Virus record (IMG/VR): IMGVR_UViG_3300033984_000473
Coordinates: 168,932-232,931 of that record
Direction: 5' to 3' (one strand)
DNA length: 64,000 nt
Part shown: positions 1 to 64,000 of the stretch, one piece after another
Position numbering within the stretch: position 1 is the stretch's first letter
Layout: each line of letters begins with the position of its first letter
The notes under the pieces: generated by a model
Database searches by the model: none
What the model saw: the letters and a program-made list of their open reading frames with translations, nothing else
What the model was told of the DNA's origin: nothing
Translations under genes and position numbers: made by a program

Positions 1-216
1 AACTCGATACAACGCTATCAAATACCACACATAAAATGGTAAGATTCCCAGCTCCAATTGCTGCATTAAATGAATCTTTTCGTGATTTATTAGCTCTGGA
101 TATATATCACTTGCATCACCTATAAATATGAAGGGAAAGAAAGCTAACCCTCTTATCCCCTCACTATTCAATACCCATTCAAAGAATCGAATGGCTCTTC
201 TACTTACTACTATCAT
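1..216 (-). CDS. HExxH (zincin-like) protein, 3' end outside the window
   Basis: Manual translation MIVVSRRAIRFFEW...INHEKIHLMQQLELGILPFYVWYL, open to the window edge. Confidence 0.7.
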   Translation of the reverse strand, partial: MIVVSRRAIRFFEWVLNSEGIRGLAFFPFIFIGDASDIYPELINHEKIHLMQQLELGILPFYVWYLIALYRV

Positions 217-1037
217 TATGATTTAAGTAGCAATTCTTTCATGTCTTTTACCAACTCTCTATGTCCACTACCATATGGTTCCCACGCCAACCCCATTGCT
301 TTAAGGTCGTAGTGTTTAACTATCGTTGAATACGATGTTTCACCTTCTGGAAACCCAACAATATAAATACTATCAGCCAATTCAGCAGCAAGTCTTAAAT
401 CGTGTGTCGAAAAAATAATCGTATTGTATTCATTGCTTTTACCAATTCTAACAAATGATTCTTTCACTTTTTCGATGTTACCAACATCCAACCCAGAGAA
501 CGGTTCATCCAAAATCATAAAGTGTTTAGATGAAAGCATTTGCTCAATGATTGCAGTTCTTTGTCTTTGACCACCAGATAATTCACAAGAATATTTGTCT
601 TTGTGTTCCAACAATCCCCAATCAGTTAGATACTCTTTAATCTGAGCCTCTTTTTCAGCCTTTGTAAGCGTTGATTTTCTCAAAGCATACTCACAAATCT
701 GTGTGATGGTTTTGTGTCTAAAAAGGGTGTATTTTTGGTCTACAAACCCTATGTCGCCCTCTGACAAGTTCTTTGCATCGTCAGCAACATCGGTAGTTAA
801 GTCACTAATAAGCATTTGACCACTTAATGGCTTCAATAAACCAGTTAGTGTTTTGAATAAGGTAGATTTACCTCTACCAGAACGACCAATAAAAGCAATT
901 ACTTGCCCAGTTGATTCATGTCCTTGTCTTATGATGTCTTTTTCTTCAAAAGAAACATCTTTAAGGATTGTTTTTCCATCGTAACCAGCACTTAGGTCTT
1001 TAACGTATAATAACGTTTGTTCAGCTTTATAACTCAT
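216..1037 (-). CDS. ABC transporter ATP-binding subunit (TauB/SsuB-like)
   Basis: Walker A GRSGRGKST, LSGGQRQR signature, Walker B ILDEPF, H-loop STHD. Confidence 0.95.
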   Translation of the reverse strand: MSYKAEQTLLYVKDLSAGYDGKTILKDVSFEEKDIIRQGHESTGQVIAFIGRSGRGKSTLFKTLTGLLKPLSGQMLISDLTTDVADDAKNLSEGDIGFVDQKYTLFRHKTITQICEYALRKSTLTKAEKEAQIKEYLTDWGLLEHKDKYSCELSGGQRQRTAIIEQMLSSKHFMILDEPFSGLDVGNIEKVKESFVRIGKSNEYNTIIFSTHDLRLAAELADSIYIVGFPEGETSYSTIVKHYDLKAMGLAWEPYGSGHRELVKDMKELLLKS

Positions 1038-1040
1038 AGT

Positions 1041-1811
1041 TTAGTAATTTGAATATCTAAAGATTAATTTTCTTAATTTTGTGATAATGAAGTCTAAGGT
1101 TAAACCTACAACTACGATTATGATTTGCAATGCGATTACTTTACCAGCATCACCTAACTTATCATTGTTCTTGATAAGGAATCCAAGTCCACCAGCGGCC
1201 ACAAGGATAGATTCAACGGTTACAAGCATCATCCATACGATTGCCAAGTTTTGTCTAACCAACTCAAATACGTAGTCAATACGACCTTTGATTACAACTT
1301 CCCATAAACATTCCCATCTGCTGCAACCTAATGTCCTAGCGTGGTCGAATTCTTCTTCTGGAATATCTTTAATCATTTGCATAAGACTTGTGGTTAAGAA
1401 TGTTGTCATAAAAACAACAAGAACCCAGACTTGAAGTGTTCTAGCATCATTGATAAGAATTGCAATGTAAAATGCGATACCAGTCAAAGGTAGATATCTA
1501 AGCTTAGATATGAATGTACCAACTGGTTTAAAGAAAGGAATTGCAGATGAATAAGCAAACATAAGTGAAATCACGATGGAAATCATTACAGCTTGACTAC
1601 ATAACCAAATTGAACTTGCAATGTGAACGACCAACCCATCGGCCCAAAGGTCTTTTAACCCATGCAATACTTGTAGTGGTGTTGGGAAAAGGTGAGTATC
1701 ACCAAAACTGTTAAGTCCCCAAAACGTTAATAGAATTACTAACCATGATGTCAGTATTGTCGTTTTACTAGAACCTTTAAGATTCTCAAACGGTTTAAAT
1801 AATCTTTTCAT
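1041..1811 (-). CDS. ABC transporter permease (TauC/SsuC-like)
   Basis: Multiple TM segments, EAA-like loop DHARTLGCSR, GGLGFLI motif; adjacent to the ATPase. Confidence 0.9.
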   Translation of the reverse strand: MKRLFKPFENLKGSSKTTILTSWLVILLTFWGLNSFGDTHLFPTPLQVLHGLKDLWADGLVVHIASSIWLCSQAVMISIVISLMFAYSSAIPFFKPVGTFISKLRYLPLTGIAFYIAILINDARTLQVWVLVVFMTTFLTTSLMQMIKDIPEEEFDHARTLGCSRWECLWEVVIKGRIDYVFELVRQNLAIVWMMLVTVESILVAAGGLGFLIKNNDKLGDAGKVIALQIIIVVVGLTLDFIITKLRKLIFRYSNY

Positions 1812-2138
1812 TTAATCTTTTTTAAGTGTTAATTTATATGCTTCTCGGTCTTTAATCATTTTTTGTCTAAGTGCTTCCAAATCCACTTCTTTCTTTTTGG
1901 CTCTTGTAGAACCTTTAAAAGGTGTTCTTTCGATGATTGTGATTTGACGTTCAACTTTTACAATTGTTCTCATGCCATTCTTATCACCACATCTTTCTAA
2001 GATATCGGTAACACCATCAATAGTTTTGTAAGCTTTTGCTTTTAACTCATTATGAGTATAAGAAAATTCATAGTTTGGTTGCTCATCAGCATAAAAACCT
2101 TTATTTTCTACATGTCCTAAAAATCTAGTTTCTTTCAT
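1812..2138 (-). CDS. hypothetical protein
   Basis: 108-aa ORF with TACCTTTG promoter upstream. Confidence 0.6.
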   Translation of the reverse strand: MKETRFLGHVENKGFYADEQPNYEFSYTHNELKAKAYKTIDGVTDILERCGDKNGMRTIVKVERQITIIERTPFKGSTRAKKKEVDLEALRQKMIKDREAYKLTLKKD

Positions 2139-2259
2139 TTTTAAGTGTTTTATAATTTCTACCTAACAAAGGTACAACTAATATTTTATATAACCAAATA
2201 TTTTACATAAAAAAAATCCCTAACTATGTGTTAAGGATTTTTGTAAGTTTATGTTTCTG

Positions 2260-4074
2260 TTAGTTTAACAAAGTGATTTCCACTCGTCTGTTTTTAGCTT
2301 TACCACTAGCAGTGTTGTTATTAGCTACTGGGTTAGTATCACCTTTACCATCAACCAATTGGAAACGGTCTTTAGAAATACCTCTACCAGTTAAGTAATT
2401 TACTACTGAATTAGCACGACCTTTAGATAATGATAAGTTAGAATCAGAGTTACCAACGTTATCTGTGTGACCAACAATTCTCAATTTGGTTTGTTCAGCT
2501 TGTACTAGTAAGTTGTAGATTGCTTCTAAATCTTTTTCAGAACCAGCGATTTCTGAACTACCTGTTGCAAAGCTAATGTTCCATTGACCATCAGCCAATA
2601 CTTTAGTTTTAGTGTCAGTATAAGTTATTTTATCAGCTTTACCAGAAGCAACATCAGTTACCGATTTCAAGAAGTATAAATTAACCGCATCTTCGTAAGG
2701 TACAACACCATCTTTACATGTTTCATTAAAACCACATGGGTTCAAGTCAGTCAAGTAAACCGATACTTGGTTATAAACCGCTTTGTATCTGTTGTTACCA
2801 TCTGTGATTCCGTAGTATTGCATTGCATCAGCATAGTTAAACACTTTTGAACCACCGATATTGTAATCTAAACCATCTTTGGTACCTTTTTGACCTTTGA
2901 ATAAATCATACCAGTATTTAGGTGTTTCAAAGTCATATGTTTTAGCAACACATTCAGATGCTTTAACAGCCCACTCATCATATTGTTTGATTTGATTAGA
3001 AGCAGTATATGTTTGTTTCAATATATTAACAACTTCTTTCTCATGTTGCAATGCCCATTCTTTAATAACAACTAGTGTTGTTGCCATTTGGTTAACAAAT
3101 TCTTTAGTTGAAACTACATCGGTGAAACCACTCAAAGCATCGAAAGCCATTTTATCACCAGGAGTCCATGTAGTTGCCCCATCAATTTTGTGGTTAACTG
3201 TTTTACCAGTTAATTTACCATTCTCAACCACTTTTAAAGGAACAGTATAACCTGTTTTTTGTGACTTGATAAGTTCTTTCACAGAGTTGATGTAGTCATC
3301 GTCTTGTGATGGTACGAAGTTAATCGCATTAGCATCATAAGTACTTGGGTCTGGATTCACTGGAATCTTATTAGCAAAAGCATAGTTGATTGCAACAACC
3401 CAGTCACCATCACCGATTACAGAAGATATTACAGCACCTTTCATTGATTGTGGATTATCTTTCCAGATTTTTGGTCCGATTAATTTATCTTCACCATATG
3501 AAAGACCGTAAGCACCAATTACTTGTACGTGGTATTTACCTTTACCAAATTTTTCATCCAAAGCTTTTTGTGTAGTCGTAATATAGAACGGCACACCGTC
3601 ACCCATAATACTTACACCAAACGCTGATTTATCTGATACTGGATATTGAGCACCCTTAGAGAATTCCTCAACGAATTTTAATTGCATATCACGTAACCCA
3701 CCGACCATGTCTTGTCTTACGATTTCTAAGTTAACACCAGAAGCTTCCATAAGAGAACCTTGAGTTGTACGTGGACCACCGTTAGCCACAATCATACCAG
3801 CGTTACCATTCCATGCATATTCTGCAATACGGATAAGACCTTTGTTTGCTACAGCTGTTGATGGCTGATTAGACGGAGTTGGTAGCTTGGCACCACTCGT
3901 TACGTTGTTCAATTCATCAGTATTGATACTTAATGAAGTTAATTGCTTTGAAACAGCAACTCGTAATCCAGGTGATACGAAATAAACGATTCCTAATACG
4001 ATTGCTAGACCTAATGCTAAGATTGTCCCCTCAGCTAAGGTAGTTAATTTTGGTTGTTTGAAGATTGCTCCCAT
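2260..4074 (-). CDS. membrane-anchored substrate-binding protein fused to a C-terminal OmpA-like domain
   Basis: N-terminal TM helix; SBP-like core; OmpA_C motifs GHTDNVG, LSKGRA, NRRVEI. Confidence 0.85.
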   Translation of the reverse strand: MGAIFKQPKLTTLAEGTILALGLAIVLGIVYFVSPGLRVAVSKQLTSLSINTDELNNVTSGAKLPTPSNQPSTAVANKGLIRIAEYAWNGNAGMIVANGGPRTTQGSLMEASGVNLEIVRQDMVGGLRDMQLKFVEEFSKGAQYPVSDKSAFGVSIMGDGVPFYITTTQKALDEKFGKGKYHVQVIGAYGLSYGEDKLIGPKIWKDNPQSMKGAVISSVIGDGDWVVAINYAFANKIPVNPDPSTYDANAINFVPSQDDDYINSVKELIKSQKTGYTVPLKVVENGKLTGKTVNHKIDGATTWTPGDKMAFDALSGFTDVVSTKEFVNQMATTLVVIKEWALQHEKEVVNILKQTYTASNQIKQYDEWAVKASECVAKTYDFETPKYWYDLFKGQKGTKDGLDYNIGGSKVFNYADAMQYYGITDGNNRYKAVYNQVSVYLTDLNPCGFNETCKDGVVPYEDAVNLYFLKSVTDVASGKADKITYTDTKTKVLADGQWNISFATGSSEIAGSEKDLEAIYNLLVQAEQTKLRIVGHTDNVGNSDSNLSLSKGRANSVVNYLTGRGISKDRFQLVDGKGDTNPVANNNTASGKAKNRRVEITLLN

Positions 4075-4334
4075 TTTTAATTTTTGTTTTTAGTTTATAC
4101 TATTTAATTTTAACTCTACAAAGGTAGTTATAATTTTCGACACTACCAAATTTATTATGAATTATTTTTATTTTTTTTTTCGCTATCGGAGAAACTATCC
4201 TCATCGACCTAAAACTCTTTTAGCTACCATCTTACTTGTTTAGGCTCGGCCATCCCACTAATATAATTGTCCACTACTTCCAAATCAGATAATGAGTCAT
4301 GATTCTTACTCGAACAGTTTTTTTTAAATTTTTC

Positions 4335-5468
4335 TTAGAACATATCTCCGAACCCACCAGATTTCAATTTGTCACTTGATGACAAGTTGTATTCTGGGTT
4401 AGAGTATTGTTTAGCATCTGGAATGATGTCAGCACCAACTTTAATCTTGTCAGCAACAGCGTTCAAGTTTGCGTACAATTCATCAGAATCCAAGGTATAG
4501 TTGCTTGTGATACTTTCGATATCTTTCAAGTTACCAGCGGTAATTGCGATATCAGCAGCAATCGTAGATGTAACAACATCCAAAGCGTAATCAAATTCCC
4601 AACCTTTAGCGAAGCCCATTGCTGATTTAGCGGCAGACGTAGCAGCGTTTGATTTTTGACCAAAGTCATAGTCTTTTTTAAGCATGATGATAGTCGCATC
4701 AAAGTCTTGGATTTTAATATCCATTGCAGTTTCAACTAGCGTAAGCTTTTGTCCCATTTTCTTCATAATGTTAGCACGAGAACCATATTTTTGAACGAAA
4801 TCTTTTGATTGGTTCAATTGGTTTGCTACACGTTGTGATTCAGCCAACAACTTTTGTAAGCTAGAAGCATAATCAACATAAGCATCTTCACCTTTAGCCG
4901 CAACACCTTTTTCTTTAACCATTTCATCCATGGCTTGTTTAATAGTTCCAGCTTTACCTTGCAAGGATAGTATTTTGTTTTGACCTTGTTCAGCTTCTTT
5001 TTCTGACCTGTCAGCTTCAATTTCCATTTCTTGTTTCAATGACACAATGTTTTGTTTTGCTACTCTAAATGTTTGTTGGTTTACAAGCATTTTTTGTCTT
5101 TCAATTTCTAACTGAGCAAATGGGTCATACTTGATAAGTGCTTTGTGAATTGCTCTTGTGAATACACGAATACCCTTAACAATTACTGGTGCCATAATAA
5201 CTCCAGCAACAATAAATACACCCGTAGCGAATACTGCTAATAATTGACCAATCGCTTGGAATACTGGTGGTAACACGTATGTCCATGTTAAATAACCAAC
5301 ACCGATAAGTGCCGCTAATTTAAAGAACCAGAACATGTTTTTCTCTCCTTTTCTAAAGGTATCAACCTTTGTTGAAATTTCATTCTCACTATAATTCTTC
5401 ATCATAGGTAAGTTCATCAAATTTGCATTAAATGCAGTTTGTGTCGATGTTTGTGTTTGTGTTTGCAT
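4335..5468 (-). CDS. membrane-anchored coiled-coil protein (PspA-like?)
   Basis: Two N-terminal TM helices then a long heptad-rich region. Confidence 0.6.
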   Translation of the reverse strand: MQTQTQTSTQTAFNANLMNLPMMKNYSENEISTKVDTFRKGEKNMFWFFKLAALIGVGYLTWTYVLPPVFQAIGQLLAVFATGVFIVAGVIMAPVIVKGIRVFTRAIHKALIKYDPFAQLEIERQKMLVNQQTFRVAKQNIVSLKQEMEIEADRSEKEAEQGQNKILSLQGKAGTIKQAMDEMVKEKGVAAKGEDAYVDYASSLQKLLAESQRVANQLNQSKDFVQKYGSRANIMKKMGQKLTLVETAMDIKIQDFDATIIMLKKDYDFGQKSNAATSAAKSAMGFAKGWEFDYALDVVTSTIAADIAITAGNLKDIESITSNYTLDSDELYANLNAVADKIKVGADIIPDAKQYSNPEYNLSSSDKLKSGGFGDMF

Positions 5469-5477
5469 AATCTTTTT

Positions 5478-6215
5478 TTATTTTAAATTGTTATTAATTC
5501 CTTGTTTTACTAATTCGATAGAATTAACTATCTTATCTTTAGCCATGTTGTTGGCTGTTAATTTGTTATCAACTTCACTAATCATTGGACCATATTTGCT
5601 ATCGATTACGGATAGTTTGTTTTGACGGTCAGCGATTTGAATTTGTAATTGCTCCAATTGTTGTTTCATCAAATCCAATTCACCCATAAGTGATTGATTT
5701 TCATGGTTTTTTTGGTCAACAATCTCTTGTCTTTTAGAATTCCCTTTTACTACGAAATCATTGTAAACCTTATTGATTTCATTTAGATAAAAATCTGATT
5801 GTGAAATCAATTTGCTTTTGTTTATGGTTTTATCCATACCAGAACCCATCGCAAATGCCATAGTGTATATCTGAGGATTGTCAACCCCAGCACCGATAAC
5901 TGCTTGATAGAATTCATAGAAATCATATCCAGGTTGATTCAAAGAATCAAACCCATTGGTATATGTCGCTAAAGCTTTTGCTAATTGTTCTTCGCTAACA
6001 CCTTGAGTTGATGGTGTTGAAGTAAATGTTGGTGTAACAACTGCTGGTTCTGATTTTGGAAAACCAAAGCTGCTGAATACACTAGTTTCCTCTGGTTGAG
6101 GCGTTGAACTTGGAAACTTAGTTACAGACGTTGCTGCTGGACTAGGAGTAGTTTGTTCTACTGGTTTATCGTTAGGTGTTTCTTCACTAACAATAAATAA
6201 ATCTTTTAATCCCAT
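5478..6215 (-). CDS. coiled-coil hypothetical protein of the ABC/OmpA cluster
   Basis: 245-aa ORF with P/S/T-rich N-terminus and coiled-coil C-terminus; promoter at ~6248. Confidence 0.7.
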   Translation of the reverse strand: MGLKDLFIVSEETPNDKPVEQTTPSPAATSVTKFPSSTPQPEETSVFSSFGFPKSEPAVVTPTFTSTPSTQGVSEEQLAKALATYTNGFDSLNQPGYDFYEFYQAVIGAGVDNPQIYTMAFAMGSGMDKTINKSKLISQSDFYLNEINKVYNDFVVKGNSKRQEIVDQKNHENQSLMGELDLMKQQLEQLQIQIADRQNKLSVIDSKYGPMISEVDNKLTANNMAKDKIVNSIELVKQGINNNLK

Positions 6216-6271
6216 GTTTTATTTTTTAGTTTTTTAACTTGTTGAGTACAAAGGTATGAATAATATTTGAC

Positions 6272-6742
6272 TTATGCAAATTTTTCTGGTATTTTTTCTA
6301 TGTGTCTTGTCAAAATAATTCTAGAACACCATGCAAAGCTTTCTGTTTGCTGGAAATACCCTTCTAAAATTTTATAGTGTGACCTATCACAATCCCATAA
6401 CGCATCTTCGATTCCTTGAGTGAATTGTTTCATGTTGGTAGGTACAACTCTAGGTACTAGAACTTCTATAGTTTCTTTAAGATATTTTTCTTCTAGCTTA
6501 TGATACCATTTACGGTTTTCATAGAAACGTTTAGTTCTGGCTTCTTCTTTAGCTTCTCTGTCTGGGTCTTTGCTACTAATGTATATTTGTTGTGGTTTTT
6601 CTAATATTTCCCATTCAGCGGTTTCTTCTGGAGAAACTTCAATGATAACTCTAGTTTTTATCATATCAGTACTTAACGTTGGTAAGTGCAACGCTATGAT
6701 ATATTCACCTACATATTGACCTAATTGGTAATTTAAACCCAT
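6272..6742 (-). CDS. hypothetical protein
   Basis: 156-aa ORF with promoter upstream. Confidence 0.65.
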   Translation of the reverse strand: MGLNYQLGQYVGEYIIALHLPTLSTDMIKTRVIIEVSPEETAEWEILEKPQQIYISSKDPDREAKEEARTKRFYENRKWYHKLEEKYLKETIEVLVPRVVPTNMKQFTQGIEDALWDCDRSHYKILEGYFQQTESFAWCSRIILTRHIEKIPEKFA

Positions 6743-6815
6743 AACTTATTTTTTTTTTACATTACAAAGGTACATAAAAAAAATGACACTACCAAAGATA
6801 ATGTCATTTTTTTTT

Positions 6816-6990
6816 AAGAACAGTGACTTACGGGAATCTCACCTTGATTCTAGAAATCGTTCCTTTAACTTCGCCCCCTGTATCATTGGAGATTTAACCC
6901 AATTAGATGCCCATGGTCAGCCACAGCTCTTTTTCTCATATCCCAAATGTGGGAAAGGGAGCCACCTTTAAAGTACGTAAGTATGTTCTT
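6816..6990 (-). ncRNA. candidate structured ncRNA (~175 nt)
   Basis: Ends pair (AAGAACATACTTACG / CGTAAGTCACTGTTCTT); GC-richer than flanks; no credible ORF. Confidence 0.4.
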
Positions 6991-7060
6991 ATTAATTGAT
7001 TTGATTCTGCTTTACATAGACCATCGAAGGACGATATACATACATTGGACCAAACCTATT

Positions 7061-7180
7061 TGTACAAAGAGTAGGATTCGAACCTACGTAACTCCCTACG
7101 TCATGCTTCCAAACTGAAAAGGAATCGAACCTTACACACGAATTCAAGGGGGAGTGCTTTACCACTAAGCTATCTCCGTA
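7061..7180 (-). ncRNA. tRNA-like RNA with ~53-nt expanded anticodon loop
   Basis: Acceptor, D arm (GCTT AGTGGTA AAGC), CTCCC/GGGAG stem and T arm GTAGG TTCGAAT CCTAC; the loop holds a second T-arm-like hairpin. Confidence 0.6.
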
Positions 7181-7197
7181 TTTGAGGCTGAGGCCTC

Positions 7198-7264
7198 TGC
7201 GTTGTGTAGACTATTCATCATCTATTACAATTCTAGCTTTCCTTTCTCAAGGGAACAACACAAT
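7198..7264 (-). ncRNA. candidate small structured RNA
   Basis: Closing stem TTGTGTTG/CAACGCAG; inner hairpin TTCCCTTGAGAAAGGAA. Confidence 0.3.
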
Positions 7265-7268
7265 AAGT

Positions 7269-7415
7269 TAGACAACAAGATTAACTTTTTTCTTTTTCGT
7301 GCTCTAACCATTAAGCTAACCGCCCAGTGTCTTAGGACAGTATGGGACTCGAACCCATATCACGAGCTTAACAGGCTATAGATTTTTTGTTGCTGAAATA
7401 ATCTTTCAATGTCTA
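7269..7415 (-). ncRNA. circularly permuted tRNA-Asn mimic (Y RNA/YrlA-like; CWGCAA family E1)
   Basis: Order: AAGATTA-TTTCAGCAA, GC-CTGTTAA-GC anticodon hairpin, T arm, acceptor 3' strand, 9-nt linker, acceptor 5' strand, D arm, TAATCTT. Confidence 0.7.
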
Positions 7416-7459
7416 GTTACAAACTAAGCAATTTCTCACTTAGCTTATATTTTTGGGTA

Positions 7460-8095
7460 TTATTTTCCTTGTCCAGAAACGTTAATTGACCCTACTGAAC
7501 CAGCTTTAGCTCTTTCGATACCAGCAGCTCTTTCAGCATCTAATTGTAAATACAATTTAGTTACTTGTTCACTTAAGAACTCGTTTTGGTTAGCCAACGT
7601 ACCAATCTTAGCAGCGTTTTCAGCAGCAATAGCTTTATTCTCTGAGTGAATCAATTTGATTTCATTCTCGTATTGAGATTTAAGGCTAGAAACTACCGTA
7701 GCAACTTCTTTTTTGATTAATCCATCAGTGTTAGACTTAACCTCGTCTAACTCTTTACGCAATGAACTCAATTCACTAGCTGGAATTACTGTTTTCCCAA
7801 CGCTTGTTAAGTATTCATTAACAACACGGTCTGTGTTAGCTCTGAAACTTAAATCTAAATCAACTTTCAATTGACGCTCTTTTTCAGCAAAAGCTACATC
7901 TAATGATATAATCGCTTCTTCTTTGTTAGCAACTTGTAAAGTTAATTCTTCAGCTTGCTCAACCATTTTATTGATTGTGTTAGTGGCAGAAGCTAATTCG
8001 CTTACTGCTTTCGTAATTTGTTGTGCAGCTTGTCCTAAGACAATCTCTGTGCTAGCACTTGCTTTCTTTGCGGGTGTTGTTTTTGTTACAGCCAT
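7460..8095 (-). CDS. coiled-coil hypothetical protein
   Basis: 211-aa ORF with promoter at ~8172. Confidence 0.75.
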   Translation of the reverse strand: MAVTKTTPAKKASASTEIVLGQAAQQITKAVSELASATNTINKMVEQAEELTLQVANKEEAIISLDVAFAEKERQLKVDLDLSFRANTDRVVNEYLTSVGKTVIPASELSSLRKELDEVKSNTDGLIKKEVATVVSSLKSQYENEIKLIHSENKAIAAENAAKIGTLANQNEFLSEQVTKLYLQLDAERAAGIERAKAGSVGSINVSGQGK

Positions 8096-8262
8096 TTTTT
8101 TTTTCTTTGTTTTTTTGTTTATTATGTTATTATGTTATTATGTTATTGTATTATTCTCTACTTATTATACTACAAAGATACTACATTTTTCATTAAAAGT
8201 CAAGTAAAAATGAATATTTTTTTAATCTTTTTTACACTTTTAATAAGCTGTAAATCAAGCTG

Positions 8263-8625
8263 TTACCCAGCCAAATACATACTATTTGACATCAACGCAT
8301 GTCTTGCAAAATCGGTCTCATCTTGGACGTATTCATTGAACTCAGATTGCTCTAATTCAACTATGTCTTCGACTTCCCAATTGAACATATCAATGATTTT
8401 GTCATAGTTATTGCTGTTGTCAACTGGTGTTGTTAAATCTAATCTAACTTTCATATCTCCAGCTTCAACTTTTTTGGTAATGTCTGCTAATTGTTTAAGT
8501 GCTTCTTTCTTGTAAGCAACAACGGCTTTGGTATAAGCTTCAATGTGTTGTGCTTTATTTTCTTGAATCTTAGCAATTAAATCTGCTTTGTTAACCTTGA
8601 TGGTTCTGTTTCCGTTTCTTCTCAT
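8263..8625 (-). CDS. hypothetical protein
   Basis: 120-aa ORF. Confidence 0.7.
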   Translation of the reverse strand: MRRNGNRTIKVNKADLIAKIQENKAQHIEAYTKAVVAYKKEALKQLADITKKVEAGDMKVRLDLTTPVDNSNNYDKIIDMFNWEVEDIVELEQSEFNEYVQDETDFARHALMSNSMYLAG

Positions 8626-8646
8626 TGGAATTTATTTTTACGTATG

Positions 8647-9024
8647 TTATTGTATGATATCTCCGACTTCAACATTTAAGAACAAATCCTCATCAATGTC
8701 TTTTTTAATCGTTAACGTTTCGTTAGGCCTTTTGATTGTAATGTAGTTGTCTTTTAAATCTGCTTTTTCGTTTTCTGAACGACAATTAGCACAATCTTTA
8801 TTTACAACAATACCGACTGGTAATTTAGTTTCAGAACTTGACCAATAACGCTTATCAGCTACCTTAACGTCACTTTCTGTAGGTTCGTCTTGATTGCGAT
8901 AATCAGAAGAATCTGAAAGGATTACAGCATCATAAGTTTCAACGTTTTCTGTTGGTTGTTCAGTTTTAGGTTTACATGAAACAGTTAAACCTAAAACCAA
9001 AGCTACTAAAAACATTTTTTTCAT
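8647..9024 (-). CDS. lipoprotein
   Basis: Signal peptide with lipobox LTVSC. Confidence 0.75.
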   Translation of the reverse strand: MKKMFLVALVLGLTVSCKPKTEQPTENVETYDAVILSDSSDYRNQDEPTESDVKVADKRYWSSSETKLPVGIVVNKDCANCRSENEKADLKDNYITIKRPNETLTIKKDIDEDLFLNVEVGDIIQ

Positions 9025-9197
9025 TATGTTCTACTTTTTAGAACTTCAATTTCTTTGTTGATTCTTTTGATATCAGAATCATTCAAAGGAACTTTAACGT
9101 CAGTTGTTTTCTTTTGTGTTTTCACACCACTTTTTAATTGCTTCTCAAGCATTTCGATTACTCTAGACTGTCTAGAACGTTTTGCAGCTGTTGCCAT
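9024..9197 (-). CDS. small basic protein (57 aa)
   Basis: MATAAKRSRQSRVIEMLEKQ...VLKSRT; stop overlaps the next start. Confidence 0.6.
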   Translation of the reverse strand: MATAAKRSRQSRVIEMLEKQLKSGVKTQKKTTDVKVPLNDSDIKRINKEIEVLKSRT

Positions 9198-9214
9198 AGT
9201 TAAATTTATTTATT

Positions 9215-9322
9215 TGTAGATGGTACAGGATTCGAACCTGTGAATCTCTTTGTATAGGTATCATACATACCACATCAAGACTTTATGTATGCTCAACCTT
9301 AAGCCACTCGGTCAACCGTCTA
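9215..9322 (-). ncRNA. atypical tRNA-like RNA (class II-like D arm, enlarged anticodon arm)
   Basis: T arm ACAGG TTCGAAT CCTGT; D loop GAGTGGCTTAA; CATAC/GTATG stem encloses a 16-nt loop. Confidence 0.5.
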
Positions 9323-9445
9323 TTTAATGAGAATTTGGGCCATCGGTATCTCATAATTGTTAGTCCTTCCTTAGCTAACACCCTTACCCAAGCCGTTCCT
9401 ATGGGCTGGTAAATTTCACTATACTATAGGAGTCAAGTGAATACT

Positions 9446-9521
9446 TGGTGGTACCGAGTGGATTCGAACCACTGACACCCGCATCTTCAGTGCGGTGCTC
9501 TACCAACTGAGCTACGGTACC
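9446..9521 (-). tRNA. tRNA-Phe(GAA)
   Basis: Canonical cloverleaf, loop CTGAAGA, encoded CCA. Confidence 0.95.
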
Positions 9522-9665
9522 TTTTTATCTCGTAGTTTTTAAGGCTCAAGTGATTACATTGCTGCTCACTCTAAGTAACCGTGATATAGTACAAACCTAT
9601 GATATTTCTATACTACAAAGATACTAATCTTTTTTTAAAGTTGCAACCTTTGTATCGTTTTTTTT

Positions 9666-10151
9666 TTAACTTTTTCTAGCTAAAATATACTCATATTGTG
9701 AGTCAGTATTTGTATTGCCATATACATAGTTTGGAATTCTAGTTAAACACATGTCTTCTAGAACTTTATCCAATGGACAACCTTCACCATATTCAAAATA
9801 GATAGCACCATATTCAACATAGCTCTCATCAGAATCAAAAGCTTCAACTTCGTTGATATCTCTAACATTTATGTTTTCATCACTGATAACACAAATTGAT
9901 TCATAACCTTTTCTATATTTAAAAGCACCTATTTGCTCAAATAACCCTTTACCAATTATGTATTCATCTTCTTTTGATAAATCTGGAACTACAACCATGT
10001 ATTCACATTCCAATAAGTCTTTGTGACTATATAGACCACCTTTGAATTCAACTGTTTGTATATTAAATTGGTTAAGGATTTGGCGAACTCTAGTAACCAC
10101 ATCTGGGTTAGCTCTATTAGACTTCGCCAAATAAACCTTTGGTATGTTCAT
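9666..10151 (-). CDS. hypothetical protein
   Basis: 161-aa ORF ending YEYILARKS. Confidence 0.7.
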   Translation of the reverse strand: MNIPKVYLAKSNRANPDVVTRVRQILNQFNIQTVEFKGGLYSHKDLLECEYMVVVPDLSKEDEYIIGKGLFEQIGAFKYRKGYESICVISDENINVRDINEVEAFDSDESYVEYGAIYFEYGEGCPLDKVLEDMCLTRIPNYVYGNTNTDSQYEYILARKS

Positions 10152-10498
10152 TATTTCTTACCTTTGGTAGCTGGAGCCTCGTCAGCAAACCATTCATCAT
10201 AGATTGATTGTGCTTCCACAAGTTGAACTTCTTTCAAAGCTAAATCCATTTTTGTTCTGTGTAATTCAGCCACCCATTTAGCAGCGTTGAAATCAGCACC
10301 ACCTGGACGTAGAGAGTAAGTGTTCTCTGGAGCCAAGTCAGTCAAGTCATTTAACTTGCTATTCAATTGCAATTTCTCTTTTCTTAGGTTTGCGATGAAA
10401 GACTCAACTTCCAATACGGCAGCATCTGCTAAATTTTTCGCTCTGTTTCCTAATGTTGCTGAACTATCCGCTGATAGCATTTGTGCAAATTTACTCAT
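10151..10498 (-). CDS. hypothetical protein
   Basis: 115-aa ORF with promoter at ~10545. Confidence 0.7.
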   Translation of the reverse strand: MSKFAQMLSADSSATLGNRAKNLADAAVLEVESFIANLRKEKLQLNSKLNDLTDLAPENTYSLRPGGADFNAAKWVAELHRTKMDLALKEVQLVEAQSIYDEWFADEAPATKGKK

Positions 10499-10595
10499 AA
10501 TTTTCTAGTTTTAAATTAAATTGTTTTTGTTTATTTTTTAGATTACAAAGGTATGAAATGTTTTTGACCTGTGCAAGTTTTTTTTAAAGTTTTTT

Positions 10596-10751
10596 TTAGT
10601 CGAGGTAAATATCAAACCATTCAACAGCGTAGAAGTCTAACCACATTCCCATTTCTAAATAGAATTGGAAAATTCTCTCGTCTCCACCGATTTCCATACG
10701 TAGTTTCTCTATGATGTAATCGGCCATGTATTGTAATATCTTTCTTTTCAT
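10596..10751 (-). CDS. small protein (51 aa), probably on a leaderless mRNA
   Basis: MKRKILQYMADYIIEK...DIYLD; ATG 4 nt after TACCTTTG. Confidence 0.6.
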   Translation of the reverse strand: MKRKILQYMADYIIEKLRMEIGGDERIFQFYLEMGMWLDFYAVEWFDIYLD

Positions 10752-10778
10752 AATACAAAGGTACTAATTAGTTTTTTA

Positions 10779-11156
10779 TTATCCAAACAATGTGTTGTGT
10801 TTTTTTGAAAATTTTTTAGCAATTCTTTTATAAAACTCTGTTAGTAGCGAACTAGGAATCTTAATCCCTTCATCTTCAAATATATCCAAGATTTCTTTAG
10901 GTGTAAACGTTCCTTCAACAATACCATCTGACCATTGGTCACTCCAAAGTCCCCAAGACTTTTTACCTACAATAACAGCTTTTACTATATTAGGGTGTCT
11001 TGATACTATTGGGACTCCATTTCTAAAATCTCCATTGTCAAATTTTCTGAATGTGAATTTTCCTTCTGTTTCGTTGACATCAAATTCAACCTTTACGATA
11101 GCACCACAAAAAGATAGGATGCCTTTCCTATTTGATTTAAGGAAGAAGTTGAACAT
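10779..11156 (-). CDS. hypothetical protein
   Basis: 125-aa ORF; frame stays open ~35 codons upstream, so the start is uncertain. Confidence 0.6.
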   Translation of the reverse strand: MFNFFLKSNRKGILSFCGAIVKVEFDVNETEGKFTFRKFDNGDFRNGVPIVSRHPNIVKAVIVGKKSWGLWSDQWSDGIVEGTFTPKEILDIFEDEGIKIPSSLLTEFYKRIAKKFSKKHNTLFG

Positions 11157-11305
11157 TTCATTGAAATTATCGGAATACTTGGTTAGCTTTTTTTGATGTC
11201 TGCTACCAGTTTCCTTTTTACGTAACTCTATACGTTCTTGTCTTGTTAACGGGCTCCCAAGCGGTCACCCCCATTTTGTGTGTTTTTCATAACATTTATA
11301 TTTGT

Positions 11306-11380
11306 TGTTGAGGAAGAGGGACTTGAACCCTACTCTACCACCCGTCTAGGTGGTCTTCTAACCAGTTAAAGTATTCCCCA
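11306..11380 (-). ncRNA. degenerate tRNA-like gene with 6-nt anticodon loop
   Basis: Cloverleaf with CCACC-TAGACG-GGTGG; anticodon not assignable. Confidence 0.5.
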
Positions 11381-11467
11381 AAATTACCAGAGGTTGCCAG
11401 ATAGAATTTATAATACCTGTGTTTTCAACCTTTCTCCGTAAATAAAATTACCAGAAGTTACCAGATT

Positions 11468-11588
11468 TGCAGCGGCACCAGGAATCGAACCTAGAACAAT
11501 GGCGTGACAGGCTATATTGAATGCTGAACGTAATCTTCTTAATCAGATTAACTTTTTTAACATTGTTATACCATTTAACTATACCGCT
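11468..11588 (-). ncRNA. tRNA-Asp(GTC)-like RNA with inserted CWGCAA-family module (E2)
   Basis: Normal acceptor, D and T arms, G73; anticodon arm carries AAAAAAGTTAATCT..AAGATTACGTTCAGCA..TATAGC CTGTCAC GC. Confidence 0.7.
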
Positions 11589-11590
11589 AG

Positions 11591-11663
11591 TGGAGCCACG
11601 GAGATTCGAACTCCGTTCTGCTGGGTGCAAGCCAACTATTTTCGCCCAGTAAACTATGACCCC
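11591..11663 (-). tRNA. tRNA-Ala(TGC)
   Basis: Loop CTTGCAC, G3:U70 pair. Confidence 0.93.
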
Positions 11664-11728
11664 AATTTTCTAATTCTACGCTTACAATATGTAGTTCTAT
11701 GAATTAGTAACAGTCTCATCTGTAACTA

Positions 11729-12400
11729 TTATTCTCTACCTTGAAACCATCCTTGTAATAGGTAATTTTCAAGTTCTTCTTTTTTAATCTTTTTGTTAAT
11801 ACTATCTTTGGTTATCCAACATGTACCATATTGGCTATTTGTCTTACCAGTTCCAGTACCCTTTTTCTTTTCAGACATCAATTTTTTAGTTTCTTCTGAA
11901 TGATTTCTATCATTCCAATCGAACCTTTTTATTTTACCAGTTAACAACATATTTGTCATATGTGTTGAAGCTTTATCTCTATGTATTTTAGCAAATTCTT
12001 CATCATTTTTTAATTTGTCAGCAAAAGCTTTTCCAGCACAAACTGAACGATGTTTTTGTTGTTCATCGCTGATAAAACCACCACTTCCACCACCCATTAA
12101 ATTCATACAGTTTTTATCTGTTATCATTTCTGGTGTGATAGTTTTTATCTCAGCTTCAACCAACAATTCTCTTGTTTCAAAGAACTCTAAAATTTCTTTA
12201 TTGAAATTCTCAATCCCATACTTACGCATTGAAGCTCTTAATCTTCTACCGCTACCTAAGTAACCATCATTTATGTCATTCGTACTATGCATCCCTACAT
12301 AATATCTTCCTGTTACATTACATGTTGTTTTATACAAATAATGTATTGTTTTTTCTTTTCTTGTCATTGTCGTATATCTTTTATTATAAATATACGACAA
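11729..12400 (-). CDS. GIY-YIG homing endonuclease (Seg-like)
   Basis: YLYKTT..YYVGMH..YLGSG motif; inside a tRNA array. Confidence 0.9.
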   Translation of the reverse strand: MSYIYNKRYTTMTRKEKTIHYLYKTTCNVTGRYYVGMHSTNDINDGYLGSGRRLRASMRKYGIENFNKEILEFFETRELLVEAEIKTITPEMITDKNCMNLMGGGSGGFISDEQQKHRSVCAGKAFADKLKNDEEFAKIHRDKASTHMTNMLLTGKIKRFDWNDRNHSEETKKLMSEKKKGTGTGKTNSQYGTCWITKDSINKKIKKEELENYLLQGWFQGRE

Positions 12401-12419
12401 AGTACAAAAAAGTCAAGGG

Positions 12420-12491
12420 CGGTCTATGAGAGAATCGAACTCTCATCTCTACCGTGACAGGGTAGCATCCTAGCCGTTGAACGAATAGACC
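12420..12491 (-). tRNA. tRNA-Asp(GTC)
   Basis: Loop CTGTCAC, G73. Confidence 0.93.
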
Positions 12492-12498
12492 TTATATT

Positions 12499-12572
12499 TG
12501 TAGCCCGTAGGGGAGTTGAACCCCTCTTTCTAGGTTGAAAACCGAGCGTCCTTACCGATAGACGAACGGGCC
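12499..12572 (-). tRNA. tRNA-Glu(TTC)
   Basis: Loop TTTTCAA, cloverleaf. Confidence 0.9.
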
Positions 12573-12578
12573 ATTTTT

Positions 12579-12653
12579 TGCGGAACACACGGGAGTCGAA
12601 CCCGCAATCTCTTAAGTGACAGTCAAGGATGTTACCATCAACACCTCTGTTCC
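12579..12653 (-). tRNA. tRNA-Asp(GTC), second copy
   Basis: Loop CTGTCAC, G73. Confidence 0.88.
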
Positions 12654-12745
12654 AATTTAGAGTTTCTTTCCACTCTCAAGTCAACGATGTCTATTATTTC
12701 CCCTAGTTACTGTGCCGACCATCGCATTTGCACACGTTCTTTAAT

Positions 12746-12820
12746 TGTACTACCAACGGGATTCGAACCCGTGTTTTACCCGTGAAAGGGGCACGTCCTT
12801 ACCGACTAGACGATGGTAGC
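12746..12820 (-). tRNA. tRNA-Glu(TTC), second copy
   Basis: Loop CTTTCAC. Confidence 0.93.
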
Positions 12821-12882
12821 ATAGGTGTCCCGTCACTCGTGCACGAGCCATGGCATTACGGGACCGATGTTTTTCCATATTC

Positions 12883-12957
12883 TGTGGTTCCAGTGGGGCT
12901 CGAACCCACGACACCTAGAGCTTCAATCTAGTGCTCTACCAACTGAGCTACAGAACC
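12883..12957 (-). tRNA. tRNA-Phe(GAA), second copy
   Basis: Loop TTGAAGC. Confidence 0.93.
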
Positions 12958-12973
12958 AATTATTTTATTGCAT

Positions 12974-13003
12974 AAAAAAAGTCTGACTTATTAGGTCAGA
13001 CTT
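12974..13003 (-). terminator. attenuator terminator of tRNA array 1
   Basis: AAGTCTGAC-CTAATAA-GTCAGACTTTTTTT between leader ORF and first tRNA. Confidence 0.85.
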
Positions 13004-13028
13004 ATCATTTTGTTAGATTAACTACTCG

Positions 13029-13118
13029 TTAACTTATGACAGTGTTTGACCTTCCGAAAGAGTAATCCTCTTCGGCTGCGAAAAATGCGATATCAAATAT
13101 GTTAGTTAATGTTCTCAT
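13029..13118 (-). CDS. leader peptide 1, MRTLTNIFDIAFFAAEEDYSFGRSNTVIS
   Basis: F/D/A/E codon block; AGGTCAAAC segment complementary to the terminator 5' arm. Confidence 0.8.
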   Translation of the reverse strand: MRTLTNIFDIAFFAAEEDYSFGRSNTVIS

Positions 13119-13155
13119 AGTTTTTTATTTTTGTGGGTTTCCCCTTTTTGTTTGT

Positions 13156-13197
13156 TTATAAATATACTCTTATTCTTAAAAGTTATACAAAGGTACT
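13156..13197 (-). promoter_or_regulatory. tandem host-type (TACCTTTG) and late-type (TATTTATA) promoter cassette
   Basis: Near-identical cassette also at 15338-15379 and 42678-42718. Confidence 0.75.
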
Positions 13198-13225
13198 ACT
13201 TTTTTTAATACAAGTCAAGTTTTTT

Positions 13226-13543
13226 TTAATCTTTTTTTAATATTTTTTGTAACTTCCTAAGTGTCAGCAGTTCTAATAATACGTCACCATGACATTTTTC
13301 TGGCTTACAGAAGCAACCTAGTGTCTTACCTTCTAATTCATCTAGGGATTCCATCAACTCTGGGCTAGCCAATACATATTCTTTGTACTTAGATAATGCT
13401 TCTTCTTTTGAATCCACTATTTCTTTTGCCAGTGTTGGTCTATCTTTGATTATCGTATAAGGACAACCCCATTTGGAACCTCTACCTATATAAACATCGA
13501 AAGCTTCATCTTTCATGTTAACAATCTTGGTTATATTACTCAT
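13226..13543 (-). CDS. DUF4326-family protein
   Basis: DVYIGRGSKWG..LGCFCKPEKCHGDVL. Confidence 0.85.
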   Translation of the reverse strand: MSNITKIVNMKDEAFDVYIGRGSKWGCPYTIIKDRPTLAKEIVDSKEEALSKYKEYVLASPELMESLDELEGKTLGCFCKPEKCHGDVLLELLTLRKLQKILKKD

Positions 13544-13823
13544 CTTTAAAAATTTTATCTTTAAATCTCCAGTACCAACCTTTTAAGCCACTAGATACTC
13601 TATCATCTTCTTCAGCACAGAAACTTTCAAAAGGTCTTACTTTTAAGTCTAACCATAATTTGCTAGTTGCTACATTCAAACTAGGATATTTTTTAAATGA
13701 ATCATCGTAACGCTCTTCATATTCTTTATAATTAGTAAAAATATGAAAATCATTTCGTAACGCTACTTGTGTTACCATATAATGAATCCAAATCTTATAT
13801 TTATCATCTTCGCTAAACTCCAT
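13536..13823 (-). CDS. hypothetical protein
   Basis: 95-aa ORF with promoter. Confidence 0.65.
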   Translation of the reverse strand: MEFSEDDKYKIWIHYMVTQVALRNDFHIFTNYKEYEERYDDSFKKYPSLNVATSKLWLDLKVRPFESFCAEEDDRVSSGLKGWYWRFKDKIFKDE

Positions 13824-13876
13824 TGTTTATTTTTTTTACAAAGGTACAATTAAAAAATGACAATAGCAAATATATT

Positions 13877-13962
13877 TGTGACCAAGGTGAGACTCGAACT
13901 CACACTCCCTAATGGGAACCAGCTTCTTAGACTGGCGGGTCTACCAATTCCCCCACTCGGCC
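13877..13962 (-). tRNA. tRNA-Leu(AAG)
   Basis: Class II cloverleaf, loop CTAAGAA. Confidence 0.9.
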
Positions 13963-13968
13963 AAATAC

Positions 13969-14048
13969 AAGATAGTTTTGTGGGATTGAACCACTTAGTT
14001 TTGTGTATGAGACAAAATTTTAACCGTTTTGTTTGCAGTAACTATCTT
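13969..14048 (-). ncRNA. CWGCAA-family tRNA mimic with CAT anticodon arm (E3)
   Basis: AAGATAGTT/AACTATCTT stem replaces the acceptor; TTACTGCAA; TTTTGT-CTCATAC-ACAAAA; T arm GTGG TTCAATC CCAC. Confidence 0.7.
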
Positions 14049-14052
14049 TTAG

Positions 14053-14127
14053 TACATCTTGTAGGATTCGAACCTACGACTTCCACCTTGTAAGGATGGC
14101 ACTCTGAACCAACTGAGTTAAAGATGC
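14053..14127 (-). tRNA. tRNA-Val(TAC)
   Basis: Loop CTTACAA. Confidence 0.93.
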
Positions 14128-14131
14128 ATAT

Positions 14132-14214
14132 TGTACCCATGGCGAGAGTCGAACTCGCACCCCTTTCGAGCCTAGTTTCTAAGACTAGTGTGTCTACCAT
14201 TCCACCACACGGGC
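14132..14214 (-). tRNA. tRNA-Leu(TAG)
   Basis: Loop CTTAGAA, variable arm. Confidence 0.93.
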
Positions 14215-14273
14215 AAATTTCGGTCTATAAGGTCAGACCGACAACCAGAGCCTTCTCCCTAGGGAGATGCCAG

Positions 14274-14358
14274 TAGCCGAAGTGGGACTCGAACCCACAC
14301 GCCCATTACTGAGCACTGGATTTTAAGTCCAGCGTGTCTACCATTCCACCATTCGGCC
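14274..14358 (-). tRNA. tRNA-Leu(TAA)
   Basis: Loop CTTAAAA, variable arm. Confidence 0.93.
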
Positions 14359-14368
14359 AAATTATCTT

Positions 14369-14593
14369 CTATTCAGAAGATATCATTTGTTTAGCTTTCC
14401 CTTCATATAAGTCAGCAAGGTTTATTTTTCCTTCAGTGTTGGTCAATCCTTCCAAAAGACCACTAGCTTCCCATTTTTCAATGATTTTAGCTTTTTGATA
14501 TTCACCAACACATCTATGATGCATAAACTTTCTATCATGAATAGCCGCAACTCCTTGGCTATGTTCTCCGCAATGTGCACATGTAAATGTCAT
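14369..14593 (-). CDS. Zn-finger plus capsid-N-terminus-like small protein
   Basis: CxxC..HxxC then IIEKWEASGLLEGL..LADLYE. Confidence 0.6.
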   Translation of the reverse strand: MTFTCAHCGEHSQGVAAIHDRKFMHHRCVGEYQKAKIIEKWEASGLLEGLTNTEGKINLADLYEGKAKQMISSE

Positions 14594-14620
14594 AATTTTT
14601 AGTTTTAATTTTTGTTATTT

Positions 14621-14694
14621 TGTAGGAATAGGGAATTTTGAAATCCCGACCTATTGTATGTAACACAATCGCTCTCCCTCTGAGCTACACTCCT
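14621..14694 (-). tRNA. tRNA-Val(TAC), second divergent copy
   Basis: Loop GTTACAT. Confidence 0.85.
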
Positions 14695-14704
14695 AATTGA
14701 TAGC

Positions 14705-15088
14705 TTATACTACCTTTATAAATTCTCCTTTGTCAATGGCTTTTGAAATCCATCTATTTAAGTCTGAACCTTTCATTTCAGCTTCAAAGGTTGTTGTACC
14801 TAAATCTTCTGATAATTGAATTCCAGGAACAGAATCAAATATTGGTTCTCTATCTTCAACCGTTGCAATTGGAAACTGATATGTTCCAACACTCAATTCT
14901 ACTTTGTAATATAAATTACCACTTACATAATGACTAAATTTAGCCATATTTTTTGACTTATACAAGTCTTTCTTTACTTCGTTTTTATCAAACGCTTTTG
15001 CTTCCATATACATTGTTGTTTTTATTTGTCCAGATGAAGCATAAGTAACAAAAGAACCTATTTCAACTATTTCTTCATTATTTTCCAT
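14705..15088 (-). CDS. hypothetical protein
   Basis: 127-aa ORF. Confidence 0.7.
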   Translation of the reverse strand: MENNEEIVEIGSFVTYASSGQIKTTMYMEAKAFDKNEVKKDLYKSKNMAKFSHYVSGNLYYKVELSVGTYQFPIATVEDREPIFDSVPGIQLSEDLGTTTFEAEMKGSDLNRWISKAIDKGEFIKVV

Positions 15089-15105
15089 CTTTTCTTTTTT
15101 TTTAG

Positions 15106-15177
15106 AGGCACCGACTGGATTCGAACCAGTGTACGAGGTTTTGCAAACCCCTACCTAAACCACTCGGCCACGGTGCC
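15106..15177 (-). tRNA. tRNA-Cys(GCA)
   Basis: Loop TTGCAAA, U73. Confidence 0.93.
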
Positions 15178-15184
15178 ATTAAAT

Positions 15185-15214
15185 AAAAAACCCACCTAAT
15201 TTCTTAGATGGGTT
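15185..15214 (-). terminator. attenuator terminator of tRNA array 2
   Basis: AACCCATCTAA-GAAA-TTAGGTGGGTTTTTT. Confidence 0.85.
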
Positions 15215-15241
15215 CCATTGTTATAGTATTTAATTACTTAC

Positions 15242-15319
15242 TTAACAAGCATAACCCATCCTGTCTGCTACTAGCAAACATAAGACTAAAAGGACTACTA
15301 CGTTGTTAAAATTTTTCAT
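15242..15319 (-). CDS. leader peptide 2, MKNFNNVVVLLVLCLLVADRMGYAC
   Basis: 11 consecutive V/L/C codons; GATGGGTT complementary to the terminator 5' arm. Confidence 0.8.
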   Translation of the reverse strand: MKNFNNVVVLLVLCLLVADRMGYAC

Positions 15320-15443
15320 TGTTATATTTTTTGTTTGTTTATAAATATACTCTTATCTCTAAAAGTTATACAAAGGTACGAAACATTTTTGTAATAGTCA
15401 AGCTTTTTTATGTTTTTTTTTGATATTTATAGTAAAAAAGATT

Positions 15444-16187
15444 ATGAAACTTTATAAACTATACGAAACACTAATGTCCGAGGTTGAAAACCCTTCTTGT
15501 GTTTCTAAATTTGGTCAAGAATTATTTGGTGATGAATTAGGTGGTAAAGAACGCAATACACCGATTGAAAACAATTACTTAGAATTGATTAAAGATTTCA
15601 CTGATAATATGTATGGTGAAGAAACTACAAATCAATTCATCAACGCTCTTACCAATCTTAAAAATTGTATGAGCCAATATCCAGATGTTCTAGTTCCAGA
15701 ATCATCAACAGTTTATAGAGGAACGATGATACCATTGACTTACTTCATCAATAACAAACAACCCATAGATATTCAAGGCCCTAACAATTATACTTACAAA
15801 GCCAATAGTCCAGTTCAAAGTTGGTCAATAAGCTACGAAACAGCTTCTAATTTTGGTTCACATGAAACTCTTAATGAAATTGCTAATCATATTGGTCACG
15901 TAGAAACTTCTAGTAGAGAAGACTTGGCTAGATTATTACAAACACTGGTAAACGAGGATATGCGACTTTCTTTTGTATTTGCTTACAAAACATCACCAGA
16001 TGAATTTATCTTTAAATCAGAAGCTTTTAGCAAACTATCTAAAATGGAACATGAAGTTGAACTTATTAGATTTACCAACAAACCAATCCACGTAACCGCA
16101 TATTTCAACGATAATGAGGACAATCATTTATCCGAAGATTCAATCAATTTAATAAAAGCAATTAATGAAGCTATTTCGTTAAGATAA
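15444..16187 (+). CDS. putative ADP-ribosyltransferase (R-S-E type)
   Basis: VYRG, QSWS and EHEV motifs; TATTTATA upstream. Confidence 0.55.
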   Translation: MKLYKLYETLMSEVENPSCVSKFGQELFGDELGGKERNTPIENNYLELIKDFTDNMYGEETTNQFINALTNLKNCMSQYPDVLVPESSTVYRGTMIPLTYFINNKQPIDIQGPNNYTYKANSPVQSWSISYETASNFGSHETLNEIANHIGHVETSSREDLARLLQTLVNEDMRLSFVFAYKTSPDEFIFKSEAFSKLSKMEHEVELIRFTNKPIHVTAYFNDNEDNHLSEDSINLIKAINEAISLR

Positions 16188-16224
16188 CTTGACTATTTAA
16201 AAAAAATTGTCTATAATTGTATCT

Positions 16225-16554
16225 ATGATTGGATATGTTTACCTTTTATTACAAATTGATACCGATGGCCACGAGAGCCACAAGATTGGTATTACCAAAA
16301 ATGACCCACAACTTAGGGTTAAGCAGCTGCAAACGGGTAACCCAAACAAAATAAGTCTTTTAAGAAAGTATCAATCCAAGAACTACTTGAAGGTGGAACG
16401 TTGGTTACACCGTAAACACTCTGGCTCCAAAACTGAAGCCAAGAATGAATGGCGTGTGCTTGCCGATGAATTCGTTTTCTCATTCATAAGCGATTGCCAA
16501 GAAGCTGATGAAACTATCAATTTCCTATTGGAAAATAACTCGCTGTACGATTAA
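16225..16554 (+). CDS. GIY-YIG / T5orf172-family protein
   Basis: YVYLL..KIGIT..RVKQLQTGNP..EW. Confidence 0.85.
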   Translation: MIGYVYLLLQIDTDGHESHKIGITKNDPQLRVKQLQTGNPNKISLLRKYQSKNYLKVERWLHRKHSGSKTEAKNEWRVLADEFVFSFISDCQEADETINFLLENNSLYD

Positions 16555-16555
16555 A

Positions 16556-17059
16556 TTAAGTATTAAAGATTTCTTTAAACGCATCTAAGAAAGCTTGTTT
16601 AGCTTCAGCATGTGTCATACAAACAAATTCTTCATTGTCAACCAAAACCATGTTTTCCCACTCAATGTGTAACATGTCAGCATCAGCTTTTTTAACTTCT
16701 ACATTCAATGGATAATCAAAACCATATTTAGCTCCAATCAATAACATCAAGTTATTCTCATACAACTTATAGTCTGGAAGTCTAGATTTGATTGGTGTTG
16801 GCATGTCAAGCATATAAGCTTCACTAGCATCGTGCATAAGAGCCGCTTTTTTGTTTTCTTGCGATACTCTAGCAGCACAATTAACGCTGTGTTGAGCAAC
16901 AGAATAATGACGGTTCAAATGACCACCAAACCTTGGCATTGAAGCCAAGGCATGTGCGATATCTTCAATACAAATCATATCCATCTCTGGTTCAAAAATG
17001 TTAACGAAAAGCCCAGAGTTTGTTCTTATCGTATCTTTTGGGGCATCAAATATATTCAT
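16556..17059 (-). CDS. HD-domain phosphohydrolase (YfbR/YfdR-like)
   Basis: RFGGH..YSVAQHS..LMHDASEAY..D. Confidence 0.9.
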   Translation of the reverse strand: MNIFDAPKDTIRTNSGLFVNIFEPEMDMICIEDIAHALASMPRFGGHLNRHYSVAQHSVNCAARVSQENKKAALMHDASEAYMLDMPTPIKSRLPDYKLYENNLMLLIGAKYGFDYPLNVEVKKADADMLHIEWENMVLVDNEEFVCMTHAEAKQAFLDAFKEIFNT

Positions 17060-17062
17060 AGT

Positions 17063-18274
17063 TTAAATGTTAGTTGCCGAGATTGGCAAGTTATAGAAAT
17101 CTCTTCTTATTGTTACTAAAAGTGCATCTACTAATCCTGGGTTTACCTTGTTTGGTAAATCAGATTTATCAAATACCTCGTCCATATTTGCTATGGCTTC
17201 ATCGGCCATGACAATCAACCCATCTAAATCAACTTCACCACGTCTAATCTTAAGAAGTTCTTCAGCATCTGGTCGTCTAACGATGATACCTTTACCTTCT
17301 CCGATTTCTGTAGCCATATTGATAAGTCGCATACAATGCATCATGTTCTTACCATCAATCTTTTGACCATGACCTTGAACTTCAACGTATCTGGTTACAT
17401 TTCTTTTATCTAACCATTCTTGGTATTCTTTAAAGTCTTTACAGTGCTCTGAATAACCATCTTTGTTATAAACGATTGTACTGATTGTTTTTTCACCTTT
17501 AGGAATACTAGAAAGACGTAGTTGATTTGAGATACCATAGTTAATGACCCCATCTTCATCTTCATGACCAGTGTTTACAAGTCCTTTATATCCAAGACCC
17601 ATTGGCTTACCAGCATCTTTTAGAACAGCCTTTCTTTGGTTGCGTTCTACTTCTGAAAATTTATCAGAGTGACACATTTCACCAACACTGTCATAAAATA
17701 AAGCATACGTATCCCTAGCGTTAGGTATGTTTACAGCACCTATGAATTTTTCATCGTACTTCCCAGAGTTCCATATTTTCCATGGAATTGATTTCTCACC
17801 TTCAAGTACATAACAGAAATCCAATAGGTCTTTACGAACTACTTTGTCCTGTTCCCAGTTTTGTTTCTTGTTAAGTCCTTTGGCTTTTTTGATTTGCTGT
17901 CTAGCGTAACCACCGAAAGAATCTTTACACGCTTTGGTGATGAAATCTTCCTTGTGAGCAATGATAATGTCAAACAAAGGGTTCTTTGTGACGATACAAT
18001 CTTCTGGACTGTTAAGGAGCTCAAGAACAGTTGGGTTGTTTGTACTCATAAGTTCTAAGAACCTTTTAAGTTCCCAACCCGTCCAATCTTTATTGATATT
18101 CAACTGTTCAACATATCCAGTACCCAAGATATTATCAATAGGCAAGATGTAAACGAATTTTTTATCCACATCAGACGTTGGTGTCTGCGTACCATAGGCT
18201 TGACTACCAATAATGCATTCAAAAAGAATCAATCCATTCTCTTTAAGGTAATCGTATGTAATTTTCTGTGTCAT
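17063..18274 (-). CDS. Pol-beta superfamily nucleotidyltransferase (YcgL/RlaP-like)
   Basis: GSQAYG..SDVD, NPTVLE, KNMMHCMRL. Confidence 0.85.
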   Translation of the reverse strand: MTQKITYDYLKENGLILFECIIGSQAYGTQTPTSDVDKKFVYILPIDNILGTGYVEQLNINKDWTGWELKRFLELMSTNNPTVLELLNSPEDCIVTKNPLFDIIIAHKEDFITKACKDSFGGYARQQIKKAKGLNKKQNWEQDKVVRKDLLDFCYVLEGEKSIPWKIWNSGKYDEKFIGAVNIPNARDTYALFYDSVGEMCHSDKFSEVERNQRKAVLKDAGKPMGLGYKGLVNTGHEDEDGVINYGISNQLRLSSIPKGEKTISTIVYNKDGYSEHCKDFKEYQEWLDKRNVTRYVEVQGHGQKIDGKNMMHCMRLINMATEIGEGKGIIVRRPDAEELLKIRRGEVDLDGLIVMADEAIANMDEVFDKSDLPNKVNPGLVDALLVTIRRDFYNLPISATNI

Positions 18275-18357
18275 ATTCTTAATTTTTAACAAAGGTATGT
18301 ATAATTTATTAAACTACCAAACATTTTTACATTTTAATTCCAGTAAGATAGATAAAT

Positions 18358-19116
18358 TTACTTAAATTTACGTTCTACTTCCATCCTCTTTAAACATTCG
18401 AAAGGTGTTTCGTTGGGGTTAAGTGTATAATTACATCCAATAACACCACCCTTCCAACTACCAGTTCTTTCACCAACTTCTTCATTAAAGTTTATCTCAA
18501 TAACATGTCTAGTTTTAATTTGTAAACCAAACCATCTCTTCCAATATCTTTTAACTTGATGAATCGTTGCTTTTATATTTTGAATGTCGCCAGAATTTAA
18601 TTGATAAGCATAATCATGCACTTCATATAATATTTTATCGGACCATTTATCTGAATCCCAAAAATCATCACCTTTTTCTTCTTTTTTCCAACCATCTTTA
18701 AGTAAGTATTCAGTTTTTAAATGGTTATACGCCCATGGAAAATCAAATGATAGTTTATGGAAACCTCTAACCCAAAATTGGTTTGGAAATCCACTGTCAA
18801 TATGGTAAAACATAAGACCATATGTTTTTGATTCAGAAGTATTACCTCTACCAGTATCATACGGTAAATGAATATATAAATTACCCCAAGAATAAAAACA
18901 TAATATCAACGATATCGGTATTAACCATAAACTAATGAATGGTAACACTAATAAAAGTAACGTTGTTAAATTAGTGTTAATTTGTGGTCTAGGGTCGAAA
19001 TAACCATTATTTTCATATGTTAAATAGAAACCATTACCTTTACTACTTTTAGGATAAAAAGACACCCATTTTTGGTAATCTTCAGTATCTGCATTTGTGA
19101 ACTTAAATTTTATCAT
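18358..19116 (-). CDS. hypothetical membrane protein
   Basis: 252-aa ORF with one hydrophobic segment; own promoter. Confidence 0.7.
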   Translation of the reverse strand: MIKFKFTNADTEDYQKWVSFYPKSSKGNGFYLTYENNGYFDPRPQINTNLTTLLLLVLPFISLWLIPISLILCFYSWGNLYIHLPYDTGRGNTSESKTYGLMFYHIDSGFPNQFWVRGFHKLSFDFPWAYNHLKTEYLLKDGWKKEEKGDDFWDSDKWSDKILYEVHDYAYQLNSGDIQNIKATIHQVKRYWKRWFGLQIKTRHVIEINFNEEVGERTGSWKGGVIGCNYTLNPNETPFECLKRMEVERKFK

Positions 19117-19217
19117 ATTTTATATTTTTTAACAAAGGTACTAAATTTATTTGTTCTTATCAACATACAACCTATTTATTTTTTAAAATATTTTCGCTAT
19201 ATTTAAAATAAAACATT

Positions 19218-19361
19218 ATGACTGATATTAAAAAAATTAGTGTGGCTTTGTCACCAGAGATTCTTAAACAATTAGAAGAAGGTAATTATAATAAATCCAA
19301 ATTAATCGATTCACTTTTAACTGAACACTTTAAGAAAGAAAACGAAAAAAAGAGTAAATAA
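19218..19361 (+). CDS. small ribbon-helix-helix-like protein
   Basis: MTDIKKISVALSPEILKQLEEGNYNKSKLIDSLLTEHF. Confidence 0.55.
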   Translation: MTDIKKISVALSPEILKQLEEGNYNKSKLIDSLLTEHFKKENEKKSK

Positions 19362-19424
19362 AATTCGCCTTAGTACGACTTTTTTAATATTTCTAGATAT
19401 TTATAGATATAAACAATAAATATT

Positions 19425-19586
19425 ATGGGAAGAAAAGCAAAAACAACAGAAGAAAAGAAAGGTAAATTATCTATTACCATATCATCAGAAAACTATGACC
19501 AACTTGTTAAAGATGGGATGAATAAGTCACAACTAATCAATTGGTTGTTAGAACAGCATTTTAACAGTCTTAACAATGGAAAGTAA
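19425..19586 (+). CDS. small ribbon-helix-helix-like protein (paralog)
   Basis: KGKLSITISSENYDQLVKDGMNKSQLINWLLEQHF; overlaps the HNH start. Confidence 0.55.
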   Translation: MGRKAKTTEEKKGKLSITISSENYDQLVKDGMNKSQLINWLLEQHFNSLNNGK

Positions 19587-20217
19587 GGTTTGCACCAAGT
19601 GTGGTGAAGAAAAAGCATTGTGTGACTTCTATAAGCGTTTAGATAGTACTACTGCACAATGTAAAGTTTGTCTAAAAGAATTTAATAAGAAAAGATATCA
19701 TGATGACGCTGAGAAGAATCGGGAATACAGTAGAAACTACCGAAAAGCTAACCCATTAAAAGGTCGTGAAGATGTTAAGAAATGGCGTGAAGCTAATCCA
19801 GATAAACATAAAGAAGCTCAAGCTAAATGGTTAGCTAAGAATCCAGATTACGAGAAAGAAAGAAGTAAACGTAGACGTAAAGAAACACCACACATATTTG
19901 CATGGCGTGATATGTTAAAAGACTCATTAAAAAGGTTAGGAAAGAAAAAAGAAGGTCATACAATAGACCTTCTTGGATATTCTGCTCTGGAATTAAAAGA
20001 ACACATAGAATCATTATTCACCGAAGGTATGACTTGGGATAACCATGGTGAATGGCACATAGACCATATAATCCCAGTAATTACTTTTGACCCAGCAACA
20101 CCTTCTAGTGTTGTAAATGCTTTGAGTAACCTACAACCATTATGGTCTACTACAAGAGAGGTAAATGGTGTTATACACATTGGAAATTTAAACAAAGGAA
20201 AACAATTAATTCATTAA
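19576..20217 (+). CDS. HNH homing endonuclease with N-terminal Zn finger
   Basis: CTKC..CKVC, WHIDHIIP..NLQPLW..N. Confidence 0.85.
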   Translation: MESKVCTKCGEEKALCDFYKRLDSTTAQCKVCLKEFNKKRYHDDAEKNREYSRNYRKANPLKGREDVKKWREANPDKHKEAQAKWLAKNPDYEKERSKRRRKETPHIFAWRDMLKDSLKRLGKKKEGHTIDLLGYSALELKEHIESLFTEGMTWDNHGEWHIDHIIPVITFDPATPSSVVNALSNLQPLWSTTREVNGVIHIGNLNKGKQLIH

Positions 20218-20412
20218 ACCAGTATAATCCTTGTTTACGTTTAATTGTTCAACGTAGCCAGTCCCTAAGATGTAATCTTGTGGTAGTATATATACAAACT
20301 TCTTATCAACATCAGATGTTGGAGTTTGTGTTCCGTATGCTTGTGACCCAATGATACATTCAAATAGGATAAGCCCGTTTTGTTCTAAGTATTCGTGTGT
20401 TATTTGTGTCAT
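20206..20412 (-). pseudogene. truncated duplicate of the nucleotidyltransferase 5' end
   Basis: GLILFECIIGSQAYGTQTPTSDVDKKFVYILP identical to 17063-18274; cut at the HNH gene end. Confidence 0.85.
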
Positions 20413-20459
20413 ATTCTTTATTTTTAACAAAGGTAAGTATAATATTTTGATTTTCCTAA

Positions 20460-20711
20460 TTATTCAATTATTTTTATTGAATTAATCGAAGAATAAGTTT
20501 TAACGTACCCATTTACAAACTCCACTAGGTAAGTTATGGTAGTATGTGATTCACTTTGACCCCACCAATCATTTTCTGGTGTGTCTGGTGTTATCTGTAT
20601 GTATGTTGTGTTCCTATTTTCAGTAACAGATTTGATTTCTAACACCACAGCTACCTTAGCATCAGTCATTATCTCTACCTTTTTTCCTTTTAATAAGTCT
20701 AATACGTCCAT
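20460..20711 (-). CDS. hypothetical protein
   Basis: 83-aa ORF. Confidence 0.6.
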   Translation of the reverse strand: MDVLDLLKGKKVEIMTDAKVAVVLEIKSVTENRNTTYIQITPDTPENDWWGQSESHTTITYLVEFVNGYVKTYSSINSIKIIE

Positions 20712-20721
20712 AATAATGTTT

Positions 20722-21261
20722 TTAATTTGTAATGAATCCTTTTTTTATACAATCATGTATATAAGTTGAGTGATGAATGTTCTTTTCGTTAGCATACCCT
20801 AGTGACATATGCAGTCCAAAGTGTGGTCTCCCCAAATTTATCTCTGCTCTTATTTCATGCAGCAGCTCTCTTTCATCATTTGGTATGTTTAACCACCATG
20901 AACGGTCATCTGTTCTAGGGTTTAGGTCCAATACTATCTCTATTTGTTTACCATCCCATTTTTTCTTGCATTCTTCCCAAGATTTTAACGCAGCTTCTTC
21001 AGATATAGTTCCGTTTTGTGTTAAATCTCTCATACTATCATTGATGAAAGAAATGTGAGCACCCCTTAGTGGTTTGTTTAGTGTGATACTATACCTACGT
21101 TGTAAAAACCAAGCATAGTACTCACATATATCACCATCAATAAACACCATAGCAATCTTCTTCCAACTAGCTTGGTTAGAATGTTTTTTAGTTTTATCCT
21201 CTGGCTCGAAGCCAATAGTTCCATATAACGTTATTCTTTCTTGCATTTTCTCTTCGCTCAT
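20722..21261 (-). CDS. 2H phosphoesterase-like protein
   Basis: Two HxS motifs (AHISF, LHMSL). Confidence 0.6.
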   Translation of the reverse strand: MSEEKMQERITLYGTIGFEPEDKTKKHSNQASWKKIAMVFIDGDICEYYAWFLQRRYSITLNKPLRGAHISFINDSMRDLTQNGTISEEAALKSWEECKKKWDGKQIEIVLDLNPRTDDRSWWLNIPNDERELLHEIRAEINLGRPHFGLHMSLGYANEKNIHHSTYIHDCIKKGFITN

Positions 21262-21763
21262 AACTTGTGGTTATAAATCCTTTTTGTGGTGAAAAATTCA
21301 TTGCGTTATATATTGTTGGAGTTGTTTCTACCCCAACACATTCTAATAACTCAAAAAAATCTTCTTTCTGTTTAATTTGACCTTTTAAGTCTTTTAATAT
21401 TTGTGCATCAATCTCTTTGGCTAGTTCATCACTTAATAGTTTGATGAGCTCAGCTTCGGCATCCATAACACCATATCTCTGTAAATCAGTTATTCTTTCT
21501 TCTGACCATATAGCATTTAATTTTTTACTACCAAATGAAAGGTTATATGCGTTTTCATCATAACCTTTTGAATAATACCATTTTTTGATTACTTCTTGAG
21601 TTAAATCAACTTCATGGCAAAATATTTTAACTAGGTATTCTAATAAGTTCATACCCCATTCTTGGGTATCGTCTTTGGTTAAAAAAGCACCTTCTTTTAC
21701 ATGATAATATCTATCTAAATACCTTACAATTTCTTCTTGTCTTTGAAAATCTTCCATATACAA
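21194..21763 (-). CDS. protein with a gp23-like capsid segment
   Basis: LNAIWSEE..DL..GVMDAEAELIKLLSDELAKEIDAQIL. Confidence 0.6.
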   Translation of the reverse strand: MYMEDFQRQEEIVRYLDRYYHVKEGAFLTKDDTQEWGMNLLEYLVKIFCHEVDLTQEVIKKWYYSKGYDENAYNLSFGSKKLNAIWSEERITDLQRYGVMDAEAELIKLLSDELAKEIDAQILKDLKGQIKQKEDFFELLECVGVETTPTIYNAMNFSPQKGFITTSYERRENARKNNVIWNYWLRARG

Positions 21764-21793
21764 TTATACGAAAGATTTTCAAAAAATCAAGAG

Positions 21794-22768
21794 TTATGCT
21801 AGTCTAAGATTCTTTAAATAACCTTTTAAGAATGAGTTGGTTGGTCCACCAATTTTTTCAACCCACTTTTGATAGTTGGTTTCGTTTCTTTCTTCCAACT
21901 CAGTTTCAACTTTCTTAGATGGTTTACGTGTTCCATAAGGTAATTTTTCTTCTTGGAATTCTGGGTATAGTTCTCTGTTGAAAACTCTTTCATCAACCAA
22001 GAAAACAAATGCTGTTAATTGGTCACCCAAATCTGGTTCAAAAAAAACACCAGCTTTAACACCAATTTTAGTTATTTCTAAAAGATGTTTATTTAAAGTA
22101 CCAAAACTTTCTTTATTTCTATTAGTCGTACCACCATTAAGTATGATAAAAGTTTTATCTTTTGTTGCCCATTTATTGTATAATTTTTGCATTGGCTCAA
22201 GACCTAATGTATTTTGTTGGTATTCAACAACTGCATGTCCAAATTGAATTCCTTGTTGAATTGGACTAAGATTGTAAGGTACTAGACCATACATTCTATA
22301 TTCCAAATACATGTCGGTTTTTCTTTGCAAAGAATTGTATTTTACCTTGCATTGGATTAACGCATCCAAAAATTCATTCTTAGGCATAGTCGGAAATTCA
22401 AAGAAATGTTTTTCTTTTGAACCATACCATTCTAAAGGCCATTCGTTTATATCTAACACTCTTAGGTTAGCTTCAACACACCATTCGTAAGGTGTTTTTA
22501 ATTCTATTTCTTTTTGTACCATTTCTTTTTTATATTCTTTAAATTCTTCAAATGTCAACGCAGTTGTACCATTTCTTTTAATCCATTCTTTTTTATTCCG
22601 AAGCCAATCTCTATTGCTAAAAGGAGACCCTTCAATATGTCCACCCAAACCTAGAAATTCATTCCTTATTGATACCAGTTCTAAAAGACAATTAATACTA
22701 TTATATGTTTCATCTGGACTGATATCATAGGTTTTCTTTAACCAAACTATGTACTCTACGTATTCCAT
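21794..22768 (-). CDS. N-terminal unknown domain plus Pth2-like peptidyl-tRNA hydrolase
   Basis: IQQGIQFGHA..W..KTFIILNGG..FFEPDLGDQLTA. Confidence 0.65.
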   Translation of the reverse strand: MEYVEYIVWLKKTYDISPDETYNSINCLLELVSIRNEFLGLGGHIEGSPFSNRDWLRNKKEWIKRNGTTALTFEEFKEYKKEMVQKEIELKTPYEWCVEANLRVLDINEWPLEWYGSKEKHFFEFPTMPKNEFLDALIQCKVKYNSLQRKTDMYLEYRMYGLVPYNLSPIQQGIQFGHAVVEYQQNTLGLEPMQKLYNKWATKDKTFIILNGGTTNRNKESFGTLNKHLLEITKIGVKAGVFFEPDLGDQLTAFVFLVDERVFNRELYPEFQEEKLPYGTRKPSKKVETELEERNETNYQKWVEKIGGPTNSFLKGYLKNLRLA

Positions 22769-23319
22769 TCTGGTTTGTTTTGTTTAATCACAAAATGTCT
22801 AACCCTTAAATTGTTGTACTCTTTTTCCGTCAATAAATTTTTAGCTCTTTTGTTTATCAAAGTTCGTAGTGTTTCACGACTTAGATTATATCTAATCGCA
22901 ATAACATCTAACATGAAATCATTATCCATATAGAAATCGACAATTTCCAATACTTCAATATCTGTAATATCTCTAGACCTTCTATGTACCGTTAAACCAG
23001 CACCATGTAAACAATTTTCTTTTCTGGTAACCCATTCTAAGTTCTTAACTCGATTATTTAGTCTATTACCATCCTTATGATTAATAACTAACCCTTTTTT
23101 ATAATCTAAAAATGTCAACCCTATTAATTTATGTACTGTTGTTGTACATCTAGAACCATCAACACAACGAATTGTTATTTGAGGGTAGCCTCTGGAGTTC
23201 ACGCTAACCTTGTAGTTTACAATCCCACTATCCGTATGTCTTCTAACATTTCCTTCATTACTAACTTCAATTAGTTCTTTAAATTCTCTATTAGAAACAG
23301 CTTTTTTCCACTCTACCAT
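22756..23319 (-). CDS. NUMOD4-HNH endonuclease
   Basis: WK..EVSNEGNVR, VHKL, INHKDGNRLNN..NLEW. Confidence 0.9.
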   Translation of the reverse strand: MVEWKKAVSNREFKELIEVSNEGNVRRHTDSGIVNYKVSVNSRGYPQITIRCVDGSRCTTTVHKLIGLTFLDYKKGLVINHKDGNRLNNRVKNLEWVTRKENCLHGAGLTVHRRSRDITDIEVLEIVDFYMDNDFMLDVIAIRYNLSRETLRTLINKRAKNLLTEKEYNNLRVRHFVIKQNKPEWNT

Positions 23320-23330
23320 AATATTTGTTT

Positions 23331-24623
23331 TTAATTTCCTATCTCAACCAAATGAGATACAGTACATTGTGAAGAATTATACACGATGTATTCGTTATTT
23401 TTTAAATCAGCACCACCTTTGGCAAATACAGAATCATAATCATCTTTTTTCAAGGCTGTGTGTGATAATGAATAACAACTAGAAGTATGATGAAGGATTT
23501 CCTTTTGATTACCCAAATGTACATCAAACAATGCTAAGAAAGCTTTATCATCACCACCTTTGGTCCAATAAGAACCTCTCAATGATGAATAACCGATTGA
23601 TTTCTGAGCTTTATCGGCAAAATAGATTCCATCTCCAAACATAGAACCAGTATGAACTGCACCAGAAGGTCTGATAAGTAACCCAGTTTGTAAAATGTTA
23701 AACCAGTTCTCATTTCTAGAACCATGCCAGTAAAGTCTTCTTTTCTTAACCTTAGCAGTTTCATAGTTCTTATCAAATATTTTTTGGGTTTTATTATTAA
23801 CCACCTTGAATACTCTTTTGACTTGATGTGCGTTAGGTCCCATAAGTTTCGTAACCAAAGCAAGTGTTTCTTTATCTTCCTCAACTTCAACACTAAGACC
23901 CATTTGGTCAAGTATAGTAACTTGGTCAACATGTTCTTCTTCTGGAGCTTCAGCTATTGCTTTTTGTTGTTTAAGTAGTTGTACTTGTCCAGCCATTGTA
24001 TCTAGTGTAGATTGTTCTTGACCAATGAATTTCTGAGCATTTTCAAGTGCTTTGGCATCATTAATTTCGTTTACAAGGTAATCACGTACATTATCCATTC
24101 TTCTAGGGATAATTGTATATAATTTAAGTAACATATCATTAACCAATTTCTTATCCACATCTAGAACCATGATAGCACTAATTCTATCTATGATTTCTTG
24201 GGCGGCAAGTACTTGTTGCTCAGATACAGCATCTTGCGTTACTTTATAATTTCTTTGAATAGATTTGTTTGCAAATGACATTAATTCATCGATAAGCTTT
24301 TTAACAGCTGAGTTTTTGATTTCTTCAGTTTTTTGTGCAGTCGCTGCTTTGGTTGCATCGTCAATAACTGGTTCTGCTAGGAATTCAGTTACATCAGTAT
24401 AACCTTTTTTATCAGAAGTTTTCTCTCTAAGGATTTTATCCCATTCATGTCTAGATTTGAATACTGTAGTCATATTTTTACCTACTCTACCATATTCACA
24501 TTGTATTCTACCATCGGAAAGTTCTTCCATGATATAAACCTTGTTACTATTGTCGGTCATTCCGTTATCAATAGAAACATGTACTAATTTAGCGTATCTT
24601 AAACCGTTTTCTTTTGTTATCAT
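23331..24623 (-). CDS. poly(ADP-ribose) polymerase (WGR + regulatory + catalytic domains)
   Basis: YGRVG, LYTIIP, WHGSR, MFGDGIYFAD..KS.GY, NEYIVY (H-Y-E triad). Confidence 0.9.
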   Translation of the reverse strand: MITKENGLRYAKLVHVSIDNGMTDNSNKVYIMEELSDGRIQCEYGRVGKNMTTVFKSRHEWDKILREKTSDKKGYTDVTEFLAEPVIDDATKAATAQKTEEIKNSAVKKLIDELMSFANKSIQRNYKVTQDAVSEQQVLAAQEIIDRISAIMVLDVDKKLVNDMLLKLYTIIPRRMDNVRDYLVNEINDAKALENAQKFIGQEQSTLDTMAGQVQLLKQQKAIAEAPEEEHVDQVTILDQMGLSVEVEEDKETLALVTKLMGPNAHQVKRVFKVVNNKTQKIFDKNYETAKVKKRRLYWHGSRNENWFNILQTGLLIRPSGAVHTGSMFGDGIYFADKAQKSIGYSSLRGSYWTKGGDDKAFLALFDVHLGNQKEILHHTSSCYSLSHTALKKDDYDSVFAKGGADLKNNEYIVYNSSQCTVSHLVEIGN

Positions 24624-24755
24624 TTTAATTTATTTTTACAAAGGTAATAATTTTATTTGGATTATACAAATATTTTAATAAGAATCTGGACCATCACTAC
24701 AAATGTGGCGTTCCCACCATGCTTTAAAAACTATTTTGAATCTTGCCCACATAAT

Positions 24756-24959
24756 TTACCACTTTTTAGTAACATCGTCAAACAACGTTGCGTTATTAGT
24801 TATCCAATCATAAAATAATCGTTGCATGTTTGGTGGAACCATATGTCCATTAACATAAACAACATCAATTACAATTTCAATTTCTTGACCCGCTGGAAGC
24901 GGCATGTCTTTAGCAACTTCGGCTGCTTTCTTAAGTCTATATACTTTATTTTGTATCAT
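24756..24959 (-). CDS. hypothetical protein
   Basis: 67-aa ORF. Confidence 0.55.
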   Translation of the reverse strand: MIQNKVYRLKKAAEVAKDMPLPAGQEIEIVIDVVYVNGHMVPPNMQRLFYDWITNNATLFDDVTKKW

Positions 24960-25026
24960 AGTTTTTTTATTAAAAATACGTTATTTGTAGAAAAAATAAA
25001 GGGTTTTACCCCTTTATTTCTTGGTT

Positions 25027-26082
25027 TTAAGCTAACTTAAAGAACATTTCTCTTACCTTTGATGAAACGTATTTGTTTACATCTTTAGGTTCAATATTAT
25101 TGGCTACCATAGTATCCATTTCTTCTTTGGTAATGTCAGTTACAACCCATCTAATAACATCACCCATCTTTTTAACATCGATTGGTTCGTCATTTGGGAA
25201 TACATTTTCAAGTGATTGATTGAAACGACTTTCAGTAACTGCATACTCAACAAATTTTTGGATAGAACCCAATTTCTCAACATCAACACTCGCTAGAGTT
25301 TTAACCTTAGAGCTAGAGTGCTTTTCACCCTTAACCTTAAATCTATGAACGATACCGTTTACATTGGTTGACCAAACAATACCCTCACCGATTCCAGAGA
25401 ACCCAAAAGCTTTCGCTACAGGACATTCTTCTTCAACTGCGATAGTTAACTCGGATAATTGGTTTTGAATCAATTGAGGCATGTTAAAATCGATATCGAT
25501 AGAGAACGTTGGGAAATCATCAATATTGTAGATGTTATCATCTGGAGACTTTAAATAATGGTAAGGAATCCAGAACGCTGGTTTTAATCTAGCTTCTTCT
25601 TCACTATAGGTGATAGGTGAAACCTTAACACCAAATATAAAGAATGATTTAGGTAAATTACAAATACCAACACCTTTTTGAATGTTACCACCACACCATT
25701 CACCATAAATCGTAACGATGTTATTTCTAGCATCAAATAAATTAAACGAATTTATCTGGTTAGCAAATTTTTTAAACGCTTCTTTATGTGATTCAACAAA
25801 GAAAGCAAACCCAGCATTGTCTTTTTCTATTGTAATGATGTTCTCACGTGATTGTGCCCAGTATTCACTTTGTGATTGGTCATAACCATAGTTAAAAGAT
25901 ACAGCAGCATTGGTTCCGTGTAATTTCACAGTACCTTTAAACGTAAGCACTGGCTTAGGAAGATTTGGGTCATAAATAGCATCACCATTCTCATCTAACC
26001 CGATGTAGTTGTAATGTCTATTTATGTTCGTCACGACAGTTCTAAACTGTTCAATTGACGGGAATTTAATCATTTTTTTCAT
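25027..26082 (-). CDS. RNA ligase (Rnl2-like)
   Basis: KLHGTN motif I, YGEW, GEGIVW, FKVK. Confidence 0.85.
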   Translation of the reverse strand: MKKMIKFPSIEQFRTVVTNINRHYNYIGLDENGDAIYDPNLPKPVLTFKGTVKLHGTNAAVSFNYGYDQSQSEYWAQSRENIITIEKDNAGFAFFVESHKEAFKKFANQINSFNLFDARNNIVTIYGEWCGGNIQKGVGICNLPKSFFIFGVKVSPITYSEEEARLKPAFWIPYHYLKSPDDNIYNIDDFPTFSIDIDFNMPQLIQNQLSELTIAVEEECPVAKAFGFSGIGEGIVWSTNVNGIVHRFKVKGEKHSSSKVKTLASVDVEKLGSIQKFVEYAVTESRFNQSLENVFPNDEPIDVKKMGDVIRWVVTDITKEEMDTMVANNIEPKDVNKYVSSKVREMFFKLA

Positions 26083-26094
26083 AATAAATATTTT

Positions 26095-26349
26095 TTAACG
26101 TGTTAAGTATAACATACAAACGTAAACACCGACTGCGTATCCAGTTCCAGAAAAACAAGCCATTTTGACTCTATCTCTCATGGTTTTAGCTTCGATGATA
26201 AAAACAACGAATGGTAAAGATATAAAAGGACTGATAAATGCAAAAAATAAAGTTTGCATTAAATTCTTATCCGCAACTCCGTTTATATAAAAAGTCGTAA
26301 CTATTTCTAAACAGAATGCGGATAAAAAGATTATAAGGTATTTCTTCAA
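26095..26349 (-). CDS. small membrane protein
   Basis: Three hydrophobic segments. Confidence 0.6.
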   Translation of the reverse strand: MKKYLIIFLSAFCLEIVTTFYINGVADKNLMQTLFFAFISPFISLPFVVFIIEAKTMRDRVKMACFSGTGYAVGVYVCMLYLTR

Positions 26350-26351
26350 GG

Positions 26352-26822
26352 TTAGAAGCTATACGATAAACTAGGTGTTACATAGTCAACCTTATCCCAG
26401 TTGCTATAAGTTAAACCATAAGTTATTTTACCAATAGTTCTAGTCAACCCAAATCCGTATTCAACGAATACTGCATTGTCTGTGATGAAATAACTACCTA
26501 AACCTAAAACTACATTACCACTAACTTCTTTGGTGAATGGAAATGCTTGTGTTACTTTACCCTCGTAGTAATACTGAGCTAAATTATCACCAGTTTGTGC
26601 AATCCCACGTGTTGCTCCACGACCCACTACTAAACCTAATGATAAGTTGTTACGTGTTACACCATACTCTAAGCTTGGATAAGAAGTTTCATCTAAAGAT
26701 TTACCATCTACATGGTTTCCGATTGAATAGCCAACAGCTAAATACTTAGTTGTTTCTGATTTTGTTTGTGCAAATGCACTTAAGCTTACTAAAGCTAATA
26801 CTAAAAATGTTAATTTTTTCAT
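26352..26822 (-). CDS. small outer-membrane beta-barrel protein
   Basis: Signal peptide, alternating strands, C-terminal YSF. Confidence 0.7.
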   Translation of the reverse strand: MKKLTFLVLALVSLSAFAQTKSETTKYLAVGYSIGNHVDGKSLDETSYPSLEYGVTRNNLSLGLVVGRGATRGIAQTGDNLAQYYYEGKVTQAFPFTKEVSGNVVLGLGSYFITDNAVFVEYGFGLTRTIGKITYGLTYSNWDKVDYVTPSLSYSF

Positions 26823-26877
26823 CTTTTTTTTGTTTTTGTTTTTTGTTATTGTTATTTTTGGTTAATCCTGTTAGTGA

Positions 26878-28374
26878 TTATTTTGCTTTTAGCGTTTTAG
26901 CCATATTTTCAATTTCAATACATGATTCAAGTGTATCACATGTATCTTTGTCAGTTCTTAACTCAACAATCGATGGATGTTGTGTTGACCAACCCTTGTC
27001 AGTTTCTGAAAGACCACAACATCTAATTTGCACAACAGTACCCATTAGTTCGTCTTGTCTAGCAGTAACATCAGCCATCATAGCTTCAGTCATTCCACCA
27101 GGAGCAGTCTTCAATTTACCACACTCACTTTCCAATTGCAATACTGATATTACGTTCTCATTCTTGGTACCTTTGGCACCATAATTGAATCCGATGATTC
27201 TTAAATCCATATCCATCTCAAGTTTCATCTTGATTTGGTATGTTGGTTTACCATCCTTCCAACCAGCAGAAGCTTGTTTGATTATAGTTCCTTCTAGACC
27301 TCTATTTTGAGTATCCATGAAGTGTTCCATCGCTTCCTCATAAGTTCTAATGAATCTTGTTTCGATAAGGTCAACTTGGTCATGACTTTGCCCTTCAAGT
27401 CTTTTTCTAAGTGTGTTGTATCTTTCGTGGTATTCAGTGTCAGATTTAAAAGCGAAATACTCATCAACGCTAATCATATCCCAAACTGTAAATCTTAACT
27501 TATCCAAAGCATCAGCCATCGGCCCATGTTTATCTTCAAATGCTGCAACTTTCTTCGCAGTTTCAACTTCACCTCTTTCGTCAGCTTTCTCAACGATATC
27601 CATGATAGAGTTTACCATACCATTGGCAATTGTTCTTTTAACACCATCAATCGTTAACTCGCCATTAAGCACACAATCTTCCAATTGAGATAGTTCTTCT
27701 AAAAATTTGGCACCAGTAAGTGTAGATACTTCACCTTGTCTAGAAATCAATTCAACTTCACCACTTCTTATGATGGCGTTACGATATGTTCCATCAGCTT
27801 TCACTTGTGACATAACCGCTTTACCTTTCTCGAATAACTTAATAGCACCTTTCTCAGAGAATGACTTAGCACCTTGATATGGAGTTTCTTCAATCAATTT
27901 GGGTATAACTTTGTTGATTCCAGAATCCATTCCGATTTTAAGGTTCTTATCTATGATACGCTCAATAACATAAGCATCGTCAGCATCTAAATAAGATAAG
28001 ATATTTAATAAGAAATCGGTAGCTGAAGCACCAGTATAAGTTCTATCAGAAAGACGAGTCAATTCTTCTATCGATTCTGCTAATGTTAGTGTTGTTTCAA
28101 CATTAGAGTATTGTGGAATCTGTTTGATATAGAATTTGATTCTAGGTGAATGAGCCAAATAGATTACTCTTTTTAACAACTCATTATCTTTGTATTTTGA
28201 TAAGACTTTTATCTTATCATTTTTACCACCAACAGCAGCAATTTCATCAAGGATGTTTTTGATTGTCATTTTTGGGTGTTTTTTTTGGTACTCAGCTTTA
28301 GCTTTTTCCATGTTTTTCATTTCGAATTCGTGTATAGAAGCTTCTGCTCTATCGTTTTTCCAATCTTCACTCAT
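26878..28374 (-). CDS. lig: ATP-dependent DNA ligase
   Basis: KADG motif I, LNGEL, EGTIIK, KMK, OB fold. Confidence 0.9.
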   Translation of the reverse strand: MSEDWKNDRAEASIHEFEMKNMEKAKAEYQKKHPKMTIKNILDEIAAVGGKNDKIKVLSKYKDNELLKRVIYLAHSPRIKFYIKQIPQYSNVETTLTLAESIEELTRLSDRTYTGASATDFLLNILSYLDADDAYVIERIIDKNLKIGMDSGINKVIPKLIEETPYQGAKSFSEKGAIKLFEKGKAVMSQVKADGTYRNAIIRSGEVELISRQGEVSTLTGAKFLEELSQLEDCVLNGELTIDGVKRTIANGMVNSIMDIVEKADERGEVETAKKVAAFEDKHGPMADALDKLRFTVWDMISVDEYFAFKSDTEYHERYNTLRKRLEGQSHDQVDLIETRFIRTYEEAMEHFMDTQNRGLEGTIIKQASAGWKDGKPTYQIKMKLEMDMDLRIIGFNYGAKGTKNENVISVLQLESECGKLKTAPGGMTEAMMADVTARQDELMGTVVQIRCCGLSETDKGWSTQHPSIVELRTDKDTCDTLESCIEIENMAKTLKAK

Positions 28375-28379
28375 AATTT

Positions 28380-28544
28380 TTATTTTGTTGTTAAATAATA
28401 AAACCCAACTACTATAATTCCTAGTATGATTACAGTTGCAATAAGGCAACCACAACCACGTTTGTCATTTTTAGATTCTGAAGCGGTTTCAACCCCAGCT
28501 TCAATCACACCTACTATTAGTTCTCCGATTATTTCGTGTGGCAT
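28380..28544 (-). CDS. small membrane protein (54 aa)
   Basis: MPHEIIGEL..GCGCLIATVIILGIIVVGFYYL; promoter upstream. Confidence 0.55.
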   Translation of the reverse strand: MPHEIIGELIVGVIEAGVETASESKNDKRGCGCLIATVIILGIIVVGFYYLTTK

Positions 28545-28586
28545 AAGTTATATTTTATTTGATTTCTAGATTACAAAGGTACAAAA

Positions 28587-29099
28587 TTAATTTGACTCTA
28601 CCAAATTAATTTTCAATAAAATATCTAATAAATCCCACATTGCTTTACCACTAGATGGTGTATTCAAAAACAACGCACCCTTAAACTCTTGATACTCTTT
28701 GGCATACATATCAATCTTACCACCATGTTCAATGTTGGCAATTCTATCCGCTAACTTAAGAATAATCGCATCTTTGTTGCTCGCAGTCTTAGGAAGAGTC
28801 TTTTCTTTTTTCTCTTTTCTATTACGACCCAATTCGTCAGTAACACAATAAACCATTTCAGCAACTTCTTTACCAAAGTGTTTGTTGATGTCGTTATAAC
28901 TAATACCATCATCTTCTATCGCATCGTGTAGTGCAGCTCCAATTAACATTTTATTACTTTTAAAATCAAATCGTTTTAAAACATCAATTACATCATAAAT
29001 GTGTTTCATATACGGAAAAATTTCATCGTATCTTTGATTTTTATGTGCGTTTTCAGCAACAAATAAGGCATCTCTTAGTAATTTATCAGTGTATTCCAT
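28587..29099 (-). CDS. small alarmone hydrolase-like HD protein (Mesh1/SpoT-HD)
   Basis: AHKNQR..PY..H..LHDAIED..VTD..KLADRIAN. Confidence 0.85.
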   Translation of the reverse strand: MEYTDKLLRDALFVAENAHKNQRYDEIFPYMKHIYDVIDVLKRFDFKSNKMLIGAALHDAIEDDGISYNDINKHFGKEVAEMVYCVTDELGRNRKEKKEKTLPKTASNKDAIILKLADRIANIEHGGKIDMYAKEYQEFKGALFLNTPSSGKAMWDLLDILLKINLVESN

Positions 29100-29209
29100 A
29101 TTAAATATATTTTATTTTACACAAAGATACAAAATAATTTTAACTTTTACAAGTTTTCACATATTTATTATTAAATAACATCTTCAATAGATTCATAAAC
29201 AATTTTAAA

Positions 29210-29839
29210 ATGATAATTTATAAAACAACAAATTTAATTAACGGTAAAATATACGTAGGTCAAGACTCAAAAAATAACCAAAAATATTTAGGTTCTGGAA
29301 TTGTATTAAACCATGCAATAAAAAAATACGGTAAAGATAACTTCAAAAAAGAAATACTTGAACATTGTATCGATAAAAATGATATGGATGAAAAAGAAAA
29401 ATATTGGATTTCAGAATTAAATTCTAGAAATAGAAATATTGGTTATAATATAACAAAAGGTGGTGATGGTTGTTTAGGTTGTAAATTCCCAGATAGAGTT
29501 TTTACTAAAGAACATAAAGATAATATTAGTAAAAACCATGCTGATGTATCTGGCGAAAAAAACCCTATGTTTGGAAAAACACATACTAATCTAGTTAAAC
29601 AAAAAAGTAGATTACGTAATTTAGGTAAAAAAGCTAGTGATAACACAAAAAGTAAAATGTCTGAACAAAGAAAAGGAGAAGGTAATAGTAAGTCTAAATT
29701 AACCGAACAACAAGTATTGATTATTCGAGATTTATATTTTATCGATGGAGAATCACAAAAAATTTTAGCAATAAAATTCCAAGTTCAAGACGCATGTATT
29801 TTTAAAATAGTCACATATCGAACTTGGAAACATATATAA
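29210..29839 (+). CDS. GIY-YIG homing endonuclease with NUMOD3 repeats
   Basis: IIYKTTN..YVGQ..YLGSG, GYN, NPMFGKTH. Confidence 0.9.
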   Translation: MIIYKTTNLINGKIYVGQDSKNNQKYLGSGIVLNHAIKKYGKDNFKKEILEHCIDKNDMDEKEKYWISELNSRNRNIGYNITKGGDGCLGCKFPDRVFTKEHKDNISKNHADVSGEKNPMFGKTHTNLVKQKSRLRNLGKKASDNTKSKMSEQRKGEGNSKSKLTEQQVLIIRDLYFIDGESQKILAIKFQVQDACIFKIVTYRTWKHI

Positions 29840-29845
29840 GTCGTA

Positions 29846-30184
29846 TTATCTATTTTTTTTAAGTCCTAGTGCGTTTTTTCTAACTTGCCATTCTTTAAAC
29901 TTTGTACTCAAAATATTTCGAGTAAATGTATTAAGCGGTTCTTCAAATGATTCACATTTCTCAAAGGATTCTTTATAAACCAAACGCATAACATGAATAG
30001 CTGTTGTTATATCAACATGATTCAAATCTACCACTATTTTATTAAATTTTTGCAATAATCTTGCTGGTTTTCTATGATTTAAACCTTTTTCATTTATTAT
30101 CCTAGCCATATCAATAGCTGCTGGTGAATCACCAAATGTTCTATCATCTATTCTCATCTTCTTTTTCTTCATGATGTTCATCAC
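29846..30184 (-). CDS. hypothetical protein
   Basis: ORF track. Confidence 0.55.
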   Translation of the reverse strand: MMNIMKKKKMRIDDRTFGDSPAAIDMARIINEKGLNHRKPARLLQKFNKIVVDLNHVDITTAIHVMRLVYKESFEKCESFEEPLNTFTRNILSTKFKEWQVRKNALGLKKNR

Positions 30185-30524
30185 ATAGTGTGAATAACCA
30201 ACTTCCTTTTCTTAATTCTCCTGGGTTACCACATGTTTCACATAAAGTATATGACATCTTCTCATACTTACTAATAATCTCAGCAGCACCTTCTGGGTAA
30301 GTTTCCAAATAGAATCTAAGACCACCAAACTTCTCTTTTACTTGAGTTGTTCGTTTGTCCCAACCTATTTCAATAAGTTCCTCAATCATAGATTTGATGA
30401 TAGGGAACCAACCTTTACCGACACCGAAGTATCTAGCATCTACGATTGGTCCTCTATCCTCTCTATATATCCTTTCTAACCCACCTATGGAGATTAAAAA
30501 TTCATTCATTTCTTCTATACTCAT
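30144..30524 (-). CDS. conserved phage protein with C-terminal Zn ribbon
   Basis: QVKEKFGGLRFY..CETCG..TLC..H. Confidence 0.75.
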   Translation of the reverse strand: MSIEEMNEFLISIGGLERIYREDRGPIVDARYFGVGKGWFPIIKSMIEELIEIGWDKRTTQVKEKFGGLRFYLETYPEGAAEIISKYEKMSYTLCETCGNPGELRKGSWLFTLCDEHHEEKEDENR

Positions 30525-30883
30525 TATCTTCGTATTAAAAGGTATTCGTAATTTTCTTTCACATCTTTCGGTAAATCAATTTCAGCACATGGGTTGGTTG
30601 ATTGATTAAAATCGTTCCAACCATAGGTTGGAAAATTATCTGGTGCATATTGAGCATTATCTTTTCTCCATTTAGACTCTGTAACCGACCTTAAATGACA
30701 CCCAGATAATCCAGGTATATGACTAGCACTAATTAGACTTCCATCTTTTAACTTTTCAAAATCGACTTCCCATGCACCACCATCTCGATAGTATGAAAAA
30801 TGTCCATTCCCATAAATTAACCTTAAACACGTTTGTCCGTTAAGCGTTACAAATTGTGGGAAATACCCTATCGTTCCTCTCAT
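30524..30883 (-). CDS. hypothetical protein
   Basis: 119 aa, ends NYEYLLIRR. Confidence 0.6.
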   Translation of the reverse strand: MRGTIGYFPQFVTLNGQTCLRLIYGNGHFSYYRDGGAWEVDFEKLKDGSLISASHIPGLSGCHLRSVTESKWRKDNAQYAPDNFPTYGWNDFNQSTNPCAEIDLPKDVKENYEYLLIRR

Positions 30884-30884
30884 T

Positions 30885-31082
30885 TTATCTAGCTATTAGA
30901 ATGTATTGATAATCATTTGTTATTTCTTCTTTTATTTCGTTTGGTTTATTCTTAGGTATAGTATTTCCCCAATCAATTAGTGAATCTATTTCTTTATCTG
31001 TTAACGCAAAATTACTACGTTGAATCGATTTCATCCACCCATTCTCCCACCCATGATATTTATTTTCTTCTTTCATTACCAA
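30885..31082 (-). CDS. hypothetical protein
   Basis: 65 aa, ends DYQYILIAR. Confidence 0.55.
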   Translation of the reverse strand: MVMKEENKYHGWENGWMKSIQRSNFALTDKEIDSLIDWGNTIPKNKPNEIKEEITNDYQYILIAR

Positions 31083-31321
31083 CTAATGTTTAAATAACTA
31101 CCCTCTCTTTGGTCGTCATGTTGTTTAACACTAAACCCTCGTTTGTTTAATTCTTTAACAACCAATGCGTCAGCATAGATACCAACACTACACCCCATTT
31201 GATTTCCTTTAACTGCACGTTCAATTGCATCTAAACACACTTCAAGTTGTTTATTAACTTTTTCACCTAAAACAGATTCTGCTGTTTTTTTAGCCCATTC
31301 GGCTGTAATTTCTTCTTTCAT
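31076..31321 (-). CDS. hypothetical protein
   Basis: 81-aa ORF. Confidence 0.6.
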   Translation of the reverse strand: MKEEITAEWAKKTAESVLGEKVNKQLEVCLDAIERAVKGNQMGCSVGIYADALVVKELNKRGFSVKQHDDQREGSYLNISW

Positions 31322-31323
31322 AA

Positions 31324-32448
31324 TTAAAGCATTTTATATAATAATTTATCATCGTATTTAAACATAAATGTTTCAACCGATTCTACTTTTCCTTCAGCCA
31401 ATCCAAAATACAATCCTGTGAATTGTTTTAAGTCTTGTTTACCACATACTTCAAACACAGCTTCGGCATATTTCTTTTTTTCAGATGCCATTATGTTTTT
31501 TGGTTTACGTAGTTTCAACTCATCCCACAATACATTCAATTTTACAACCAAAGCATCGTAAGATTCTTTTAACTTATAAAGTTCCTCTTTTCTTTCTGGA
31601 AAGGTTGAGGCGAATTCTTCTATCTCATTGGTTTTAACGATTGTAAGTATGTTGTGTTCAGCAGTTTTACCTTTTAAGTGGTGAACTGCCAAGTAAGCTG
31701 GGTTTTTTATCTTAACACGGTTAAAATTAGCATCCACAACAACGTAACCTTCTTCCGACCATGGCATACCTTCAAATGTACGTAACAAAGCACCCACATC
31801 TTTGGCATTCAAATCAAACTTTTTAACCAATGGCAGTCCCAATGATATAGCAGCCATTTCTAAGTCTTTTCCAGATAATTCTTCTAGAGTTTCTCTGTTT
31901 CTGATTGTAAGGATAGTAGCTGATGATTCACCGTGTGGTTTAACCACTATATTGTATGGAGTAGTTAACTCGAATACGTATATATGGTTTTTATCTAGTA
32001 AACAATCGTTGAAACCGTACTTGTTATTCACAGTATCCCAGAATAGGTCATTAAATGTAGTACCCATCTTGTTATTTACCTCTCCTTCACCCTCTGCTGT
32101 ACCAGTAGTACCAGCAAACCATGTTTTTTTGTTCCAATCCCAGTATGCTTGTATAAGAGTACCATCTAATTTCTCTAGAACACTAGCAGTATTCCAGTCA
32201 ATCTTAGCAGCGTTACCCTCTTGTGAGTTAAAAAACTTTCTAAAAGCCAATGACATTACCTTCCATGTATCCATTTCAAGTATAAGACCACGAGAATCTT
32301 GCATTTCTGGCAACGCCATAAGTGTTGGCGACACTAATTGGTCATATTTTAAAAGTATTTTACCGTCATACTCTCTAAATTTCAATTTAAAGTCTGATAT
32401 TGTTTTTGATATCCCGTTTTTTCTGATATATTCTTGTATTGCTAACAT
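31324..32448 (-). CDS. RNA ligase (T4 Rnl1-like)
   Basis: RGLIL..FRKFFN..EKLDGT, FEL, EGYVV, KIK..Y. Confidence 0.9.
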   Translation of the reverse strand: MLAIQEYIRKNGISKTISDFKLKFREYDGKILLKYDQLVSPTLMALPEMQDSRGLILEMDTWKVMSLAFRKFFNSQEGNAAKIDWNTASVLEKLDGTLIQAYWDWNKKTWFAGTTGTAEGEGEVNNKMGTTFNDLFWDTVNNKYGFNDCLLDKNHIYVFELTTPYNIVVKPHGESSATILTIRNRETLEELSGKDLEMAAISLGLPLVKKFDLNAKDVGALLRTFEGMPWSEEGYVVVDANFNRVKIKNPAYLAVHHLKGKTAEHNILTIVKTNEIEEFASTFPERKEELYKLKESYDALVVKLNVLWDELKLRKPKNIMASEKKKYAEAVFEVCGKQDLKQFTGLYFGLAEGKVESVETFMFKYDDKLLYKML

Positions 32449-32501
32449 AATAATTTGTTTTAGACTACAAAAGTAATAAAAATAATTGGGTTTACCAAAT
32501 A

Positions 32502-32855
32502 TTATTCGTCTTTTTTATCGTCTTTGTTATTTTTTTTGTTTATTTTTCTTAATCTTTCAATTTTTTCAATCAAACCTTCATAAGTTTCATTGTCTGCGGC
32601 ATCTTTTACATCCATTAAAGCAGCATCATGGTTAGCTTCCATGTTATCTAGTATCTTTTTTGCTGAATACATGGATACCAGCTCACTAAATTTGTTTATA
32701 TCATCATTATCAAATATAATACCCGATAAAAAGATTAGTATAGTACCTATTTGGGATACACTAATATCACGAGTTTCTTTACCCTCTTCCATTAGGGCTT
32801 GACCCATTTGCATAAATTTACTACTTAAATCTAAACGTCTGTCTATGTTTTTCAT
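32502..32855 (-). CDS. hypothetical protein
   Basis: ORF with promoter upstream. Confidence 0.65.
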   Translation of the reverse strand: MKNIDRRLDLSSKFMQMGQALMEEGKETRDISVSQIGTILIFLSGIIFDNDDINKFSELVSMYSAKKILDNMEANHDAALMDVKDAADNETYEGLIEKIERLRKINKKNNKDDKKDE

Positions 32856-32906
32856 ATGTTTTTTATACAAAGGTACTATAATTTTTTGTAATATGCAAAT
32901 AAAATA

Positions 32907-33539
32907 TTATTTACCGTAGTACCCAGATTCTAAACCTATACGAGTACCGTATTTATTACCTAAAGCTTCAAGTTTTTTATCTAATTTAGAGTCACCACCA
33001 AATGTTTCTTCTAATTCACCACCAAATGCTTCTTCAAAATAGATATCATAACGACTACCCGACCAATTACTTTTTCTAACACAGTCAAATTTTAAGAAAC
33101 CATTATAGTGTTCAGTAACCAATATATCTAATTCTTCTGATAAAGCTTCAACATCGATACCAAATTGATAATTTATACCCATATCTGTTAATGATTCTGA
33201 AACCATTTGATTATACCTACCGAAACTTCCGTTGATAAGGACTTCCATCGGTTTCCACGCAACAACATGTGGCTCATTATGGTTAATTTCACCAGAATAA
33301 TCAGCCAAATATGTATATCCCATATTACCATTTTTATGGGTTGCAAATACCAAACGTAAATTAGAAATATCTAACCCAGTTTCTTCTTTACACTCTCTGA
33401 TTGCGGTAACCATAGGGTCTCCATTATCTTCTGGGTCCATCTTACCACCTGGTAATCCGAAATCTTTATGATTATCTTTTCTAGAAACCCCTAATACTAA
33501 TCCTTCTTCGTTAATTAAAACCACTTGTGCTGTTATCAT
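32907..33539 (-). CDS. Nudix hydrolase
   Basis: GLPGGK..AIRECKEETGL Nudix box. Confidence 0.9.
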   Translation of the reverse strand: MITAQVVLINEEGLVLGVSRKDNHKDFGLPGGKMDPEDNGDPMVTAIRECKEETGLDISNLRLVFATHKNGNMGYTYLADYSGEINHNEPHVVAWKPMEVLINGSFGRYNQMVSESLTDMGINYQFGIDVEALSEELDILVTEHYNGFLKFDCVRKSNWSGSRYDIYFEEAFGGELEETFGGDSKLDKKLEALGNKYGTRIGLESGYYGK

Positions 33540-33657
33540 TTTTTATTTTTTTATGTGTTTATCCTTTACTTTTTACTATTTTAAGCAAAGGTACGATTTA
33601 TTTTAAATTTTACCTAATTTTTAGCTATATTTTTATATTTATAATAAAACAAAAACC

Positions 33658-33894
33658 ATGTTCAAAAAACTATTAAGTCCACAAGTTTATACTTTTGAAA
33701 CTGATTTAAGCTCTCAAAAGTCAATTTTTTCAGCTCCTAGACCAGCTTTGGGTGGTGGAACATTACCAACTGGTAGTAGCAGTGGTAGTGGGAATAACAA
33801 TAATAACAATAACAATAACAATAACCTAAATTACATTCTTTTGGAAAATGGTTTCTACCTTTTACAAGAAAATGGTTCAAAAATCTATCTTTAA
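33658..33894 (+). CDS. small structural protein with sheath-like N-terminus and poly-Asn linker
   Basis: LSPQVYTFETDLS, AAT/AAC run, YILLENGFYLLQENG; late motif upstream. Confidence 0.6.
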   Translation: MFKKLLSPQVYTFETDLSSQKSIFSAPRPALGGGTLPTGSSSGSGNNNNNNNNNNNLNYILLENGFYLLQENGSKIYL

Positions 33895-33896
33895 TC

Positions 33897-36800
33897 ATGG
33901 CAGACCAAAAAATTAGTCAGTTACCTTCGGGTACATTATACCCACAAACAATATTTCCTATTGTCACTTTGGGTACAACATCACAAACAACATTTGCTAA
34001 TTTAGCAAATGCTTTATCATTAGTTATTACTGGTGGTACTGGTACTAGTACTGGTACAACAATTACAGCAATGACATTTAATCAAGGTACTTACGATTTA
34101 ACTGTAGACCAAAATGATGGAACTAGCTTTACTCAAAACTTTGGTATTTTAGCTACAGATATGACTGTAACTGGTGGTACTTATGACATGATGACTGGTA
34201 TTGTTCAATTCACCAACAATAGTGGTGGAACATTTAGTGTAACTGGTTTTGCTGTTGGTGCTACTGATACTGTAATTACCAACGTGTCTTTTGACCCAAC
34301 AACTAAATTTTTAACTATTGATGATTCTGCTGGTAACAGTTTTAACACATCGATTAATGATTTTAACGGATTAAATGTTATCGGTAGCTTGTCTGCTACA
34401 ACATTCTATGGTGATGGTTCACATCTTACTGGAATTCCAGTTGGAACAGGTGGTACGGTTACTGGTGCTTATTTACCATTATCTGGTGGTACAATGGAAT
34501 CTAATGCGGATATTATTTTTGCTAATGGTTCAATACTTAGTGAAGGAACAATAGATGCTGGTACTGGTGGTGCTAAGGGTTTAGCTCAAATTTGTAGTAT
34601 TGGTTATGAATTGAAATGGGAAGCTGGAAGGTTATACATCATGAACCAAGGTGGTACACAAATTAGAGAAGTTAAGTATCAATTATTTTATAACCCAAGT
34701 AACACTGATGACGATACGAAAGGGTTTTATGTTGGTAGTAGATGGGTATTAGATAACGGAAATGTTTATGTTTGTACTGATGCTACAACTGGAAACGCTA
34801 TTTGGGAATTAAAATTCACTGAAGCTAATGTTAGTGCAATGACATTTAATCAAGGCACTTATGACCTTACAATCAATCAAACTGATGGAACTAGCTTTAC
34901 TCAAAGTTTAGGTGTCTTGGCTACAGATATGACTGTAACTGGTGGTACATATGATTTTAACACTGGTATTGTTGAATTTGTCAATAATAGTGGTGGTACA
35001 TTTAACGTTACTGGTTTTGCTAGTGGTTTAACAGATTCAACAATCGCTAACTTTACATACAACAATGCAAATACTTTTACAATTACAGACACAACAGGTG
35101 GTACTTTCAACGCTTTATTTAATACCGTTACTGGATTAACTGTTAGTGGTAGCTTATCAGCAACAACTTTCTATGGTGATGGTAGCAATCTTACTGGTAT
35201 TGCTGGTGGTGCTAGTGTATTTACTGTTGGTTCTAGTGGGACTTTATCAATCAAAGCTAACAACCCAACAACTAACGCTGTTGGTAACTATTCATTCGCT
35301 AATAACTTTACTACAACTGCTAGAGGTAACTATTCTGTTGCTCAAAATGAAAGTAGTTATGCATTGGGTCAAGGTTCTCATGCTGAAGGTAGACAAACAA
35401 ATGCTATTGGTGTTGCAAGTCATGCTGAAGGTTTTAGAACATATGCTGGTGATAAATATTTCCCAGTAATTACTGCAACTGGTAAAACACTTATAGTCGG
35501 ACCAACCAACGTTGATTTTAGTGCAGATTTTACACCTACTGGATATCTAATTTCAGATGCTTATTATACTTACCAATATACTGGATATACTTATTCAGCA
35601 CCTAACTTTACATTCGGATTAACTGTAACTGGTTTTAGTGGTACTAGAGTAGTTGATAGTCAATTTAGAACTAGTCTTTTAACACCTTTTTCTAGTGGTC
35701 AAAATTCACACGCTGAAGGTAATAGTTCTAAGGCAATTGGCTCTGCCAGTCATGCTGAAGGTGCTGGAAGTATAGCTTACGGTAATAATTCACACGCTGA
35801 AGGTAATGGTACTGTTGCTAGTGGTTTAACATCACATGCTGAAGGTTATGGTGGATTTGCTATTGGTAATTATTCACATGCTGAAGGTTATTATACTCAA
35901 GCTAAAGGTAGTTATTCACACGCTGAAGGTATTTCATCATACGCTAACGGTACTGCCAGTCACGCTGAGGGTAGTAATAATTTAGCTAGTGGTGAATATT
36001 CACACGCTGAAGGTAATATGACAAAAGCTACTATGTATAACGCTCACGCTGAAGGTCAGCAAACAACAGCTTCTGGTTGGTCATCTCACGCTGAAGGTTA
36101 TTATAGTATTGCTGGTGGTGATTATTCACACGCTGAAGGTTATAATACAAGAGCTAATAGAACTTCAACACATGCTGAAGGTTATGGAGCACAAGCCCTT
36201 GGGAATGCCACTCACGCTGAAGGTTATGGGTCATTAGCCATTGCTGATAATTCACATGCTGAAGGTGAAGTAACTAAATCTGGTAATTATTATTTAGGTA
36301 TTGATTCTACTGTTGGTAATGCTATTTATATTTCTGACGATGTTGATTATTCAACTACATTTTCACCATTTGGTGGTACTGCTATAATTGATGGTAAACG
36401 TTATAATTATTCGGCATCTTCATTTAGTTCACCAAACTTTATTGTTTATTTAGATGATACTGTTTTAAGTTCACCAGCTTTGATTTCAGACCTAAGTAAT
36501 TTAGTACCGTATGATTGGGGTAATGTGGCTATATTTGGTCAAAGTTCACATGCTGAAGGTAATTCTACAATAGCTATTGGTGACTCGAGTCATGCTGAAG
36601 GTACTTTAACAATAGCTGGTGGTAATTATAGTCACGCTGAAGGTAATGGGACACAATCTGTTGGTACATATTCACATGCTGAAGGTTATCAAACTGAAGC
36701 TTTTGGTATGTATTCACACGCTGAAGGTAATTATTCAGTAGCTCGTGGTGATGGAAGTCATGCTGAGGGTAACGGTACACTTGCTAGTGGTACTGGTAGT

Positions 36801-37124
36801 CATGCTGAAAATAACTACACTAAAGCTTATGGTGCTGCTAGTCACGCTGGTGGTGTTCTATCTATTGCAAATGGTTACATGTCTTTTGTACATGGTAATA
36901 AATCAGAAGCTAATAGTACAACTACTGTTGTGTTGGGTGACAACATAACTGGTAATACAGCTAATACAATTTATGTTTCAGATTTAGTAATCAAAAAAGC
37001 GGCAGCGGTTCCTACAAGTTCAGCTGATGCTATTGGTGAAATCGGTTCTGTAACATGGGACGCTACTAACTTCTACTGGAAAACAGCTGGTGGTTGGTTA
37101 AAAGTATCTGGTTCAACTTTCTAA
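33897..37124 (+). CDS. tail fibre / adhesin with SHAEG repeats
   Basis: MADQKISQL start, internal duplication, >25 14-aa SHAEG beta-roll repeats. Confidence 0.85.
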   Translation: MADQKISQLPSGTLYPQTIFPIVTLGTTSQTTFANLANALSLVITGGTGTSTGTTITAMTFNQGTYDLTVDQNDGTSFTQNFGILATDMTVTGGTYDMMTGIVQFTNNSGGTFSVTGFAVGATDTVITNVSFDPTTKFLTIDDSAGNSFNTSINDFNGLNVIGSLSATTFYGDGSHLTGIPVGTGGTVTGAYLPLSGGTMESNADIIFANGSILSEGTIDAGTGGAKGLAQICSIGYELKWEAGRLYIMNQGGTQIREVKYQLFYNPSNTDDDTKGFYVGSRWVLDNGNVYVCTDATTGNAIWELKFTEANVSAMTFNQGTYDLTINQTDGTSFTQSLGVLATDMTVTGGTYDFNTGIVEFVNNSGGTFNVTGFASGLTDSTIANFTYNNANTFTITDTTGGTFNALFNTVTGLTVSGSLSATTFYGDGSNLTGIAGGASVFTVGSSGTLSIKANNPTTNAVGNYSFANNFTTTARGNYSVAQNESSYALGQGSHAEGRQTNAIGVASHAEGFRTYAGDKYFPVITATGKTLIVGPTNVDFSADFTPTGYLISDAYYTYQYTGYTYSAPNFTFGLTVTGFSGTRVVDSQFRTSLLTPFSSGQNSHAEGNSSKAIGSASHAEGAGSIAYGNNSHAEGNGTVASGLTSHAEGYGGFAIGNYSHAEGYYTQAKGSYSHAEGISSYANGTASHAEGSNNLASGEYSHAEGNMTKATMYNAHAEGQQTTASGWSSHAEGYYSIAGGDYSHAEGYNTRANRTSTHAEGYGAQALGNATHAEGYGSLAIADNSHAEGEVTKSGNYYLGIDSTVGNAIYISDDVDYSTTFSPFGGTAIIDGKRYNYSASSFSSPNFIVYLDDTVLSSPALISDLSNLVPYDWGNVAIFGQSSHAEGNSTIAIGDSSHAEGTLTIAGGNYSHAEGNGTQSVGTYSHAEGYQTEAFGMYSHAEGNYSVARGDGSHAEGNGTLASGTGSHAENNYTKAYGAASHAGGVLSIANGYMSFVHGNKSEANSTTTVVLGDNITGNTANTIYVSDLVIKKAAAVPTSSADAIGEIGSVTWDATNFYWKTAGGWLKVSGSTF

Positions 37125-37144
37125 ACCAAAACTTTATATAAATT

Positions 37145-37173
37145 AAAAAGGTGTGATTATGTCACACCTTTTT
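37145..37173. terminator. bidirectional terminator
   Basis: AAAAAGGTGTGA-TTATG-TCACACCTTTTT between convergent genes. Confidence 0.8.
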
Positions 37174-37177
37174 TGTT

Positions 37178-37387
37178 TTATAAACTATCCATTCTTACTT
37201 GTCGAACAATCTCACCTAATCTACAATCACCTTGCCCAATTATTTGAGTACATAGACATCTTCTAAGAAATGGAATTGTAGGTTGTTTATTTTGTCCCAC
37301 TAGCATGGTGAGTTTCCCAGCTGGAATTCCATTCTTCATTAATTTGTCCAACATAGCTAAGCCAGTTGGTAAATAAGTATTTTCCAT
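37178..37387 (-). CDS. small protein resembling a RecA/DnaB N-terminal fragment
   Basis: LPTGLAMLDKLMKNGIPAGKLTMLVG with no Walker A lysine. Confidence 0.45.
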   Translation of the reverse strand: MENTYLPTGLAMLDKLMKNGIPAGKLTMLVGQNKQPTIPFLRRCLCTQIIGQGDCRLGEIVRQVRMDSL

Positions 37388-38325
37388 TATGCTGTTTTTT
37401 TGATTTCGGTTACTATTCCTTTAACTGCGAAGCTTTTAATCTTTTGCCATTTTGTAATATCATTAGACATCACTGGCTTACCACCTTCTGGATTTATCGC
37501 AATCGTTATGTGTGGTATTACGTTGGCCGATGGATAACCTTCTACCTTAACAGCCATGGCCATATCACTAAGTCCTATCGCTTCAACATATAATGTTACT
37601 TCTTTACCCAAGTCTTCTTTGTTTGGAACACCCTTACCAAAAACGATTGTCATGTGGTGTGCGAATACTTTCCAACCTTCTGGGATATATTCACCAACTC
37701 TAGACAACAACGCCCCTATAGAGCCATTATCCAAAACAACAGCAGAATACAATACATTTGATTCTTTGTACATATCCTTAGACTCTAAAACACTTTTAAG
37801 TGTTAATGAACCTTGACCTTTGTGACTTGCTATCATTTTTTCTATTTTATCTAATGGAACTCCGTGTGTGTTTCTTTCAGCTAAACCTTTGGCATCTAAC
37901 CCACCAGTACCAACATCAATAAACTTGATATTTCTATCAGCTAATCCCATTTCCAACGCAGCTTTAACCAACGCTTTGGATTCGTTTTGTTTGATGTTTG
38001 TATTATCTAAGATAACTGGAGATATACCTTCTCTGATTGATTTGATTGCGTTTTTAAGGTTTGTTGAGTGAGCTCTCGATAATGGTGTGAAATCTTTAGA
38101 TTCTTTCATCATTTCGAAAAAAGCATCATAATCACCATTAGCTTCAATAACATCATCAGTTGAATGGATTCTTCCTTCAGCTACTAGTTCTTTTGCTTTT
38201 GTTGATTTACCAGAACCTGGGATTCCACGCATAACGATAAGTTCTTGTGTTGGTCTAGAAACCAATACACCTAATGTGTTTTTGTCGATACCTTCCCCAA
38301 GTATTTGTTTTATATTATCTTTCAT
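37387..38325 (-). CDS. polynucleotide kinase-like P-loop plus 2H cyclic phosphodiesterase (RNA end healing)
   Basis: GIPGSGKST, DNTN, RNTHGVP; HMT and HIT motifs. Confidence 0.85.
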   Translation of the reverse strand: MKDNIKQILGEGIDKNTLGVLVSRPTQELIVMRGIPGSGKSTKAKELVAEGRIHSTDDVIEANGDYDAFFEMMKESKDFTPLSRAHSTNLKNAIKSIREGISPVILDNTNIKQNESKALVKAALEMGLADRNIKFIDVGTGGLDAKGLAERNTHGVPLDKIEKMIASHKGQGSLTLKSVLESKDMYKESNVLYSAVVLDNGSIGALLSRVGEYIPEGWKVFAHHMTIVFGKGVPNKEDLGKEVTLYVEAIGLSDMAMAVKVEGYPSANVIPHITIAINPEGGKPVMSNDITKWQKIKSFAVKGIVTEIKKTA

Positions 38326-38365
38326 TTGACAAAGGTACAACTTTAATTTCTAATTACCAAATAAT

Positions 38366-39034
38366 TTAAGAATAATATGTTTGATAAACATCGTTGGTTA
38401 AACCAAAGTCAATAAGTACAATGTCATCTTGACCATTTCTTTGTACAAGACCATAGCTATTAAGTCTACCAAAGTCACCAGCTAGTGCATCAATATTCTC
38501 CATGAATTCAGCAATAGAACCAATAAACTCATTTTCATCAAGTCTAGCTTTTACTTCTGGGTCCATAGTAAATATAGGTCTTTTACCTCGATTGATTTCT
38601 TTGAAGTTTCTTAGATATGCATTCAATTCATCAATAGTGCAACCATTAATTCTAACAAAGTCTTTTTTACTAACTTTTCTAGCCAACTCCATTTCAACCC
38701 ATAAATCATCTGGGTGATACATAAAAGTGTGTGCTAGTATTGGTCCAAAATAAGAATCTTGACCCCATTGTATTTCAACTTCATTTTGTGCAATTCCTTT
38801 TTGGTTTTTAGCTAACTTTAAAACCTTGGTATCATCAATCATATAAACGATTCTAGCTGAACCAGATGAAATTCTTTTAAGATTTTCTTCACAGTATCTA
38901 ACTCTTTCAGCAAATTTTGTAAGTGTTTTGAAATGGTCCATATCGAAAGCTGTTGGGTATTCCTCTTCCAAAAACGATTCAATAAGGTTATGTGTTAAAC
39001 TTTCTGTAACTCTTTTTTTGATTAAATTTTTCAT
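38366..39034 (-). CDS. protein kinase-like protein
   Basis: GSARIVY, VLKLA, NEVE, GD..NSYG, LIDFG. Confidence 0.65.
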   Translation of the reverse strand: MKNLIKKRVTESLTHNLIESFLEEEYPTAFDMDHFKTLTKFAERVRYCEENLKRISSGSARIVYMIDDTKVLKLAKNQKGIAQNEVEIQWGQDSYFGPILAHTFMYHPDDLWVEMELARKVSKKDFVRINGCTIDELNAYLRNFKEINRGKRPIFTMDPEVKARLDENEFIGSIAEFMENIDALAGDFGRLNSYGLVQRNGQDDIVLIDFGLTNDVYQTYYS

Positions 39035-39801
39035 TCTGTTTCTTTATCTTTTTCTTTTCTTTTATTGTATAACCAAACACCAAATGGTATTATCAACGTG
39101 CTTAATATCCATTGCCAATATTTACCTAAGAATAATGGGATTGTTTTAGCTGGATTTGATTTGATTTGTATATTATCAATATACACTGTTTCTTTCCTAT
39201 TACCATTTTTTATAATCGCAATAACAATTTTTAACTTAGCACTACCACTTTTTAATGGTGTTACATTCCAACTCCATTTTGTAATCTCATCACCGTCTTC
39301 AATCAATTGTACAGCATCATTATCTGGAACAATTGAGAATGCTTTATCATCTATTGGTGATGGGTCGACTAACTTAACATCCATAGTTTCAGTTATGGGA
39401 ATGGTAGTTGTTTTTACAACACCATCTAAATCTTCATAAATATTTACTGTAGTTTTAGATATTACCAAGGATACTTGATAGGTATCTCTAACGTTCATGA
39501 TTGTTGGAACATGATACGCTACGTGACCTTTATTTGTTGTAGTTTTTGTGTGATTATTTTTAATCTCGATTATTTGTATTTTTGAGTTTTTAATAATCGG
39601 TTTTGATGATTCTGAAGGAGTTGTTTTAGGTGTGATTACATCTGCACTAGTTCTTTTAATTTCTAGCATTTCAACATCAGACACGTTCATAATACTGTCA
39701 GTGTTAGATACTTCCATTGGTAATGGTTCAACCGATTTGGTTGGTTTTGAAGTCTTACACGACACCATTAAAACTAATATTAATAATACTAAATATTTCA
39801 T
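39031..39801 (-). CDS. lipoprotein with C-terminal TM helix
   Basis: Lipobox MVSC; WQWILSTLIIPFGVWL. Confidence 0.7.
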   Translation of the reverse strand: MKYLVLLILVLMVSCKTSKPTKSVEPLPMEVSNTDSIMNVSDVEMLEIKRTSADVITPKTTPSESSKPIIKNSKIQIIEIKNNHTKTTTNKGHVAYHVPTIMNVRDTYQVSLVISKTTVNIYEDLDGVVKTTTIPITETMDVKLVDPSPIDDKAFSIVPDNDAVQLIEDGDEITKWSWNVTPLKSGSAKLKIVIAIIKNGNRKETVYIDNIQIKSNPAKTIPLFLGKYWQWILSTLIIPFGVWLYNKRKEKDKETE

Positions 39802-39830
39802 ATCTATAAATATGTAGTTTTATATAAAAG

Positions 39831-39919
39831 TGCGGAGAGAATGGGGTTCGAACCCATGCGGCCCTTACGAACCCTACTTGTTTAGCAAACAAGCCCCTTA
39901 ACCACTTGGGTACCTCTCC
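39831..39919 (-). tRNA. tRNA-Ser(GCT)
   Basis: Loop TTGCTAA, long variable arm, G73. Confidence 0.93.
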
Positions 39920-39922
39920 AAT

Positions 39923-39996
39923 TGTACCCCTACAGGGACTCGAACCCCGATACTGGCCTTAGAAGGGCCATGTCCTATCCATTGAACGATAGAGGC
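39923..39996 (-). tRNA. tRNA-Arg(TCT)
   Basis: Loop CTTCTAA. Confidence 0.93.
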
Positions 39997-40006
39997 ATAT
40001 ATTTAG

Positions 40007-40080
40007 TGACCACGATAGGATTCGAACCTATACTCTCACGGGTCGTAACCGTGTGCTTTATCCAGTTAAGCTACGTGGCC
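40007..40080 (-). tRNA. tRNA-Arg(ACG)
   Basis: Loop TTACGAC. Confidence 0.93.
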
Positions 40081-40084
40081 AATT

Positions 40085-40161
40085 TGGTAGGGATAACAGG
40101 ACTCGAACCTGTGTCTATGCCTTATGAGAGCACCGTAAGAAACCAACTCTACCATATCCCC
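40085..40161 (-). tRNA. tRNA-CAT (elongator Met, or Ile2)
   Basis: Loop CTCATAA, encoded CCA. Confidence 0.85.
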
Positions 40162-40317
40162 AATTGTTTATTCTTTTCAATCGCTTTTTTAATTCTTGCA
40201 ATTTCTTCTGGACTTGGATTTCTATTTACGGTATATGTTATACCATTTTTATCCATGTAACCATAAAGACGTTGCATATCAGCTTCACTTGTCTTTTCCA
40301 TTTTGTTTTATTTTTAG

Positions 40318-40389
40318 AGGGCTGGGAGAATATTGAAATCTCGACCCGCTGCCTAACAAACAGCCGCTCTGCCTCTGAGCTACCAACCC
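40318..40389 (-). tRNA. tRNA-Asn(GTT), divergent (U73)
   Basis: Loop TTGTTAG. Confidence 0.8.
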
Positions 40390-40395
40390 TTATTT

Positions 40396-40471
40396 TGCTC
40401 CCCAGCTAGGACTCGAACCTAGGACCCTCGCATTAACAGTGCGATGCTCTAACCAACTGAGCTACTGAGGA
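40396..40471 (-). tRNA. tRNA-Asn(GTT)
   Basis: Loop CTGTTAA, G73. Confidence 0.95.
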
Positions 40472-40481
40472 ATTTATTTAG

Positions 40482-40555
40482 CTCTTCTGGCTGGATTCGA
40501 ACCAGCAACCCTCACCTTAACAGGGTGTCGCTCTAACCATTGGAGCTACAGAAAA
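40482..40555 (-). tRNA. tRNA-Asn(GTT)
   Basis: Loop CTGTTAA, G73. Confidence 0.9.
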
Positions 40556-40607
40556 ATTTATTACCAGCCAAATCTATATCTAAAACACATCATTTGGCTG
40601 ATGTTAT

Positions 40608-40683
40608 TGTGGTCCAGCTAGGACTCGAACCTAGGACCTTCACATTATGAGTGTGCCGCTCTAACCAACTGAGCTACAAGACC
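40608..40683 (-). tRNA. tRNA-CAT (probably Ile2, lysidine type)
   Basis: Loop CTCATAA, Ile-like body. Confidence 0.85.
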
Positions 40684-40693
40684 ATTATTTTAG

Positions 40694-40767
40694 TAGGCAA
40701 CACGAGAGTCGAACTCGTAACCTCTTCGGTATCAGCGAAGTGCTCTAACCAGTTGAGCTAGCTGCCT
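40694..40767 (-). tRNA. tRNA-Ile(GAT)
   Basis: Loop CTGATAC. Confidence 0.93.
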
Positions 40768-40778
40768 ATGTTGGAAGT

Positions 40779-40973
40779 CTATGACTTCCATTGTGTTTTT
40801 CTAGTGTGTTTCCACGTTCTAAATTCTCTCCATTTGTGGTTTTCAATGTTTCCATGATTCCACGTCCACCCTTCTTCATAATACGGTGGATACAACTCCA
40901 ATAAGAGAATTCTTCTGTAATCTTTTGAGCAAGTTGCTTTTTTAAACTTTGCTCTGCTTACGTTTACACTCAT
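40779..40973 (-). CDS. small basic hypothetical protein
   Basis: 64 aa, ends RTWKHTRKTQWKS. Confidence 0.6.
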   Translation of the reverse strand: MSVNVSRAKFKKATCSKDYRRILLLELYPPYYEEGWTWNHGNIENHKWREFRTWKHTRKTQWKS

Positions 40974-41042
40974 AACTTTTCAGTCTATTGTTTAGTAGAC
41001 CTCAAAGCATATCAAATTCTTTTTTCATTTCCAATATTTTAG

Positions 41043-41113
41043 CACGCCCAAAAGGATTCGAACCTTTATCAACGGTTTTGGAGACCGTCATGCTACCGTT
41101 GCACCATGGACGT
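41043..41113 (-). tRNA. tRNA-Trp(CCA)
   Basis: Loop CTCCAAA. Confidence 0.93.
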
Positions 41114-41120
41114 ATATTAT

Positions 41121-41215
41121 TTGTTACGAAGGGATTCGAACCCTTACACTCTCCTTGAGTTACCGTTTTCTCTACAGCAGTCAGTACCCAGTTTACTCTT
41201 TTGACTCACATAACA
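41121..41215 (-). ncRNA. tRNA-like RNA with acceptor and T arm only
   Basis: TGTTATG/CGTAACA and AAGGG TTCGAAT CCCTT; D and anticodon arms replaced by a TGAGT/ACTCA-closed domain. Confidence 0.5.
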
Positions 41216-41219
41216 AATT

Positions 41220-41307
41220 TGGGTGAAAGACGGGGCTCGAACCCGCAAGGACATTCCTGTCATCTGGCTCACAACCAGACTCGCTACCATTACGTACTAC
41301 AGTCACC
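41220..41307 (-). tRNA. tRNA-His(GTG) with long variable arm
   Basis: G-1/C73, loop TTGTGAG, variable hairpin GACA-GGAA-TGTC. Confidence 0.75.
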
Positions 41308-41316
41308 ATGTATTTC

Positions 41317-41949
41317 TTATACTCGACCTAATCTCCAATTATCTGGGATTAAATAATCTTTTTTAATCTTTTTATTTTCACTACCATTTGTTACCCATCG
41401 ACTACCAAATTGTGAATTTGTTTCACCAGTTCCAGTACCTTTTTTTACTTTAGACATTATTTGTTTAGATTCTTCACTGTGTGTTTCACCTTCCCAATTT
41501 TTAATCCAATTTTTATCTCTAGTACCATCTAAATATTCTAATGTTCTCGCTGTTGATAATTTATTACTTTTTTTTTCTACCCATTCTGGGTCTTGTCTTA
41601 AAAACTTTTGTTTTTCGTTTGATTTAATCGCATTCAATTTTTGTTGTTCCGAGCTAAACCCACCAGTACCACCTTCTCTAAGGTTCATACATAAATCTTC
41701 TGAAATCAACTCTTTAGTAACAATCTCAATCTCTCTAAGAACTAACTCTTCCCTTGTTGGTAAAAACTCAAGTATTTCTTTTGTATGGTTTTCAATACCA
41801 TGTTTTCTTATTGAATATCTTAATCTTTTACCGCTTCCCATATAACCATCTTCCAGATTATACGCACTATGCATCCCTACATAATACCTTCCCGTTACAT
41901 TACATGTTGTTTTATATATGTAATGTATGTTTCTTTGTTTTCTTGCCAT
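41317..41949 (-). CDS. GIY-YIG homing endonuclease (paralog of 11729-12400)
   Basis: YKTTCNVTGRYYVGMHS shared with the paralog. Confidence 0.9.
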   Translation of the reverse strand: MARKQRNIHYIYKTTCNVTGRYYVGMHSAYNLEDGYMGSGKRLRYSIRKHGIENHTKEILEFLPTREELVLREIEIVTKELISEDLCMNLREGGTGGFSSEQQKLNAIKSNEKQKFLRQDPEWVEKKSNKLSTARTLEYLDGTRDKNWIKNWEGETHSEESKQIMSKVKKGTGTGETNSQFGSRWVTNGSENKKIKKDYLIPDNWRLGRV

Positions 41950-42008
41950 TTCTCTTTCTTTCTAAATAAATATCTTAAGAAAGAGAAAAGTACAAAAAAG
42001 TTTAAGAG

Positions 42009-42083
42009 GGTGGTATATCGGGTTCGAACCGATGACCCTCGGCACCACAAGCCGATGCTCTAACCAACTGAGCTAATACCACC
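42009..42083 (-). tRNA. tRNA-His(GTG)
   Basis: G-1/C73, loop TTGTGGT. Confidence 0.93.
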
Positions 42084-42088
42084 ATATT

Positions 42089-42180
42089 TGCGGAGAGAGT
42101 GGGACTCGAACCCACACATCCTTTTACAAACCCTCGGTTTTCAAGACCGCTGCCGCTAGGCCAACTCGGCTTACCTCTCC
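42089..42180 (-). tRNA. tRNA-Ser(TGA)
   Basis: Loop CTTGAAA, variable arm, G73. Confidence 0.9.
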
Positions 42181-42188
42181 GTATTATT

Positions 42189-42368
42189 TTATTCTTCTTT
42201 TTTAATCTCTACAAAGACTACTGTAAATCCACCTTCTTTTTGGAATCTTAATTCTCCATGATATCCGCTGGCATCTGCTATCTTTCTATACTTGTCAACT
42301 ATTAGGTCGAAATCTTTCATCAAGTTAACAGTTTTTTCTTTTCCTAAATTTCTTACTAATTCTCTCAT
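42189..42368 (-). CDS. small hypothetical protein (59 aa)
   Basis: MRELVRNLGKEKTVNL...VEIKKEE; first gene after attenuator 3. Confidence 0.55.
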   Translation of the reverse strand: MRELVRNLGKEKTVNLMKDFDLIVDKYRKIADASGYHGELRFQKEGGFTVVFVEIKKEE

Positions 42369-42379
42369 AGCTGTAAAAT

Positions 42380-42414
42380 AAAAAACCCGACTTAGCTTTT
42401 GACTAGTCGGGTTT
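42380..42414 (-). terminator. attenuator terminator of tRNA array 3
   Basis: AAACCCGACTAG-TCAAAAG-CTAAGTCGGGTTTTTT. Confidence 0.85.
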
Positions 42415-42435
42415 GTTCGTTATATGTGATTACGG

Positions 42436-42537
42436 TTATACTTCCGTACCACCTTCACAATTAAACATACCCGACACTTGGTGACTATTGCGTCTCCAAT
42501 TCGAAATCGATATCATATGTATGTTAATTGTTCTCAT
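42436..42537 (-). CDS. leader peptide 3, MRTINIHMISISNWRRNSHQVSGMFNCEGGTEV
   Basis: 16 consecutive I/N/H/M/S/W/R codons; GTCGGGTATGTT complementary to the terminator 5' arm. Confidence 0.85.
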   Translation of the reverse strand: MRTINIHMISISNWRRNSHQVSGMFNCEGGTEV

Positions 42538-42555
42538 TTTTGTTTTTTTATTTGT

Positions 42556-42666
42556 TTATTTTCTTTTTACTGTTGTTCTTTTTACTTGAACTGTTTTTCT
42601 ACTATTTGTGTTACCTTTTCTTGTTTCGATAACTCTAGTATGTGCTACTCTCTTATGTGTCGCCAT
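42556..42666 (-). CDS. small basic peptide (36 aa)
   Basis: MATHKRVAHTRVIETRKGNTNSRKTVQVKRTTVKRK, between promoter and leader 3. Confidence 0.5.
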   Translation of the reverse strand: MATHKRVAHTRVIETRKGNTNSRKTVQVKRTTVKRK

Positions 42667-42789
42667 TTACTATTTGATTATAAATATGTCGTTATCTTTA
42701 AAAGTTATACAAAGGTACTACATTTATTTTGATTTGTCAAGCTTTTTTTTAATTATTTTTAAAATAATTTATAAATCTTTGATAATCAG

Positions 42790-44013
42790 TTATCTACAAT
42801 TTACACCTCTAAGACCAAACATTGTACTTCCTAATGGTGAATATGTCTTTAATTGAATAGGATTCTTAACATCAGCTTCAACTGTAGCTATTGATGGTGG
42901 TTTAATTGTATAGAATAAGTAATCAGTTTGACCGCCAGCCCATAGTTTTTTTAGTTTATCTAAACCTTCTTTAACTTCTCTTCTAGTGTCTTTTTCTACC
43001 TTAAGATTTTTATCATGTAATATAAAGTCAATCAATTCTTCGTAGCTACCAAAGTGTTTAACATCTTGGTCTACATTTTCAAAAGCTTTTGAATTTTTGT
43101 TTGCAACGTATAATTCACTTAAGTTAGCAATATATAATGGTGTATAGTTCCATTCTTTAGCGTAAAGGTTTTTATCAGCATAGTACCTTGTATCAAAAAT
43201 AACGTTACCGTCTTTGATTAGCTCTAATCTATCTGGAATAGAACCAGGAGTCATCTCAAATGAACCGTTTCCAGTTACTGTAACATTATTGCTAATAAAA
43301 TCATTAGCCTGTGTTGCTATTCTACCTTTATTTTTGATTGAACCTAACGCACATGGTGTTGTTCCAGCATCAAACACTTCTACTGTTACATATTGGTGTT
43401 CAGTATATTTTGAATCATCTCTATTATCTTCACCCCATTCTGGACCACCAACAACAGCATCAACCTTAACTTCAACATTATCCATGGGTACATTTGTTAA
43501 AATTAAATCTTTTAGTATATCAGCACGTTTTTGTGCTAATTCTCCTTCTCCAAATCCTTGTTGATTTGGGACCTTAGATTCTGAAGCTGTAATATAGATT
43601 ACATAATTGGTATCTGGGTTGCTAGCTATATAGTTTTTAATCTTATTGATATTCTCTTTTTGATAATTACTTTTTAGATGGAATCTACCACTTTCAAAGG
43701 AATTGCTGAAGTTTACAGTTAATAAAGACTTGGATTTGGTTGATGAACCCATGTTGAACGGATTTACAGCTTTGGCCGCTGGTTTAGGTGTTGGAGCTTG
43801 TTGTGTTGTCGGAGCTGTTTGAGTTGGAGCTGTTTGTTGAGCATTGGCACCGATTCCACCACCTAAAGAAGCCAAACCAGCAGCTAAATTGGTTTTCCAA
43901 TCTTCTTCTAGTTCAGATGTGTTTTCGTTCACCATATCCTTTGAATTCAAATATCTTTGTTCGGATAATAAGTTAACCTTATTGATATTTAATTTCTTAT
44001 CAAATCTTCTCAT
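42790..44013 (-). CDS. hypothetical protein with OmpA-like central domain
   Basis: F.SG..L, ASESKVPN, LAQKRA, QYVTV; late motif upstream. Confidence 0.65.
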   Translation of the reverse strand: MRRFDKKLNINKVNLLSEQRYLNSKDMVNENTSELEEDWKTNLAAGLASLGGGIGANAQQTAPTQTAPTTQQAPTPKPAAKAVNPFNMGSSTKSKSLLTVNFSNSFESGRFHLKSNYQKENINKIKNYIASNPDTNYVIYITASESKVPNQQGFGEGELAQKRADILKDLILTNVPMDNVEVKVDAVVGGPEWGEDNRDDSKYTEHQYVTVEVFDAGTTPCALGSIKNKGRIATQANDFISNNVTVTGNGSFEMTPGSIPDRLELIKDGNVIFDTRYYADKNLYAKEWNYTPLYIANLSELYVANKNSKAFENVDQDVKHFGSYEELIDFILHDKNLKVEKDTRREVKEGLDKLKKLWAGGQTDYLFYTIKPPSIATVEADVKNPIQLKTYSPLGSTMFGLRGVNCR

Positions 44014-44043
44014 ATTCTTTTTAATATAAATATCAATTTTATA

Positions 44044-44490
44044 TTAAAAATCATATTTTTCTACTGTTACGTAAACTTGGTCAGTTGTCGCAACTAGCGT
44101 TCTTCTTTTTAGCCAATCATCTAAGTTATTCAACCCTTTAAACTGTTGTCCCCAGATATAATCAACACCAAGAGTTTTAGGTATGTTTTTTAATTTGTTC
44201 CCCCAACCCTGTCCTCTGATTGATTCATCTATTGCTAATAATACACCTTCAACACCTACTAAATTTTCAAATTGTGGGTCGTTGGTAAATTCGGTTACTT
44301 GATGATTACCTAACACATAAACTCCAATGATTTTATCTTCATAGTCTATCATAAATGATTGTTCCCAATCACTTACATGTCGCATATAAGAATAAAAATC
44401 TTCTTCAGCCATCAAATGACTAAAAAATGGGTATGAAAACGATAAAGCTTCTTTGATTCTTTCTTGTGGTATTCCTTGTCTAATATTCAT
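44044..44490 (-). CDS. GNAT acetyltransferase
   Basis: LAIDESIRGQGWGNKL motif A. Confidence 0.75.
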   Translation of the reverse strand: MNIRQGIPQERIKEALSFSYPFFSHLMAEEDFYSYMRHVSDWEQSFMIDYEDKIIGVYVLGNHQVTEFTNDPQFENLVGVEGVLLAIDESIRGQGWGNKLKNIPKTLGVDYIWGQQFKGLNNLDDWLKRRTLVATTDQVYVTVEKYDF

Positions 44491-44956
44491 TTACTATTAC
44501 TTCAAAAAATTGATAATCTCTAGGCATCCAAATATGATTTAGTTGTTCTATATCATATTTTATTATACCTAACCATGGGTCAAGTATATCGAAAACATCA
44601 CCGTTATAACCATTGGCTATTATCCAGTGAGGCATTCCTTTTGTGATTGTTCTAATTATTGGAATATTACCAGAATCAATCACTTTTTTTAACAAATCAA
44701 ATGGTCGTTTGGAATGAATGTATTCGATATACTCCATTCTCAAAGCTTTCATGCCTTTTTCCATTCTATCTGGTGGTGTTCCAACAATCCAATCGGTTCC
44801 ACACGCTTCTGCGATACCTTCTACAGTATCCGAAATCTCCACATCAAATGGTAAATCATTTGGGTGATTTAACATATAATTTAGAGCCATGTATAAACAT
44901 GTTGGTCCGCAAGTGTTTCCTGTTGGTTGTGGGAAATGATTAATCGTAATCTTCAT
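44480..44956 (-). CDS. peptidase C39-like cysteine protease
   Basis: Q..NTCGPTC, HWIIANG, ILDPW. Confidence 0.8.
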   Translation of the reverse strand: MKITINHFPQPTGNTCGPTCLYMALNYMLNHPNDLPFDVEISDTVEGIAEACGTDWIVGTPPDRMEKGMKALRMEYIEYIHSKRPFDLLKKVIDSGNIPIIRTITKGMPHWIIANGYNGDVFDILDPWLGIIKYDIEQLNHIWMPRDYQFFEVIVNEY

Positions 44957-45320
44957 CTTCGTTGTTATCGGTATAATATCCTTCGTCCTCGTCTTCTTCA
45001 TCATCATCGTATTCATCTTCTTCTCCGATAACTTCACCTAAATAATCTTCTGTAATAAAAAACCCAAATTCACTATCAAATAGTTTCTTGAATGTTTTTA
45101 CTTCGTCTGCTGTTATTTCAGTAAAATCAACTCTAGATAAAAGGTCTTCACCACTGGTAAAGTTTAATTCAGAACCGTCACTAAATTCATAGGTGAACGG
45201 CCATGTGATGCTAGATGCTAATTGTTCGTAATTTAATACTTCTCTGTCGTTCATGATTACGAAACCGTTGAGTTCGATGTCATCTGACCAATCGTTAAAT
45301 GTTGCTAAAAATTTTGCCAT
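44940..45320 (-). CDS. acidic hypothetical protein
   Basis: D/E-rich tail. Confidence 0.7.
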   Translation of the reverse strand: MAKFLATFNDWSDDIELNGFVIMNDREVLNYEQLASSITWPFTYEFSDGSELNFTSGEDLLSRVDFTEITADEVKTFKKLFDSEFGFFITEDYLGEVIGEEDEYDDDEEDEDEGYYTDNNEDEDYD

Positions 45321-45368
45321 AGTTAATATTTTTAAATAAATATACCCATGGCAAAATAAAAATAAAGT

Positions 45369-46529
45369 TTATTTGTTTAATAATTGTTTAAAGTTTTCAG
45401 TTTCCATTTGTTGAATCCTTTGACCCAACTCTGGTCCAGGTTTTAAGTCTGTATCCATCATTACTTCTGGTCCCGTAACTGTTAACTGAAACTTTAAGAA
45501 TGCGTCTAATAACTTAGAGTCAATTCCACGCAATTTGCCAAACATTTTAATCTGCTCTGGAGTTACACCAGCGTGCTTCTCAGCTTTTTTAAGTGTTACA
45601 GCTGTATCTACTGATAATTGTAACAAAGCAATTAAAAATGTTATTGCTTTTACTTCTTCTGCTGAGTATTTCAAGTTGTTTAGTTGTTTTCTCAAAGAAT
45701 CTAAGTTGTTTCTTTTCAATATCGTAGCAATTACGATTATTGGGTCGTTATTCTCAACAAAATCCTTATCAACTGCCAATCCATTGAAAACCCAGTCGAA
45801 CAATTTGTAACCATCAATCATTTGTAAGAATTTCTTAACCGATTTTGCCGAAGCAATACCTTTAAGGAATTCATCACGAATTCTCTCACCAGAAATACCC
45901 TCAAGACTAGCATCTTTAACCAACGCAGCGTGTGTATCTGGGTCTAAGTCACTTCCGAACCTTCCAGCAAATCTAATCGCTCTAAGGATACGCAAACGGT
46001 CTTCACCAAATCTATCTTCAGCAGCACCTACAGTTCTTACTATACCTTTTTTAAGGTCATCTACACCACCAACTAGGTCAACTATTTCATGTGTATCAAT
46101 ATCGTAAAACAAAGCGTTAATTGTAAGGTCACGTCTTTTAACATCACCAGCGATATCCGTAAAGCTAACAGCATCTGGTCGTCTACCACCAGACAAATCT
46201 TCACGGAATGTTGCCACTTCGTATTCGCCTTGGTCTGTAAACACATTGATTACACCAAAAGACTTACCTGTTGGTAAAGTTTTCAATCCAGCGTGTTTCA
46301 TCATTTCTTCTACTTTGTCTGGGACAGCATCGGTTGCTAAGTCGTAATCTTTAGGAGTTTTACCTAACAAAGCATCACGCACAGCACCACCTACAACATA
46401 CAACTTAAAACCGTTCGTTTTAAAAACGTCTTTGATTCCTTGTATATCTTCTGGGATTGGAATATCGAATTTGATTCGCTGTTCCATTATCTGCCCTTCT
46501 CTTAGTATTTGTCTAATCTCATTTTTCAT
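45369..46529 (-). CDS. cca: CCA-adding tRNA nucleotidyltransferase
   Basis: VGGAVRD..KDYD, RRDLTINA, EDRLRILRAIRF, ERIRDE. Confidence 0.92.
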   Translation of the reverse strand: MKNEIRQILREGQIMEQRIKFDIPIPEDIQGIKDVFKTNGFKLYVVGGAVRDALLGKTPKDYDLATDAVPDKVEEMMKHAGLKTLPTGKSFGVINVFTDQGEYEVATFREDLSGGRRPDAVSFTDIAGDVKRRDLTINALFYDIDTHEIVDLVGGVDDLKKGIVRTVGAAEDRFGEDRLRILRAIRFAGRFGSDLDPDTHAALVKDASLEGISGERIRDEFLKGIASAKSVKKFLQMIDGYKLFDWVFNGLAVDKDFVENNDPIIVIATILKRNNLDSLRKQLNNLKYSAEEVKAITFLIALLQLSVDTAVTLKKAEKHAGVTPEQIKMFGKLRGIDSKLLDAFLKFQLTVTGPEVMMDTDLKPGPELGQRIQQMETENFKQLLNK

Positions 46530-46565
46530 AATGCAAAGGTAATGAATTTATTTTTAATACGCAAA

Positions 46566-47858
46566 TTATTTACGTCTTTTTAATCTTTCGAATAATTGTC
46601 CTTGATGTAAAAGGTTTAAAAGGGTTTCTAAATTAACGTTGCCTCTTTTACCATCCATAGTCACATTATATTCGTTTGGGGTTTCAGCCCCAAAATTTAT
46701 CTTATTAACCGTAAGTTTTCTACCTTTATCAGTTTTGTATTCTTTATCCAGTTCTATCTTATGCTTAGCCAAAGCCTGTTTAGCGTTGTTGAACTTGGAA
46801 ACGTTTTCATCACCAATTTGGTCAAAATCATACCCTATTTCTGTTAAGTGTCTGAATATTGCTTCAATATCTTCTTCATCAGCATAATCAAAAGCATCAG
46901 CATCAAATAAACGTAAAACTTCATCTTCATCAATCTTATCTGGGTCTTTTTCATATACAAATCCTAAATAAACAGAACGTACATCAGAACCATTTCTTAA
47001 TGTGTTCAATGCGTTTTCTAATACTTGTGGTGTTGCATCGCTAGTTAACGCTTCTTCAAATATTTCACTATACCCACCAGCAGCTATATCTTCAGCACTG
47101 TTTATCAATATGAAATCCCAAAAATTATCATAAGCTCCTTGTAAAAAATCTGAAGCGTCACTATCTTCTAACACATTGTCAAAAAAGTAAGAAGCTTCAA
47201 CGGCTCTATCATTTTCATCCATAAGTTGGTTGCTTTCAAAATGTAATTGATATTTCTTGTTGTCGTCTTTGTTAACCAACACATACAAAGGACCATCACT
47301 ATTATAATGGTCAAACATGTTATTAGACTGTTCGGCAGCTGTACACCATTGAGTTCCTTTACCAATAAGACATGAAGCCCTTTCAGTTTTAGGTATCATT
47401 ATTAACCAATTATCATTCTCAAAAACCTTATCAATTTCATTTTGTTTTATTTGACGTATCTCATCATTTTTACTAGTAGGCATTGTTTCATCGCCACCTT
47501 CAAATTCTTTAACAACATCATATAAATCATTTAGATTTTTGAATCTGTTAATATCTCTAGATTCACTAGGTATTCTATTGATGAATTTATCGAAAAGTCT
47601 TAAGTATTCTTTAGCTTTATAGAAATCTTCCTCTTTTAATTGATTGGTTCTAATCAAGTTATATAACCATGTGAAATAACCCTTGTTAAAATTATCACCT
47701 TTTCTAGGGTATATGTCATTTAGTTTTTGGAATAAAGATTCATCACCTTTAAGTACTGGAAATTTGTTTACGTCAGAGTAAAACTTTGTCCACGCATCTT
47801 TAACTGTAATCTCATTGATTAGACCTTCTCTAAGTATTTGTTTGATTGTTAAGTTCAT
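46566..47858 (-). CDS. hypothetical late protein
   Basis: GTQWCTA..FDHY..GPLY..KYQLH motif; IKQILREG leader. Confidence 0.75.
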   Translation of the reverse strand: MNLTIKQILREGLINEITVKDAWTKFYSDVNKFPVLKGDESLFQKLNDIYPRKGDNFNKGYFTWLYNLIRTNQLKEEDFYKAKEYLRLFDKFINRIPSESRDINRFKNLNDLYDVVKEFEGGDETMPTSKNDEIRQIKQNEIDKVFENDNWLIMIPKTERASCLIGKGTQWCTAAEQSNNMFDHYNSDGPLYVLVNKDDNKKYQLHFESNQLMDENDRAVEASYFFDNVLEDSDASDFLQGAYDNFWDFILINSAEDIAAGGYSEIFEEALTSDATPQVLENALNTLRNGSDVRSVYLGFVYEKDPDKIDEDEVLRLFDADAFDYADEEDIEAIFRHLTEIGYDFDQIGDENVSKFNNAKQALAKHKIELDKEYKTDKGRKLTVNKINFGAETPNEYNVTMDGKRGNVNLETLLNLLHQGQLFERLKRRK

Positions 47859-47918
47859 TGATTGTTAATTTATTATAAATATCTGTTAAACGAAAAGAAG
47901 GCCATTACGGCCCTCTTT

Positions 47919-48293
47919 TTATTCTTTTACTAACTCAACTTCTTTAAGTTGTTCTTTGATTTTCTCAATCAACGCTTTGTTATCCACAGCGTTTATTTCT
48001 GTTTCAATCATCGCAACCAATTCTCTCATTTTTTTAAAATATGGGATTGATTTTGTTTTGACGTATTTTGGGAAAAGATAATCTTGTAAGTCCCATTTCA
48101 TCGCACTCATAAGTGAGCGAGTCATAAGTTCTACGTGGTTACCGTTTATCATTAACCTTCCCACAAATTTATAACCATCTTGTTCAAATGGTATAACCTT
48201 TAAAATGGTTTTATCGTTTACAACAAATAAGTGTTGAGCTGATTTTGAAATATAATTTTTTGAATCCTGTAATTTTTGTTCTTGTGTTTTCAT
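47919..48293 (-). CDS. hypothetical protein downstream of the MM*ILRAPP mini-ORF
   Basis: 124-aa ORF. Confidence 0.7.
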   Translation of the reverse strand: MKTQEQKLQDSKNYISKSAQHLFVVNDKTILKVIPFEQDGYKFVGRLMINGNHVELMTRSLMSAMKWDLQDYLFPKYVKTKSIPYFKKMRELVAMIETEINAVDNKALIEKIKEQLKEVELVKE

Positions 48294-48391
48294 TTTTGTT
48301 TTTTTTTAAGTTTATTTTATTTTTTATAGTTGGACATGTTGTCCAAGTACATAGACATCGTGTCTATGTTCATGTCTATGTTATAATAAAC

Positions 48392-48421
48392 TTAAGGCGG
48401 TGCTCTGAGAATCTACATCAT
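48392..48421 (-). promoter_or_regulatory. amber-interrupted mini-ORF M-M-*-I-L-R-A-P-P
   Basis: ATG ATG TAG ATT CTC AGA GCA CCG CCT TAA after an A-rich initiation region. Confidence 0.6.
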
Positions 48422-48450
48422 GATTTCTTTGTTTTAGTTATTGTTATTAG

Positions 48451-48520
48451 AGGTGCGGGAAGGATTCGAACCTACATACCCATTCTTGCGGAATGGTACC
48501 TACCATTTGGTTACCGCACC
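48451..48520 (-). tRNA. tRNA-Cys(GCA), atypical C33
   Basis: Loop CCGCAAG, U73. Confidence 0.8.
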
Positions 48521-48525
48521 TTGTG

Positions 48526-48771
48526 TTAAGGATAAATCCTTGCTATCTTATCTATAATTTGTAATTTACCTTTGAACTTCAACGAACCTTTGGTGTGTGG
48601 ATTGTCTGGTGTTTCTTTTGTTGAAAAGCTTATTCCAGTTTCCATATCAACGTGGTCTACATAATGGGTTTCACCCTTGGCTTTGATTACCCACATTGGA
48701 ATTGTAGGGTCTTGCAAGTGCATCTTATTAAAATGTAAAATGATTTCGGTTCTTTTATCGATATTAAGCAT
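48526..48771 (-). CDS. hypothetical protein
   Basis: 81 aa; start overlaps the Pth2-like stop. Confidence 0.7.
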   Translation of the reverse strand: MLNIDKRTEIILHFNKMHLQDPTIPMWVIKAKGETHYVDHVDMETGISFSTKETPDNPHTKGSLKFKGKLQIIDKIARIYP

Positions 48772-49114
48772 ATTCTAACTCCTTTCCTAATAATGGACAT
48801 GAACTGGTCAATTTACGAGCAGCGTCAGTTGCTTCAAAAGCAATTGCTGTAATTTGATTGTTAATATCTGGTTCACGGAATACTGTGTGCTTGATACCTA
48901 GCAAAATAGCTTTAGATGCTAGTTTGATTAATTCTTGCTCATTGGCAACAGTAAGAAATGCTAAATAATTGGATTTTGTTTGCCATTCTTTTGCTTCAAC
49001 AGCGTGTTCGTGTTGGAAGTCTATGGCAGCATGTCCAGATTGGACTGCTTGGTAAGCGATTGGTAAGTCACGTCTTGTGACAACTCTTAATTTTTGATTG
49101 TTAATCTAATTCAT
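48764..49114 (-). CDS. Pth2-like peptidyl-tRNA hydrolase with in-frame UAG at codon 3
   Basis: MN*INNQKLRVVTRRDLPIAYQAVQSGHAA...FREPDINNQITAIAFE; TAG at 49106-49108; no later in-frame ATG. Confidence 0.8.
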
Positions 49115-49166
49115 CTTGTTTGTTTTTATATAAATATATTAATGTTTATTAAAAAGTAAATCTTTT

Positions 49167-49241
49167 TGTAGTTCTAGTCGGACTCGAACCGACATTTCTC
49201 CGTTTTAGAGGCGGGCGTATTCACGTTAATACTATAGAACC
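49167..49241 (-). tRNA. amber suppressor-type tRNA (CTA)
   Basis: Loop CTCTAAA; anticodon stem has two C-A mismatches; D loop lacks GG; own promoter at ~49252. Confidence 0.75.
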
Positions 49242-49291
49242 TTATTGTTATACAAAGGTATGACAATTTTTTTACCTGTGCAAGTTTTTAT

Positions 49292-49795
49292 CTAATTTTT
49301 TTTCAAAAATTTTCCTAAACGCATAACTTTCTCTTTGAATTCCTCAAATGTACCATTGTTTTCAATGATTACGTCAGCACAGCTTTTATCAATGTTAAAT
49401 GATGTTGCTGGTTCTTGTGGAAGTCTTTCACTTGCATCTACCCAGATTATAAGGTCAAATAATCCTTGTTTGATACATTCTAGGATTTCACCTCTATCAC
49501 GCATCCCAACATAACAATCTGCCATTTCAAGAATACCTTTGGCTAGTTTAGCTCTATCGTCTTTGTTATAATCACAAATTGATTCATACCATTCTTGTCT
49601 ATGGTTAACCCTATCTTCAAAACATTCGACTGAAGTTTTATAACCATATTGGTCTTTTAATTTATCATAAAGAAAGATATCAGCAGCAGCTTGCGATGAT
49701 GATACAAATGACATCCCATATTCTTCATTGATGATTTCAGCTAAGCTATCTTTCCCATGACGCATGTGTCCGATAATAAGTAATTTTTTAAACAT
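49292..49795 (-). CDS. deoxynucleoside monophosphate kinase-like protein
   Basis: GHMRHGKD P-loop, GMRD..E, IENNGT. Confidence 0.65.
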   Translation of the reverse strand: MFKKLLIIGHMRHGKDSLAEIINEEYGMSFVSSSQAAADIFLYDKLKDQYGYKTSVECFEDRVNHRQEWYESICDYNKDDRAKLAKGILEMADCYVGMRDRGEILECIKQGLFDLIIWVDASERLPQEPATSFNIDKSCADVIIENNGTFEEFKEKVMRLGKFLKKN

Positions 49796-49799
49796 ACTA

Positions 49800-50357
49800 T
49801 TAATTTTCTAATTTTACATAAACGTCAAACCCTTTTCCAAACGAATCTCCCCCGATATTGTCTAATTCAACACCATCGTAACTTACAGAGTCAACAACAT
49901 CATCATGCTCATATAAATCTGTACGTATTTCAGAATACATAACGATTTTAAGTTTATTAATATCAAATCCATCCGCTTCAAATTCAGCTTCAAATAAAGT
50001 ACCTTTTTCAGTTGTAACACAACAAACCGCTAAATCTTCATCAGTGTTTCCATCATCAAAATACTTATAATCAATAACTTCTGGGTATTCATCATCTAAA
50101 TCTTCATGAGCGATATCTAACACGTCATTAGAATTTTCATCAAGAACTGTAAGTTGGAATCCAGCAAATGGTCCAGTTAAATGTATAACATCATCAATTT
50201 CGTTCCATGGTGCAATGCCATAGTCTTCCGAATTGTTCATGATTTCTTCTAAGGATAAATCTTCAACCAACCCTTGAATTATTTCTTTTTCTTCTTGGTC
50301 TAAATGACCAATGGTTAACTCAGAACCTAAACCATGAAATGTAATAGTATATTTCAT
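49800..50357 (-). CDS. acidic hypothetical protein
   Basis: 185-aa ORF. Confidence 0.7.
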   Translation of the reverse strand: MKYTITFHGLGSELTIGHLDQEEKEIIQGLVEDLSLEEIMNNSEDYGIAPWNEIDDVIHLTGPFAGFQLTVLDENSNDVLDIAHEDLDDEYPEVIDYKYFDDGNTDEDLAVCCVTTEKGTLFEAEFEADGFDINKLKIVMYSEIRTDLYEHDDVVDSVSYDGVELDNIGGDSFGKGFDVYVKLEN

Positions 50358-50632
50358 TATTCAGCGTTTATTTCTTGAGATTCATTTGTTATTTTATCTC
50401 TACGGATATCCATATCCATAAGTTCTTCACCCAATGATTCATACATTTCTTCATTGGTTGATTTCATTTCCCATGCGTTCGTTTGAATATAATCAATCGC
50501 TTCTTCTCTGGTCATACCTTCCAATTCAGCATAATCATCAACATTAATTTCTACAGCTTCTCTAAATAAAGATGTTTCGTAATATTCAGTAGCAAATACT
50601 GAAATAGTTTTTGGTGTTTCTTTTTCTTCCAT
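50357..50632 (-). CDS. hypothetical protein
   Basis: 91-aa ORF. Confidence 0.65.
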   Translation of the reverse strand: MEEKETPKTISVFATEYYETSLFREAVEINVDDYAELEGMTREEAIDYIQTNAWEMKSTNEEMYESLGEELMDMDIRRDKITNESQEINAE

Positions 50633-50659
50633 TTTTTTGTTTTATTTATGTTATTTTTA

Positions 50660-50929
50660 TTAATCCCATTCTTCGAGTGTTTGGTCTCTGTCTTCTAACA
50701 CACAACGCAAACCTTTTAATATATCACAATGATAAGTTACTGATTGTCCGTTAACAACACCAACAGTATTGATACCTAGTTTATCATAGAATTTCTCACC
50801 ATCAATCAAATAGTTACCTAATAATGTATTTATCTCAATACCTGTAAAACCCATTTCATGTTGAGTGGGCCAATTATAAACAATGTCTTCAACATTATCG
50901 ATTGTTAATTCTTCAAATTTATAATCCAT
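50660..50929 (-). CDS. hypothetical protein
   Basis: 89-aa ORF. Confidence 0.65.
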   Translation of the reverse strand: MDYKFEELTIDNVEDIVYNWPTQHEMGFTGIEINTLLGNYLIDGEKFYDKLGINTVGVVNGQSVTYHCDILKGLRCVLEDRDQTLEEWD

Positions 50930-51078
50930 TATCTTCTTCTATTACTATTGTTATTATTCATCATAAACATTATAACGAACACAAATAAAAATGCACTCAT
51001 ATTTTTTAATACAAATGTACTATTTATTTTTCAATTATGCAAGTTCTAAACAAAAAAAGTCCCGAAAGGGACTTTTAA

Positions 51079-51757
51079 TTATGAGAGTAAATCAATTTTA
51101 CCTCGGAGTATGTCTTTAAGACTAGCTGTCTTATTAGTTATGTGGTCTACAACCAAAGAATCTTTAACTCTATATGTTCTACGTTTGTCGCTTCTATCAC
51201 CTTTGCCGATTTGGTCTCTTCGCTCTTCTACGCTTTCTTCTAAGTGTCCAGTTCTATAAAAATCATTCACACGCTTTTTAAGCTCTTTTAAGGCATCTTC
51301 TTTGTTCTTGTGTTGATTTCTACCATCACGAACTACTTTTAACCCTGTGGTGATGTGTGTGACCACTACGCATGAATCTGTTGTGTTCTTGTGTTGTCCA
51401 CCGTTCCCAGTCCCTCTAGTTGTTTCTAAACGATATTCGCTGGGATATAGTTCTATCTCTTGATAATCGTTTTCTTCCATAAGGGCTACTGTAATTGAAC
51501 TGGTATGAACACGTCCCTTCTTTTCAGTTGGTGGGACTCTTTGCCAACGATGATTTCCTACTTCATTCTGGAATATCTCTTTTACCTTTGGGCCGCTAAA
51601 GACATAGATGGGCAAAGCCGCTTCTTTCTTCGACTACGCTGCATTCTAAATTGTTAAGTCTTGCCGTTTTGGTGTAGATGTCAAGCATCTCTTTCACCAA
51701 CAGCTTCGCATCTGTTCCACCTTCCGCATCACGGATTTCTAAATGAATTTTTCCCAT
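51079..51757 (-). CDS. RF1-type peptide release factor lacking domain 1, split by a +1 frameshift at CTT-TAG-C
   Basis: Frame 0 MGKIHLEIRDAEGGTDAKL...CL* (51757-51596); +1 frame ..HRWQRVPPTEKKGRVHTS..GGQHKN..RRTY. Confidence 0.85.
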
Positions 51758-51783
51758 TGGTTTTGTTTTTAATAATTATTATA

Positions 51784-51810
51784 AAAAAACCCCATCGATT
51801 GATAGGGCTT
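51784..51810 (-). terminator. terminator upstream of the RF gene
   Basis: AAAGCCCTATC-AATC-GATGGGGTTTTTTT. Confidence 0.7.
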
Positions 51811-51820
51811 TGATGATTTC

Positions 51821-51883
51821 AGAATAGCATGGTTTTTCTTTTTTTTCGTTAAATAGATTTTTTTAAATTGCTGTAACTATTCT
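51821..51883 (-). ncRNA. CWGCAA-family small RNA (E4)
   Basis: AGAATAG-TTACAGCAA...CTATTCT. Confidence 0.55.
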
Positions 51884-51887
51884 TTGT

Positions 51888-51961
51888 TGTAGCGGGGAAG
51901 GGAATCGAACCCCCGACCTCAAGGTTATGAGCCTTGCGAGCTACCACTGCTCTACCCCGCA
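51888..51961 (-). tRNA. initiator tRNA-fMet(CAT)
   Basis: 1:72 mismatch, GCGGGG acceptor, loop CTCATAA. Confidence 0.9.
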
Positions 51962-51964
51962 ATA

Positions 51965-52037
51965 TGTATACCAGAAAGGACTTGAACCTTTATTTGGACC
52001 CCCAATGGGTCCCGTCCTAAACTTAGACGACTGATAT
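51965..52037 (-). tRNA. atypical tRNA, anticodon TTG (Gln?)
   Basis: Cloverleaf, loop CATTGGG (A33), D loop lacks GG. Confidence 0.55.
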
Positions 52038-52046
52038 GTGTTGGTC

Positions 52047-52094
52047 AGAATCAATTTTTTTCCTATATAAAGAGTTAATTGCTGCAATGATTCT
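52047..52094 (-). ncRNA. CWGCAA-family small RNA (E5)
   Basis: AGAATCA-TTGCAGCAA...TGATTCT. Confidence 0.55.
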
Positions 52095-52174
52095 TTTACC
52101 GTTTTTTTAAGACTGTCCAGACTTACAACTCTGCTTTTCAGCTGCCCAAGTTAAATGTCCTGTCTCAATATAGT

Positions 52175-52425
52175 TTATCTCAAAATGGTTGTTTGTTTTT
52201 TTCATCCCAGCGGATTAACCCTTTTTACGTCTTCGGCTTTGCTTTGGCGAGAGTCTACTGTTGTTCGACTACATCCTACTTGCACCTTTTGGGGTGGTTG
52301 ACGTTTGCTTAATTTTTTATACTGGTTAAACTTCCATTTACCATTGAAGAGCGATACTATCACTGTTCGTTTTTGGTTTTCATAGCTGTGTCTGTTTTTG
52401 TTGCAGAACCCATTTTTCTAGATAA
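52175..52425 (-). ncRNA. CWGCAA-family RNA, large (E6)
   Basis: TTATCT..AAAATGG-GTTCTGCAAC...CCATTTTG AGATAA; directly after a TATCTTTG promoter. Confidence 0.55.
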
Positions 52426-52537
52426 TGTAAGAACGTTTTCAAATAAATATACACAAAGATACTAAATATTTATCTCCGTGTCAAGTTTTTTTTCATTTAT
52501 TTTTAAGAAATTTTAAAAACCCAGTAAATACAGGGCC

Positions 52538-52747
52538 TTAGACAGTCGGTTGTTGTTGTGTTTCTTCAACAATAATTAAAATTTCTTCTTCTTTATTAAG
52601 AGTATAGATAATATTGACTACTAAATAGTATTTATCAACATACCAAATGTACTCATCTTTCCTAGGAATAAATGTTAACTTTAAATTTCTTTTTAGCGGT
52701 ATCCATTTACAATCTAATATGGATGTATTATATTTTCTTTTAAACAT
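52538..52747 (-). CDS. hypothetical protein
   Basis: 69-aa ORF. Confidence 0.55.
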   Translation of the reverse strand: MFKRKYNTSILDCKWIPLKRNLKLTFIPRKDEYIWYVDKYYLVVNIIYTLNKEEEILIIVEETQQQPTV

Positions 52748-52823
52748 AATTAAATATAAGGTTAAGTTTTAAAATAATCAAGTATTTATAATAAAATAAC
52801 AGACAATAAAAAACACTATCACC

Positions 52824-52889
52824 ATGGGATGCGGATGCGGAAAACCACAAACAGGGGGAACTACAGTTCCACCAACACCAAGCAAATAA
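52824..52889 (+). CDS. tiny Cys peptide MGCGCGKPQTGGTTVPPTPSK
   Basis: Preceded by TATTTATA and an A-rich initiation region, followed by a terminator at ~52905. Confidence 0.5.
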   Translation: MGCGCGKPQTGGTTVPPTPSK

Positions 52890-52927
52890 GCTTGTTTGAA
52901 ACATAAAAGGGCCAATTGGCCCTTTTA

Positions 52928-53245
52928 TTAATTAGCGTCTGGAGTGTCTGGAGTGTCAGTATCAGTGTCGGTATCTTCTGCTGGTTTTATTGGAACAGCT
53001 TTTTTACCCATTGTTACACTACCACTAGAACCATTTTTACGTGTAAATTGTTCACTAGCTGTAAACCCTAAACCACCAATAACAATCCACTTCATCGAAT
53101 CGTATATAAAATCTGTAATTGTTAATTTAAAGAATAAATTAGCAATAAATCCAATACACATCATAATGAAAGCCATAATGGTAATAACTCTTTTACTAGA
53201 AACAGCCCCATTTGAAGACCATAAATCATTTAAAAATTTTTTCAT
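52928..53245 (-). CDS. holin-like two-TM membrane protein
   Basis: SSKRV plus two TM helices; late motif upstream. Confidence 0.6.
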   Translation of the reverse strand: MKKFLNDLWSSNGAVSSKRVITIMAFIMMCIGFIANLFFKLTITDFIYDSMKWIVIGGLGFTASEQFTRKNGSSGSVTMGKKAVPIKPAEDTDTDTDTPDTPDAN

Positions 53246-53365
53246 AATATTGTTTTTATATATAAATATACAGAAAACAAAAAACCCTCAACAAAGCGAT
53301 TTGTTAAGGGTTGTAATTTCTATCCTAAAGGTGAGCTAGGAAGAATCAAAATTGAATGTTTAAAG

Positions 53366-53722
53366 AGGAGCATACGGGAATCGAACCCGTGTGTTGAATA
53401 TTCTTCAAAAGCTTTCTACATGTTTATCCAATTCATTAACTGGCAATCTTTACTACATCTTTTTACCGTGTAATTTAAGCTTCACACCAATGGATTACCA
53501 TCATTCACTAAATTATTAGTATCAAGTGGTTTACCACTATTTGCTTCATTTAGACTGTAGCTAACTCTCCTGTTGAAACCATTACAGCTTCGTTAAGGAA
53601 ATTTTCTGAGACGATAAAATCGTTGTCAATTCAATGTTTTAATAGACAGATTAAAGTGCTTCCAATCTAGCACTACATGCTTACCAATTACGACTATACT
53701 CAGTCAATACCTTGGATGCCCC
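53366..53722 (-). ncRNA. ssrA: tmRNA
   Basis: GGGGCAT..TTGAC 5' end, T arm and ATGCTCC 3' end with G3:U70; tag frame 53627-53550 (A)DNDFIVSENFLNEAVMVSTGELATV*. Confidence 0.9.
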
Positions 53723-53838
53723 ATAAATTTAAGAACGTATAACTTATAAATATGTGGGTTCCGATTAAAAAACCCACATTTTTATATTTCTTATACAAAG
53801 GTACTACATTCTTTATCTAAATGCAAGTACTTTTTGAT

Positions 53839-54570
53839 TTATTTTTTGTTTTTTATCGGTTTTTTAATGATAATATCATCAATTATACCATAAGCCTTAG
53901 CTTCACTAGCATTTAACCACATATCTCTATTGGTGTCAATCAAAACTTGTGCTGGGTCTTTATCAGTATAATCACCTAATAATCTAAACAATTCTGTATT
54001 GTATTTCTCACCTTCAGCGATTGATACTCTAATGTCTTGTAGATTTCCAGAAGCACCAGTTGAAACTTGATGTAACATCACTCTACTGTGTGCAAGGCTA
54101 TAACGTTTACCTTTGGTTCCAGCACCCAAAAGGATACTTCCCATACTTGCAGCCATACCTGTGTTTAAAGTAACAATGTCTGAAGTAATATAGTTCATAA
54201 CATCTACAATTGATAACCCAGATTTAACTGACCCACCAGGAGAATCCACATGAAGTGTAATATCATTTACTTCTAAGTTATCCAAGAATAATAATTGTGC
54301 TTGAACTACTGTACTCATTCTATCATTTACTGGACCAGCTAACCAAATAATTCGGTCCATCATAAGCCTAGAAAATATATCCATTTGAGTTACACGTAAT
54401 TCTCTTTCTTCAAGGATATATGGTGTAAGAGAAGCGTTGGTTCCGTAAGTCATCAAAGATGATTGAGCACCGTAAAGCTTATCTTGCATTTGCTCCCAAT
54501 AAAAGAAGTCTAAACCTGTTACGCCCATATGTTTGATAGCGTAATCTTTAAATTCATTTGTTAAATTCAT
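53839..54570 (-). CDS. clpP: ATP-dependent Clp protease proteolytic subunit
   Basis: DIFSRL..DRII, SPGG, AASMG, MLHQ, RD. Confidence 0.95.
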   Translation of the reverse strand: MNLTNEFKDYAIKHMGVTGLDFFYWEQMQDKLYGAQSSLMTYGTNASLTPYILEERELRVTQMDIFSRLMMDRIIWLAGPVNDRMSTVVQAQLLFLDNLEVNDITLHVDSPGGSVKSGLSIVDVMNYITSDIVTLNTGMAASMGSILLGAGTKGKRYSLAHSRVMLHQVSTGASGNLQDIRVSIAEGEKYNTELFRLLGDYTDKDPAQVLIDTNRDMWLNASEAKAYGIIDDIIIKKPIKNKK

Positions 54571-54587
54571 ATTTTTGTTTTTTGTTT

Positions 54588-55010
54588 TTAATCTACTAAT
54601 TCTAACATTAAGTGTATCGGTGTGTTTTCACCAACATAACCACCAGCAATATTATAACTAAAATGTTCCATAGCCATACTATATTTGGATTCTTCAATAG
54701 TTTCATCACCATATAATTCATCAACTTCCATGTCTACCATTAGAATTTTGATTATCTTATCAACATCATAAACCACTAAGTCTTCAAATGTTGCTCGACC
54801 CCAATTATCGATAATATCATTTTCTTCACTAAATGGGTCTTCCAACTCATCTTCGTAAAAGAAATCTAATTTAACTTCAATTAGACCATTGGTATCATAA
54901 ACTTGTAGAGTACCAAAATCAGTTCTTCTACCTAAGCCAATAATTGCTTCATCTAACCCGTCCCACAATACAGCGTTTGGGTTAAATGATGCGATTTCAT
55001 CCCTAGTCAT
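54588..55010 (-). CDS. conserved phage hypothetical protein
   Basis: DGLDEAIIG..VYD..YNI.GGYVGENTP. Confidence 0.75.
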   Translation of the reverse strand: MTRDEIASFNPNAVLWDGLDEAIIGLGRRTDFGTLQVYDTNGLIEVKLDFFYEDELEDPFSEENDIIDNWGRATFEDLVVYDVDKIIKILMVDMEVDELYGDETIEESKYSMAMEHFSYNIAGGYVGENTPIHLMLELVD

Positions 55011-55453
55011 TATTTTCTAGGTGTTTTAGCGTTTTTAGCTTCGTCTTCAGCTTGCTTTTCAGCCGCATAAAGAGTTGTAATCGATTCATCAAGTACATTC
55101 CATACATCGTAACCGTATTTACTTAAAACACCTTTGTAAGTGTTAACATCAGTAGCTTTGAACGTTATCTTATCTTTTTCCATATCAAATGAAATACCAG
55201 CCAACGATTCTTCAGCAAGAATGATTTGTTGCTCTTTGGTTAATTGGTCGAATATTTTTTCATTCAACACAATGATGATATCATCACCAGTTCTGTATTT
55301 TAACAATTCGTTAGCTTTGTTAACCTTGTAAGGAGCTTTAGCTTTGTTGTCTGTTAAAATCGTAATGTTTACGTAATTTGATAATCCAGCTTTCTCAATC
55401 AATTCCTTGTATAAGTCTGTCGTGTCTTCAAATGGTTCTTCGTACTTTGCCAT
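55010..55453 (-). CDS. hypothetical protein (phage metallopeptidase-like fold?)
   Basis: ORF with promoter upstream. Confidence 0.65.
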   Translation of the reverse strand: MAKYEEPFEDTTDLYKELIEKAGLSNYVNITILTDNKAKAPYKVNKANELLKYRTGDDIIIVLNEKIFDQLTKEQQIILAEESLAGISFDMEKDKITFKATDVNTYKGVLSKYGYDVWNVLDESITTLYAAEKQAEDEAKNAKTPRK

Positions 55454-55524
55454 AATAGTTTTGTTTTTTTTTATTGTTATTAATTTACACAAAGATACTA
55501 TTTTGTTTGTGTAGTTGCAACTTT

Positions 55525-55773
55525 TTAAAGGAAAAATTTTATGAAGTCCTTATTTTCTTCCATCACTTCATCAATCATCGGCCTAAGTTTTTTAATGATT
55601 TTACTCCTTATAGCATCATCTTTAAAATACCAGTCATGCTTAATATCATCCCAATACCAAGTTGTAGTACGGTCTTCGGCTTTATGATGGTCCCAATTAG
55701 TTTCTGTCTTACTTTTTAACTCAACATTTTTTATTATATCAGTTAGAAAGTCTTTGAATGATTCTTTATCCAT
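55525..55773 (-). CDS. hypothetical protein
   Basis: 82-aa ORF. Confidence 0.55.
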
Positions 55774-56782
55774 TCATAACTTCTTTAAGGTTGATTATTG
55801 CAGCTTTTTCCTCATCGGTTAGTTTTTTAGGTATATCTAAACCTAATATGATAATCATATCACCTCTAGAATCTTTACCATACGGTTTAACGCCTTTAAA
55901 GGGTATTTTAAGGTTCGCACCCACATCACTATGCTCTGGAATACTAATTCTTATTTTACCACCCTCTATGGTCTCTATTTCGACTTTATCACCTAGAACC
56001 ATTTGTGGGTAACTTAATTTAAGGTTTAGTTTTAAATCACCACCAACACGTGTAAAAATCTTATGTGGAAGTTCCATTATTTTTATATGTAAATCACCTT
56101 CTCTTCCAGATTTAACACCATGACCTTTTCCAGTCATTACAAACACAACACCTTCTGGGACACCAGCTGGTATTTCAACTTCAACCGTTTCTGCAACGCT
56201 TTTAACACCACTACCCTTGCATGTACCACATGGTTTGGTGTATCTCTTACCAGTAGCACCACATGATTGACATGGTATTGTTTGTTGAATATGACCCATA
56301 GGTGTATTATAGATTTGATTTACCATACCCCTACCATTACATACCCCACAATCATGAACATCAGTACCACCATGACCATCACAGTCATCACAACTTACCG
56401 TTCTATTGTATTTGTATGATTTTTTTACACCTGTATAGATTTCTTCTAGTGTTAATTTAACAATTAGACTCATATTATTACCAACTCTATTGTTTTGGTT
56501 AAAACTTTGTCCAAAATGTTGGTTGAATTGGTCATACATGTCTCGCATACTACTGACACCACCTTGTGAGTGGCCAAATCTATCGTATTTTACTTTTTTA
56601 TCTGAATCAGATAGTACTTCATAGGCTTCAGAAACCTCTTTAAACTTTTCTTCAGCATCTTTATCCTCTGGATTCACATCTGGGTGTAGAGCTTTTGCTA
56701 ATTTTCTGTATGATTTCTTAATTTCATCAGTAGTAGCACCTTTTGTTACACCTAAAACCTCGTAATAATCCCTTTTACTCAT
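55766..56782 (-). CDS. dnaJ: DnaJ chaperone
   Basis: J domain HPD, four CxxCxGxG repeats, C-terminal domain. Confidence 0.95.
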
Positions 56783-56840
56783 AGTTAGTATTTATTTTTA
56801 TACAAAAGTACGTAAATTAATTGAAATATACAAATTTATT

Positions 56841-57497
56841 ATGGTTTTTAGAGTGATTTTAGTTTCTAATGGGGAATATAAGAAGACATTACATAGATGT
56901 AAGAGTCGGGAAACCGCATTTATTAACTTTCATGCGTTATTGGAACAAAATAATGTAATGTACCCTAGAAAATTCATTAATTCTAAGGGTATCAAACTAG
57001 TTAAATATACAATATGTATATCTAAGGTTACAGAAGAAGGTGATACCTTTAGAACTCTTAGGGATGACTATGGTAAATTATATACCGAACAACCTCTAGG
57101 TGATTGGACCATATTGCATTCAGATGAATATCAAGTAGAAGAAACATTTTGGTTATATGGGTTAGAACCTAAAAGTGTTAGACCTACGATTACCGATGTT
57201 GTTAAAAGATTAATGATTGGTGTTCACGCTAAGAAGATGGTGAAACAAATAATAGTTGTCCATAATAAATTAGTTATTTATAATGAGGACCAATTTGATA
57301 TGGTTATTTGTAAAAACTTAGAAGATGCACAAAGGTTACACCATACCCTTGCAAAGATTGCTAAGAAGCAAAAGATTAAAAGCTTATTATTTATGGGTAC
57401 AGCAACTCCAGCTACTGTTAGTAGAATGTATGACCTTATTCATGATGAAACTGGTTGGCCATATACCAAAATAAGAAGAACAAGTACTAGACCCTAA
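56841..57497 (+). CDS. hypothetical protein
   Basis: 218-aa ORF. Confidence 0.75.
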   Translation: MVFRVILVSNGEYKKTLHRCKSRETAFINFHALLEQNNVMYPRKFINSKGIKLVKYTICISKVTEEGDTFRTLRDDYGKLYTEQPLGDWTILHSDEYQVEETFWLYGLEPKSVRPTITDVVKRLMIGVHAKKMVKQIIVVHNKLVIYNEDQFDMVICKNLEDAQRLHHTLAKIAKKQKIKSLLFMGTATPATVSRMYDLIHDETGWPYTKIRRTSTRP

Positions 57498-57516
57498 TAC
57501 TTGTTCCTTTATTGTT

Positions 57517-57720
57517 TTAGAATAAACCTTCTAGTAATACAACTAATTCAGCAATTCTTTTATCGTTACGAGCGATTATTTCTTCCATATGTTGTGGTAT
57601 GTTACCAACATGGTGAGATTTTATTTTTGAGTTTTCTCTTTGTAGTAATTCGCTTTCTCTAATGCATGCATCGTAAATAATACCTTTTTCTTCGTTACTC
57701 ATGTTCTGTGTGTTTTCCAT
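57517..57720 (-). CDS. hypothetical protein
   Basis: 67-aa ORF. Confidence 0.55.
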   Translation of the reverse strand: MENTQNMSNEEKGIIYDACIRESELLQRENSKIKSHHVGNIPQHMEEIIARNDKRIAELVVLLEGLF

Positions 57721-58180
57721 TTTTAAATCTATTTTCTATTTTTTCCAAATACTCACCAATATTGTTTTCGTTTACAGTGGTATCTCTTGTTATTTTAAAA
57801 ATTCTACGTTCAATTAAATTTTGTATTCTTACCACACCATTATGTTCTTCTGGTGAACTATTAGCATAAACGTGAATTTCATTTATTGGATATTTCTCAT
57901 CAATAAATATCGTGTAATTACCTAATAGTTTAACCGATTTAATAAATCTATGTAATGTTAAATTTTTTATTAATTTTTCGTAGAGTGATGGGTGAACACC
58001 TATCGTATCCAAATTTAAACCTTCATCGTCATAGTTAATTACTCTTGCTAAATTATCTATGATTCTTAATAAATTGTCATTCCAACTTTCTTGTGTTGAA
58101 AATAATTGGAATTCTCTTAAAGATTCTGGGGTTTCAGTCCAACCTAAATAATCCCAGTTAACCTTAAATTTACGTGCCAT
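57695..58180 (-). CDS. hypothetical protein, possible degenerate capsid C-terminal fragment
   Basis: TQESWNDNLL..IGVHP..LLGNYTIFID..P.N. Confidence 0.55.
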   Translation of the reverse strand: MARKFKVNWDYLGWTETPESLREFQLFSTQESWNDNLLRIIDNLARVINYDDEGLNLDTIGVHPSLYEKLIKNLTLHRFIKSVKLLGNYTIFIDEKYPINEIHVYANSSPEEHNGVVRIQNLIERRIFKITRDTTVNENNIGEYLEKIENRFKNGKHTEHE

Positions 58181-58182
58181 AA

Positions 58183-58530
58183 TTAATCACATTTGCATTC
58201 ACCACCTGGATTATTACCACAATCACAAGGTTTTGGGTCTAGTTCAACTTCTTCATCTTCTACTTCAATATCCATCCCAATTGCAAAGCTAGTTTTGATA
58301 TCTTCAACCATTTGATTGATTTTTACCATATCCGCTTCTGCGATAATACTTGGGTTGATACATTCTACTCTTTCTTCACCTTGTGTTGGTAAAAAGAATG
58401 CTAATGCGTTTGCATTTTTATGTGCTAGCATGTTGTTGATTGATTCAGCAAATGGCTGAATAATTTCTTTCATTTTCATCATTTCTGCATCTAAATAGAA
58501 TACGATGATTAAAGGGTAACCTTGTTCCAT
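58183..58530 (-). CDS. hypothetical protein
   Basis: 115 aa, Cys-rich tail. Confidence 0.7.
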   Translation of the reverse strand: MEQGYPLIIVFYLDAEMMKMKEIIQPFAESINNMLAHKNANALAFFLPTQGEERVECINPSIIAEADMVKINQMVEDIKTSFAIGMDIEVEDEEVELDPKPCDCGNNPGGECKCD

Positions 58531-58533
58531 AAT

Positions 58534-58857
58534 TTATTTTAAGTTAATTTGTTCGGAGTAATCGGAAAAATTTATTTCATCAATCACTTCTGTTATCATG
58601 TTTTTATTAGAGCTACGAAAATCATCACACTCGAAATGTTCAAATAATAATCTATTAACCATTTCTGATTTTGCTGATTCACCAAATACTGTGTGTGCTT
58701 CTATCATTTTACCATCAGCTAATCTGACATAAATTATGTATTCTGAAACAACTCTATCTTTGTTTATAGAGCTCATTAATCTATCGATTTCTTTTATAAC
58801 AATTCTTTTCATTCTTCTATTCTTTAAATATACTGTTAGTTTTATTTTTATAAACAA
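58534..58857 (-). CDS. hypothetical protein
   Basis: ORF track. Confidence 0.55.
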   Translation of the reverse strand: MFIKIKLTVYLKNRRMKRIVIKEIDRLMSSINKDRVVSEYIIYVRLADGKMIEAHTVFGESAKSEMVNRLLFEHFECDDFRSSNKNMITEVIDEINFSDYSEQINLK

Positions 58858-58925
58858 TAATAGACAAAATTTTTGAATGTGTAAAGTATAAAAACAAAAA
58901 AAGCCTCTAAAAGAGGCGATTTTCT

Positions 58926-59083
58926 TACTTATTTACAAGATGCGGGGGCGTTTTTTTCTTCTAACCCTGTTATGAAGCTTTCCCATTAAAAAAATTGTTA
59001 GAGGATTGGGTTCCTACAGTTGTTTAAGTTTGATTAAGTTTTTTTGTGTTTTGTTGCAGAATACACCTTTAATCAAATAAGTA
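58926..59083 (-). ncRNA. CWGCAA-family RNA (E7) directly downstream of the Ro60-like gene
   Basis: TACTTATTT..AAGGTGT-ATTCTGCAAC...GCATCTT..AAATAAGTA. Confidence 0.6.
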
Positions 59084-59123
59084 GTTAAGAAGCGAGGCAA
59101 GTTATCACCTCGCACTTAATGAT

Positions 59124-60560
59124 TTACGAAGTTACGCTAGCGTAACGTTCAGAATCGATAACACTCATCATCATAGAGTATGGAGTCATGTCTTTACCAC
59201 CTAACAAGTTAGTAAGTAAAGCTGGGCTGAATCCAGATACCAACGCAGTACCATTCTTATCGAATTGAACTGGTTTGTTGTTATCACCCCTAGATTGGAT
59301 GTTCCAATATACGACTTTAGGCATTGTGTACCCAGCTTCCGCATACATGTTTTCGAACATCTCTTGAGCCGTTGAATTCCAGTTTCCTCTTGTACCAGAG
59401 TTGAATTCCATATCGGAAAGGATAAGAACCATTGTAGGCATCTCATTCTCAGAAACGTTAGAGTCTTTAGCTTTTTTAAGAATTAACCTAAAAACTGCTT
59501 CGACATCCGTAGACATAGCCCAGTCAGCTCTCGCTAATTGGTTATATCTTTCGTTTAAGCTTCCTTTAAGGATTTGCAACGTAGGGTTGTTAGAGAAAGT
59601 AACAAAAGCATCTTGGAAAGGACCAACATTTCTTTCGGAAATGTATAACCCCAATGAAATTGCTACGTCCATACAAGTCAAGTTAGGATTACTCCCAGCT
59701 GGACAAGACATAGAACCAGAAACGTCAACCACTGGTAAAAATCTTTCAGCACTACCATCAAGATAGTTTGGCAAAGCATTCCATTGTGCGTTAGCACCTT
59801 GAACACTACCTTGTTTAAGATTTTTCACAATGTCGTATGGGTATACGGCACCAGCGTTAATTTTGGTTTCACCTTTTTCGACACTAGCCAAGTATTCTTG
59901 GAATCTAGTTAAGTCATTCTTAGAGAATGCTTTCATAAGGTCGCTCATTGCTTTTGAAGGCAATTTAGAATACTCAATTTTAGTCCATTCTTTAGAACAC
60001 ATCAATTGCTCGACAGTGTTAGAGTTTTCAACTAATAATTTTCTGTACTCTTTTGGTGATAAACCTAAATAGTTTCTTAAAGCGTTTGCTACTCTTTTAT
60101 CCTCACGGTTTGAAACGTTTGGACGTGGCATCCATTTAGCACATAGACCATTTTTAGCATTTAAAGCTTCAGCGATTAAACCGAATGCTTGTTTCTCTAA
60201 TGGTGTTCCCACTAGAACTAAAAGGTCATCCCATCTACCAAATTCTGCAATAAGGTGTAGGTTTTTAGCCAATGTTTCAGTACGATTAGCTGCAAGATAA
60301 GAGATAATATCTTTGAAGATTTGTCTCTCACCAGCACCACCTCTAACGTCACGTGCCCAGAATAATAAACGCATCGCAGTCAATGAGTTTTCAGCGAATG
60401 CTTTCGTAAACGCATTTATTAAACGTTGCTTATCTTGACCTCTCATAGCACCAATTTGGAAGAACAAGTCAACACAATGGTTTAAAGATGAAGAATTAGT
60501 TACCATACCGTTTTCGGTAAGTGAATTTTTTGTTTGCATAGCATTTAATAATGTACTCAT
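59124..60560 (-). CDS. DUF2828 / TROVE-like plus vWA protein (Ro60-like)
   Basis: TENG, ARDVRGGAGER, GRWDD, AKWMPR, vWA MIDAS DVSGSM, ILSDMEF, YWN, VSGFS. Confidence 0.85.
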   Translation of the reverse strand: MSTLLNAMQTKNSLTENGMVTNSSSLNHCVDLFFQIGAMRGQDKQRLINAFTKAFAENSLTAMRLLFWARDVRGGAGERQIFKDIISYLAANRTETLAKNLHLIAEFGRWDDLLVLVGTPLEKQAFGLIAEALNAKNGLCAKWMPRPNVSNREDKRVANALRNYLGLSPKEYRKLLVENSNTVEQLMCSKEWTKIEYSKLPSKAMSDLMKAFSKNDLTRFQEYLASVEKGETKINAGAVYPYDIVKNLKQGSVQGANAQWNALPNYLDGSAERFLPVVDVSGSMSCPAGSNPNLTCMDVAISLGLYISERNVGPFQDAFVTFSNNPTLQILKGSLNERYNQLARADWAMSTDVEAVFRLILKKAKDSNVSENEMPTMVLILSDMEFNSGTRGNWNSTAQEMFENMYAEAGYTMPKVVYWNIQSRGDNNKPVQFDKNGTALVSGFSPALLTNLLGGKDMTPYSMMMSVIDSERYASVTS

Positions 60561-60655
60561 GATTTTGAATTTAAGATTGTTAATTTAAGTGCTACAAAGG
60601 TACGAATTAATTTCCCTTGTGTCAAGTTTTTTTGTAATTATTTTTAAAGTTTTTT

Positions 60656-61174
60656 TTAAATCCTTGTAAACCAAGCTTTTACAGTGCTTGTTGTGTTCTG
60701 AATATTGTGAAATTCTACATTGGCAATAGCGGCATCAGATACAAAGTAGTAACCAACTTGACCGCTATAATGACTACCACCAAATGGTTGGAAGAAATAC
60801 AATGAAAGTGTTTTATTTGTTGACGCAACACCACTACTTAGTTGGTATGGCCTATTGGCACCATTGTTAAGTGTGTAATTTGTATTGTCAATAAATCGAA
60901 TCGTATCGTTTGGATAAGTACTAGCAAAACCACTCATTACTCTAGTTAATACCCATGTAGTTCCAACCAATTCGTTATTCGTAGGACCAGAGGTCCAGCT
61001 AGGTAAAGTACCACCGTTATTGTATTGAGCTTGCCAATTATTCACATCAGTTATTGGTGTTGTACCAGCCACGTAGTTTCCAGGTGTTTCTGGTGTACAT
61101 CCAACGAATAGGATACCAATTAAAATACTTAAAAGTGCGATGACGACATATCGTCTAAAAACATTATTTTCCAT
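60656..61174 (-). CDS. lipoprotein
   Basis: Lipobox FVGC. Confidence 0.7.
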   Translation of the reverse strand: MENNVFRRYVVIALLSILIGILFVGCTPETPGNYVAGTTPITDVNNWQAQYNNGGTLPSWTSGPTNNELVGTTWVLTRVMSGFASTYPNDTIRFIDNTNYTLNNGANRPYQLSSGVASTNKTLSLYFFQPFGGSHYSGQVGYYFVSDAAIANVEFHNIQNTTSTVKAWFTRI

Positions 61175-61179
61175 GTGAT

Positions 61180-61806
61180 TTATTTTACGAAATTTCTAAT
61201 ATATTTTGTTCTATGATATTTGTTTGGACCGATTTCTTTCAATGCAGCTATGTGGTCTGGTGTTAAATAACCTTTATTGCCAGCCCAATTGTATTCTGGG
61301 TATTTATCGTGTAACTTGGTCATGTATTCATCACGCCTAACCTTAGCAACAATAGCTGCTGCCGCTATTGATGTATATGTGTCATCACCTTTCGGTACTA
61401 ACGACATCATAATTGTGTAGTCTTTTTCTTCTGGATAGCTTTGCCATGAAATACCATCAACCAATACATGTTCTGGTTGAGTGGTTAGTTCACTTATACA
61501 CTTATACATTGTTTTAAACGTAGCTTTATCAATTCCCATTTCGTTGATATCTGTTACCGAGCCAGCATTACATGAGATAGCGATTGCGTTATCTAGTATT
61601 AGTTGATATGCTTCGTTTCGTTGTTTTTCGGATAACTTCTTAGAATCTCTAATTAACGGTGATGAAAAACCTTTTGGTAATATTACAGCAGCTGTCACAA
61701 CTGGACCAGCACCACAACCTCTACCAACTTCATCGATGCCACAAATATAATCTAAGATAGCATATTCCGCTGGTGCGTAATCAAGAATTTTTGTTTCTTT
61801 CATCAC
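61180..61806 (-). CDS. rnhB: ribonuclease HII
   Basis: GIDEVGRG, DSKKL, VDG, KGD, AAAIVAKVRRD, NKGY. Confidence 0.95.
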   Translation of the reverse strand: MMKETKILDYAPAEYAILDYICGIDEVGRGCGAGPVVTAAVILPKGFSSPLIRDSKKLSEKQRNEAYQLILDNAIAISCNAGSVTDINEMGIDKATFKTMYKCISELTTQPEHVLVDGISWQSYPEEKDYTIMMSLVPKGDDTYTSIAAAAIVAKVRRDEYMTKLHDKYPEYNWAGNKGYLTPDHIAALKEIGPNKYHRTKYIRNFVK

Positions 61807-62345
61807 TTAACTATTTTAGTTTCTTTAAATTTAAAATCATGCATATATTGTTTTTTCTCACCATCAACACCTTCACCATAAAAATAACCCTTATCATTCC
61901 ATTTAACAATCACTGCTGGTTTATGTTTTATATCATAAATTTCAGATGCTGTCATGTTTGGATAATGTTCAGAAAAAAATTTATCGCTATCATTGTAAAA
62001 AAATGAATGTGTTAAAATATCACCAACTTTAATTTCAGTACCATTGTAATCTAAAGGTTTTTTTATCCCCTCACCACCTTTGAAATAAACTTTAATTTTA
62101 TTAGCTTTCATTCTTTCAAAATAATCATATATACCCCATGCAGAGATGACTGACCATGTACCCTCTAAAATTATAAATGGTGTGTAACCGATAAGACACG
62201 ATGCGATACAAGCCATCACACCACCAAAGAAATTTAGTAGAATATATAGAATGTGGTCGTTGTCTAATTTATCCACAATGTTAAGCAAGAATGCTGCTAA
62301 CATCATAGTTACACCGATTGAGCCTATTATATCATTTGGATTCAT
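61803..62345 (-). CDS. membrane protein with soluble C-terminal domain
   Basis: Three TM helices; ATG 4 nt after TACCTTTG. Confidence 0.65.
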   Translation of the reverse strand: MNPNDIIGSIGVTMMLAAFLLNIVDKLDNDHILYILLNFFGGVMACIASCLIGYTPFIILEGTWSVISAWGIYDYFERMKANKIKVYFKGGEGIKKPLDYNGTEIKVGDILTHSFFYNDSDKFFSEHYPNMTASEIYDIKHKPAVIVKWNDKGYFYGEGVDGEKKQYMHDFKFKETKIVK

Positions 62346-62383
62346 AGGTCAAAGGTACAACAAATAATTTTAATAAACAAATA

Positions 62384-62611
62384 TTATCCAATCTTTTTTA
62401 TAAAATTGACTACGATATCCCCAATCTGCACCTCAAATTCATCTGAAGGTTCGAATTGTGTTGTAGGTGAGTTTGTTTTGTAGAAAATGGCTTCGTTCAT
62501 GTTTCTATGGTTTTCACCGTCTAAAACATAGACTAGCATCAACCCATTTTTATATATTGTATCATCATTTACAATTGATGTTACTGTACTTATTAAATCT
62601 TCGTAATTCAT
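62384..62611 (-). CDS. hypothetical protein
   Basis: 75-aa ORF. Confidence 0.6.
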   Translation of the reverse strand: MNYEDLISTVTSIVNDDTIYKNGLMLVYVLDGENHRNMNEAIFYKTNSPTTQFEPSDEFEVQIGDIVVNFIKKIG

Positions 62612-62612
62612 A

Positions 62613-62828
62613 TTAAAATTTTGTGAATATTTTACCTAAACTTATCATCAATTTTTGACCCCAAGTTTTTTTAATTATTTTAGCTTTTCCTGGGTTTTTT
62701 TTAATTTCAGCACCCAACCCAGTTTTCAACTCATTAACGAATTGTGTTTTCTTTAAAGCTGTTTTGTATTTTTCCATCAATACTTCTTTTTCAGCTAACT
62801 CTTGTTCTCGACTAACCATTTTGCTCAT
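62613..62828 (-). CDS. hypothetical protein
   Basis: 71-aa ORF. Confidence 0.6.
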   Translation of the reverse strand: MSKMVSREQELAEKEVLMEKYKTALKKTQFVNELKTGLGAEIKKNPGKAKIIKKTWGQKLMISLGKIFTKF

Positions 62829-62939
62829 AATATAATGTTTTTACTAATATAAGTATCAACAATGTCTTAGTAAATACTTTTTAGTTATTGTTTACTATTG
62901 ACAGTAAACAGTAAATAGTCTATATTTGAAATAAAAAGT

Positions 62940-63281
62940 ATGATAACATTGATTTTTATTCTAATTTGTTACGGAGCTTGTAACAATATGATTTATGGTT
63001 CCCTTTTTCAAGGTTTCAGAGCCATGTTAGCTAAGTCTGGTACTGGGCCTTACAGTATTCACAAATTATTTAATTGTTTTATGTGCTTAGGCACTTGGAT
63101 GGGATTTGCTATTTCAGCGATTCTGTTTTATTTCGGATATCAAAATTTAACACCAATGGGTTCATTGGGTGTTACAAACGTATATCTTATGGTTTTCTTA
63201 AACGGGTTGGTTTCTACAGCTGGTGTATGGTTGATACACACTGCACAGGAAGCCTTAGAAAGAGCTTTTACCCAAAAGTAA
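62940..63281 (+). CDS. membrane protein (DUF1360-like)
   Basis: CFMCLGTW motif between TM helices. Confidence 0.65.
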   Translation: MITLIFILICYGACNNMIYGSLFQGFRAMLAKSGTGPYSIHKLFNCFMCLGTWMGFAISAILFYFGYQNLTPMGSLGVTNVYLMVFLNGLVSTAGVWLIHTAQEALERAFTQK

Positions 63282-63331
63282 TCTACTAACCCACATTAAA
63301 TAAAAAAAGGCCTTAAATGGCCTTTTTTTAT

Positions 63332-64000
63332 TTAATATCCTTTTGAGTCTATGCACTTGTCACAAGCATCATTAGGTCCGCAATCACAATCGGTATAGTA
63401 TTCTGGTTCTGCGTTTGCCATTTCAACTTTACGTTTAGGGGGTAATTCTACCTTGTTTGGTTTTTTGGTAGGTGATGATGTTGGGTTACGTTTCTTGTTT
63501 TCTAGTATTCTTCTGTTGCGTTCAGCTCTAGCGTCTTCTTCGGCTAATTCTCGTTCCTCGTCTGTCATTTCAATTGGATTACGATTTTCATCTAAAAACG
63601 CTACTGTTTGTGGAACAGGTATTGGTTCAATTACTTCTTCTTCAAAAGCTTCTTCAGTATAAACAGGTAAAGGTGATATTTCATCTTCAATATCCATATC
63701 AAAATCATTTAAACTTGGTACAAGGTCTTCACCAGTAAAGGTAAATTTTAGTCTTTGTAGTTTAGCTAAATCTGTTTTCTTGAATAGGGCTTTTAATTCA
63801 TCAAATTTAGCACGTAATAAATCGTGTTTCTTTTCTCGTTCTAAATTGATTTGAATCACCTTACCTACATATCCTAGTAGTTCATCTAAACCAATCTTAG
63901 GGTTTTCACTGAATATCATATGGTAATTTAACGATTCATCGCCTTTTACCTTTTTAATATTAGCATCTTCTGGAACTGTCCAACCTTCTTTGAATACAGC
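63332..64000 (-). CDS. hypothetical protein, 5' end outside the window
   Basis: Frame open to the window edge; C-terminal CDC..CDKC. Confidence 0.7.
   Translation of the reverse strand, partial: AVFKEGWTVPEDANIKKVKGDESLNYHMIFSENPKIGLDELLGYVGKVIQINLEREKKHDLLRAKFDELKALFKKTDLAKLQRLKFTFTGEDLVPSLNDFDMDIEDEISPLPVYTEEAFEEEVIEPIPVPQTVAFLDENRNPIEMTDEERELAEEDARAERNRRILENKKRNPTSSPTKKPNKVELPPKRKVEMANAEPEYYTDCDCGPNDACDKCIDSKGY

Follow-up and report, generated by a model that had tools for sequence, protein, structure and literature searches.

Phage T4 is known to place its capsid-targeting tag on Alt and a few small inhibitors. The prohead protease gp21 cuts after L/I-x-E (PMC9026906), and for the present analysis a capsid-targeting sequence was defined as a propeptide at the N-terminus, 10-20 residues long and with L/I-x-E at its end (PMC9026906, PMC5694885). 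The T-even internal proteins (IPs) are diverse defence proteins which have only this targeting sequence in common (PMC3012670), while Alt, an ADP-ribosyltransferase, is packaged, and 2H domains are among those of proteins for which packaging has been predicted (PMC5512222). In the SPN3US head ejection proteins gp53 and gp54, as well as in phiKZ gp93, a gp21-like protease makes its cut after Glu (PMC5694885). The T4 gp24 and IPII/IPIII propeptides used below were taken from NC_000866.

In the window, that is, the whole stretch of 64,000 nucleotides analysed, the N-terminal pattern M-x(2-3)-I-[KR]-x-[IL]-L-x-E is common to a CCA-adding enzyme, a 430-aa protein, a kinase-2H enzyme and a 222-aa protein (Table 1), and the four N-termini quoted in the preliminary description as carrying a shared leader were all found as given. 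The contig-wide motif search proposed there revealed at least six further leader proteins outside the window on the same 233-kb contig, hence at least 10 in all (about a dozen). The consensus, M-K-x-[F/x]-I-K-x-[IL]-L-R-E, belongs to a leader of 11-16 residues; its terminal triplet (LRE, LGE or VTE) lies at residues 9-12, and a second hydrophobic-x-E often follows 4-5 residues on, at 14-16. The motif occupies residues 3-12 of its carriers and internal copies are almost absent: in a PSSM scan, at least 20 bits were reached by 6 of 598 candidate N-termini and by 1 of 6368 internal windows, a contrast which is partly circular since the PSSM was trained on the same sequences. The preservation of the leader in hundreds of orthologs is support independent of the PSSM, and on sequence grounds the recurrence exceeds chance. 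The carriers are otherwise unrelated, as all-against-all BLASTP gave no match past the first ~25 residues, the likeness ends after about 15 and the Pfam families differ. Poor matches to the leader are seen in the 222-aa protein and in the products of two contig genes (54220, 64306), and the hydrophobic-x-E triplet is frequent in these Glu-/Lys-rich proteins, which counts against reading the leader as a propeptide. A P-loop ATPase (contig 50452-51141) was removed from the leader set, since a Glu at the site is not retained in its orthologs.

Table 1. Position of the leader genes and associated elements in the window.
Feature	Position	Strand	Remarks
Putative R-S-ExE ADP-ribosyltransferase, 247 aa	15444..16187	+	N-terminus MKLYKLYETLMSE; TATTTATA at 15424-15431
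P-loop kinase + 2H (cyclic phosphodiesterase) enzyme	37387..38325	-	N-terminus MKDNIKQILGEG; leader ..ILGE↓G; leader codons 38278-38325
222-aa protein	38366..39034	-	N-terminus MKNLIKKRVTES; weaker leader ..VTE↓S, LIE↓S
Lipoprotein-like gene	39031..39801	-	First in unit with the 222-aa and kinase-2H genes; TATTTATA at 39805-39812
407-aa protein	42790..44013	-	Second leader class, residues 1-31; TATTTATA at 44025-44032
CCA-adding enzyme (tRNA nucleotidyltransferase, putative)	45369..46529	-	N-terminus MKNEIRQILREG; leader codons 46482-46529
430-aa protein with the best leader	46566..47858	-	N-terminus MNLTIKQILREGLINE; leader codons 47811-47858
Late-promoter-like motif TATTTATA (extended GATATTTATA)	47874..47881	-	15 nt upstream of the 430-aa gene; CCA gene downstream in the same direction

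The contig comes from a distant T4-like jumbo phage of fresh water (lake) with a genome of roughly 360 kb, and its host is probably a member of the Bacteroidota. Megablast of 12 kb against isolated phages returned only tRNA-sized matches, and for the nearest isolate, Flavobacterium phage immuto, a virion proteome was looked for and not found. A gp21-family prohead protease is present (Peptidase_S77, PF03420, 88.7 bits, E = 3.8e-26, contig 28302-29027), together with a Gp23-family major capsid protein and portal and terminase genes. By its sequence, the major capsid protein has a T4-like maturation site, LLTE↓NTTTNSS (arrows mark known or predicted cuts), which parallels the ..LLRE↓STTTNSN context of T4 gp24 and the ..FLTE↓A context of gp23. 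A 404-aa protein occupies the scaffold position. No gp24 homolog was found on the contig, which is about 64% complete; two small ORFs with partial Pfam Gp23 matches were considered and are unlike capsid or vertex protein.

In length, position and terminal hydrophobic-x-E the leader resembles the T4 propeptides (gp24, MAKINELLRE↓S; IPII/IPIII, MKTYQEFIAE↓A). The MK-x-aromatic start, the 10-11 residues and the hydrophobic-x-E end recur in T4 IPI, IPII and IPIII, and as in T4 one leader stands on otherwise unrelated proteins in a phage having the gp21 protease. The sequences differ, however (MKNFIKRLLRE here vs MKTYQEFIAE). The T4 IP cargo consists of small counter-defence proteins, and counter-defence may likewise be the task of the proposed cargo here, which unlike that of T4 includes 35-50 kDa enzymes and belongs to a distant freshwater phage known from sequence alone. 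The C-terminal half of the leader, ..LLRE↓S, is nearly the same as in T4 gp24, and the TTTNS that follows the gp24 cut recurs at the capsid maturation site of this phage; gp24, unlike the cargo proposed for this leader, is a shell protein which is cut by gp21 and is not internal. The shared N-terminus of the SPN3US head proteins gp53 and gp54 (MANFVKSKLARE.. / MANFVKSKLARESVE) is also very close to the leader (PMC5694885), but the cuts of SPN3US and phiKZ are made at A/S-x-E, their propeptides exceed 100 residues and the phage lineage is different. The polyvalent proteins (Iyer et al. 2017) embody the same idea of virion-delivered enzymes, with 2H, ADP-ribosyltransferase and InPase domains, in giant fusions, whereas the enzymes here are encoded by separate genes with a leader each. 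A relative has such a protein, of 1991 aa and with an InPase domain, which contains the core domain of the 430-aa protein (residues 61-221).

The 430-aa protein carries ..ILRE↓G in residues 1-11 and a second site, LINE↓I, at 13-16; the leader persists among its 267 homologs to identities of about 45%. It had no Pfam or fold match, and Foldseek and VIA-align searches with its model gave only generic helical repeats (Z <7) and no convincing fold. The candidate cut sites of the CCA enzyme are LRE↓G at residue 11 and, at residue 16, IME↓Q. Its PolyA_pol (1.5e-35, domain from residue 43) and PolyA_pol_RNAbd (6.5e-7) matches are both above cut-off, and judged by its predicted Pol-beta head and RNA-binding neck it is a class II tRNA nucleotidyltransferase, of putative CCA-adding (as against A-adding) specificity. 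About 105 of 120 close homologs have the leader, while about 12 begin at ..RIKF, the predicted mature end.

The start of the kinase-2H enzyme was placed at the ATG at 38325, since the listed TTG at 38340 falls within a promoter motif. Its Pfam matches (AAA_33, 41.7 bits; tRNA_lig_CPD, 25.7 bits with a cut-off of 23), a P-loop (GIPGSGKS, residue 34) and a pair of HxT motifs (HMT at 224, HIT at 272) mark it as a putative polynucleotide kinase and 2H cyclic phosphodiesterase of the end-healing type. Among distinct orthologs ..ILRE is found in about 20 of 25 and the leader is absent in 4-5. The 222-aa protein, the gene of which overlaps the stop of the upstream lipoprotein-like gene by 4 nt, is possibly protein-kinase-like, as suggested by VLKLAK and LIDFG motifs; its sole family match is the functionally unannotated entry phrog_4301, and against the PDB the SteC kinase (E = 0.41) was not significant. 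Nothing significant was obtained in PDB sequence searches with three of the proteins.

A weaker leader had also been ascribed to the proteins encoded at 15444 and 42790. Both have leaders indeed, but these differ from the main one, and that of the 42790 protein represents a second class: its 31 residues are 65% identical to the leader of an unrelated 178-aa protein encoded by a late-motif gene outside the window (contig 49490-50026). The 42790 protein gave a weak OmpA match (E = 5e-4), below the Pfam cut-off. The leader of the 15444 protein is T4-IP-like (MKLYKLYE..MSE↓V; ..IKEG in orthologs), and in 29 homologs its E13 is invariant, as are R92, S126, E204 and E206. No Pfam match was found for this protein; the best Foldseek matches of its model were all ADP-ribosyltransferases, Vis (probability 0.99, E = 3e-3, TM about 0.35) being followed by cholera toxin A1, HopU1 and C3, and we regard it as a putative R-S-E ADP-ribosyltransferase. 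Like T4 Alt it has a short N-terminal leader ending in hydrophobic-x-E, and the late-type motif is 20 nt from its gene vs 36 nt in the case of Alt. Unlike Alt, which is packaged and injected, it is 247 aa vs 682 aa long, shows no detectable sequence similarity and has an activity that is only predicted.

Across the relatives the leader behaves as a module which is kept, lost, swapped or retained internally. Some CCA and kinase orthologs of >75% identity have no leader and begin where the mature end is predicted, more distant phages have other leader types in the 430-aa family, and in a 692-aa fusion of a relative the leader is internal, at the domain junction. In both AF2 models, those of the 430-aa and 15444 proteins, the leader is a helix detached from the folded body with pLDDT <50 (residues 1-15 and 1-16, respectively); the folded body of the former begins near residue 17.

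The leader genes had been described as lying under or downstream of TATTTATA motifs, and this was confirmed: the sense-strand motif GATATTTATAnnnA is located 11-38 nt upstream of 46566, 42790, 15444 and 39031, and the CCA, 222-aa and kinase genes are directly downstream of motif-bearing genes, within the same transcription units. TATTTATA also precedes the genes of the prohead protease and of the large terminase. The late-type motif accompanies 6 of 12 leader genes as against 21 of the 412 remaining genes (P = 2.7e-5, Fisher test), and five more leader genes sit just 3' of a motif-bearing gene. An early-type motif, TACCTTTG, lies 5 nt before the ATG of the CCA gene and also before that of the kinase-2H gene, and in nearly all relatives the host-type TAnnTTTG stands directly before the ATG of both, so that these two enzymes are probably made early. 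Since the T4 ipI-III genes have no late TATAAATA directly upstream either, the early-type promoters are weaker counter-evidence to packaging than they appear.

What is observed here is the motif and its restriction to N-termini, its modularity, the association with promoters, and a protease and capsid site of T4-like type. We consider it fairly probable that the leader, an apparently amphipathic N-terminal helix of 11-16 residues, is a T4-type capsid-targeting propeptide. This reading had already been put forward, and it fits all that can be computed, namely the protease, the capsid site, the T4 propeptide match, the modularity, the models and the late motif. The leader helix would dock its protein on the scaffolding core during prohead assembly, the gp21-family protease would then cut after Glu, and the mature protein would remain in the head and enter the next host cell along with the DNA. 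The likely cargo would be a counter-defence and takeover kit comprising the CCA-adding enzyme, the kinase-2H enzyme (end-healing or cyclic phosphodiesterase), an Acb1-like 2H esterase, the Alt-like ADP-ribosyltransferase, a GP88-family protein and several small proteins. GP88-family matches in actinophage genomes all bear the annotation 'hypothetical', which is uninformative on virion location. Packaging and injection had been proposed for the tRNA-repair enzymes as a class, which proved too broad. The leader is present on the CCA and kinase-2H enzymes and weakly on a separate 2H esterase, and it is absent from both RNA ligases and from RlaP, so that an injected repair pathway would be incomplete; RNA repair is a minority of the proposed cargo, most carriers falling outside it.

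Alternatively, the leader could be an N-terminal helix for binding a different partner shared by the carriers, for instance a chaperone or Clp-type unfoldase, RNA or a site of membrane assembly, and be unrelated to packaging or cleavage. The basic amphipathic character of the helix, the action of three carriers on RNA or nucleotides, a ClpB-like gene adjoining two leader-like ORFs and the early-type promoters of the CCA and kinase genes are in line with such a role. However, a connection with RNA is lacking in most carriers, leaderless orthologs can dispense with the leader, and neither the hydrophobic-x-E at a fixed distance from Met1 with its T4 gp24/IP match nor the late-motif enrichment is explained by partner binding, which we therefore hold to be unlikely. 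Still less probable is selection at the mRNA level, in which an A-rich unstructured 5' coding region would serve as translation enhancer in a host without Shine-Dalgarno sites. Genes here do lack such sequences and have A-rich first codons, and many proteins start with MK[NKE], but the synonymous sites of the leader vary freely (pS about 0.56) while the amino acids I5, L9, R10 and E11 are fixed, the motif is absent from most genes of the genome, and the fusion protein keeps it internally. That the shared 5' ends are functionless leftovers of cassette shuffling, with promoter and first codons copied between loci, is very improbable in spite of about 19 nt of promoter-proximal sequence common to two leader genes and of the IP loci of T-even phages being recombination hot spots, since the leaders are no more alike as DNA than their protein similarity would lead one to expect, and hundreds of orthologs, with identities as low as 45%, have kept the leader; moreover, such shuffling is compatible with capsid targeting and is not a true alternative to it.

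With the leader taken as a capsid-targeting propeptide, we suggest tentatively, and with less confidence than the propeptide itself, that a clade of freshwater T4-like phages of roughly 360 kb loads its heads with active enzymes (CCA-adding, kinase-2H, Acb1-like esterase and ADP-ribosyltransferase) by one short portable tag, and that these, having been injected together with the DNA, mend tRNA or eliminate immune signals ahead of any phage gene expression. If this is true, the device known from T4 would deliver tRNA-repair and nucleotide-degrading enzymes as well, and counter-defence would be in place from time zero of the infection against both anticodon nucleases and cyclic-nucleotide signalling, which has not been described before. 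Since orthologs without the leader or with another one occur naturally, the capsid-targeting idea is directly testable. A simple rule, M-K-x-F-I-K-x-L-L-R-E together with a gp21 homolog, would then predict the injected proteins of uncultured T4-like phages, and the leader would be a portable packaging tag, a ready-made tool for phages of Bacteroidota.

The preliminary description had quoted a common IKQILREG-like N-terminal leader from four otherwise unrelated proteins of the window, and all four N-termini were found in the sequence; they fit the pattern M-x(2-3)-I-[KR]-x-[IL]-L-x-E. The genome-wide motif search which it had proposed was performed as a contig-wide scan and yielded further leader proteins outside the window. 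In the matrix scan at least 20 bits were reached by 6 of 598 candidate N-termini versus 1 of 6368 internal windows, a contrast that is partly circular since the scoring matrix was made from the same leader sequences; the conservation in orthologs is the independent support. Similarity between the leader proteins ends at the first ~25 residues in pairwise BLASTP, and their Pfam families differ from one another. The shared leader is real and reaches well past the window.

Leader proteins and other features (coordinates of the window or of the whole contig)
Feature	Coordinates	Strand	Remark
CCA-adding enzyme	window 45369-46529	-	leader
430-aa protein	window 46566-47858	-	leader
Kinase-2H	window 37387-38325	-	leader
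222-aa protein	window 38366-39034	-	leader
15444 protein	window 15444-16187	+	putative ADP-ribosyltransferase
112-aa protein	contig 21897-22235	+	leader, contig-wide scan
179-aa protein	contig 24470-25009	-	leader, contig-wide scan; directly after capsid gene
121-aa protein	contig 117331-117696	-	leader, contig-wide scan
337-aa protein, Pfam GP88	contig 162191-163204	-	leader, contig-wide scan
ORF with leader at internal Met	contig 48252-49145	+	contig-wide scan
2H/Acb1-like esterase	contig 161618-162181	-	weaker leader, contig-wide scan
Protein	contig 54220-54540	-	weaker leader, contig-wide scan
Protein	contig 64306-64863	+	weaker leader, contig-wide scan
42790 protein, 407 aa	window 42790-44013	-	second leader class
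Protein	contig 49490-50026	-	second leader class
Proteins	contig 54552-54893, 56881-57348	-	third leader class
ORF with internal and C-terminal motifs	contig 48252-49454	+	adjoins ClpB-like gene
ClpB-like gene	contig 45698-48229
Leaderless counter-defence/repair genes	window 18358-19116, 23331-24623, 25027-26082, 31324-32448, 41317-41949, 11729-12400
RlaP nucleotidyltransferase	window 17063-18292	-
74-aa ORF	window 20206-20430	-
Late motif GATATTTATAnnnA	window 47874-47881, 44025-44032, 39805-39812, 15424-15431		sense-strand form; 23 further contig sites
Early-type motif GTACCTTTG	window 46530-46545, 38326-38345		examples
False upstream starts	window 38340, 32870, 18292		examples
tRNA, anticodon CTA	window 49168-49241	-	ARAGORN
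tRNA, anticodon agac	window 11307-11380	-	ARAGORN

In T4 (NC_000866) gp24 begins with MAKINELLRE followed by STTTNSN, and IPII and IPIII with MKTYQEFIAE followed by A. The leaders found here, such as MKNFIKRLLRE/Q, MKEFIQKLLRE/S and ..IKQILRE/G (predicted cut marked by a slash), equal these propeptides in length and build, and their second half is nearly identical to that of gp24. Cleavage by gp21 occurs after L/I-x-E, and in IPIII residues 1-10 suffice for packaging, 4 and 7 being required for targeting and 8 and 10 for processing (PMC9026906). This targeting sequence is all that the T-even internal proteins, a diverse set of defence proteins, have in common (PMC3012670). Genes for a gp21-family prohead protease (PF03420, E = 3.8e-26), a major capsid protein of the Gp23 family, a T4-type portal and a large terminase lie on the contig. 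Since residues 58-68 of the capsid protein (..LLTE, then NTTTNSS) agree with gp24 on both sides of the gp24 cut, the protease specificity is probably conserved between this phage and T4. SPN3US, whose head proteins gp53 and gp54 have MANFVKSKLARESVE in common, and phiKZ, whose gp93 is cleaved at SLE-13 (PMC5694885), represent a third lineage combining a gp21-like protease with a similar-looking leader.

The leader behaves as a module in the relatives. It is present in 10 of 11 IMG/VR orthologs of the CCA enzyme, the remaining one starting directly at ..RIKFD, and in about 105 of the 120 closest database homologs; approx. 12 are leaderless at >77% identity and start where a cut at the second site is predicted to leave the new N-terminus, and 3 have the second site only. 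In case of kinase-2H, ..ILRE was found in ~20 of 25 distinct orthologs and the leader was absent in 4-5. The 430-aa family retains it down to ~45% identity; distant members have other N-termini (..SESYKNRLLEL.., ..IINESQF.., ..ILITESQL..), each closing with hydrophobic-x-E immediately ahead of the conserved EIT..DAW block, and two small genes of the present contig that have the late motif carry the ITESQL type too. One complete relative has a fusion in which the 430-aa homolog follows another leader-bearing domain; the leader of the 430-aa part persists at the junction, as would be expected of a cleavage site. Since I5, L9, R10 and E11 are fixed in spite of high synonymous divergence in the leader (pS ~0.56), selection acts on the peptide. 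In the AlphaFold models residues 1-15 of the 430-aa protein and 1-16 of the 15444 protein form a detached helix (pLDDT <50) ahead of a confident body.

Unrelated genes with the late motif share N-terminal leaders of two more classes: MRRFDKKLNI..LSEQRYL, which spans 31 residues and is 65% identical, and ..ITE[SA]QL.RLK...hydrophobic-x-E. The ORF adjoining the ClpB-like gene carries leader-like motifs internally (..IKNLLREA, residue 126) and at its C-terminus (..LIKRLIRENIK-stop); its homologs in two relatives are arranged otherwise, with the motif at domain junctions, which may reflect polyprotein-like processing or gene fission/fusion.

The leader-bearing proteins include the CCA-adding enzyme, a GP88-family protein and kinase-2H, a P-loop kinase joined to a 2H domain with both HxT motifs; orthologs of the separate 2H/Acb1-like esterase read ..FK..LNE[AG]. 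The 15444 protein has an invariant R-S-ExE pattern, and its top fold matches are exclusively ADP-ribosyltransferases, though weak (E = 3e-3). The 222-aa protein is possibly kinase-like, judged by motifs only. Cys163, Cys172 and His206 are conserved in the 430-aa protein, for which fold searches gave no known fold; its core domain recurs in a relative, within a protein of 1991 aa that also bears InPase. InPase is among the domains of 'polyvalent' proteins, which are predicted to be packaged (PMC5512222).

In four diverged kinase-2H orthologs (L086, L101, L108, L110; related IMG/VR contigs) an in-frame TAA/TAG with one extra codon lies at ~codon 36, within the P-loop (RGVP-stop-[L/P]-GSGK versus RGIPGSGK), the frame being intact downstream; L099 has TGA and a frameshift at the same spot. 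This could mean programmed bypass, read-through or recurrent inactivation. The P-loop of the window's copy is intact.

RlaP, the Rnl1-like and Rnl2-like RNA ligases, a PARP-domain protein, an Acb3 homolog and a DNA ligase lack the leader. Leaderless counter-defence and repair genes are dense in the window: the Acb3, PARP-domain and two RNA ligase genes and two GIY-YIG-type endonuclease-like genes, the latter with near-identical N-termini and located among tRNA clusters. The 74-aa ORF looks like a truncated duplicate of the RlaP gene 3 kb off, whose N-terminus and promoter region it shares.

The IMG/VR viral contig (232,931 bp, 33% G+C, completeness estimate ~64%) ends with the 64-kb window, which holds 31 tRNA genes. 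Among isolated phages its capsid protein comes closest to those of Flavobacterium phage vB_FspM_immuto (41% identity over the C-terminal 40%) and Rhodothermus phage RM378; three related genomes of 353-367 kb, complete and with terminal repeats, encode the same protease at 47-59% identity, and near-identical DNA is present in freshwater metagenomes, lake water included. Shine-Dalgarno sites are lacking, and TAnnTTTG, usually in the form GTACCTTTG, stands ahead of many genes; this pattern, as known from Bacteroidota promoters, points to a Bacteroidota host. In many genes across the contig only 4-6 nt separate GTACCTTTG from the ATG, a hint that mRNA leaders are very short or absent; the TTG inside the motif gives rise to spurious upstream starts when ORFs are listed. 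The CTA tRNA is of amber-suppressor type (labelled Pyl) and another has a four-base anticodon; the genes under study gave no indication that stop codons are recoded.

The late-promoter-like motif TATTTATA is orientation-specific, lying within 45 nt upstream of 27 genes on the sense strand versus 7 for its reverse complement. Its extended form is G-A-TATTTATA-n3-A, with the final A in 27/27 sites, and its core equals T4 TATAAATA only after reverse complementation, not as the same word. An own copy precedes 6 of 12 leader genes versus 21 of 412 others (Fisher P = 2.7e-5), and five additional leader genes lie directly downstream of a late-motif gene. The CCA and kinase-2H genes also have TACCTTTG a few bases ahead of the ATG, as do their counterparts in almost every relative; in some CCA orthologs the late motif takes its place. 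In T4, TATAAATA lies 35-36 nt upstream of alt and gene 24. Since ipI-III have no such upstream TATAAATA, an early-type promoter does not exclude packaging.

The best reading of the leader, and in our view a fairly probable one, is a capsid-targeting propeptide cut by the protease. That the CCA and kinase-2H enzymes are physically delivered seems somewhat less likely, at or a little below even odds, because both are probably also early proteins and because the ligases needed to complete anticodon-loop repair carry no leader. Reviews of jumbo-phage RNA repair name the enzymes and do not mention packaging (PMC7824862). The targeting device itself is already known; the form that it would take in this phage is new.

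Follow-up and report, generated by a model that had tools for sequence, protein, structure and literature searches.

A CUU UAG C site predicted to direct +1 frameshifting in a phage RF1-like gene, and a family of stop-gated release factor homologs without domain 1

Gene organization of the release factor locus

The window analyzed in this work is the final 64 kb of the 233-kb IMG/VR jumbo-phage contig IMGVR_UViG_3300033984_000473, and the release factor gene is located on its minus strand, as are all other features for which coordinates are given below. The gene is divided between two reading frames. ORF1 (51599..51757) begins with an ATG codon at 51757-51755 and comprises 53 codons of frame 0, from Met to a CTT-encoded Leu; the peptide opens with MGKIHLEIRDAEGGTDAKLL, contains the alpha-5 tip motif LEIRDAEGGTDA, closes with HLCL, and corresponds to the N-terminal part of release factor domain 2. 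Frame 0 ends within the heptamer CTT TAG C (51595..51601), composed of CTT at 51601-51599, TAG at 51598-51596 and C at 51595, so that the UAG gate codon (51596..51598) is followed by C, a weak termination context. The +1-frame segment (51079..51597) reads TTT AGC GGC at the junction, encodes Ser54 and 171 further residues, and terminates at TAA (51081-51079). It matches the RF-1 and PCRF domains of Pfam and the NCBIfam prfA model, and encodes the end of domain 2, the PPT tripeptide (51534-51526, within RVPPTE / RVPPTEKKGRVHTSS), the GGQ domain (GGQ at 51402-51394, within GNGGQH), and domain 4. The elements on which the initial annotation was built, namely a frame 0 ending in CTT TAG C and a +1 frame carrying PPT and GGQ, are thus all present in the sequence.

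The change of frame is confined to a 39-nt interval between the final upstream +1-frame stop, a TAG at 51634..51636 read from the sequence, and the frame-0 TAG; no +1-frame ATG occurs inside this interval. A frame-0 TGA (51563..51565) lies 11 codons beyond the UAG, so simple readthrough would give a 64-aa dead-end product, and no homology was found in frame 0 after the TAG. The product predicted for a +1 shift consists of 53 residues, Ser and 171 residues, which makes 225 aa, as the initial annotation had estimated, compared with 225–228 aa in continuous homologs. In Pfam, ORF1 covers positions 102–143 of the PCRF profile, whereas the +1 piece covers positions 164–194 together with the RF-1 domain (E 6e-24), so that a single domain is cut by the frame change. 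The gene is flanked by two terminator-like hairpins with T-runs, one in the interval that separates a tRNA-Met gene from the release factor gene, about 28 nt ahead of the start codon (51786..51811), and another immediately downstream of the TAA (51055..51076).

It should be noted that the heptamer alone is not rare, since the window contains 14 copies of CTTTAGC versus about 6 expected, and the chance of finding one phased copy in the 39-nt overlap is roughly 1 in 1000. The evidential weight is comparative and comes from the retention of CTTTAGC at the junction in diverged homologs.

Type of the encoded release factor

The continuous 225-aa homolog P0004 scores 193–202 bits against the NCBIfam prfA model (cut-off 400–423), compared with 109 bits for prfB and 77 bits for prfH (TIGR03072; cut-off 166.65), and the +1 piece of the window gene itself reaches 166–173 bits with prfA. 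A sequence search of PDB returned Thermotoga maritima RF1 (residues 86–314) with an E-value of 6e-42, RF2 with about 1e-24, and PrfH with 4e-12. An AlphaFold model of P0004 (mean pLDDT 77) was used in a fold search, where the top matches were ribosome-bound RF1 chains with 36–37% identity. The alignment to RF1 begins at RF1 residue 86–111, which indicates the absence of domain 1. The Gln, the P-x-T pattern (as PPT), the Glu, the His and the Thr of the decoding loop are all kept, as is GGQ. From these scores and matches, the protein is RF1-like over domains 2–4 and lacks domain 1, in agreement with the initial annotation on both points.

By these sequence criteria the window product is assigned to the RF1 type but not to the prfA equivalogs, being 225 aa long compared with about 360 aa and scoring below the curated cut-off. 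The tripeptide is PPT in the window gene and SPT in a few members of the family. The alpha-5 tip has the form GG-x-D, whereas both RF1 and RF2 have a Glu at this place that reads U1, and this difference counts against the explanation that we prefer. UAG reading by the product is predicted from its motifs, a prediction made less certain by the Asp in the alpha-5 tip and by the PPT tripeptide.

Conservation and selection at the junction

A protein search yielded 906 relatives of the window gene, whose called lengths fall into three clusters: continuous proteins of 225–228 aa, C-terminal pieces of 177–187 aa, and proteins of 133–160 aa. About 35 of the best 120 protein clusters open with the +1-frame peptide ...Y[VA]FSG and represent the 177–187-aa C-terminal pieces. 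Among 110 viral and metagenomic loci with frames assigned by tblastn, a +1 junction at the window position was found in 18 distinct flanking sequences, with protein identity to the window gene ranging from 100% down to 52%. The alignment of homologs proposed in the initial annotation shows CTTTAGC at the junction in 17 of these 18 distinct phage and metagenome sequences, and the eighteenth (L025) has CTTTGAC. The flanks of the site vary freely, and the codon before CTT is TGT, TGC or TAT. In contrast, the junction Leu codon is CTT in all 19 frameshifted genes, compared with only 2 of 66 continuous genes, and the codon after the slip is invariably AGC, or GAC in the TGA variant.

Among the frameshifted genes, the pN/pS ratio is about 0.2–0.4 both for the N-terminal part in frame 0 and for the C-terminal part in the +1 frame, versus about 1 for the N-terminal part read in the +1 frame. 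These genes are separated by a pS of 0.5–0.8, i.e., their synonymous divergence is near-saturated. Both halves of the gene are thus under purifying selection, each in its own frame. In one relative, L037, the frame is not broken at this spot, and its sequence CTT AGC GGT (L-S-G) is the predicted trans-frame junction. The frameshifted genes are dispersed across a tree built from the C-terminal parts, a pattern that requires 4 to 11 changes of state.

For any isolated frame break of this kind, one would have to consider that the T-run was misassembled or that the gene is a decaying pseudogene, because one extra T in TTT would suffice and L037 reads CTT AGC. However, the extra base is shared by 18 distinct sequences of phages and metagenomes that derive from different samples and were produced by different assemblers, and is also found in complete or isolate genomes of Minicystis rosea, Nannocystis species, Thiobacillus denitrificans, Achromobacter anxifer and Pyxidicoccus fallax, while a pseudogene is contradicted by the selection acting on both halves. 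The invariant heptamer, the selection, the L037 sequence and the scattered tree together exclude an assembly error, a pseudogene or a recent accident, and we regard this explanation as hardly credible. The comparisons demonstrate split frames, a selected heptamer, colinearity with continuous homologs and an RF1-like fold. The site CTT TAG C is under selection, and reading the gene in full requires the prfB-style +1 shift at CUU UAG C that the initial annotation had proposed.

Genetic code of the phage

We considered whether TAG or TGA might be a sense codon in this phage. In-frame TAG or TGA codons are absent from the minus-strand genes of the 64-kb window. Phage recoding (code 15 or code 4) was tested by ORF merging and by alignment of the window proteins to 15 syntenic loci of 6–21 kb, and was rejected, the sole in-frame matches being antisense or out-of-frame shadows rather than real genes. 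The syntenic relatives provide 1,100–4,300 aligned residues each without in-frame stops, and encode Trp by TGG 13–36 times and never by TGA. A comparison of coding density on 6.5-kb loci was too noisy for use. Reading of the TAG as a sense codon (code 15), with a phage tRNA(CUA) decoding it in frame and no frameshift taking place, could draw on the presence of such a tRNA gene in the window. Nevertheless, frame 0 ends 11 codons later in a homology-free segment, the homology runs in the +1 frame, and neither the minus-strand genes of the window nor the syntenic genes of relatives have in-frame TAG codons; we consider this explanation refuted by the sequence. TAG recoding was also rejected for L025, the relative with CTT TGA C, as its long genes contain no internal TAG.

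Many continuous relatives have in-frame stop codons of their own. At the gate positions of 66 distinct continuous phage genes there are 113 TGA and no TGG codons, whereas Trp in the C-terminal 171 residues of the same genes is always encoded by TGG. Around five relatives with two TGA codons in the release factor gene, the real genes of the 20-kb neighbourhood contain no in-frame TGA or TAG. The in-frame-TGA form also occurs in standard-code bacteria, namely Variovorax and Cupriavidus. These TGA codons are thus probably not explained by plain genetic code 4. The standard-code neighbours and the TGA-only gate positions indicate that the stops belong to the release factor gene and not to the genome region (20–64 kb examined). 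Selenocysteine insertion, suggested by an exchange between TGA and TGY, was rejected because both a conserved hairpin and a tRNA-Sec are absent; it is further weakened by the alignment of the first in-frame TGA site with Trp in RF1.

tRNA genes, neighbours and stimulatory elements

The window contains 31 tRNA genes according to ARAGORN. One of them, of the amber-suppressor type with the anticodon CUA (49168..49241; Rfam tRNA score 50.6 bits), is located 1.9 kb downstream of the release factor gene, and a tRNA(CUA) gene is kept 1–3 kb downstream in many relatives. Its anticodon arm is similar to that of the phage tRNA-Trp(CCA). This tRNA probably competes for the UAG of the gate. The presence of an amber suppressor beside an RF1-like gene is a paradox, which we count against our preferred explanation. 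The window also has a gene for tRNA-Leu(AAG) (13878..13962), which is cognate to CUU and might be the slipping tRNA. Other translation- and RNA-related genes in the neighbourhood include those for RlaP and a CCA-adding enzyme in the window, and in relatives a phage tmRNA gene adjoins the release factor gene.

The tRNA(CUA) could in principle read UAGC as a four-base codon, which would give the identical frame and product length with no need for slippage in the P site. The synteny of the tRNA with the gene and the conservation of TAGC are in line with such decoding. However, the anticodon loop of the tRNA has the normal 7 nt (CUCUAAA), and four-base reading does not require the CTT codon, which is invariant. 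Moreover, the bacterial relatives share the sites, with TGA as well as TAG, and phage relatives with an in-frame TGA, for which a shift is unneeded, also keep the tRNA. Four-base decoding is accordingly very improbable.

As stated in the initial annotation, the site has no internal Shine-Dalgarno sequence: none was found within 15 nt upstream of CTT, either in the window or at the other phage sites at this position. RNAalifold predicted no conserved RNA pairs at the site, and an Rfam scan for structured elements returned tRNAs only. At this site, shift efficiency may be low for lack of a stimulatory element, a point against our preferred explanation. Only 3 of 61 window genes are preceded by an SD-like 4-mer, and the window genes show a Bacteroidia-like enrichment of A at positions -12, -11 and -3. 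The host type therefore appears to be SD-less, and an SD-less shift site fits a host that does not use Shine-Dalgarno sequences. SD-less prfB sites give about 7% frameshifting in Flavobacterium johnsoniae (PMC10798248).

Distribution of the family and its stop-codon gates

By its sequence, the window gene is a member of a larger, previously unrecognized family of RF1-like genes without domain 1 that extends over phages and bacteria. No relative above 45% identity was found among GenBank phages; the huge-phage genomes LR745206, LR756504 and LR756501 contain the gene in its in-frame-TGA form, where it is unannotated. Among bacteria, scanned with one genome per GTDB species, PPT-type genes without domain 1 were found in Nannocystis species, Minicystis rosea (complete genome), Pyxidicoccus fallax and Kofleriaceae, as well as in Thiobacillus denitrificans, Achromobacter anxifer, Novimethylophilus, Variovorax, Planctomycetota and Acidobacteriota.

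The shift site occupies at least three positions in the family. A second position, about 17 codons upstream of the window site, is used in two distant metagenomic genes, L106 and L110, whose sites are GGGAG CAT CTT TAG T and AGAGGGGA CTT TAG C, respectively, both with a Shine-Dalgarno-like sequence. The same position is used in 68 bacterial genomes with +1 sites of the form CTTT(GA/AG)N, usually with GGAGG or GGGAG 3–4 nt upstream. These sites are CTTTGAC in 38 genomes, CTTTAGC in 20, CTTTGAG in seven, CTTTAGG in two and CTTTGAA in one, and eight more bacterial genomes have an in-frame TGA without a shift. A third position is found in Betaproteobacteria.

We further compiled a census of the gates over the 168 loci where both halves of the gene could be placed, out of 205 loci examined overall. 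A +1 site is present in 85 of the 168 loci, namely CTT TGA N in 47 and CTT TAG N in 38, and an in-frame TGA or TAG is present in 82, with TGA alone in 76 and TAG plus TGA in six. The one remaining locus, L139, has no stop; together with L195 (CTT GAC, stop-free), which lies outside the census set, it is one of only two ungated loci among the 205. TAA never serves as a gate codon in the 168 loci. The initial annotation would have been contradicted by homologs that are simply continuous; nearly all of the continuous ones bear TGA or TAG in frame, and many lineages have the frameshifted form. Closely related genes can differ in having a UGA or a UAG gate, as is seen within Kofleriaceae and in the pair L025 and L088. 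Members of the two gate classes share identical decoding motifs, and the only protein column that co-varies with TAG versus TGA gates is the codon made by the site itself, Ser (AGC) versus Asp (GAC).

A further explanation is that the gene is truly split, with translation of the C-terminal part (about 175 aa) starting independently of the 53-aa peptide; the two products would then either cooperate, or only the C-terminal one would be relevant. This is how gene callers and RefSeq annotate such loci, and a TTG codon is available in the +1 frame at 51615. For example, the Variovorax plasmid copy appears in RefSeq as two genes, the first for a hypothetical protein of 56 aa and the second for a 'peptide chain release factor-like protein'; the recoding has thus gone unrecognized in annotation. 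On the other hand, no start codon is conserved in the +1 frame, relatives vary in their called N-termini, the cut falls within the beta-sheet of domain 2, and a split would leave the invariant CTT-stop-C and its three positions unexplained. We find two independent genes very hard to reconcile with these data.

With about even odds, this large family of stop-gated RF1-like factors without domain 1 may serve as a general sensor of termination capacity and a back-up for it, in which completion of the protein would, for nearly every member, require failed termination at UGA or UAG, and which in phages would be coupled to a tmRNA and an amber-suppressor tRNA. If so, the family would extend over jumbo phages, Myxococcota, Pseudomonadota, Planctomycetota, Acidobacteriota and other phyla, the route of failure would be either readthrough or a prfB-like +1 slip invented at no fewer than three positions, and the phage members would take over or buffer host termination.

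Proposed mechanism

For the window gene, we propose that programmed +1 frameshifting at CUU UAG C yields a 225-aa RF1-like factor and that the UAG gate senses termination capacity, a reading to which we assign a probability of roughly 0.7. A ribosome with peptidyl-tRNA-Leu on CUU and UAG in the A site would have three possible fates. Termination at UAG by an RF1-type activity would release the 53-aa peptide; decoding of UAG by the phage tRNA(CUA) would lead to the stop 11 codons on; and re-pairing of the P-site tRNA-Leu from CUU to UUU would let translation proceed through AGC-GGC in the +1 frame to the full factor. By analogy with prfB, a stop codon in the A site in the weak +4 C context would be decoded slowly and leave time for the slip. 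Competition among the three fates implies that output should rise when UAG decoding is slow, and the yield would be lowered by anything that speeds up UAG decoding, including host RF1, the phage factor if it reads UAG, and the tRNA(CUA). The slip at the prfB CUU-stop-C site reportedly competes with termination, and with suppressor tRNAs if the stop is changed (Craigen and Caskey in 1986, Curran and Yarus in 1988). Both slippage at the window site and its response to RF1 are inferred here from the sequence.

Since the RF1-type decoding and catalytic motifs are kept, the product probably feeds back on its own gate, much as RF2 acts on prfB. This gate would have to be a target of host RF1 and of the amber suppressor as well. 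The initial annotation went further and held that the stop in the shift site was chosen to match the specificity of the factor itself. This does not hold for the family, where 47 UGA shift sites stand against 38 UAG sites with identical decoding motifs. As UGA gates are at least as frequent as UAG gates, a match between gate and specificity is not general, and self-feedback is put forward here as a proposal: autoregulation through UAG is plausible for the window gene but is no rule of the family. The mismatch between gates and motifs may be explained in three ways: both stops are read by the factor, the status of host RF1 or RF2, and not the activity of the factor itself, is what the gate reports, or the gate does no more than set a low yield.

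In an alternative that takes up the last two options, frameshifting does take place but no autoregulatory loop operates through the gate, which provides instead a constitutive low yield or a readout of host RF1/RF2 only; the factor would then serve a purpose other than routine termination, such as PrfH-like rescue of damaged or stalled ribosomes within a module for RNA repair and translation take-over. PrfH (RF-H) is an RtcB-associated release factor homolog that rescues damaged ribosomes. The interchange of UGA and UAG gates against constant decoding motifs speaks for a gate without a loop, and a rescue role would be in keeping with the lack of domain 1, as in PrfH, with the location of the Novimethylophilus homolog directly downstream of a Pnkp-like kinase-phosphatase-RNA ligase, and with the RlaP, CCA-adding enzyme, 31 tRNAs and adjoining tmRNA described above. 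Conversely, the set of RF1-type decoding residues (Q, PxT-like, E, H, T) is complete, unlike in PrfH, and the similarity to RF1 is well above that to PrfH (202 versus 77 bits). No RtcB was found among the scanned window ORFs (a part of all ORFs) or in six sampled bacterial loci, and the sampled bacterial loci revealed no other fixed partner. A gate of this kind combined with a rescue function is in our view unlikely, and programmed frameshifting with a UAG gate that senses termination capacity remains our preferred reading.

Comparison with known systems

The closest precedent for such a device is prfB, which encodes RF2 and is autoregulated by a programmed +1 frameshift at CUU UGA C. The window heptamer has the same CUU-stop-C architecture with a predicted slip of tRNA-Leu from CUU to UUU, joins a short frame-0 ORF to a long +1 ORF in a class I release factor gene, and has the weak +4 C context. 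The resemblance extends to the GGAGG or GGGAG located 3–4 nt upstream in the bacterial relatives, L106 and L110. The E. coli prfB site reads AGGGGG UAU CUU UGA C, and the L190 site, GGGGC TAT CTT TGA C, is close to it. The window gene differs from prfB in encoding an RF1-like rather than an RF2 protein and in using UAG rather than UGA. Its site lies at codon 54 in domain 2 instead of near codon 26 in domain 1 and has no Shine-Dalgarno stimulator, and within its family shift sites with either UGA or UAG occur alongside genes that simply have one of these stops in frame. With RF1 (prfA), the window product shares aligned domains 2, 3 and 4, the QRVP-x-TE..GR.HTS loop and GGQ, but it lacks the first ~105 residues (domain 1), scores at about half the cut-off (202 versus 400), and has the PPT/SPT tripeptide, an Asp for the Glu of the alpha-5 tip, and a stop-codon gate. 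PrfH is similar in its size of about 200–230 aa, in the absence of domain 1, in the GGQ domain and, for one bacterial family member, in the location beside an RNA-repair enzyme; in contrast to PrfH, the window family keeps the stop-codon reading residues of RF1, and its similarity to PrfH is far weaker.

To our knowledge, prfB has so far been the sole release factor gene with programmed frameshifting. A 2025 survey of prfB motifs found TAG in 0 of 8,164 genomes, and programmed frameshifting is not known for prfA (PMC12421855). Within an incomplete coverage of the literature, where an earlier report is possible, we found neither this family nor an RF1-type frameshift described; the family is likewise not described in the 2016 recoding review or the GeneTack cluster paper. 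The mechanism itself is the already known CUU-stop-C slip, and as far as we can tell the new elements are the gene family, the use of UAG, the several positions and the interchange with readthrough. The family would represent a second release factor family with a frameshift device, one that uses both UAG and UGA at multiple positions and interchanges frameshifting with readthrough. It also offers a natural experiment on the evolution of +1 sites and on what their stop codon senses, and it points to an annotation gap, as current annotations either divide its genes into two ORFs or apply code 4 to them.

Among phages, the most similar arrangement is the 'code change module' of Borges et al., in which RF1 is found in TGA-recoded Jade phages and RF2 in TAG-recoded Lak and Agate phages, and whose genes, including those of Jade phages, are reported to be in the standard code (bioRxiv 10.1101/2021.08.26.457843). 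The window likewise has a class I release factor beside a suppressor tRNA in a tRNA-rich translation module. It differs in pairing an RF1-type factor with a tRNA(CUA), a would-be competitor, and in that the 20–60 kb around window-type genes are in the standard code, with in-frame stops in the release factor gene only. This arrangement poses a question for phage biology, namely the reason for an RF1-like factor beside an amber suppressor tRNA in jumbo phages.

In-frame stops and frameshift sites in phage relatives

In one clade of phage relatives of the RF1-like gene (loci L020, L021, L024, L080, L083, L084 and L093), the gene carries an in-frame TAG, within ATT TAG CTG ACA GGT at approximately locus position 2992, at a codon that is TGA in related genes. 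An additional in-frame TGA lies further upstream in the same clade, and these genes do not involve a frameshift. The family was also found in three published huge-phage genomes of 635–735 kb, LR745206.1, LR756504.1 and LR756501.1 (L207, L208 and L209, respectively), where in-frame TGAs occupy the same sites in the gene; the database records of these genomes are unannotated.

The two sites that are in-frame TGA in relatives correspond to positions 51610–51602 and 51649–51641 of the window (minus strand). Among the standard-code frameshifted genes, cysteine (TGT or TGC) is found at both of these positions and tryptophan (TGG) at neither. The first of them aligns with a conserved tryptophan of canonical RF1.

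RF1-like genes in bacterial genomes

RF1-like genes lacking domain 1 were also identified in bacterial genomes from GTDB (loci L126–L205, e.g., L152, L198, L138, L190 and L140), where the +1 site is CTT TGA C or CTT TAG C and is preceded by a Shine-Dalgarno-like sequence. The recoding of these bacterial genes appears to be absent from their annotation. The RF1-like gene on the plasmid NZ_LR594690.1 of Variovorax sp. WDL1 (L206, 4779–5483), an organism with the standard genetic code, is interrupted by an in-frame TGA; RefSeq annotates the part before it as a CDS for a hypothetical protein of 56 aa and the part after it as a second CDS, for a 'peptide chain release factor-like protein'. In Novimethylophilus kurashikiensis, a kinase–phosphoesterase–T4-type RNA ligase fusion (L175, 563–2776), which is a Pnkp-like RNA repair enzyme, is encoded directly upstream of the RF1-like gene. 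Finally, three contigs with close relatives of the phage gene (L126, L127 and L128; 65–69% identity) were assigned to MAGs of Aenigmatarchaeota, Methanobacterium and Bacteroidetes, and are probably mis-binned phage contigs.

tRNA and tmRNA genes near the RF1-like gene

The RF1-like gene is followed, 1–3 kb downstream, by a tRNA gene with the amber-suppressor-type anticodon CUA, both in the window (49168–49241, minus strand) and in loci L003, L004, L008–L011, L015, L017, L019, L112, L114, L117, L119, L121 and L123; tRNA-Cys(GCA) is often its neighbour. tRNA(CUA) has A as its discriminator base and an anticodon arm almost identical to that of the phage tRNA-Trp(CCA). The neighbouring genes showed no in-frame TAG. 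Several relatives encode a phage tmRNA 2–3 kb upstream of the RF1-like gene (L002, 897–1270; L015, 169–523; L017, 567–921; L019, 322–676; also L121, L122 and L123); the window has no tmRNA gene.

Possible host signature and other genes of the window

TAA is the stop codon of 57 of the 64 long minus-strand ORFs in the 64-kb window. Shine-Dalgarno sequences are absent from the start regions, where positions −12, −11 and −3 are rich in A; this pattern resembles that of Bacteroidia and points to a Bacteroidota host. Other minus-strand genes encode a CCA-adding enzyme with a PolyA_pol head (45369–46529), an RlaP RNA-repair-pathway nucleotidyltransferase (17063–18292), an ATP-dependent ligase (26878–28455), a PARP-catalytic-domain protein (23331–24623) and an OmpA-domain protein (2260–4074), and the plus strand encodes a 1075-aa protein with YadA-head repeats (33897–37124).

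The window contains 31 tRNA genes in three minus-strand arrays. ARAGORN assigned a four-base anticodon (agac) to a tRNA-like gene at 11307–11380 (minus strand), the loop of which, read by eye, could alternatively be a 7-nt loop with the anticodon AGA. A comparable anticodon oddity (ccta) was observed in locus L018 (1334–1410).
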